From Chrysochromulina tobinii (lineage: Eukaryota), in the NCBI GenBank assembly GCA_001275005.1, contig JWZX01002884.1:1-37440 (forward strand): a DNA stretch of 37,440 nt, read 5' to 3'. The notes under the pieces were generated by a model that saw nothing but the letters and a program-made list of their open reading frames with translations, made no database searches and was not told where the DNA came from. Position numbers and translations under genes: made by a program. Positions 1 to 37,440 of the stretch are shown in pieces. Position 1 is the stretch's first letter. Each line of letters begins with the position of its first letter.

Positions 1-372
1 ATTGCAACGACTGCAGCCCCGGCTCGGAGTTCCGCCCGGCCCCGGGCCGAGCACGGCAGGTGGACCGGACCATCGTCACATGGTAAGGCGAGACAGAGTA
101 TGTATCCGTACATGTACATGTCCTGTACATGACTGAGACTAAACTAAAGTGACTAAAGTAAGAGAACCTCACCACCGAAACGAGAAACGACAAACGGGGG
201 TGGGGAAGCCGGCGGTAGCACTCTAAACATTATCGTTCCACCAGCACCGGAAAAAAGCCAGATCGTCCCGTTCTTTCACGAGATTTGTCATCAGGCGTCA
301 AGATCATCTTGGTGTGTGCCGATCTCGTCGCAAGTCGAGTGCGACTCGTGCTGTGACAGTCTACCGACCACT

Positions 373-1056
373 ATGCTCGCACTCGTCATGCTTTTGAGCG
401 CACTGAGCACTGGTGCTCTTAGAATCGGTGTTGAAATCAGCAAGCGGGCCGAGCGTACACATTCACCGTCGTGTCTGCGTGGCTCGCATCCACACATGGC
501 GGGCTTCGGCACCGCAGGTGCGGCGAAAAAGGGCGAGGACGTGGCGGCAAAGTCCACTAAAGCGCCACTATCGCCCAAAATTCAGTGGGACCATTTCAAG
601 AAGCATCGCAAGGCTGGCATCGAGGCCACAACTGTCTTCGCTCGCATAGCTGGCACCGAGGCGTGGTTCGAAGTTGGAGACGTGTCGGCCGCACCGCCTG
701 GGGCCGTGGCAGGTGCCGTGCAGGTGCAGAAGCGCCTCATCCTCGAGCATGCCGTGCGCGTGCACCCGCAGCTCCTGCCCAAGGCCCGTGAGCTCGAGGC
801 GGGATATGCCGTGGGCAGCACCACCCAGCCACTGCAGAAGGTGGAGCCAATCGATGCGGCCGAGGCGGGCTTCGAGGGCCGCGCGGACGCCTCCGGTAGG
901 TATGGCAAGTCGCAGGCCGAGATTTTGGAGCGTGAGGCATCCAGCCTCCAGGCGGCCTCGAAGCCCGCCGGCGGCAAGGGCAAAGGAGGCTTCCCGGGTG
1001 GTGGCACGGGCCCCGCGGCGAGGAAGGGGCCCGCGGGTGCGGGTCGCGGCGACTAG
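373..1056 (+). CDS. HHL1-like plastid protein (Hypersensitive to High Light 1 family)
   Basis: ATG at 373 begins a signal-like MLALVMLLSALSTGA followed by a transit-like segment; core motif VFAR...WFEVGDV...VQKRLILEHAVRVHP resembles HHL1. Confidence 0.65.
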   Translation: MLALVMLLSALSTGALRIGVEISKRAERTHSPSCLRGSHPHMAGFGTAGAAKKGEDVAAKSTKAPLSPKIQWDHFKKHRKAGIEATTVFARIAGTEAWFEVGDVSAAPPGAVAGAVQVQKRLILEHAVRVHPQLLPKARELEAGYAVGSTTQPLQKVEPIDAAEAGFEGRADASGRYGKSQAEILEREASSLQAASKPAGGKGKGGFPGGGTGPAARKGPAGAGRGD

Positions 1057-1362
1057 TGTGCGTTGCTGGACGGTCAGTTGTGGGCCGCGTTGGAGCTTGG
1101 ATGGTTGCTTGCGGATCCCCAGTCGTGGGGTCCTCCTTCGCGGCCCTGATTCGCTCCGATCCGACCCCGTGGCTTCTTGCAAATAATAGCAAGCAGCAAC
1201 GCGTACAGTGGCTCCAACTGTATGGTACACACCACGCTATCCACCGCCCCATCTGCCTAAGACGTTCGCGCCGGCCGACAGCTACCGCCGTGAGGACGCG
1301 ATCACCGCAACCCTCCTCGTCATCGCGTCATCAAACGAGATCGGACTGTGCTCACACGAACG

Positions 1363-2610
1363 ATGCCACGCCACTTCTTACTGGCGGCGGCGGCGCTCGC
1401 CGCCGCTGCCCACGCTAGGATGTTGCCGGCGCCTCCAGAGTCGAGCGCCCCACCCACGTCCAGCCGCAAGCGCTCCGGTGGTGGGCTGCCCGTCGTCGCC
1501 GGAGTATCGGCCGTGCTGCTAGGCGGCGCTGCTGCCGCCATGCCTGCCGTGAGGCGATCGGTCGTGAATGCTGTGCGCAAGCTGCTTGACGGCGACGATC
1601 CGCTCGCTGATCTGGGACCCGATGATATGATGGCGGGCGCTGGCTCCGCCAATGCCGAGGCTGAGCCCGCGAGCCAGCCGATAAGGAACGCCGCTCAGGC
1701 TGACCTCGGCGACGGGGAGCAGTTTACACTCACGCCTGAAAAGCTGTCGGCGATCGCCGAGCTCAACTCGAAGCTCAAGGCGATCGCGCCGCTGCTCGCG
1801 TCGGTACCGGTCTTCACCGCTGCCGTCGGCAACGGCACGTCGCCGCTGACTGTGCCGACCGAAGATGGTCAGAAGCTCTGCTACTTCTTTACAGAGCGTG
1901 TAGATGCCGAGGCGTTCCTGAGCGCGGTGCAAGAGAATACGAAGCTCGAGTTGAAGGCGACGATCATCGGCGTCTCGCTCGCCGACATCATCGCCGCCTA
2001 CACGACGCCCGAGGCGCAGGCGGCAAGAGAGACCTTTGTGATCATCCCGACCATGGCTGAGGTGGCAGCAGCTCGGCACATCATGAGAGCGTCGGGCAAG
2101 GCGGAGGCAGAGCAGCCGGCGCTTGGACCGGGCAGCGGGCTCGTGCCGGTCTTCTGGTGCGAGGCACTCGCTGTGCAGACCGCCAGTGGCAAGCAGCGTA
2201 AGGTACTCTTCCTGCGGTTACAGGACCTGAGGCAGATGTGGGAGGGTCTGACCGACGCGCGCAAGGAGCAGGGCGAGGTAGACGCGATGCCTGAGGGGCC
2301 GACGGTGCAGGTGTCGGACCTGCAGACGATGGCCGATCTGCTCGTCGCGTCCAATAAGACGGACGACGTCATGTTTCTACCCTCATCCAACGCCCTCAAG
2401 AACGCACGCGCGAGCCAGGCGCGGCCGCGTGGGGGCGGCAGCGCCGGACCATCGGATGGGCCGACGGGCGCCACCGGTGCTGACGAGAGCGCGGCGGCAG
2501 CGGACGCGGCGGCTGTGGACGACGCGGGCGCCGATGCGTCGGACGACGGGGCGTCCGAAATTGGCGTGGACGGGTTCGAGGGCGACGAGGAGGATGGCGC
2601 CACACTCTGA
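1363..2610 (+). CDS. TIC22: Tic22-family plastid protein-import chaperone
   Basis: Signal plus transit-like N-terminus; two Tic22 half-repeats (LASVPVFT...PL...YFFTERVDAEAFL and VPVFWCEAL...LFLRLQDL...VQVSDL); acidic tail. Confidence 0.75.
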   Translation: MPRHFLLAAAALAAAAHARMLPAPPESSAPPTSSRKRSGGGLPVVAGVSAVLLGGAAAAMPAVRRSVVNAVRKLLDGDDPLADLGPDDMMAGAGSANAEAEPASQPIRNAAQADLGDGEQFTLTPEKLSAIAELNSKLKAIAPLLASVPVFTAAVGNGTSPLTVPTEDGQKLCYFFTERVDAEAFLSAVQENTKLELKATIIGVSLADIIAAYTTPEAQAARETFVIIPTMAEVAAARHIMRASGKAEAEQPALGPGSGLVPVFWCEALAVQTASGKQRKVLFLRLQDLRQMWEGLTDARKEQGEVDAMPEGPTVQVSDLQTMADLLVASNKTDDVMFLPSSNALKNARASQARPRGGGSAGPSDGPTGATGADESAAAADAAAVDDAGADASDDGASEIGVDGFEGDEEDGATL

Positions 2611-2828
2611 GAAATCGAACGACAGGATCTCGGAGTGTTTGTGATGGTTTCTGACAAAATTACATTCCTAGTAGAACCCCACAGCCCAGGCCTCTCCCAG
2701 CCCAATGAAAATCACGCAGGCACACATTCACATTCACACACTCATCTGCAGAGGGTGTCGTTGCGAAGGCATTGAGGCAGGCGACTCTTGACTGTGCAGG
2801 TGCTGGAGCCAGCCCTCGTCCCAACAGA

Positions 2829-3793
2829 ATGGCGGACCGCCCTTCATCGCGCGAGCTTGGCGGCGGCCCTCGCGTGGGTGCCACGTCGGAGCCACCACCG
2901 CCGCTGCAGCCGCACACGCTCAAGCTCAACTTCGACTTCGAGGTGGTCGAGCAGCCACTGCCAGAGCCTCCTCTGGCGCCGCCGCTCGCGGAGGGCGAGC
3001 CGCCGCCGCCGCCGCCGCCGCCGCCGCTGCGTATGGGCGGCACCTACTTCGCTTTCGCCATCCCCAGCTTGGAGGGCGCCGAGCCGACGACGTACAATCT
3101 GGCGCACCCTCTCTCGGGCGAGACTGTGGCCGGCATGCTGTCGTCGGTACAGCTGTCGATCAGCGAGGCCTTGATCAGGTGGCTCGTCGACGAGTCGCAG
3201 GGCTTCCTGCCACTCGTGCTTCGCCGCCGTGGCCTCGACGCCGCTGGCGCCGACGACGTGAACGTGTGCAACCTGCCGATCGACGTCGGCGCGCTCCTCT
3301 TCGGCCGACAGAGCGCGGTGGTGCGCTTCGAGGCGGCGGTGTCGAGCGAGGGGCACCTCGCGCCGGCGAGCAGCGAGGGCGTCTCATTCAGCATGGAGGG
3401 CGCCACGCCGCTGCCCGCGCCCGCCGCTGAGCTCGCCGCCTCGCTCGGCGTGCAAATCACCTCGGACGCGCCGCTTCTCACTCACGAGATGCTGACGGGT
3501 CTCAACCCTATGTGTGTGACGCTTGTGCGTGCGGATGGGCTACCGTCGGCCTACTCGGGCACGCCGTACAAGCGGCCGTATGAGGATCTGCGGGACTCGT
3601 GCGAGCCGGTCAGTGTGCACTGGTCGCTGCTCGACACGACGTGCGTCTCGTCCGCCAAGTCGCATGCACCGTCCATCCGGTGGAACGAGCGCAAGATGCT
3701 CCTGGCGGGGAACCGCATCATCGACCCGGCCGCGCTCGCGCGCCGGCTACGCGTCGACGGGCTCCGCCTCGAAGTGCACGACCGCGACCCGCT

Positions 3794-3824
<31 letters not shown>

Positions 3825-6176
3825 ACCGAGGGCGAGCCGCCGCCGCGCGAGGAGGAGGAGAAGGAGGAGGAGGCCGACACAAATGAGGTCACGCCCCAGT
3901 CGGTGCAGCACCCTCCCTTCGGCGTGGGCCGCGCGTCGCTGGGCGACTTGATCCCGCGCCGCCGGACCGACACGACCGACTACCGGCTGTCGGGGCTGCC
4001 GATCCATCCGCCTCGCCGCCTCACCCTCGAGCTCGACATCTTGCCTTGTGAGCTCACCCTCGAGATTGCCTTGTGAGCTCACCCTCGAGATTGCCTTGTG
4101 AGCGTCCCAAATCGAAGCCCGAGCTCGAGGAGGCGAAGCCCGATGCGCCCCTACCTTGCATGCACACGCTCACGACGACGCCTCCGCTTCCCCACAGGTG
4201 AGCGTCCGAAAGCGAAGCCCGAGCCCGAGGAGGCGGCCGCCGAGTACCACGCCGGCTCGTACGTGGAGAGTGGGACCCTCGTGACCGTGTACGTCGAGCT
4301 CGCGTCGCCTCTCGGGGCCGAGGGCAAACCGAAACCCAAGGCGGAGCTGCAGCGGATGATCACGCTCATCAGGTACGCCGACACCCCAGTGCTGCACGCC
4401 CTGGCCAGCTGCATGCAAGTGCTCAATGCGGCGTCCTCTCCTCCCCACAGGTACGCCGACACCCCAGTGCTGCACGCCCTGCTCGCGGTGGTCAAGGCGG
4501 CCAACGACGCGATCGGGATGGGGTCCGCCTCCGCGTGGGAGTCATACAAGGAGTCGGCTCGTGAGGACCTCGACCTGGTGACCGGCGTGCATCTCGTCGA
4601 CGGCGAGTGCAGGCTCTTCTTCTTCGAGGGGCTCGCCGCGACGGCCCCGGACGATCCGAACCCGAACGCCATGGGACGACTCGCCAAGCTGCTCGAGCGG
4701 CGCAAGCCGAACTCGGGCACGGCGTTCACGCTCATGGACAGCTCGATCACGTTCTCGGAGCGGCTGTATAACACCTTCGAGATGCCCACGAAGCTGATCA
4801 AGCTGCGCCAGCCGATCCCCGCGCTGCTGCTCCGGCCCGACGTGTACCGGTACCTTCGCGTGGCCGAAGGCACTCAAAAGGCCCTCCTCTGCCTTGGATG
4901 CCTGCTTGGCTCGCAGACGCTGCGCACGGCGTACAAGGCGAGCGCCTTCCCGCACTGGGAGCACCTGCTGCAGCTCGAGAAGAAGTTTGGCGGCGTGCAG
5001 CTCGTCGCCGACCGAGAGGGCGTGATGCTCGATGACGACGATGAAGATGAGCCATTCGATCCGATGGCGGAGACGGGCGCGGCGCCGGTGAAGAAGCAAC
5101 GGCACCGGCCCGCCGCGCGCAAGGCGCCGACCGATGGGGACAACGAGGCATGGTACAAGTCTCTCGAGGCGCGCGCGCTCATGCAGCCGATCGACTACCT
5201 TGCCAAGAACATCGCCGAGCTGCCGCAGCCGCCGCCGCCCGCGCCACTCCCTCAGTGGTACCTTGACGCGATTCCGAAGCTCGAAGGGCCAGCGTACATT
5301 TACTCTGGCCAGCGGCTCAACCAGCAGGAGCAGCAAAAGGAACTGCTCCGCCAGGCGCTCATCAAGCTGCACAAGGAGAAGAACATTCAGATGACGTACA
5401 ACAAGGAGTTCTTGTGGGCGGACTCGGTGGGCGATCGCGAGCCGCCGAAGCCGAAGCGAGAGCAGATCCCGAACATGAAGCCCGACGCGCACCTCGCGCC
5501 GTGGGACATCAAGCAGCCCATCATCCACAACAAGGACGGCACCACCTCGAGCTTCCGAATACTGCAGCCGTCCGACTACCGCTCCGAAGAGCTGAAGGAG
5601 CCTTGGGACGAGGAGGAGCTGCTGCGCTCGCAGCGGCCCATCCAGCCGCCTGGGCCACTGCCGCCGGGCGCGATGCACCACTCGCGCCGATGGGACCCGA
5701 ACCCGTGCCCGAACGACTTTTTGGACGAGGACATCCACGAGCGGATGCGCTCCGTCTTCTCGGGCATGACGGAGGAGCAGATCGCCGCCGAGAAGCTCGC
5801 CGCCGTCGACGGCGCCGTCAAGACATGGCGCGACAAGCTCGTCGTCGACGACCCAGTGCTGCGCATCAACCTGCGATCGAGCGACTACGCGTCGCAGGTC
5901 GACAAGCTGAGCTCCGTTCTCGACGACAGGCCGGTCAAGAAGGCGCTCAAGTCGCTCTACAAGGGCAAGACACCGCTGAAACTGGCGGCCGAGCCGTCCG
6001 CCTTCACCCTATCGGTACCGTACGAAGAGGCAAGCACCCAGGGGCTCTCGCTCACCTGGCGCGGCTCGACGTCGTGGAAGCCATCCTCGGACGGGCTCGA
6101 TGTGACCCTCGCGGCGACGAAGGGCAAGTCGAAGGGAAAGAAGGTCACGATGTCGCTGCCGCAGAGCCACCGGTGA
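2829..6176 (+). CDS. CFAP92/KIAA1257-like ciliary protein; exons 2829-4047, 4198-4372, 4451-6176 (about 1039 aa)
   Basis: Motifs LNPMCVTLVRADGLP...CEPV, LEVHDRD, PFGVGRASLGDL, GSYVESGTLVTVYVELASPL and LDLVTGVHLVDGECRLFFFEGL recall CFAP92. Two GT-AG introns join ORFs 2772 and 4098 in phase. Confidence 0.7.
4048..4197 (+). other. Intron (150 nt) containing duplications of both flanking exons
   Basis: gtgagc...cccacag; removes an in-frame TGA; phase-1 join gives LPCERPK. Confidence 0.8.
4373..4450 (+). other. Intron (78 nt, in-frame) whose first 31 nt equal the next exon's first 31 nt
   Basis: cag|gtacgc...ctccccacag|gtacgc; explains the duplicated peptide RYADTPVLHAL in the ORF track. Confidence 0.8.
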
Positions 6177-6464
6177 GAAACACCAGGCCCTGCGTGTCCC
6201 GCCGGGGGGCGACGCGGACATGACGGATCATGACATACATTGGTCGAAGCTCAGCGCGCCGCGGAAGTCGTGTTGACCTGAGTCTATTTGAACGAAAACC
6301 CGTCACATCCCTGACACCGAGATGGGATCTCTTTTGAGCAAGTGTGTCTGGGAAGTGGAACTTCACATGAAGTCAAAGGTTCGTCACTTCTTTTCCGTCG
6401 CCCCCTGGGTCAGTGTCGTCAGTGGACTACCTTGGGCCCGCGCGCACGCCCCCGATCGTGATCC

Positions 6465-7232
6465 ATGCGCCTCGGCATCTGCTTCTCTCCCGCGGGATTG
6501 CTCTTCCCTTACTACGTCGGCGCGGGCTATGAGCTGCAGCGCCTCGGCATACTGCAACCGCAGACGCCACTCGGTGGCTCCAGCGCCGGGGCCATCGTTG
6601 CAGCATGCCTTGCCTGTGGTGTGCCTGAGGAGACAGTGAGGCTAGGGCTGGCGCGACTCGTGGACGACGTGCGCGCCGGCACGCGGCTCAACGTGGCGCT
6701 CCGCAAGCAGCTCGAGACATTTATGAACGACGACTCTCCCGCGCTGGCTGCGAAGCATGGCCTGACACTGGGCTACTTTGAGGTGCTGCCGCGACCCGGC
6801 CCACGGCTCGTGCGTGCTTGGGCTGACCGCGACGACCTCATCGACTGCATCTGCGCCTCTTCCAACTGGCCCCTCTTCTTCTCTCGCTGGCCATTTGTCA
6901 GATGCCGCGGCGCGTGGTGCCTGGACGGCTTCTTCTCCGTGCCTCGCAGCCGCTTCGGCTGCCCAGTACTCAGTGAAGGCGTAACGCGCACGCTCGCCAT
7001 CACTGCTCTGCCGAAGGTGTCGCTCTCGGCCTTTCTAGACGAGGACATCATCCAGCCGGGGCGCGCGGGATATGCTCCCGCGCTGCCCGTCGACGACAGC
7101 AAGTGGTTCAACTGGGCGCTGACGCCAGCGCCCGACGAGCAGCTTGATGCGATGGTCGAACTCGGGCGGCAGCATGCTCGCGTGTGGGCTTCAAGGGAGC
7201 GCGATTCGTTGTCGCCGGCGACCCTGATATGA
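6465..7232 (+). CDS. Patatin-like phospholipase
   Basis: CFSPAGLLFPYYVG oxyanion loop, GSSAG nucleophile elbow, ASS and LDGF catalytic Asp motif. Confidence 0.85.
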   Translation: MRLGICFSPAGLLFPYYVGAGYELQRLGILQPQTPLGGSSAGAIVAACLACGVPEETVRLGLARLVDDVRAGTRLNVALRKQLETFMNDDSPALAAKHGLTLGYFEVLPRPGPRLVRAWADRDDLIDCICASSNWPLFFSRWPFVRCRGAWCLDGFFSVPRSRFGCPVLSEGVTRTLAITALPKVSLSAFLDEDIIQPGRAGYAPALPVDDSKWFNWALTPAPDEQLDAMVELGRQHARVWASRERDSLSPATLI

Positions 7233-7489
7233 GACGTGTGAATTGTGTGCCGGCCGCCGGGACACAGCGACACACCGCAGTTGATCGCCCTAAATTCTTG
7301 CGCGCACACACTATATATACGTCCGGCGCTGAGGCAGTGGTTTTGATCGACGCGCGACGCGAGCTCACGCGACCGAGCGGAACAGCATCAGCCACGAGCA
7401 ACGCGCAAGCGCAGCGTTATCCTTACGTTATCCGAGTGCGTCAGTTCGCGATGAGCGAGTAATGAGCGGTCTCCATACAGTCCTTAGCG

Positions 7490-7656
7490 CTTAGCAACCG
7501 GAAAAAAATAGGGATGGACCAGGTTTTCGTGGTTTGAACCAGGAAAAGCGGTCCGGACCAGCCCAAAGTGGTTTGGACCACCGACGGTTCGTACCACTGT
7601 TTAGTGGTTCAAACCGGGAAAACCTGGCCCATCCCTTTTTTTTTCCGGTTGCCAAG
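7490..7656. mobile_element. Foldback/MITE-like element with about 50-bp terminal inverted repeats
   Basis: cttagcaaccggaaaaaaatagggatggaccaggttttcgtggtttgaacca (7490-7541) is the reverse complement of 7605-7656 with 5 mismatches; internal repeated GGTYYRRACC-like palindromes. Confidence 0.65.
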
Positions 7657-8028
7657 GTCTTTGGCTTGTATTGAATTATTCTCGCGAACCACTGTGACGC
7701 CCACGTGCCGTTGCCGATCGGATTGATCATGATTGATGCATACATCTGTTACGAGAGACGCCCATAATAAGAATAGGGGGGGCGGGCGGCTAGCTGGAGG
7801 CGTTTCCAAGGGGGCGTTTCCCGTTTTCACTCATTCACTGCTCATACACAGGCCCCTGTGTAAGGAGTGTAACGTCTACAGCTAGCCTTAGTCTGCGCCC
7901 TCCACGGTATGTCTCCACGGGACTGGTGGCCGTGCGTCTTACCGAGATGGCAAACTTGAGGGGTACCTCCGGCTTGACTTCACACCTGGGCATCGGGAAC
8001 TAACGGCTGGAGGATCGGCAGGGAGTCA

Positions 8029-8488
8029 ATGCCGCTCCTCAAGCAGGAATCCAAGATGGCCGCCGGGCCCACTGACGCGTTCGCGGAGCTGGAGGCGCTC
8101 CGCTCGGCCAAGGAGCGCGAAGTCCATGCCGCCGGCGCCGCCCAGCCCATTGTTCCGGCGGTCGCTCTCCAGCAGTTCCTTGTCCTGCTCCAAGCGAAGA
8201 AGTTTGAGAAGGCCAAGGCACTCGCCTTCCGCCGTGCGTGCAGCCCGCTCGCATCGCCGCCCATGGCGCCCATTCCACCGCTCTGCTGATGATGGCCTTC
8301 GTCGTGCCGAGCGCTCTCGCTGCTTGCGCAGTCCTGACCGACGAGCCCGACAATCAGACCATCTTGCGCTCGCTGCCTCTGATTGACATGCAACTCAAGC
8401 TGAAGGAGGGCCGTCCTGCTGATGATGACGACGAGGACGACGAGGAGGATGACGAGGATGATGATGACGACGACGATGACGATGACGA

Positions 8489-8537
<49 letters not shown>

Positions 8538-8747
8538 GCTGACAAGCCGATTGAGAACGAGCCAGTGATGGCCAACGGAGCCGCTGCTGCCCCCGTGCCG
8601 GCGGCTTGCGACGACACGACTGCTGCCGCGGCAATGCAGGCGGCAGCTCCGCGCCAGCCCGCGCCATCGGACGCCGAGCTGCGTAGAGAGCTGCGCAGCT
8701 TGGTCGACAGCTTGGTCGAGGAGGAGTCGACACAGGTGGTGAGGTGA
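8029..8747 (+). CDS. ERICH2-like acidic protein; exons 8029-8233, 8332-8747 (about 206 aa)
   Basis: GT-AG intron 8234-8331 joins LQQFLVLLQAKKFEKAKALAFR to LLTDEPDNQTILRSLPLIDMQL, similar to the ERICH2 core; followed by a poly-Asp tract. The 3' end is uncertain. Confidence 0.55.
8421..8537 (+). repeat. (GAY/GAG)n trinucleotide tract encoding poly-Asp/Glu
   Basis: Continuous gat/gac/gag codons. Confidence 0.9.
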
Positions 8748-9445
8748 GACGTGCAACGGCGAGCAGAGTCCAGAGAGAGTCCGTCGCGGCCAGACGTGAG
8801 GTGACGCCGTGCCCGTGATATCGCGAGCGTCGACCAAGCCTGACGAATATTTCATGATGCCGGTGTGCGCCGTGCACTAAATATATCCCCAGCCGCACGC
8901 ATCTTCGTGATTCGAAACGATCTGCCGTACGGGGTACGCGGGTACGCACGCCGCACGCGGCTTTGGAATTATATTCGTGAGCCTGAGCGCATAGTTACCC
9001 CTTACCCGAGGACCGTCGGTCCCCCCGCACCGAATCGCGAATGCGCCGCCGTAGAACGCCGTAGGCCCGTGTAGCCTCGGTTATTTGTACGGTCAACGTA
9101 AGGTCAACGGTGGATCGCGGCCCCGCCGGCCCGTCGTCCCCGCCAGCGGATTCGCCTTTCGCGCACTGCCTCGCCTTGGAAATTATGCCTGGGGGTATCC
9201 CCCTCGCCAGGTCGAGCGTCGCCTCCCGTCCTCCCGTGTCCCGTCCTGCCGTTTTCCTGCCCGGTCCACAGGTTGACTCATTTTGCCGATCACATGACAC
9301 GTTGATACCCAGAGCACCCGCAGGCGCAGCTAAGGCGCAGCCACATGACATTCAGGCTCTGGAGGTCTGGTGCAGTGGTGCTCTCATCGTCTCATGAGTC
9401 TCAACTACTCGTCTAAATTACATGAATCTCGTCTGAGTTGCCTTA

Positions 9446-9955
9446 CTATTGCCAAAAATCCACCACCCTCGAGGTCTTGCGTGGTTCCTTGAGATCGTAC
9501 CCGGTGTGCAGTGCTTCTGCAGGACGGCGATATCCCCCGCGGGAGCGTAGCGCCCCCGTGGGAGGGGGGAGCACAAAGGGTTTGCCCGAGTACACAGACG
9601 AGCGTGGAAACGGCATGACGCCAATGACAGAGAGGCGTGAGGCATCGCGCACGTTGAGCGTCGTCGCATGATGGATAGACGTCTTCTGGTGCGGCAAGTT
9701 ACGCACAGCTTGCGGTGGCACCTTCCGGACCCGTCGCTGGGCCGATACTGGCGCCTGCAGGCCAAACCGTAATGCATGTAAGGGGAACGTCCCGCTCGCT
9801 ATCGGCGCAGCTCGGATAGCAGCGCAACGCAGTGACCGTGGCGACGCAGCAGCAGTACGGTTTGCCCAGTTGACCGCTTGTGGACGATTCATGGGGGAAC
9901 CATGCAAACCACGCGTCCTTTCGGGTGAAAGCTGATAGGTGAGTGTGTACGACAT
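9446..9955 (-). CDS. Possible hypothetical protein (MSYTLTYQLSP...RVVDFWQ)
   Basis: Longest ATG-led ORF in a 1.3-kb gap; no recognisable motif; start position approximate. Confidence 0.2.
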   Translation of the reverse strand: MSYTLTYQLSPERTRGLHGSPMNRPQAVNWANRTAAASPRSLRCAAIRAAPIASGTFPLHALRFGLQAPVSAQRRVRKVPPQAVRNLPHQKTSIHHATTLNVRDASRLSVIGVMPFPRSSVYSGKPFVLPPPTGALRSRGGYRRPAEALHTGYDLKEPRKTSRVVDFWQ

Positions 9956-10174
9956 GCGATCAACACAAAGAGGTCTTGTAGCAAACGGACCCAGTGCCCT
10001 TTTCATCAGCGATGCATGCAAGATTCATTGCGAACGGGCGTGGTGCGACTACGAGCGGCAGCACTTCGAAAATGGTCAGCTCGGCAGAGTCTCGGCAGTC
10101 GATCTGACACGTTCTGTCTGACGATCTCGGCAGCTCCCGAACCTGTCCCGAAGCACTCCCGAAGCTCGGTCCGA

Positions 10175-12663
10175 ATGGGTGTCCGTGCGCCGGCACTGCT
10201 GGTGCTACTCGCAGCGTCGCCGTGGCACGCTCTGCGCATCATGCCTCACGCGCGTGTGCACGCGCCGGTGGGTCGACCACGCCTGCGGCTGCCGCGGCTC
10301 TCGATCATTGATTTTCCTGGAGACTCAGCCGCAGAGAAAGGAGGCAAACAGCCGTCACCAAACAAGCCTGGGGCCGCCGAGTCGCGGCTTCGATTCCCCG
10401 AGGAACGTGAAGGAGCGTGGAGGGCTGCCTCGCGCGACGGTGCCGCCAATGTAGGCTACTACCTCGACGAGCTCTCGCAGCCATTCTGGAGGCGCAACGT
10501 GCGAGTGGAGGTGCTTTCAGAGTACCCAGTGGGTACGCCGGAGGCCAACCCGGAGGTGGGCGGGCGTCAGCGGGAGATCCAGTGGTTTCGCGGCCTGCGC
10601 GACGACCTGCGCCGCAGGCTGCCGCTCTACACCTCCGACTGGGTGGACGGTGTGAGCTCGAGCGGCCGATCGAAATCTCTCGCCGCCATCTCCTTTTTGT
10701 ACTTTGCATGCCTCGCACCGGTGGTCGCCTTCGGTGGCGCGCTCTCCGGGCTCACGCAGGGCGCGATGGGCGTCTCCGAGGTGCGCCTCGCCTGCGTGCT
10801 TTCCTAATATGGGCTCCCGCGCCGTCTCCCTGCACGCTGCATGCAAATGCTCAGCACGGCGCGCAACCATCGCTCCCCTCTTCCCACAGGTACTCCTCTC
10901 ATGTGGGATCTGCGGCATGGGATACGCGGCCCTGTGCGGCCAGCCCATGACCTTCGTCGCTCCGACGGGCCTCACCCTCGCCTTCACCGCCGCCCTCTTC
11001 CGCTACTGTGCCAGCCTCGGACTCCCCTTCTTGCCCATGTATTCGTGGGTAGGTTGCTGGACAGCGCTGCTTCTCGTATGCGGCGCGGCGGTCAACGCGT
11101 CCGGCCTGATACGGTACTGCACGCGATTCACCGAGGACGTCTTCAACGCGTTGCTCGGCGTCAACTTCCTCTGGGAGGCGTCACGCTCGCTCATTCGCGA
11201 CTTCAAGGGCGCCGCCAACCCGGGAGGTGGGTGGCTCGCAACGCTGCGGGAGGCTCGGCATGCATGTGCTCACCACGGCGCGCTCGGTGGCTCGCTCTCC
11301 ACGCTGCGGACGGCTCGGCATGCCTGTGCTCACCACGGCGCGCCCCCCCTCGCCCTCAGGTGGGATGCTCGCGCTCAACATGGGGCTGCTCACCGCGTAC
11401 CTGCTGCAGAAGACGTTCCGAGTTTCGATCGACGCGATACCTCTCACGCAAATGGCGTGAGGGCGTCTCGGACTTTGGCCCCTCGGCGGTGATCATGGGC
11501 CTCTCTGCCCTGTCGCTGCTGCCAGTTCTCGAGCACATCGGCACCTTCTCGCGCCTCTCGATGCCCGGGGGCTTCCAATTGAGCGGAGGGCGAGCGCTCT
11601 TCGTCAACATGCTCGAGCTCGAGCCCACCTACCGGTATCTCGCTCTGATCCCGGCTATCTTTCTCTCGTTGCTCTTCTTCCTGGATCAGGTGATGGCCCT
11701 TGATGGCCACTGATGGCCACTGATGGCCATCGGGTGTCATTGTTTGCCACTGATTGCCACTGATGACCTCGCCAAGTTCGCACTGATGGCCACTGATGGC
11801 CATCGGGTGTCATTGATTGCCACTGATTGCCACTGATTGCCACTGATTGCCACTGATGACCTCGCCAAGTTCGCACTGATGGCCACGGATTGCCACTGAT
11901 GGCCACTGATGACCTCGCCAAGTTCGCACTGATGGCCACTGATTGCCACTGATGGCCACTGATGACCTCGCCAAGTTCGCCGCTCCTCTGCCTTGATCAG
12001 AACATCACCGTGCGGACAGTCAACTCGCCCTCGCACAAGCTGCGCAAGGGGCAAGCGTACCACCTCGACCTATGTGCGCTCGGCGTGCTCACGCTCTTCG
12101 CCTCGCTGACGGGGCTTCCGTGGATGTGTTCGGCGACCGTACAGTCGCTCAACCATGTACGCGCGATGACTGTCTACAGGAAGATCAAGCCCAAGGACGG
12201 GCCCGAGCTCGAGGTGCCAGATTACGTGGTCGAGACACGGGTCACCGGATTCGGCGTGCATGCCGCCGTACTGTGCTCCGCCCTCGCAATCCCGACACTC
12301 TCGCTCGTGCCCTTGCCTGTCGTCGCGGGGGTCTTCCTCTACCTAGGGCGCAAGGTCATGACAGGTAACCAGTTCATCCGCCGGTGCAAGCAGCTCTTCC
12401 TTGATGAGGACGAGCTGTGCATCAAGACTGAGGGCGAGAAAGAGCAAGTGATCCTCGGGCGTAAGGCCGTCTGGCGCTTCACGGCGATGCAGGTCCTGTG
12501 CCTCACCATCCTCTGGTGCCTCAAGCTCACGCCCAGCACGGCGCTCATCTTCCCGTCGGTCATTGGCGTGCTCATGATCCTTCGATCCAAGCTCATCCCG
12601 AAGCTGTTCACAGGTCGCGAACTCATGCTCCTCGACACCGCGATCGGTGCCACGAGCGCATGA
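10175..12663 (+). CDS. SLC4/BOR-family bicarbonate transporter, plastid-targeting-like N-terminus; exons 10175-10780, 10890-11226, 11360-11689, 12001-12663; +1 frameshift at 11416-11417
   Basis: FRGLRDDLRRRLPLYTSDW, SFLYFACLAPVVAFGG, GQP, YCTRFTEDVF, SDFGP, FFLDQNIT...HKLRKGQAYHLDL, GLPWMCSATVQSLNHVRAM, VVETRVTG and GVFLYLG are SLC4 transmembrane signatures. Confidence 0.9.
11690..12000 (+). repeat. Intron filled with 10-bp GAT(G/T)GCCACT satellite plus gatgacctcgccaagttcgc higher-order units
   Basis: cag|gtgatg...ccttgatcag|aacatc joins FFLDQ to NITV. Confidence 0.9.
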
Positions 12664-13261
12664 GCCCGCACGCGCGATCCACGGCACTGCCCGACACGGC
12701 GCTACATGACACGTGAGCGCTCGCAGTTGCACCACGCCTGAGCCTGCGCAGTCGCGCCGAAACCGAAGATTTCGACTACGTTCCGATATGTCCAACATGC
12801 ATGTGCATATGCTCTGCTCCCAATACAGTAACTCAACAGTACAGTACGGTACCGGGCGAGTGTGCGTGGATCCACGACCACGTGCGGTTCGGTGCGCTTA
12901 GTCGGTGCGGTTCTGTGCTGTGTGGTGGATGAACATCAAGACATGAAGAACACGGTCCCGCAGTGCGGCGTTTGAGGTGATTGGACTGTGCATTGACCTA
13001 CTCGTGGATTTCAATTTTCCCTTGCCTATATTCACGGCCCGAAAAAACTTGGTACATTGTGTTGATTTGTCGGCACGCACACTCGCTTTGAAGTCTGTGC
13101 ATAACGCCGCGAGCGCGCGCATGCTCCATGTCTCGTGTGGGGTCATCTAAGGTGTGTGTATTCTGAGCGGGTTACCACCGCTTGCCGCTTGAACCTTAAC
13201 AGCCTGAACGTTCACACGAGACGAAGCGCATGAAGCGCTTTTTTCGGACGACTTGTGGTCC

Positions 13262-14203
13262 ATGTCTGAATCAGACGATGACCTCTTCGCGCACGCGGAA
13301 GTCGAGTGCGAGCCTACCTTCCCGCTCTTTCAGCTTTGGGGCGGTCTCGACATCAACCAGATCGTCAATCAGACTGCTCCGGCCATGCCGCTGTCAGCAG
13401 AGTTCATTGCCGCACATGTGTTGGCGGCCAAAACAGGCGGCATCGAGCATCTCGACTTCGATGATCAGGACGTCGGCGACGCAGGTTTGTACGCTCTGGT
13501 GAAGGCGTGCGAGGCTGCGGGCACGCTCCCGCATCTCGGGCGACTGTCTCTGTCCAACACCAGCGTGAAGACCGAGGGCATTCAGGCGCTGGCGTCCATG
13601 CTCTCAACCTCAGGCGGGAGCCCGGTGCCGCAGCTCAGCGCCCTCAACGTGAGTGGCAACTCTTTCGGAGACAGTGCTCTCTCAGCCATAGGCGGCGCAG
13701 TCGAGAGCGGCAACCTCTCCACTCTGCGCAAGCTCTACATGGACCGCACGCTCATCGGCGATGATGGGTTGGCTGACTTTGCCGCCGCGGCGAGCAGCCG
13801 GCCCGGGCTGCTCCCGAGCTTGTACGAGCTCTGGCTGAGCAATAACCACATTGGAGACTGGGGCGCGAGGGCATTGTGTGATGCCCTCGGCCGCGGCGGC
13901 GCCATGCCAAATCTGGGAGACTTGAGATTGCAATATAATCGGGTTGGTGATGCGACGGCTACCGCGCTCGTGGCGGCGGCGGCAGCGGGCGCGCTGCGCA
14001 ACATGTGGTACCTCGGCCTCAACGACAATCAGTTCACCGATGAGGGCCTCGTGGCGATCGGATCCAGCCTCAGCGCGGGCGCGTTGCCCAAACTCGAGTT
14101 CCTCACAGTGCAGGGCAGCAGCGCCTCTGCGGACGCAGCCCAGCGGGTGCAGAGCGCTCTCACTGCCAGGCGCAAGAGGAGCCTCGAGGAGCGGCAGACT
14201 TGA
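13262..14203 (+). CDS. Leucine-rich repeat protein (RI-like/NLRC3-type repeats)
   Basis: Repeated LxxLxLxxNxIGDxGxxAL units (LYELWLSNNHIGDWGARAL, LGDLRLQYNRVGD, YLGLNDNQFTDEG). Confidence 0.85.
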   Translation: MSESDDDLFAHAEVECEPTFPLFQLWGGLDINQIVNQTAPAMPLSAEFIAAHVLAAKTGGIEHLDFDDQDVGDAGLYALVKACEAAGTLPHLGRLSLSNTSVKTEGIQALASMLSTSGGSPVPQLSALNVSGNSFGDSALSAIGGAVESGNLSTLRKLYMDRTLIGDDGLADFAAAASSRPGLLPSLYELWLSNNHIGDWGARALCDALGRGGAMPNLGDLRLQYNRVGDATATALVAAAAAGALRNMWYLGLNDNQFTDEGLVAIGSSLSAGALPKLEFLTVQGSSASADAAQRVQSALTARRKRSLEERQT

Positions 14204-14282
14204 ACGAATTAGCATTGTGAAAAACGTAAAACGGACCTTTTTGGTGTGATCAGGAGCACCTAGAATAGGACGCCGCCGCCGC

Positions 14283-15951
14283 ATGACAGACATGGTGTCA
14301 CGATGGTGGCGACGATTTGAGGTATGGTGCGCTGGGCTGCTTGTGGCCGAGACGCTCCTAACGGCCCTCATCGTGCTCAAGCGTCCGTACACGGAGATTG
14401 ATTGGAAGGCGTACATGGAGGAGGTAAAGGGTCCGATCGATGAGGGCACCTTCGATTACATGCAGCTGCGAGGTGCCACGGGCCCACTCGTCTACCCTGG
14501 CGGCTTCGTTGCTCTCTACGGGGCTCTGCGCGCGCTCGCGGGCGGCGACGGCTCCGACATCCGCACAGCGCAATGGGCCTTTGTTGGCGTGTACGTTGGG
14601 ACGCACGCTCTCGCGGCGGCGTGCTACGCGGCTGCACGGCCACGCTCCATGCCACCGTGGGCACTGCTCCTCCTGTGCATCTCGCTCCGCCTGCACTCCA
14701 TCTACGTGCTGCGCCTCTTCAACGACTGCTGGGCCATGCTGCTAGCGTGGGCTTCCTTCGCCCTCTTCTGCAGAGGTCGCTGGGTGGTGGGTTGCGTGTG
14801 CTTCTCGCTGGGCGTGGGCGTCAAGATGAGCGTGCTCCTATACGCCCCCGGGCTGCTCTTCCTGCTCCTCGAGGCGCACGGCATCGCCGGGGCCGTCTGC
14901 CACATTGCGATCTGTGCCTTGGTGCAACTCGTCCTCGGGCTGCCCTTCCTGTTGACGAACCCCGTCGGTTACCTTCTGCGTGCTTTTGGGGGCTTCGGCG
15001 ACCTGAACCAAAAATGGTCGGTCAACTGGAAGATGCTCCCAGCGCAGCTCTTCCAAGCGCGCGCCTTCGCGCCGGGGCTCCTCCTCCTCCACCTATGCAC
15101 CCTCGGCTTGCTGGCGAGGTATCGCTGGGGTACCCGCGATGAAGGAGGTGTGGTGCGTGCTCTCAAACGCGCACCGCTGCCGCTGGGCGCGCTGGTGCAG
15201 CGGCGGCTGTCGGCGACGCACGTGCTAACAGTCCTGCTCGGCTCCATGGCGGTCGGCGTCGTCTTCGCTCGGTCGCTCCACTACCAGTTTTACTGCTGGT
15301 ATTGGCACTCACTGCCGTGGCTGCTGTGGCGGAGCACGTCGTTCCCAGTGCCTGCGAAGCTCGTGTGCTTTGCTCTTCTTGAGTACGCTGATTGGCACGG
15401 ATGGCCACTGACTGCCTCTCGAGTGCCTCCTGTGACCGCCAATTGCACACCTCATCAGGTACGCGTGGAGCTACGGCGTGGACAGAGCAGATGGCACGCC
15501 AACACCACGGTCCTCAATCTCGCTGCAGCTCGCGCATCTCCTCCTCCTCATCGCGCTCGGCATGGCGCCGCCCACAACGGCGCTCGAATGCGTGCCTGCG
15601 CCGCCGGATGAGGGCGCCTATGCCCACGACGGCGCTGCGGACTTGGCCGCTGCCATAGTCCTCGTCAACAACGAGCACGCCGACGAGGTGGCGGCCCTCG
15701 CAGCACGTCGAGGTGCCGTCTCGCCTGCCGACGCGCGTGGTGCGCTGCTCATCGCAGCCGATGGCACAAGCGGCGAGCTCTCGATCCAGCTCTGGGAGGG
15801 GCGTATCGTGTGCGTGAGCACAAATGGCTCCGCTCTCAAACACAATGTGGTCCCTGAGCGGATGGAACGAGACGTTGTGGCGGGCAGCAGGCGGCAGAGG
15901 TACACAAGTGAAGAGCTGCTCGACAGGATCCAGCGGGCCGCGCGGGAATGA
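14283..15951 (+). CDS. ALG3: Dol-P-Man alpha-1,3-mannosyltransferase ALG3 with C-terminal extension; exons 14283-15382, 15459-15951 (about 530 aa)
   Basis: PYTEIDWKAYM, GATGPLVYPGG, RLHSIYVLRLFND, GVKM, KWSVNWK, ARSLHYQFY; 76-nt intron ga|gtacgc...cctcatcag restores LEYAWS...SS...AHLLLL. Confidence 0.92.
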
Positions 15952-16751
15952 GAGGGTGGGGTACCAGGATGGAAGGTCATTTCGATAAAATGAGAGGGAC
16001 CACCATGTTGGAAGGTTCATTAATCATAGAGGGTGCCGCGTGGAGGGTTCGTGCATTGAGATTGATAGAACTTGACATCGATCGCTTCTCGACCGTTCTA
16101 CGGACTACGCGCCGCGCGCGACGTTCTACTTCTAGCCTACTTCTCAAGCCCCGTGCCACTTGCACCTCAAACTCGCGTAGCGCCGGCCCTGATCCCGAGC
16201 TTAGCCTGAGGTATGGACCTCGTCCGGAGCGGTCGACGGGGGTAGACGGGGGGATCGTCCAGTCGGATCGCCTTTTTCGGCACACGCGGCGCTAAACCGG
16301 CTGTGTACGTGTGTAAGCACGACCGCGCCGGGCGGCGCAACTGCATCGTCGCGCCAACCGCCGCGCGCCTATGCATCGCACCACATTCGCGTGGAACGGC
16401 ATCGGCAAAACCGCAACCGATCCTCTCATCTCTCCGCGCTTTAGTCCGCGCCCCTCCGTACGCTCGCGGCTCCGGGCGCTGCGCCGTGCCCGGCGAGCGG
16501 CGTGGACGCGACTCGCGAGCCCCATACACCCGGCGTCGCGGCGTCACAGCACAGAGGAACGTGACCAACTCCAATGTATCAGTTTTCTATTTTAGAGCGC
16601 GGGTGGGGGCGCGATTTAACTGAGGCAAAACTGACTGATTGGCTGACCGTTTTGATTTTTGTACCGCCGGGGCTATACGGCTGTGATCGATTGAATGATG
16701 AATTCGGCCTGAGGAGGTGTCAGCCGAGCTTCGCTGCTGCTTGATGACTGC

Positions 16752-17942
16752 TTAATGTTCATCCTCCGGGTTCAAAGCCGTCTTGCGCGTCGCCGGGTCG
16801 GTGTTTCGTTGTTCGCTCGAGCCAAAATTGCCCGTATTGATCGCCCGCCGCTGTTTCACCACGATCTCGCGCGCGGTGCGCACCGAAATCTGCAGTGCCG
16901 ACTTCCTGCTATTGAGTTCGGTGCGCGCGTCTCGCACCGCCCTGAGCGCCTTGTTGATCGCGTCGCGCGCGCCGTCCTCACGCTCTGCGGCGACCTCGGT
17001 TGCCTCGTGCCCTGTCATCTTCGAGGATGGGTTGTATGGCGATGGCAGCCGGCCGATTTCCGATCCCATATTCTTGTCGTCGAGCGGCAGCGTGAGCGGG
17101 GCCATCGGGTTCATTTTCTGGTAGAGGACCGACGTTTTGATGACCGGGTTAGAAAGTACCGGGTCAAAGAGCGAGTCGCGCATGTCCCTGTGCGACTCGA
17201 GGATCGCTTTGATCTCTTGGCACTCCCCCATCTGCTTGATGACCTTCTCTTTGAACGGCACGAGTTCGGCGGCCATGCGGGATGCCGAATCCCTCAGCTT
17301 CTCGAGCTCGGTGACGATTGGCTTATTGGCGACGCCGCTCATTCGGCCCTTCGACTGAGTCAACATCTTCTCCTTCTCGAGCACCTTCTTCACTTCTTCT
17401 CCAATCTCATACTCCGTGGGGAAGCGCTCGTCGCCACTCGCCCAAAGCTCATCGCGCAGCCTATCTTTAAGCTCCTGCATCTCAGTATCATTGAGCTTCC
17501 GCGGGCCGAAGGTAGGACCCTTGGGCCCCTTGGGGCCTGTCTCTTTGGTGGACGCGTGCATGCGCGCGTTGCTCTCCAGAGATACGTGTGCGCTCCTAGC
17601 CGCAGCCTCCAGCTCAGCAATCGTGCCATTGACGACCGCCATGGCTTGCTCGAGACGCGCTATCGAGTGGTCCGTCGTGCGCACGGCCGCGGCCAGCTCC
17701 TTGAAGAGTGAACGCGATGCCTTCTTCTGTCGAGGCGTCAGCGGCGATGCCGCTGTGGCGGAGTTGGGCTTCACAGGGCTCGGAACCGGGCTCCCAGACC
17801 GCCCCGGGCTTCCTGGACGCCCAGGGCTACGCCCTCGAGGCGCAGACGCAGCACGTCCCTTTGATGCGGCTGCGCCAAAGCCGGCAATCTTTGGAACGGG
17901 CGACGGCGGTAGCGCGACTGGGGGCGGTGGGGCAGGAGGCAT
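16752..17942 (-). CDS. Coiled-coil protein with Pro-rich N-terminus (weak tektin-like resemblance)
   Basis: 396-aa ORF from ATG 17942; long heptad-rich helices. Family assignment is tentative. Confidence 0.65.
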   Translation of the reverse strand: MPPAPPPPVALPPSPVPKIAGFGAAASKGRAASAPRGRSPGRPGSPGRSGSPVPSPVKPNSATAASPLTPRQKKASRSLFKELAAAVRTTDHSIARLEQAMAVVNGTIAELEAAARSAHVSLESNARMHASTKETGPKGPKGPTFGPRKLNDTEMQELKDRLRDELWASGDERFPTEYEIGEEVKKVLEKEKMLTQSKGRMSGVANKPIVTELEKLRDSASRMAAELVPFKEKVIKQMGECQEIKAILESHRDMRDSLFDPVLSNPVIKTSVLYQKMNPMAPLTLPLDDKNMGSEIGRLPSPYNPSSKMTGHEATEVAAEREDGARDAINKALRAVRDARTELNSRKSALQISVRTAREIVVKQRRAINTGNFGSSEQRNTDPATRKTALNPEDEH

Positions 17943-18164
17943 CACGCCGGCGCCCGGCCGTCGAGGATCCACGGCCGTCACGAATTTCGAGTCGCGTTGT
18001 CGCGGCAAGGTCGCGAAGTGTCCAAACCCGATTTCGAGTCCGTGAAAAAGAGGGACACCATGAAGCAGCCTAATCAGACCCTCAGTTCTACACGGGACAC
18101 GGGACTCGGTTCAGCCGATTCCGTGCAGGATCTCGCGTCGAGATCGTTCTTTCGCCGAGCCTCG

Positions 18165-18905
18165 ATGCCGTGCTCGATGCCGCGTTCATTGATTCTCTTG
18201 TCGACCCATGTGGTCGCGAGCGCCGCGTTTGGGACGTCTGAAGTGTCCAAAGCGATGCGTCCTGCATCCTGGTTTCCCGGGGCCGTTGCACCCTCGTACC
18301 TCGATGGAACGCTTGCAGGCGACGTCGGCTTCGACCCTTATGCACTCGCCGCGCTCGCGCCAACTGGCGCAAGCGTCGACCAGGGTCCGTGGAGTGGTAC
18401 GGATCGCAAGTCACGGATGGTTATGGCCACAGACTACGAGAAGCGTCGCAAGGTCATGTGGATGCGCGAGGCCGAGATCAAGCACAGCCGCATCGCCATG
18501 ATGGCAGCCGCAGGCTGGCCGATCTCGGAGCTACTCGACGGGCCGCTAAGCCGCTTGCTGGGCCTGCCCACGCTTCTTGCCGACGGTGGCCGTGCGCCAT
18601 CGCTCTTCGCCCTCTCGGGGCCCCAAGGAGGCTTCGTGCTGCTTGCCATGCTCTCGACCGCCGTCCTCGAGCTGAAGACACTGGACAACGTCGCTGGCCT
18701 CACGCCGACCGGGTACGTGGCTGGCGACCTCAAGTGGGATCCGCTCGAGCTGAGGAGCAAGCGGAAAGACATGGACCTCGCTGAGATAAAGCATGGGCGT
18801 CTGGCGATGCTCGCGGTCACCGGTATGGCCGTGCAGGAGTTTTTCTGGGGCACGCCCGTCGTTGAGCAAACCCCCCAGTTCTTCAAGCCGATCGGCTTCT
18901 ATTGA
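18165..18905 (+). CDS. Chlorophyll a/c-binding light-harvesting protein (probably Lhcz-like)
   Basis: Signal ending VASAAF; LDGTLAGDVGFDP, MREAEIKHSRIAMMAAAGWP, GRAPS, AGDLKWDPL, AEIKHGRLAMLA. Start is at 18165 or 18177. Confidence 0.92.
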   Translation: MPCSMPRSLILLSTHVVASAAFGTSEVSKAMRPASWFPGAVAPSYLDGTLAGDVGFDPYALAALAPTGASVDQGPWSGTDRKSRMVMATDYEKRRKVMWMREAEIKHSRIAMMAAAGWPISELLDGPLSRLLGLPTLLADGGRAPSLFALSGPQGGFVLLAMLSTAVLELKTLDNVAGLTPTGYVAGDLKWDPLELRSKRKDMDLAEIKHGRLAMLAVTGMAVQEFFWGTPVVEQTPQFFKPIGFY

Positions 18906-19060
18906 GATATGCAAGACATGCTCAAATATTACGTCGGGTCCCGTAGAGCACGTGTCGGTGAGGGCGAGCGGTAGGGGAGCGGGGTAGTCAGAACCGGGTA
19001 ACCGGGACAAAAAATCCAAATATGGGTGTGAACCCGCTGTGAACGTTTTTCGCGCTCTAC

Positions 19061-22000
19061 ATGGCGGCGAACTCCATCGCGCCCCCGCCAAACGACGCGG
19101 ATGATGAGACCAAGCGCTTGCAAGCCGATAGCGACGCGGTAGGCGCCGCGCAGGACTCGGAGATATTCGCCAACTACGCACCAACACACGCCAACCCAGG
19201 CCCTCCGCACCCTGGAGACGTCGCGGAGGCAGCCTCGCTCGCGGCGACGGCAGCACCGAGAACGACCTACGAAGTCATCGAGGTGCTTCGCACGGGCGGC
19301 ACGCTCTCTAACTTGCAGCTCGAGTGTGTGCAACTCGCTTCGCAGCGTCACCTTACGGTGCTGCCCATGCAGCCGCCGACGCGCTGTGGCTTCTTCCTGG
19401 GCGACGGGGCGGGCGTCGGCAAGGGACGGCAGCTGGCGGGCATCATCCTGGACAACCTCGCCCGCGGTCGATCCAAGCACCTCTGGTTTTCCTCTTCAGC
19501 CGACCTGAAACACGACGCCGTCCGCGACCTGAGCGACCTCGGCTGCCATCTGCCCGTTCACGACGGGTGCCAGGGCCTAGACCGCGGTTCCAAGGGGCTC
19601 GGCCTCTCGACCGAGATGACCCGGGGCGTGCTCTTCTCGACGTACGCCACGCTCGTCTCGGCCACCAGCGCGCAGAAGCAGAGTGGCAAGAGCCGGCTGC
19701 GCCAGCTTGTCGAATGGTGCGGCGGACCCGACTTCGAGGGCTGCCTGATGCTCGACGAGTGCCACAAGGCGAAAAACTTCCAGCCGGGCAAGGAGGAAGC
19801 GTCCTCGAAGGTGGCGCAGGCGGTCATCGAGCTGCAGCGCGCGCTGCCGATGGCGCGCGTCGTCTACTGCTCCGCCACGGGCGCCTCGGACCTATCGAAC
19901 ATGGCCTACATGGAGCGTCTAGGGCTATGGGGGCCCTTCTCAGCCTTCGCCACCTTCGAGGCGTTCACAGAGGGCGTCAAGAACCGCGGCGTGGGCGGCC
20001 TCGAGATGCTCGCGATGGAGATGAAGGCGAGCTCGCCACTGAGGCCCACTGATGGCTTGTGATGGGCCTCGGAGTCCCTCTGATGGGCCTTTGATGGGCC
20101 TCTGAGTGCCTCTGAGTGCCTCTGAGTGCCTCTGAGTGCCTCTGATTGCCTCTGATTGCCTCGGATTGCCTCTGATTGCATCGGATTGCCTCGGATGGGC
20201 CTTTGATTGCCTCGGATTGCCTCGGATTGCCTCTGATGGGCCTCGGTTTGCCTCTGATGGTCTCTGCTGATGCCCGCCCTCATCAGGCGAGCGGCTCGTA
20301 CCTGATTGCCTCTGATGACCTCTGATTGCCCCCCTCATCAGGCGAGCGGCTCGTACCTGAGCCGCGGCCTCTCCTATCGCGAGGCCGAGTTCGAGCTCGC
20401 CACGGTCCCGCTCACCTTCGAGCAACGCGCGTGCTTCGATGCAGCGGCGCATTTCTGGTCGGATCGTCTCTTGCCGGCTGTCGAGACGGCGGTGGCGCGG
20501 ACACAGACGGCCGCCGGCCGCCTCGCGCAGCAGGCATGGTCCGCACATCAACGGTTCTTCAAACAGCTCTGCGTGAGCTGCAAGGTGTGGCACCCGCGCT
20601 CGTGTTGAACGCCCAGCACGGCGCCAGACCTCCCGCTTGCATGCGAGTGCCCATCACGGCGCGCGTCGCCCTCCGACGCGAGCGCCCAGCCCGGCGCTCT
20701 CGCATGCACGCGCTCACAACGGCGCCATTCTACGTACCTCTTCGCATGTCCAGGTGCCCGCGCTCGTCGAGCGCGCGCGTGCCGCGCAAGCCGACGGGTA
20801 CGCCGTCGTGATTGGGCTGCAATCGACGGGCGAGGCGGCGCTCGAGAAGGCGATCGCCGCCGACGCGGACCTGCGTGCCCCCATCTCTCTCTGCCGCGCC
20901 ATCGTGCTCGGGTTCCTCGAAGCTCATTTCCCAGTGACCAAGGCCGCGGACGCCAAGCTCGACAAGGAGCTCAACCGGGCTGAGGAGACTGTGCGTGCAC
21001 ACAACTGACGAAACACGCTTCCCGAATGGCCTCGCTCCTTGACGAAGCACGATTCCCGAATAGCCTCGCTCCTTGACGAAGCACGATTCCCGAATGGCCT
21101 CGCTCCTTGACGAAGCACGATTCCCGAATGGCCTCGCTCCTTGACGAAGCACGATTCCCGAATGGCCACGCTCTTTGACGAAACACGATTCCCGAATAGC
21201 CTCGCTCCTTGACGAGACACGATTCCCGAATCGCCTCGCTCCTTGACGAAACACGATTCCCGAATCGCCTCGCTCCTTGCCTCGCACATAGCGCCGCCCT
21301 GAGCGCCGCCCTGAGCGCCTCCCTGAGCGCCTCCTCATCAGGTGCTGGCCTGCAAACATCAGCTTGCAAGCATCCGTGCGGCCGCCTCGAGCGCCGGCGG
21401 GTACGGGCTGAGCATCGAGTCCCAGCAGGCGATTGCCCAGGCAGAGCGCATGCTCGCGAGCGCTGTCATAGCAGTCGTGCAGCTGCAGGCCGCGGTGGAC
21501 GCAGACAGGGCGGCGAGCGGGCAGATTGATCCGGAGTGCTTTGCCGAGCGCCAACGGCTCGTCGACGAGGTGCGTTGATTGCACTTGATTGCGCTTGATT
21601 ACAATTGATTGCACTTGATTGCTCTTGAGCGCGCGCCAACGGCTGGTCGACGAGGTGACTCGACTCGAGCTGCCACCCGCCCAGCATGCAAGTGCTCACC
21701 ACGGCGCTCGACCCCCCCCTTTCCACAGGTGAATGCACTCGAGCTGCCACCCGCCGCACTCGACGTGCTGATCGACGAGCTGGGCGGCAAGAAGGCGGTC
21801 GCCGAGATGACGGGGCGCAAGTCGCGAATGGTGCGTTCGGCGGATGGTCGACGCTTTGTGCTCGAGGCGCGCGCGAAGCCAGAGTCGTCCGAGATGGAGA
21901 ATTTGAATGTCTCCGAGCGGAACGCCTTCATGGACGGCAAGAAGCTGATCGCGATCATCTCCGACGCCGCCTCGACGGGCATCTCGCTCCAGGTGCGCCG

Positions 22001-25000
22001 AGATTTGGACCGAGATCTGACTGAGATGCGCCCCTGAATCTGCCCCCGATGGTCGCGCCTCGAGAGCTCAATCTCGCTCTATCTCGCTCGATCTCGCTCC
22101 ATCTCACTCCATCTCGCTCGATCTCGCTCGGATCTCGCCCTTCCAGGCGGACAAGCGCGTCGCCAACCAGCGCCGGCGCTGCCACGTCACGCTCGAGCTC
22201 CCGTGGTCCGCCGATAAGGCGGTGCAGCAGCTGGGCCGCTCGCACCGGGCAAACCAGGTCTCGGCACCGCTCTATGTGCTTCTGAATACAGACGTGGGCG
22301 GCGAGTCGCGCTTCGCGTCTGCTGTGGCGCGTCGGCTGCAGGTGAGTCTCGTCAATTGCCTCTGATGGCCTCTGATGGCCACTGATTGCCACTCTCGGCT
22401 GTGGCGGCTGCAGGCGCTCGGGGCGCTCACGAAGGGCGATCGGCGCGCCGAGGCGGGTCTCGGCGCGCTTGACTCGTTCAACTTCGACAACGCGTGGGGC
22501 AAGCGCGCACTCAAGCTCGTGCTCCATGGGCTTGCTGATGGCACGTCGACGCATCCGGCGGTGCTCGCGGCGCTCAGCTCGGCGCGCTACCCACAGATGT
22601 GCGCTGCCTCTGATGACCTCTTGATGGCCTCTGATGACCTCTTGATTGCCTCTGATGACCTATTGATTGCCTCGGATGACCTCTTGATTGCCTCCCTCAT
22701 CGCCTCATCAGGTGCGCGAGCCTCGAGCTGCTTGGCGCCACGAGCCCCGCCGAGCGCGATAAGATGGAGGTGCGTCGCTTCCTCAACCGGCTGCTTGGGC
22801 TGCCTCTGCGTGAGCAGAACGAGCTGTTCGACCTCTTCTGTGCGACGCTCAGTGGCGTCATCAGCGCCGCACGCAAGGATGGCAAGTACGATGAGGGCAT
22901 TGCGGACCTGTCCGGTGCCTCAGTCTCTCTCGAGGAGCCCGAGACGGCGCTCTGGTCGGATCCGCTCACGGGCGCCGTGATGAGCACGGCTCTCGTGATG
23001 GTCGATCGTGGCGTCTCGTGGCACGCTGCGTGTGAGAAGCTCGCCGCACGGCTGGCGCTCGACGGGCAGCAGCAGCCAACAACGACGACGACGACGACGT
23101 CGAGCGCCGTCGCGGGCGCCGTCGTTGGTGGGCAGCGCACGCCCAGCAGCAGTGCACGCGTGCCAAGGTCGTTGGTGAGGGCAGGTAGCACGCGCCGGCC
23201 AAGAGATGTGGACGAGGACGAGGAGGAGGACGAGGGCGAAGGCGAAGACGAGGGGATGTCGGACTTCATCGTGGACGATGACGCAGAGGAGGAGGGGGAG
23301 TCCGCGGCAAGGGGTAGCGAGGAGGCTGGCGAAGACGAAGAGAAGCAATCCGAGGCGGCGGCGGCGGAGGAGGAGGCAGCGACGGCAGCAGCCGCAGAGG
23401 CGGCGGCAGCGGCTGTGGCGCCCGCGGACGTGGAGCTCAATGTCGAGCTCGAAGAAATCTCCGACGACGACGACGACGCTCACGACGACGCGCAGCCCAG
23501 GGCGGGCGGTGCGCCCGCGACGGCGCGTCGTAAGCCGCCCCCCAAGGGCGCAGATCATTGCACTGGCTTCCACCGCTCACGCTTCTTGCAAGCAGGCGAG
23601 CGGCTCTACGTGCTGGCCTTGCCGCGCGCCAACCGGGCCGGTTTGTACCTGCTCACCAGGCCGAGCACAGGGGACTCGCCTTTCGAGGAGGAGGAGGTGC
23701 GATCTCCCTTGATTGCCTCGCTCATCCGAGCACAGCGGACTCGCCTTTCGAGGAGGAGGAGGTGCGATGCGTCGGATGGCGTCTGAGTTGCCTTAGATTG
23801 AACCTGATCCCCCCCTTCCCCTCGTTCCCACCCTCTCTTATTTTTCAGCTGGACCTGCGGCGCAAGTACGAGAAGATCTCGCCGGAGGAGGTGCGATCTC
23901 CCTTGATTGCCTCCCTCATCCGAGAAGATCTCGCCGGAGGAGGTGCGATCTCCCTTGATTGCCTCCCTCATACGAGAAGATCTCGTCGGAGGAGGTGCGC
24001 ATCAGCCGGTCGGCGTGTGCTAGGACGCTCCAATCGCCTCCAATTACCTCTTTCATCGCCTCTGATTGCCTCTCATTTGCCTCTGATGGTCTCCCTCATC
24101 AGGCGCGCCTCGGCTGGACGGCGTCGTATGAGGGCGCTCTGCATGATAAGAGCGGCGGGAGGCTCTCTCGACTCCAAGTGCTCACCGGCTCGACGCTGCC
24201 GCTGCTGCCGCTCCTCGAAGGTCTCGTCAAGAAGCATGCAGGCAGCCTGACGAAGCGCGACCAGTCCGTGGCCGCTATGCGAGTCCAGCTGGGTGAGCGG
24301 TGGCTCGGCGGCGCTCGGATTGACTCAGATTGCCTCGGATTGCCTCGGATTGCCACGGATTGCCACGGACTGCCACGGATTGCCTCGGATTGCCTCGGAT
24401 CGCCTCAGATTGCCTCAGATTGCCTCGAATGGCCTCCCTCATCAGGTGAGCGGCGGCTCGTCGGCGTGCGCTTCCCGCGCTCGCTCATGGGCGATCTCAA
24501 AGCTGAGCTCGTTGCCTTCCAGCAGCAGCGCCAGGCAGGCGCCGGCCAACATCTCACTGTGGATGTTGCCCGACCCTTCGACGCTCACGCCTACGCGCAA
24601 GCGACGCGCCCGCCGCAGACGCTCAAGAACTTCTTTGGAGGTGCGGCGTCAAAGCCCGCGATGGCGCCCAAGATGGCGCCCACGACGGCGTCCAACTTGT
24701 TTGCCGCCTCCTCGTCTACCGCCGGATTGACGCCCACGACAGCGCCCAACCCGACGTCCTCGATCGATCTCACTGCCGAGATCTCGACGCAGAGCGACGC
24801 CGCGTACGCCCAACGGCTGCAGCGGCAGTACGACGAGGAGTCCGTGTCCGCGCCTGCGCCGGGCGGCAAGTCCGGTTTAGGCAAGGACATTGGAAATCCC
24901 GTTTTGGGTAAGGATAAGGGCAAGGTCGCCGTGCGCGCGGCGCCGAGCGGCTCGACGGGCGATGGAGGCACCGGCGTCAAGCGCAAGAGCGTCCTGGAGT

Positions 25001-25035
25001 TGCTCGGCGCGAAGCAAGTGCCGCGCACGCACTGA
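19061..25035 (+). CDS. Strawberry notch / FORGETTER1-like SF2 helicase; exons 19061-20026, 20342-20584, 20754-20990, 21342-21569, 21729-21992, 22147-22341, 22414-22598, 22712-23696, 23849-23890, 24103-24292, 24446-25035 (about 1374 aa)
   Basis: [117 protein letters not shown] and VDRGVSW; all 10 splices keep phase. Confidence 0.92.
20027..20341 (+). other. GC-AG intron with 10-bp satellite and duplicated acceptor
   Basis: aag|gcgagc...cctcatcag|gcgagc; no in-phase GT before the stop at 20062. Confidence 0.8.
21007..21278 (+). repeat. 34-bp minisatellite x8 inside intron 20991-21341
   Basis: gacgaa(g/a)cacgattcccgaat(g/a/c)gcctcgctcctt at exact 34-nt period, followed by 12-bp gagcgcc(g/t)ccct repeats. 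Confidence 0.95.
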
Positions 25036-25842
25036 GGCGATGCGCACGAAGGCAAGCACGCGTCGCGAACGCAATTGCTGCCGCCATGAGCGGCATGGGT
25101 GGCGCCACGAGGGCATCGGCCAATGGTCTCTGAGGGGAGATCATGCGAGATCGGGGGGAACAGTCGTGAGTCCTGTGAGGCGAGGCGCGAGGACGAGGGC
25201 GAGGGGCCGGCAGAACATCCATCCCCTAGTAAGTCGACTAGTAAGTAAAGGAGTAACATCCCGTACACGGTGAGTAACGTAAGCGTAAGAAAAGCGGCAC
25301 GCCTGACGCGGCGGCTCGGCAGCAGGACGGCCAGAACGCGAAATTCAAGATGCCGACATCGGATCCCCGGCCCCCCCCGGGGAGCGGCAGCGGGTCCCGC
25401 TTCCGAAGCGGTTAAAACGTAACGCGCCTAGCGCGCGGGTGGCGCCGGCGGTGTTGAACCGGGGGAAGCAACCGCGCGCGGGCGTCGCGCCTTGGCTTCC
25501 TTCGGCCTCCGTCCTCGCGCGCCGGTGCGGGTGGGCCGCGGCGGGGGGGCGGGGGGCCCCGCGGCCCCGTCCGCGCGCGCCCCGTGGCGCCGCGGTGCTC
25601 CTCGCGGCGGGCGCCGGGTGTAATTCCCGCGCGTCAGCTGTCCAATCGCGCGTCGGGTCTCGGGTGTGTCGTGTTCACGGTCATGTCTTCGGTGCTTGGA
25701 CCTCCGTCGGCGTCGCCGCCGGCTGCCGCAGCCTCCTCCCGGGCGGGGGTCTCCGCCCGCCGCGATGAGCGGAGCGAACCGGCCGTTTTGTGAAAATCGA
25801 GGGTGTTGCCAGAGGGTCCTAAGCTGCAGGGCCTACACTAAG

Positions 25843-26472
25843 CTAGCGCATCTCGTCCTTGGGTACCCCCTTGCGAGGCCCCTTGCTGCGTCTGCTATGC
25901 TTGCCCTTCATCTTCGCCTTGTTGCCCTCCTTCATCACGTTCGCCAGCTCGTCTGCCGCAGCCTTGGCCAGCGCCTCCTCTCGTTCCTTCGTTCCGACCT
26001 TCCAACCCGAAGGCAACTCATCGGTACCATTCCACGTGGCCACCGCCTGCGCCCATGGCAGCACATCCTCCATCGTAGGCCGCCCTCGGTACACAAGGAC
26101 ACGCTTCTCTGGCGGAGCGTTCTTGAAGAACGCCTTGAGCGCTGGCGCTTCCGGCTCGATGCCAGCTTTGAATACCATGCCCACTTTTTGATCCGACGTC
26201 ACGTCGAATCGTCCAAATGCCAGCTCCGGCACGCGCGTTGCAATGTCCTCAAGCACGGGTACGAATTCCTTTGCGCGCGAGCACGCTCCAGCGTACAGCA
26301 TGAGCACGGCCTTGTCATTTCGGATGAGCAGCTGCTGCATAGCGGTCACGTTGAGCGAGGCCACTTGTTGTTCTGCGTTGATCATCACCATTCCGAACCA
26401 AAGGAGAAGCCAGGCCAAGCCTTTGGTGGGACGCGACGCGCTGAAGAAAGGCGTCGATTCGGCGAGCGACAT
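25843..26472 (-). CDS. Secretory thioredoxin-fold (PDI-like) protein with atypical active site
   Basis: Hydrophobic N-terminal segment; AVLMLYAGACSRAKEFVP...AFGRFDV...PALKAF...YRG thioredoxin pattern; C-terminal KDEMR. Confidence 0.7.
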   Translation of the reverse strand: MSLAESTPFFSASRPTKGLAWLLLWFGMVMINAEQQVASLNVTAMQQLLIRNDKAVLMLYAGACSRAKEFVPVLEDIATRVPELAFGRFDVTSDQKVGMVFKAGIEPEAPALKAFFKNAPPEKRVLVYRGRPTMEDVLPWAQAVATWNGTDELPSGWKVGTKEREEALAKAAADELANVMKEGNKAKMKGKHSRRSKGPRKGVPKDEMR

Positions 26473-26612
26473 CGATTTCCCGATTACGATTTCGGCAAGC
26501 GTGCTCGCGAGAGCTCGTTGTGGAGTGTGGTGTGAGGTTTGGGTGACAATACAACAAATGGTAGCACTCGCTATCATAGCCCCTCAAACTCAACGCCACG
26601 ACACAACGTTTC

Positions 26613-27401
26613 TTAGTGCGTGGGCGCGCGCGCCACGCGCGAAAGGCTGTCCGCCTTCACGCCGTACCTCTTCTCATATTTAAATGCCGCGGAGGCTTGC
26701 AACGCCTCGGCCGCGCGTCTCGTATCCGCATCCCGGGCGGCCTGCGCTTCAACGTCGCGGGCAAGCGCCCTCCATTCCTCGGCACGCCTCGTCGCGTCTC
26801 TGCTCCGCGTCTCGAGCTCCGCGGCTTTCGCATCCATCTGCCTCGCCTGCAGCTGCTGATGCCTGCGGGCATCGGCTGCAGCCGCTTGCGGGTTGGGGGG
26901 CGAAATGAATGGGGGCGATGCCGGGCGTGGCGGCTGCTGCGGAGGATAGATTTGCGTGCCGGGTTTCGCAAAGCCATCTTCCCACATTGTCCGTTGGATC
27001 TCAAGTTTGTTGGTCCAGGACGTTGGTCCGGCATCATTCATGAAGGGGTTCTGAGCGTTAGGATGCTGGCCGCGGAAGGTGGCAGACGCTCGATTTGCCA
27101 TGGGCACCCAGAAAATGGCTTCCCGCTTGGTCCGCGGTTGTGCGACCGCCGCTTGACTCAGTGACCACTCTTCGTCGCTAAACATCCTGGTGGCCGCCGG
27201 TGTCTGGCTGGACTTGGCCTTGGCGGCCTCGTTGAGCACACCCGTGAGATCGTTCATTGAGAGGCCGTACTCGCTCATCGTCGTGGTGAGTGAGTCGCGC
27301 GAAGGTGACGCTGACAGCTTGGGCTTCGTCGGGGTCGGGGATGACGGTACTGCGTCACTTTGCGCCGCCCATGGCAAAAACGCGCCCCATGAGAACTCCA
27401 T
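26613..27401 (-). CDS. Hypothetical protein with C-terminal coiled coil
   Basis: 262-aa ATG-led ORF, natural composition, fills the gap between neighbours. Confidence 0.6.
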   Translation of the reverse strand: MEFSWGAFLPWAAQSDAVPSSPTPTKPKLSASPSRDSLTTTMSEYGLSMNDLTGVLNEAAKAKSSQTPAATRMFSDEEWSLSQAAVAQPRTKREAIFWVPMANRASATFRGQHPNAQNPFMNDAGPTSWTNKLEIQRTMWEDGFAKPGTQIYPPQQPPRPASPPFISPPNPQAAAADARRHQQLQARQMDAKAAELETRSRDATRRAEEWRALARDVEAQAARDADTRRAAEALQASAAFKYEKRYGVKADSLSRVARAPTH

Positions 27402-28049
27402 ATGAGACAGTTTCTATCGACGAACGAGATCTTGTGCGACCACGGCGACCCCGACACCGCTGCTCCGCACACGCACACACTTCTCGTGTGCGCTCGCGGA
27501 AAGCCAAAAACCATGAAAAACTTGGCCAAAAAGGGTTTGCACTCGTCAAGTCTTCAAATGTTTTGGTGCCGGTTCACGTTCACGTTAAATTGCCATCTCG
27601 GCAAGACGCACAGCCACAGGTTTTGGTGCCGGTAGCCGTCATAGCCGCAACACATGAGAAGTTAAGACCTGCCGCTTAGCAAGAGACCGTTTTGCAAATC
27701 CCCAACGCTGAAGTGTCAGTGTGTAGTGTGTACAATTGTAGTGTGGTTTTGAGATTCCCTTCGGGCGTGGGGCGTCTCGGCGTCACGTCATCTGAATGAA
27801 GGCCACGCTCGAAACATACAATGCTCGAATCAATGCACAATGGCTCGAATCAGGATCACAGAATGCCTCTGTAGTACGAGTGTACCCGCCCCCGACCCCG
27901 TTTGCTCTACAGCTCTCAGCTGTCCTAAAATTGTTACTGCTAAAACTCCCCACAATAATCGACTCCTATCGTCCCATCTGAGATCTGTACGCGCCTCCAC
28001 ACAGAAACCTATAGTACATGCGAGGCGGAGAGCAGCTGGACTTCCGGGC

Positions 28050-28677
28050 TTAATCGCGGATCGTCATGCTCACGAGCCCCTCTACGTCGACACTAGCCGA
28101 TGCCCAAAACCTGCGTCGTGCACGCCTGCTGGCCGAGAGCTCCTGTTCAGCCGCAGCTCGAGCCCACGCGCTCAGCTCGGGTGTCTCGTCTACCAGCTTC
28201 ACACGGCTTGAACCCTCGTCTAGCCTGTCGACGGTTGATTTCGGAGATAGCGTCATTTTGTGATCCCGCTTTGTGATCCCGCGGCGCGGCAGCCAGGGAG
28301 TCGACGAAGGGTGACCTGCACAGGCGAGCACTGGACCTCTTGGTCAGCATGTGCTGGAAACGACGCTTTGAGCGGCTGCAGATGCATACAGGCAGACGGC
28401 ATCGGGCTTTCGAGGTTCAAGAGCTCTGTTAGCACGCACGGTGTCGGTGACGCATCGCGCTCTCCATCTGCTTCTGCTCGCTGCGCAGGCCTTCGCGGAG
28501 GTGGGAGAGATAGGCGGCCTCCAGTCGTCTGCTGGCATCATCCTCGTTCTCCTCGGCCTCGCAGCACAGCCGCTCGACCCAGTAAAGGTCCTCGGTACTG
28601 ACCATTGACACAACCGATTGTTGCGCGTGCTCCGAACTCATCTCATCGAACAAGGACGCGAGGACGGAGACCTCCAT
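28050..28677 (-). CDS. Hypothetical protein; exons 28677-28440, 28315-28050 (about 167 aa)
   Basis: GTGCGT...TGCAG intron 28439-28316 joins two ORFs in phase 1. Confidence 0.45.
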
Positions 28678-28943
28678 GTGAGTCCGCACTGAACGAATTC
28701 TTTTCGACGAAATCTGATTTCCTTTTCGAGAATGGCCGGAAGCTCCCGACGTCCGAACACCCCCTAGGTCTCAGTCACGCAAGGAGTCGACGGTCCGGTC
28801 GACAAGGTTTGGACTGAAGGAAGCAGGAACGCCGGCCCTAACCGTGGTTCCACACTCAACGGAGAACGGACCACATTCCACACTCAACGGACCACCGCAT
28901 ATGAACCCGTCGTATATGAAATATGATCCTCGCCGATCGTGCC

Positions 28944-29018
28944 GCCTGCCGTAGTTCAGGTCGAGCCTCGCACCGGGCAGTGAGCCCGAGTTCGCGAGTC
29001 GCCATCATGTTGGCAGCG
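28944..29018 (-). promoter_or_regulatory. Eukaryotic SECIS element (form 2) in the msrB 3' UTR
   Basis: Minus strand reads ctgcc aac ATGA tggcgactcgcg AA ctcgggc tcact gcccggt gcgaggctcgacc TGA actac ggcag: helix I, AUGA/UGA core, 12-nt spacing to AA, apical mini-stem. Confidence 0.88.
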
Positions 29019-29060
29019 AGCGCGTCAGCACTGATTCGAACTGATTGAATGCTCTGGCCC

Positions 29061-29549
29061 CTACATCACCGCGCAGCCACCGGCAGCTTTGAGCGCCAGG
29101 AGCTCCTCCGGCAGCTTGACCGGCATCTCAATGAGACCCTCGGGAACAGCATCTTTGACGTACTTGATGCAGATCGAATTGACTCAGTGGCGCTCGTCCG
29201 TCTCAGTTTGCGACTCGCCATAGAATACGTGGCCCAGGTGCGAGGAGCAGCCGTTGCAGATGATCTCAAGGCCAGCAGCGTCTCTCTGAACCCCGACGTG
29301 GCAGTTGTCGTCCGTGTAGAAGCACTTGTCGAAAGCATCCCAACCGCAGTCCTTGAACTTGGACGTCGATGAGTACAGAGGGAACTTGCAAGCGCGGCAT
29401 GCGAAATATCCCTCCTTCGGGAAGAACGCGTGATACTCGCCAGTGCCCGCTCTCTCCGTGCCCGCTTTGCGGAGGCACCTGAACTCATTAGGCGTGAGCT
29501 CCTTGGCAAACTCGCTGTTTGGGCGATTATGAGGGAACTTGCCCTCCAT
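29061..29549 (-). CDS. msrB: Selenoprotein methionine-R-sulfoxide reductase B (UGA=Sec at 29184-29186), 162 aa
   Basis: GTERAGTGEY, Zn ligands CRAC and CNGC, GW, HLGHVF; TGA sits at the catalytic site RH-U-VNS; the frame continues ICIKYVKD...GGCAVM-TAG; SECIS downstream. Confidence 0.93.
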
Positions 29550-29819
29550 GTCGAAAGAGCGAACGCGAGCGTCCTTCTCAGGAATTTCCGAAATGAATAT
29601 GGATCAGACCGCTTTTTTATCGTATATCCAACCAAAGGGCAGGTGTAGGTGTTCTTTTGAACAGCCTGCATAGGGGTTTGTGCGATGTCTTCTAAAAGCG
29701 GACACTTTCGCGCGAGGGGAGAAAAGCGGTTCCATCCTCACGCCGCCGCTGATCTCGCGCCAGCCCGGCGACAGGCTATGCCTCGATTATTTCGCCCCGG
29801 ATCGGCGCGCGTCCGACCG

Positions 29820-30307
29820 ATGTCTGCACACGACAGCAACCCGGCCAACATTCGTACTGAGTGTTGCACAAAGGAAGCTGGCGCCAGAGGTGCGCGTTCT
29901 TGCCCGCTTGCGCACCCGATCGCCCGCTTGCGCACCCGATCCGCCGTCTCACGCCACCTCACGCGCTCAAGTCTCGTTCCGAACCGGCAGCGGGCGTGTA
30001 CTTGAAGCAAACGCCAGGCATCATCACGATCGAGAGTGTTGAGCTGTCGAGCCCATTCTTTGGCCTCGTTCATCCGGGTGACCTCATTCATTCCGTGTGT
30101 GCCGAGGTCGATGGGTGCGAACCTCTCGATATGATGGGTGCCAAAGACGTGGCGGACTATGCTAAAATGTTCATCGCTGCTTCTCGGCTCACCGTGAGGG
30201 TTGAGACGCTTGGAATTTCGCCGGAGAAGGCTCCTAAAGCCTCAATGTATACTAAGGCTGCCCGTGTAGCGAGCCCTCAAAGCTGTACTCACTCTACGAG
30301 TACGTAA
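29820..30307 (+). CDS. Small PDZ-domain protein; exons 29820-29889, 29991-30307
   Basis: Spliced KEAGARAGVYL...ITIESVELSSPFFGLVHPGDLIHSV is PDZ-like; in-frame upstream ATGs at 29778 and 29685. Confidence 0.6.
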
Positions 30308-30486
30308 GTCGTACGGTAAGTCGTGCTCTAAGTCCTAAGAGAGAATTTTAGTCAACACTCGAGCAGAAAATACGTTATGAATAAAGGGCTTCTGAGTCGC
30401 GACATGTGCACATGACACGTCTCGAGCGCTGGCCCGCTGGGCCGTGTAGTTGTTACTCTGCGACTGCTGTGCTACCCTGCCGTGCT

Positions 30487-32139
30487 CTACCGTACATCTG
30501 CTCCATCTGCTCCATCTGCCGCTACATCTGCTACATCTGCTACTGCTGCTGCATGACTGATGCTAGTGCAAGTCGTGGTGGTGCTGCTGCTGCTGGATAC
30601 ACTGACCAACTCCAATTGGCTCGCTGCCGCTCTGGGCGGGAGCCGCGGCACCATCGCGACGCCAATGAAGCAGAGTGTCTGCACGAGCACGACGAGGCCG
30701 ACTGAGTAGAAGAGGAAATTGGGCGACGAGTCGAGCAGCGCACCTGAGGAAGGCAATTAGGGCAATTCGGGCAATTCGGGCAATTAGGGCAATTAGGGCA
30801 ATTCAAATGCCTATAGGAAATGGGGCGACAAGTCGAGCAGCGCACCAGTGAGCGGCGGGCCTAGGACGGCGCCCGCGAGAGCGCCCACGCAGAGCCGCGA
30901 GATCCAGACGCTCGAGAGCGGCACACGCGACTTTGCGAGCATGAGGCCCTGGGGGTACAAGGCTGAGATGCCGAGCCCGACTCCCGCCACACTCGCGAGC
31001 AGCCAAGTATAGTTCGTCGGAGCCGCGACAACGAAGACGACGGCTGAGGTGAGAGCGATGCTGAACTCGATGGCGCAAAAGGCCGCAGGGCGTAACCACC
31101 AGGCAAGCGGCACGGAGAGCAGCCGCCCCGCCAAATGAGCGCCAAAGAAGGCCGAGGTGGCAAACGCGCCGGCCTCTTCGTCCTGGTCCAACTCTGGCGA
31201 ACGTACTATGGCGGTTGTGAGCCAGTCGCCGGGAATGCGCTCGGCCGCGCCCAGGCACGCGTAGAAGCCAAACATGAGCACCATGATCAGGTAGAAGTGT
31301 CGAGGACGGTCGCCAGGCTCGGGCGCCACCGATTCCGGTCCTGTTCCTGGGTCGCCTCCTGGCCCCTCGTCTACCATGGCTGTGGACGCACTTCTGCTTC
31401 CGCGGGCTGTGGGAAGACGAGATGTTTGCTCGTCAGGGTCGCCTCGAGGACGACCACCACCGCCGCTGCTGCTGCCGTTGCCATGACCACACCTGTGCCG
31501 AGCATGCGCGTGCGCTTCTTGGGCAGAGTCTGAGGCTGCGAGCGATAGTGCGGCCCAGTGCTGGCGAGGTGGCGGCACCAGCACAAGCGGAAGGCTGAGC
31601 GCCGCCGTGCTGAGCGCTGCGACGAGATAGAGCAATGGCAATCGCTCCGCTGAGAGGCCGATGGCCTGTGCCAGGAGGGGTGCCACTGTGCTACCTGTGG
31701 ACCATGCGGCATGGAGCAAGTTCATCGCCGGAGCTCCACGCACCTCATCGTCTTCCCACAGCTTGACGAGTAGCACGTTGCCCATCACATCGATGCAGCC
31801 ACCCGCAAAGTTCATGCCTGCGACGAGGAGGACGAAGAGCCACAGACTGCTGGCATGTGGGAAGAGAGCCCCACAAAGCGCCATCATTATCTGCCACGCT
31901 GCCAGTAGCCAATGCGCATAGCGACCGGTCCGGTCCAGGAGCGCGCCCATGAAGATAGTCCCAGCGCCGTAACAAGCTCCACGGGCGATGTACGCTGGCG
32001 CAAGGTTGGATGGGTTGTTGACGCCGACTCGTATGCTGAGCGATGGAAGCGTTGGGCCGACAGTGCCAGGCATGAGCCCGAGGCCGATGAAGAGCACGCA
32101 GTATGCCAAGGTGCAGGCGTAGGGCCCATCAAGTCGCAT
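30487..32139 (-). CDS. MFS transporter (MFSD4/FucP-like); exons 32139-30846, 30743-30487 (about 516 aa)
   Basis: GPTLPSL, GALLDRTGR, GCIDVMGNVLL, MNLLHAAWSTGSTVAPL, AGRL, SALYP; intron 30845-30744 removes the TAG and restores the last transmembrane helix. Confidence 0.88.
30752..30803 (-). repeat. 9-bp aattgccc(t/g) repeat, about 6 copies, in the MFS intron
   Basis: gggcaatt(a/c) tandem units on the + strand. Confidence 0.9.
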
Positions 32140-32395
32140 CGGTCCTGCCGTTGCGCGTTGAGCCGAGGCCGAGCGCGACCGTCTGGTTGTACGGCGTGTA
32201 CACCTTGAGCTCGTCAATCGCGTTCGGTGCTGTGAAAGCGTAAAAAATCGCAAATTTCTACATTGCGTGCGAATGTGCAGCGGCGTCGTGTCACCGTCGT
32301 TGGCGTCAAGCGTTGGTCAATTTGGTTTCTCTGATGACTTTCCTAATTCGTAACACTCGGTCACGTCTCTCACGCGTACCCTACTCTCTCCCAAC

Positions 32396-34540
32396 ATGCA
32401 GCGACTTTCCGCGCTTGATGTGATTTCGAGTGAAGAGCAGTGCGTGCTGCTGAAGGCTGATGCCGCCAAACTCCGGGCCATCGTCCGTCTGAACGATCGG
32501 GGCCATCAGGGCCATCAGACCTTTTGGCTCGACTACTTTTCTGGGCAGACCTCCACGGCGGGAGAAACACCAGAGCGGACGCGATGCAATCTAGAGCGCC
32601 TTGCACTCGCAGTGATGCATCATCACACACCTGCTGATGGCTGTCTTGGTCCAGGCCTCCATGTGCGCGGCGTTGAGTGGTGGGTTCAGTCGCGTAGCTC
32701 GTCGGCCAGTCGCGTTACCCATCCATGGGGTTCGTGCATTCAGTCGCGTCAACCATCTATGGGCCTGCATTTCGACTCAGACGAGGAGCTCAAGGGTGCC
32801 ACGGGAGAGCACAAGACGCCATGGCTCGCGACCATCACATATCTTGGCTCGCGTGGAGCACCCACCGTCGTATTACCGGTCGTCGGGGACTGCGAAGGTC
32901 ACGCTGAGCTGCTGCCGGAGACGAGCGCAGCGAGCGGCACCTTTGTGTCCTACCCAGTGGCGGGCAAGCACGTCGCATTCGACGGCGGGCTGCTGCATGG
33001 CGTGCTCGCAGAGATGAGCTCGGAAGGACCGGCCGACCCAGACGAGCCGTATGTGCGGTGCACGCTACTGGTCAACATTTGGTGTAGCCACCGGCCCCTT
33101 GCGGCCGTGCGACTGCCTGCCGAGATTGCGGCGACGCTCTCAAACTCGCCACAGGCGGCCTTCTTTGCTGGCGCGACCGCCCTGCCGGCGACTCTGGCGC
33201 CACAGCCTCAGCCAAGGGGGCATGGCGCAGGCTCTCACCCAGATCAGGACAGTGCAGAGGACGCATGGACTGCCTTCGACGTCGGCTTCATCCCCGAGCG
33301 CGCCGTGTGCGCTGCTCACCCCGACTGGCACACGATGACGGTCAAAGGCTTCCCGTTTGCACACCCGAGTCTGGGCCTGCGCCGCCTGATGGCACCGCCC
33401 TCGCCTGCCGTCCAGCCCTCCTTGAAGCTCACGGGGGCCTCCTCGCTCTTCTACGCTCCATGTGTGGAAATTCGGCTCGACGAGGTAGTTGCTGCAGCTG
33501 CAGCGCTTGCGGCGACGATCGCGGCGGCGACACTCACGGCCGTCGTGGTGGCGGGGACTACCGAGGCTGCCACCGTGCCAGTAGTAGAGGCCGTGGGCAT
33601 GGTCGATCCCGCGCAGGCCGCTGCGACCGTGGGAAGCACAGCATTGGCGGTTACGGCAGCGGCTACAGCGGCGGCGGCAGCGGTGGCAGCGGCAGCGGTG
33701 GCGGCGGCGATGGCGGCGACAGCGGCGGTGGCACGAGCCGGTGCGATTGGATCTCAAGCCGACAACGAGCCCGCGCCCGATAAGAACCCCACGTACGAAA
33801 GCTACTTCACAGCGCTGCCCCACGTGGTTCGTCAATGCCTGGTCGAGGGCGAGGAGGTGGATGCATGCGCGCTGGTCGAGGCCCTTCAAACCATCAATGA
33901 ACATGTGGACGATTATCCAACCGAGACCGCCCTCGACTTGCTCAGTGTGAAAGGCGCGATCGATGCGGCCGGCTGCGAGACGCTACGCAGAGCGGTTGAT
34001 GCGACGCGGAGTGTTGTGCTGGACTCCGTGGACCAAATGCCGGAGCATCAGCTGGATCTGAGCCGCGACGAGCTCGAGGGCTATCTCGGGACCTCCACGG
34101 TTGCGAAGCTGTGGCGGCTGCCTCGCCGTCTGGCCTCTCAGCGCGAGAGCGGCGTGCCTGGAGAGACGAGTGACGAGCCGCCCGCGAATCGATGGGCGAA
34201 CCCTGAGCCACAGTACCGCGTGGTGCTCTTCGTGCGTCGGTATTGCCGAGAGACCCGCCCGATGATCAACTTCCACCGGGATACTTGCGCGGTCACCGTG
34301 AACGTGGCACTCGCGGCCGACGAGGCGCACACGGGCGGGCGTCTGCTTGCGATCCTCGACGATGGGTTGCACGAGATCCGGAGGGAGGAGGGAGAGGCGA
34401 CAGTTCATCCCTCCGATGTGCTGCACGCTGTCACGGCTGTCCGCGATGGCGTCCGGTACTCGTTGCTGCTCTTCTTCTTCTTGGAAGCCCTGGCACATGA
34501 GCGGACAGAGTACGTCGACCATCACTGCTACACGACGTGA
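32396..34540 (+). CDS. Protein with two 2OG-Fe(II) oxygenase domains joined by an Ala-rich linker
   Basis: Domain 1: EWWVQ...HFDSDE...FDGGLLHGV...RCTLLVNIW. Domain 2: FVRRY...FHRD...TVNVAL...GGRL...LHAVTAVRDGVRYSLLLFF. Each has HxD...H...R. Confidence 0.82.
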   Translation: MQRLSALDVISSEEQCVLLKADAAKLRAIVRLNDRGHQGHQTFWLDYFSGQTSTAGETPERTRCNLERLALAVMHHHTPADGCLGPGLHVRGVEWWVQSRSSSASRVTHPWGSCIQSRQPSMGLHFDSDEELKGATGEHKTPWLATITYLGSRGAPTVVLPVVGDCEGHAELLPETSAASGTFVSYPVAGKHVAFDGGLLHGVLAEMSSEGPADPDEPYVRCTLLVNIWCSHRPLAAVRLPAEIAATLSNSPQAAFFAGATALPATLAPQPQPRGHGAGSHPDQDSAEDAWTAFDVGFIPERAVCAAHPDWHTMTVKGFPFAHPSLGLRRLMAPPSPAVQPSLKLTGASSLFYAPCVEIRLDEVVAAAAALAATIAAATLTAVVVAGTTEAATVPVVEAVGMVDPAQAAATVGSTALAVTAAATAAAAAVAAAAVAAAMAATAAVARAGAIGSQADNEPAPDKNPTYESYFTALPHVVRQCLVEGEEVDACALVEALQTINEHVDDYPTETALDLLSVKGAIDAAGCETLRRAVDATRSVVLDSVDQMPEHQLDLSRDELEGYLGTSTVAKLWRLPRRLASQRESGVPGETSDEPPANRWANPEPQYRVVLFVRRYCRETRPMINFHRDTCAVTVNVALAADEAHTGGRLLAILDDGLHEIRREEGEATVHPSDVLHAVTAVRDGVRYSLLLFFFLEALAHERTEYVDHHCYTT

Positions 34541-34998
34541 AACGCCATGTCCGGTGAGAGCGGTGAGGCGCGTGAGGGATGACCCACAGTGACGTGTGAG
34601 CGTCGGAGCGAGAGCTCTCCCCTAATCGGCTCTAACTGATATCCAGAATGCGTAAGCCCGTAAGCGAGCGTAACCGCTGCATCCATCGCTCGCGCTCCTG
34701 TTTAACACGGCTCGGCTTCTTGGGGCACGGATACGCCGCGGTGTATTGAGTTGAGGTCGCTGGTCCGGAAACGGACGGGATAACGGTAGATGAGTTCGCG
34801 TCGGTGTTGAGTCACAGCAGCGTGATGGAAGACTCTGTAAACGTGTTTCTTCTCGAGAGTCTGAGAATGCCATACTCCTTACCTACGCGCATATCGCATC
34901 GTCCGACTCTGGGATGGCGCTGTGCAGTATCGCGGTTATACACAGGTGACACAGCGCGCAATGGAGGGAGTGTATAAGATCAAGGTGCGCTCGCTCGC

Positions 34999-35847
34999 CT
35001 ACTTCGGGCACTCGAGGTTGCACGCCTTCTCGGCAGCGGTGCGTATCTGATCGGACCAGTACTTGCAGTTGCTGTCGAACCATTGCTCGCTCGTGCAGTC
35101 GATGCACTGAGAGAAGTAGCCATCGGCTTGCGTCACGCACGACTGCGGTTTCGGGCACGGCAGGTCCGGGGCGTGGCATGCACCTCCCGAGTCGGCGGTA
35201 CACGGGAGGCCGCACTTTGCGGCGGCGGCGGTGCGGATGCTAGGGGACCATCCCTTGCACTGCTGCGCGTACGTCGTCGCGTTCGTGCAATCGACGCACT
35301 GGGCCCAGCTATGGTCGGCCTGTTCGACGCACTGGGCTGGCGCCGTGCACTGCAGCTCGGCGCAGTTGTGGCCACCAGGCGAGGGCCCGGGCGGCGAGGG
35401 TGGCGGCAGCTTCGTGCAGTTCAGCTTGCACTTGGCCTCGGCGGCGGTGCGCATTTGCTCCGACCAGTAGATGCACTGCTCATTGAATGAAGTCGAGTTG
35501 GTGCAGTCGACGCACTTGGCGTAGTACCCGTCCTGCTGGACCACGCACGAGTCTGGTTTGTCGCAGTCAGCATCGGTGTGGTGAGGGCAACGGTCCTTGC
35601 ACGTCGAAATACCGCACTTCGCCTCAGCGGCCAGCAGAAAGGTCTCGGACATGGACTCGCACTGCGTCGCGAACGCCGCCGGGGTACAGTCGGTGCACTG
35701 GGAATAGGACGGGCTCTCAATCACGCATTTCAGGCCGCCTGTGCAGTCCGCATCCGTCTTGCACGTATCCGTCGTGCCGCACTCGAAGCCAATCTTGCAG
35801 AGGAAAGGCATGAGCTTCATCAGCATTCCATGCCTCATGGGGTGCAT
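34999..35847 (-). CDS. Cys-rich protein with four repeats, each containing a CBM1-like half
   Basis: Four units of C-x5-C-V-x-(Y/W/F)(S/A)(Q/K)C-x-DC...C-x2-(W/M)S...AA(E/A)..C...C; the true start is uncertain. Confidence 0.75.
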   Translation of the reverse strand: MHPMRHGMLMKLMPFLCKIGFECGTTDTCKTDADCTGGLKCVIESPSYSQCTDCTPAAFATQCESMSETFLLAAEAKCGISTCKDRCPHHTDADCDKPDSCVVQQDGYYAKCVDCTNSTSFNEQCIYWSEQMRTAAEAKCKLNCTKLPPPSPPGPSPGGHNCAELQCTAPAQCVEQADHSWAQCVDCTNATTYAQQCKGWSPSIRTAAAAKCGLPCTADSGGACHAPDLPCPKPQSCVTQADGYFSQCIDCTSEQWFDSNCKYWSDQIRTAAEKACNLECPK

Positions 35848-36118
35848 GGAATGACGGGTCTAATCGTCAAGGAAGTTAAAATTGAAGAGCGGAACTCCCG
35901 GCGCGGGGACGTGATATGACGTGCATCAGAACGCCGTATCGGAGCTTTCTTACTAGTAATTACATGTACGAAGGACTTGCTTCCCTCGACTTGAATTGAC
36001 TTGACTTGACTTCGTTCTCAAAGCACGATCGTACCGTAATTCGATCGCTTTTGTTGGGGTCTTCCTCATGTCCGGGCGTACGGTGGTTGGGCGTCCCCGT
36101 GTCCCTCTGCAGCAAAAC

Positions 36119-37440
36119 ATGATGTACGCGTTATCCGAAGAGTGCCAACGCTGCGGCGTCGGATTCGTGCCTCGGCTCGCCCGTATCATCTTCCTCGTCA
36201 TGATGGTGAGCATCGTCGACGCACAGGACACCTCCTTTACCGTCTCCTCCGCCTCTTGCGCCGTCGATCCTAGCTCGCCGAATGGCATTCTGTCGGGTGG
36301 CTGGCCGTCGAATTACGGGAATGGCCAGGCGTGCACCATCACGCCGACTGCGCTCGCCATTGGAGCGTCCCTGTCAGCGACCTCCTTTTGTACGGAGTCT
36401 TGTTGCCCTCGTTACAACATGATGCCGCCGCCGCCGCCGCCGCTCCCGCCGCTACCGCCCTTCTCGCCGTTTGCGCAACCGCCGATGATTTCGCTGCTTG
36501 CTGCTCCGCCCTCGCCACCGCCGCCGCTGACGCACCCCTCGTCGCCCCCGCCGTGCTCGCTGCCGCCGCCCCAAGGCGCCACCGCCAACTCTGCAGACAC
36601 TGGATGGAAGGCCACCGCTCTCCAAGGCGAGATGGGTCGACTCGCTTGCCTGCTCTCGACGGTCGTCTTTGCGATGGCTGGGCTCGTCGTACGGTTGGTG
36701 GGGTTGTTTAGAGCACTGCGTTCGAGCACGATGCGAGACGGGACGCGAGGAGCACGAGGGTGGAGTCGGCGAGGAAGGTCGCAGGCCGAAAATGCTCAAT
36801 CGACAGTCGAGACCGACGGTTGGGTGTCCCTCCTCAGCGCCAGGCCACCGCGGTGCAGGCTCAGGTTAGCTTTGGCACTGCACCTCTTCTTTGGCAAGCA
36901 TGCCATGGCACAATCGTCGACGACTCTTCGACCACCGCCGCCGCCGCCCGCCCCCCGCGTTCCGCCCCCTGCCCCCCGCTCCACGTTGACCGCTGGCTCG
37001 TGCCTAAGTTCCAATGGAGGCCCCCAAACAATTCAAAGCACCGACCAGAGGTTCAATGCCAGCATGCAGGAAGATGGAAACTTTGCCGTGTACTCGACCA
37101 CCGGCCCAATATGGAGCACGGGCACATCCTACGGATCAGGCTACTACCAATATTCAATGTGCATGCAGTCCGACAGGAATCTCGTACTTTATCGATATGG
37201 GCGAATGGCGTCGGACTCCATGGCCACAGGTTTGTCCATATGGACAAATGGCCAAGCCTGTGGCCAATGCACGTGGGCTGGCTATCTCTCGATGCAGAAC
37301 GATGGCAGACTCGTTCAGTTCGACGCAAGCAACGTAGCACTCTGGTCGAATCGGCCTCCGCCACCCCCATCTCCACCTCCATCGCCGCCCTCGCCGCCGC
37401 CGCCCTTGCCGCCGCTGCCCTCGCCGCCGCCATCGCCGCC
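36119..37440 (+). CDS. Membrane/secreted mosaic protein: partial CUB-like, Pro-rich, hydrophobic segment, bulb-type (B) lectin domain, Pro-rich; runs off the window
   Basis: Frame is open from ATG 36119 (or 36068) to the window end and is missing from the ORF track; WPSNYGNGQACTITP; MQEDGNFAVY, MQSDRNLVLY and MQNDGRLVQF match QxDxNxVxY mannose-binding repeats. Confidence 0.8.
   Translation, partial: MMYALSEECQRCGVGFVPRLARIIFLVMMVSIVDAQDTSFTVSSASCAVDPSSPNGILSGGWPSNYGNGQACTITPTALAIGASLSATSFCTESCCPRYNMMPPPPPPLPPLPPFSPFAQPPMISLLAAPPSPPPPLTHPSSPPPCSLPPPQGATANSADTGWKATALQGEMGRLACLLSTVVFAMAGLVVRLVGLFRALRSSTMRDGTRGARGWSRRGRSQAENAQSTVETDGWVSLLSARPPRCRLRLALALHLFFGKHAMAQSSTTLRPPPPPPAPRVPPPAPRSTLTAGSCLSSNGGPQTIQSTDQRFNASMQEDGNFAVYSTTGPIWSTGTSYGSGYYQYSMCMQSDRNLVLYRYGRMASDSMATGLSIWTNGQACGQCTWAGYLSMQNDGRLVQFDASNVALWSNRPPPPPSPPPSPPSPPPPLPPLPSPPPSP

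Follow-up and report, generated by a model that had tools for sequence, protein, structure and literature searches.

Introns of a freshwater haptophyte that join a copy of neighbouring coding sequence to a reused splice-signal cassette

Many introns of the freshwater haptophyte Chrysochromulina tobinii consist of a copy of neighbouring coding sequence and a reused splice-signal cassette. They were likely created and rebuilt through error-prone DNA repair, and an ordinary jumping element is the less likely agent. For most new introns no source is known, and the two documented routes, introner transposons and break repair with its unidentifiable filler, are usually kept apart. This alga is a hybrid, with introner-like splice logic, repair-like scars and a filler that is reused and traceable. 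As many as ten introns lie in one gene, and a large introner survey scored the species as empty; searches for introners that depend on similarity can miss intron gain on a large scale. The species is in culture, and with a sister genome for comparison and numerous lake strains, the rate, the template source and the enzyme are directly testable.

Introns of the window and copies of their flanks

The window (the whole stretch of DNA analysed, 37,440 nt, from the Chrysochromulina tobinii/parva group) contains 19 modelled introns spread over seven genes, where the first-pass annotation had about 20 in five. Ten of the 19, E1 to E10, sit in a single gene, strawberry-notch. RNA contigs skip E1 and E10 exactly, confirming these two junctions, and one RNA run (X19, low share) spans the start of E1 only. 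The junctions of genes A to D and F and of the intron at 29890 are based on open frames and protein homology. The introns, and the reference copy of one cassette, are as follows.

4048..4197, plus strand, intron A1: iterated two-flank patchwork (25-nt unit, 2.5 times), cassette B acceptor; exact 6-nt start copy at 4048, next-exon start duplicated internally at 4098 (35/38)
4373..4450, plus strand, intron A2: copy of next-exon start, 31/31 (and 3 nt upstream), then cassette B
8234..8331, plus strand, intron B1: ordinary, no flank copy or cassette; open frame only
10781..10889, plus strand, intron C1: cassette B, flank copy not significant; junction agrees with gene model P0376
11227..11359, plus strand, intron C2: start copy 11/13; 60-nt unit twice, holding cassette B twice
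11690..12000, plus strand, intron C3: satellite S (10-nt unit), closing in a 16/19 copy of the previous exon end; the acceptor derives from this duplication
15383..15458, plus strand, intron D1: exact 6-nt start copy, cassette S
20027..20341, plus strand, intron E1: GC donor out of a 6-nt start copy, satellite S; acceptor junction copied internally at 20285-20305 (21/21); RNA contig skips 315 nt
20585..20753, plus strand, intron E2: offset next-exon copy, 11/11 nt; cassette B twice
20991..21341, plus strand, intron E3: start copy of 4 nt, eight 34-nt units in a locus-specific array, cassette S end
21570..21728, plus strand, intron E4: donor and satellite, copy of the uninterrupted junction (47/52, from 21630), cassette B
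21684..21707, plus strand, reference copy of cassette B: 24 nt, branch-point-like, then pyrimidines and CAG
21993..22146, plus strand, intron E5: satellite of 10-nt units that match the end of the previous exon; lake strain L003 has a longer array
22342..22413, plus strand, intron E6: donor and satellite S; end (22413) copies the previous exon end, 9 exact nt and 11/12 beyond a short gap
22599..22711, plus strand, intron E7: exact 6-nt start copy, satellite S
23697..23848, plus strand, intron E8: 43-nt duplication over an older donor (copy at 23726, 35/36, and a 7-nt donor copy), 22-nt S filler
23891..24102, plus strand, intron E9: polymorphic 2 x 52-nt block at 23891-23994, core opening with an older, diverged next-exon copy; copies at 23921 (22/22) and 23972 (22/23)
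24293..24445, plus strand, intron E10: start copy 19/21, satellite S; RNA contig skips 153 nt
29890..29990, plus strand, inferred 19th intron: no flank copy or cassette; frame open once removed, score 6.0
30744..30845, minus strand, intron F1: start copy 29/31 and a satellite of 9-nt units, in the sense direction of the MFS gene on that strand

Every flank copy reported in the first pass (at 4373, 24293, 30845, 11227, 12000, 4098, 15383, 20027 and 22599 among others) is present, though with small shifts of position: the internal copy of E1 lies at 20285-20305, that of E4 begins at 21630 and that at 20585 is offset. The chance test covered 18 introns of this window, the one at 29890-29990 having been found later. 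Similarity no higher than in shuffled pairs, named in the first pass as a refuting outcome, is not what was seen. The local score against the own spliced flank is 17.1 and that of 306 mismatched pairs 7.1 (0/20,000 permutations), and seven of the 18 introns score above the null maximum. With 100-nt flanks, eight introns have own-flank copies of 21-66 nt that score beyond the 99th percentile of the mismatched set. The claim that most introns carry copies holds only if those of 6 nt are counted. The signal is strictly local, at 18.8 for the own flank and 7.2-8.8 when 100 nt off in the same gene. Exact starts of at least 6 nt are found in 7/18 introns versus 10/306 mismatched pairs. Intron-end copies do exist at 12000 and 22413, as first described, but taken together they are borderline (448/20,000 for exact matches; 3/18 versus 14/306). 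Inverted copies are weak (7.7 versus 6.9, 67/20,000), with none beyond the null maximum, and no appreciable flank copy was found in B1, E3 or 29890-29990.

The next exon opens with GT in 11 of the 18 cases and with GC in four; the rate of GT in exons is 4.4%. An AG upstream of the donor is absent at seven of 18 donors. Its absence goes with a start copy (6/7 versus 3/11, p=0.05), a weak and post hoc association.

Filler cassettes and a polymorphic block

Each copy-bearing intron also contains a cassette or satellite that is not local. The fillers are two high-copy branch-point cassettes, S and B, in sense orientation only. Cassette B has eight copies across six introns (8/8 sense), a very high summed contig depth and no stable hairpin of its own. 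For satellite S the summed contig depth, among the matches listed, is 36,000-115,000 versus about 38 for single-copy sequence, and within the window its 10-mers inside introns are 71 sense and 1 antisense. One 9-nt cassette end recurs in seven copies in six introns. Across the approximately 9.5 kb of intergenic DNA of the window (a length summed by hand) no cassette or array occurs outside introns. Five shared motifs make up 1332/2907 intron bases (46%, with liberal matching and no null), so the description of the remaining intron sequence as mostly shared modules is right for 7/18 introns and not for the others. The sole match of a cassette-only search of viral contigs, L001, has the build of E4 with a junction copy of 38/43. 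Of the other scans of viral contigs with cassette patterns, one found L001 again, two gave no match and one gave L034, an unrelated repeat. The matches to cassette patterns in prokaryote genomes are short bacterial repeats without intron context in 14/14 cases.

At the donor of E9 a 104-nt block (23891-23994) is polymorphic among strains, a difference that is unpolarised by outgroup. L003 and P0336 have no copies, P0341 at least one and the window two. The block matches the start of E8 plus its own exon end. Its first 29 nt are the E8 start of L003, including a heptamer that fits the older donor of E8 and not that of E9, and the E8 and E9 donors have 12 nt in common. The block would be a case of remodelling through local template switching, and its polymorphism, with a template at hand locally, supports the earlier proposal that introns are remodelled. 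Microhomology is seen for this one event (12 nt); A1 fits by eye. Nested insertions in E1, E4, E8 and A1 are, with the E9 block, secondary insertions in introns, and in P0352 the existing E10 has been remodelled. The 34-nt array of E3 is shorter in L003 than in the window.

Gain, remodelling and competing explanations

A sister lineage (P0355, 97.8% amino acid identity; 6 contigs, the longest 16,642) is without the 26 codons of A2, no more and no fewer, though its protein begins inside intron A1. Outgroups at 54-74% have the upstream residues in common with P0355 and likewise lack A2. Its absence from the sister lineage and from more distant relatives makes a recent gain of A2 likely, as one case at the level of protein. 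The absence may also reflect precise loss between the 34-nt repeats, or assembly collapse. The A1 position is read through in relatives P0409 and P0458. In the strawberry-notch gene, relatives at 64-71% read through E1-E7, and P0328 and P0330 through E8-E10; many of them stop at other, lineage-specific places. (The cluster members considered were 15 of 132 for gene A and 15 of 47 for E9/E10.) Among the matches listed, a metagenome scan (38/64 parts) gave at least 17 loci, two of them close. The remaining 15 are distant strawberry-notch homologues, whose orthology is not established, and the alignable ones are without the intron positions of the window. The interpretation offered at the outset is supported in part, as regards intron gain by A2 and by the read-through positions of E1-E10.

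The best reading of these sequences, held with middling confidence, is a repair-type templated insertion, with a Pol theta-like enzyme as candidate agent only. Breaks in genes would lead to error-prone repair synthesis that duplicates from a few to about 40 target bases, the gap being filled with sequence copied out of existing introns. In the gain step, with presence and absence on record for A2 and presumed for the rest, the duplication would give one splice site, mostly a GT or GC donor from a donor-like exon stretch and more rarely an AG acceptor, while the branch point and the remaining splice site would come with filler cassette S or B. Selection would retain only inserts that are spliced out exactly. 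In a second step, the same process at an existing junction would bury the old splice site; such remodelling would account for the uninterrupted-junction copies inside A1, E4 and E9. Thereafter slippage would change array length and the intronic copy would drift, as is seen against L003. Iterated, patchwork, flank-templated inserts are described as a mark of Pol theta in PMC12426944, where its inserts are generally <25 bp. Those here are 22 to >100 nt, which counts against repair of this type. So does the lack of cassettes in the intergenic DNA of the window, since repair of breaks at random sites would not lead one to expect it, and so do high-copy cassettes with like ends, which are expected of a target-primed element. 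The weakness of inverted copies, and microhomology seen in one event only, count the same way.

A more tentative proposal is that introns breed introns without a transposon, a transcription-coupled repair polymerase copying branch-point cassettes into staggered breaks. It is similarly tentative that the template would be the DNA or intron RNA of existing introns and the targets transcribed genes. With the splice site still lacking provided by duplication of the target, this would be a self-feeding, genome-wide intron factory, invisible to introner searches.

In the main rival explanation, possible if doubtful, gain is due to a mobile cassette that is non-autonomous and makes target duplications of variable length, remodelling being separate slippage. 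The variants, no less speculative, are a Replitron-like HUH element and target-primed reverse transcription, with intron 3′ ends or a SINE-like RNA as its template. A constant 3′ end, together with a 5′ extent and a duplication length that both vary, fits the cassette-acceptor introns, and the depth of satellite S and the restriction of copies to genes and to the sense strand are also in its favour. Introners occur in marine Chrysochromulina MAGs. For Replitron-1, duplications of variable length are described in bioRxiv 2022.12.15.520654, which also reports a single Replitron locus in C. tobinii. However, the window introns have no defined ends, terminal inverted repeats or poly-A tail, and there are at least two unrelated cassettes besides locus-specific arrays (E3, E5). 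C3, E5 and E6, which draw the acceptor from the duplication, do not fit, nor does the E9 filler, which matches the adjoining intron. An RG, the target of Replitron-1, stands before no more than 12/18 donors, no reverse transcriptase or transposase is among the 22 window proteins, and PMC12130899 lists no introner families for this species.

It is improbable that tandem exon duplication over a cryptic splice motif makes the intron, with cassettes arriving later and improving splicing. Perfect short tandem duplications do occur outside introns, at 8696 and 28257, and A1, E4 and E9 have junction-spanning copies. Yet no intron consists of next-exon start and previous-exon end alone, A2, the youngest-looking (31/31), already has its cassette with an upstream copy of merely 3 nt, and the upstream AG is missing at seven donors. 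Still less probable is that the introns are old and were lost in relatives, the copies being scars of remodelling only. Existing introns are remodelled (E9; E10 in P0352), long direct repeats make precise loss possible, and zero differences in 31 nt has p 0.15-0.5 at 2-6% divergence. Ten introns would, however, have to be lost in parallel in several relatives with introns of their own elsewhere, and A2 in the sister lineage as well as the outgroups. Assembly artefact, foreseen in the first pass as an explanation of the duplications, is largely ruled out by a second assembly (L002, equal to 11729-31992 at 20,263/20,264 bases) and by L003, with the same copies and independent substitutions, and is further opposed by the imperfection of the copies and by the exact skipping in RNA, though an apparent frameshift near 11418, absent in the C. 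parva model, means that the window sequence is not error-free.

Comparison with known systems

Like introners, the window introns have lineage-specific positions and take one splice site from a duplication and the other from the insert (donor from the duplication in A2, C2, D1, E1, E7, E10 and F1, acceptor in C3 and E6). Introners resemble one another from end to end and have defined ends, whereas here only cassette B (24 nt) and arrays that vary are common. Each introner family has a fixed duplication length, whereas with cassette S it is 6 nt in D1 and E7, 21 in E10 and 31 in F1, and with cassette B 31-38 in A2 and A1. Terminal inverted repeats of the MITE type are not found in the window introns (mean score 4.7 versus 4.3 for mismatched ends), nor is an autonomous partner among the 22 window proteins. 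A marine Chrysochromulina sp. family is described with a 4-bp duplication and no terminal inverted repeats (bioRxiv 2022.06.06.494994, PMC12130899, bioRxiv 2020.10.14.339549); supplement file 7 of PMC12130899 gives C. tobinii 0 families.

Replitron-1 of Chlamydomonas, as described in bioRxiv 2022.12.15.520654, has variable duplications, oriented insertion and carriage of parent-site sequence in common with the window. Its length of 0.9-3.6 kb, direct terminal repeats and RG target are fitted by none of the cassettes, in which no common terminal repeat is seen (RG is ahead of 12/18 donors). Copies of a SINE or non-LTR element lie in both orientations and outside genes, whereas those of the window are sense-only and intron-only. 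In the tandem genomic duplication route of PMC3296678, duplicated exon sequence likewise gives a splice site, but here the branch point and second site come from a foreign cassette.

The templated insertions of Pol theta in PMC12426944 are likewise flank-templated, iterated patchworks primed by short homology; that account does not describe them as making introns. The double-strand-break neointrons of Daphnia pulex (PMC4202315) have a direct repeat of an adjoining exon end at their opposite end, receive later insertions while young and are polymorphic for presence, as A2, absent in P0355, is among close relatives in one protein-level case. The exon repeats given there are 4-12 bp, whereas the window copies reach 31-38 nt per side and span junctions. 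The Daphnia filler is reported as AT-rich and mostly unsourced, whereas in the window a GC-rich branch-point cassette is used again and again as filler, and in one case can be traced to the adjoining intron.

Gene models and copies of flanking exons

The window is eukaryotic, with 63% GC and about 19 genes. Proteins clustering with its bicarbonate-transporter exon bear the names Chrysochromulina parva and C. tobinii, and the window is taken here to belong to the C. tobinii/parva group, which are freshwater haptophytes. Eighteen introns were modelled across six of these genes, and the tests described here cover those 18; a 19th was added later.

4048..4197 (+), intron A1
4373..4450 (+), intron A2
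8234..8331 (+), intron B1
10781..12000 (+), introns C1-C3 of a bicarbonate transporter gene
15383..15458 (+), intron D1
20027..24445 (+), introns E1-E10 of a strawberry-notch gene (E1 20027..20341, E8 23697..23848, E9 23891..24102, E10 24293..24445)
29890..29990 (+), the 19th intron
30744..30845 (-), intron F1 of an MFS gene

With introns removed, genes A, B, D, E and F have open frames. In gene C a one-base frameshift near 11418 (~11410-11420) remains, which the C. parva model P0376 does not have; it is either a sequencing error or a strain-specific break. RNA confirms the junctions of E1 and E10, where 315 nt and 153 nt, no more and no less, are missing from the contigs of run X16. Homologue alignments span E1-E10 and A1-A2, and P0376 spans C1-C3, while B1, D1, F1 and the 19th intron have open frames as their sole basis. 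The E1 donor at 20027 is a GC taken from the exon copy, and a buried earlier acceptor in E1 is skipped, as the RNA shows the full 315 nt removed. Elsewhere, a SelR/MsrB gene (29066-29549, (-)) has an in-frame TGA at 29184-29186, past which the frame continues. The TGA sits at what we take to be the catalytic Cys motif and, judging from the sequence, is likely a selenocysteine codon.

Every flank copy named by the first-pass annotation was found in the window, and its expectation that introns resemble their own flanking exons more than shuffled ones was borne out: the mean local score is 17.1 for own flanks vs 7.1 for 306 mismatched intron/flank pairs, a mean matched in 0/20,000 permutations of the 18 introns. 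Eight of the 18 (A1, A2, E1, E4, E8, E9, E10 and F1) exceed the 99th percentile of the null, and exact intron-start copies of at least 6 nt occur in 7/18 introns vs 10/306 mismatched pairs. In gene E the signal is gone at a distance of 100 nt. Copies at 3′ ends are marginal taken as a class, inverted copies show only a slight excess (67/20,000), and no real flank copy was found in B1, E3 or the 19th intron. The copy pattern is real and non-random. Perfect filler-free tandem duplications are also present (12 nt at 8696-8719, 13 nt at 28257-28282 and 20 nt at 29902-29941), and suggest a general tendency to short duplication.

Cassettes and the supply of splice sites

Two types of cassette recur in the introns. 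S is a 10-nt satellite family, often with a particular 9-nt acceptor motif at its end; that motif is found 7 times in 6 introns. B, with 8 copies in 6 introns, is 24 nt long and leads into pyrimidines and CAG. Both types lie in the sense orientation (S units 71 sense vs 1 antisense; B 8/8 sense). The S unit contains the pentamer CTRAY, the branch-point consensus, which within introns is found 46 times in sense vs 9 in antisense. S is abundant genome-wide, since its summed contig depth, which is not a copy number, is 36,000-115,000 vs ~38 on unique DNA; no cassette arrays were found outside introns in the window.

The introns follow two complementary builds, in which the copy gives one splice site and the insert the other. 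Either the intron start is a copy of the next exon and the acceptor comes from a cassette, or the intron end is a copy of the previous exon and the donor comes from the insert. The next exon starts with GT in 11/18 cases and GC in 4/18 (GT is 4.4% in exons). Inside A1 (55/66), E4 (47/52) and E9 (50/61) the copy is of the uninterrupted junction.

Scanning for the cassette alone gave a single locus, L001, with an inferred 139-nt intron of E4-like build and a 38/43 junction copy. This contig, filed as viral, has at its end (2720-3060) an exon that looks eukaryotic and an intron with cassette B, and is a probable chimera with haptophyte DNA. In E5 (21993-22146) a satellite unit that is not high-copy matches the upstream exon end, so that flank copies may be the origin of some satellites. 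The MFS gene has a 9-nt satellite at its 3′ end (30493-30554), which is unrelated to S and B. Diverse bacteria (L019-L032) have a similar 10-mer in short tandem arrays, apparently between genes; these were judged unrelated.

Intron gain and remodelling

The evidence supports both gain and remodelling of introns, as had been proposed. A protein of a sister lineage, P0355 (97.8% identical; 6 contigs, the longest 16,642), lacks exactly the 26 codons of in-frame intron A2, and as it begins within intron A1 it is read from unspliced DNA. A2 is present in P0354, P0356, P0361, P0364 and P0421 (among the matches listed, 15 of 132 cluster members). A single gain is the parsimonious reading, because A2 is also missing from relatives at 54-74%, several of which have intron-like tails, and their upstream residues are those of P0355; precise loss, or collapse of the 34-nt repeat, is possible. 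Two adjacent residue changes, IV to MI at ~4355-4362, lie 4-5 codons upstream of A2; they are confined to the A2-bearing lineage, are among 14 differences in 651 residues, and are possibly repair-associated.

In gene E, relatives at 64-71% (P0121 and P0128, on 9- and 19-kb contigs) read through E1-E7, and P0328 and P0330 through E8-E10; many other relatives stop at other positions. Related strawberry-notch ORFs (P0176-P0323) have stops at many different positions, which suggests that lineage-specific gain may extend across this wider group. E1 is present in all 13 close proteins (at least 96%) that reach it among the matches listed, and the lake strain locus L003 has all ten introns.

Remodelling is seen at the E9 donor, where a 104-nt block, unpolarised, is absent from L003 and P0336, present as at least one unit in P0341 and as two in the window. 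The unit consists of 29 nt identical to the start of E8 in L003 plus 22-23 nt of the E9 upstream exon, and its opening heptamer is that of the older E8 donor rather than of the E9 donor; the two donors have 12 nt in common. These features point to synthesis having switched template to the neighbouring intron, either on two occasions or once with a later duplication. The E9 core under the block is itself copied from the next exon, at an earlier time and with divergence since (0/5000 shuffles), and therefore gain followed by remodelling accounts for the junction-spanning copies. P0352 has a different 5′ part of E10. Copies drift after formation: in L003 the E4 copy has no mismatch in its upstream part, and the F1 copy is nearer to its exon in 4/10 other cluster members.

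Mechanism and known systems

Repair-type templated insertion is the mechanism we favour, at about even confidence, because the duplications vary, copies are iterated, the template is local and there is microhomology (12 nt, at E9), much as the available text of PMC12426944 describes for Pol theta products. The staggered-break neointrons of Daphnia (PMC4202315, as far as the text seen goes) are likewise matched by these features. Against the repair reading, the inserts exceed the usual length of those Pol theta products. Nor does repair explain that no cassettes were found in the ~9.5 kb of intergenic DNA in the window (length summed by hand), a possible sign that the process is coupled to transcription.

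A target-primed or HUH-type mobile cassette is less probable, though a real contender. It accounts for 3′ ends that stay constant, and C. tobinii is reported to have a Replitron locus (bioRxiv 2022.12.15.520654, in the part available), but a cassette of this kind is a misfit with introns whose acceptor comes from the duplication and with the E9 filler. Pure tandem duplication fits worse than either and is improbable; the reading of these as old introns also fits worse and is slightly less probable still. Assembly artefact, which the first-pass annotation had named as a possible undoing of the duplications, fits worse too and is very improbable: L002, possibly of the same culture, is identical to the window at 20,263/20,264 bases, and L003 has the same copies despite differing at 25/3151 exon and 49/1350 intron positions.

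In the literature searched, which took in few subscription papers and not all supplements, this architecture is not described for haptophytes. The C. tobin genome paper, in its accessible text, mentions introns once and the window's repeats not at all (PMC4580454). In the portions available, the introners described for marine Chrysochromulina carry 4-bp duplications (bioRxiv 2022.06.06.494994; PMC9860276 supplement); C. tobinii is in the genome list of that study (PMC9860276), and the available part of another survey gives it 0 introner families (PMC12130899 supplement file 7). Among dinoflagellate introner families, duplication length differs between classes (bioRxiv 2020.10.14.339549, available sections). 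The window introns are introner-like in their working but are not introner members, and are best classed as intron gain associated with repair, in which splice cassettes are reused.
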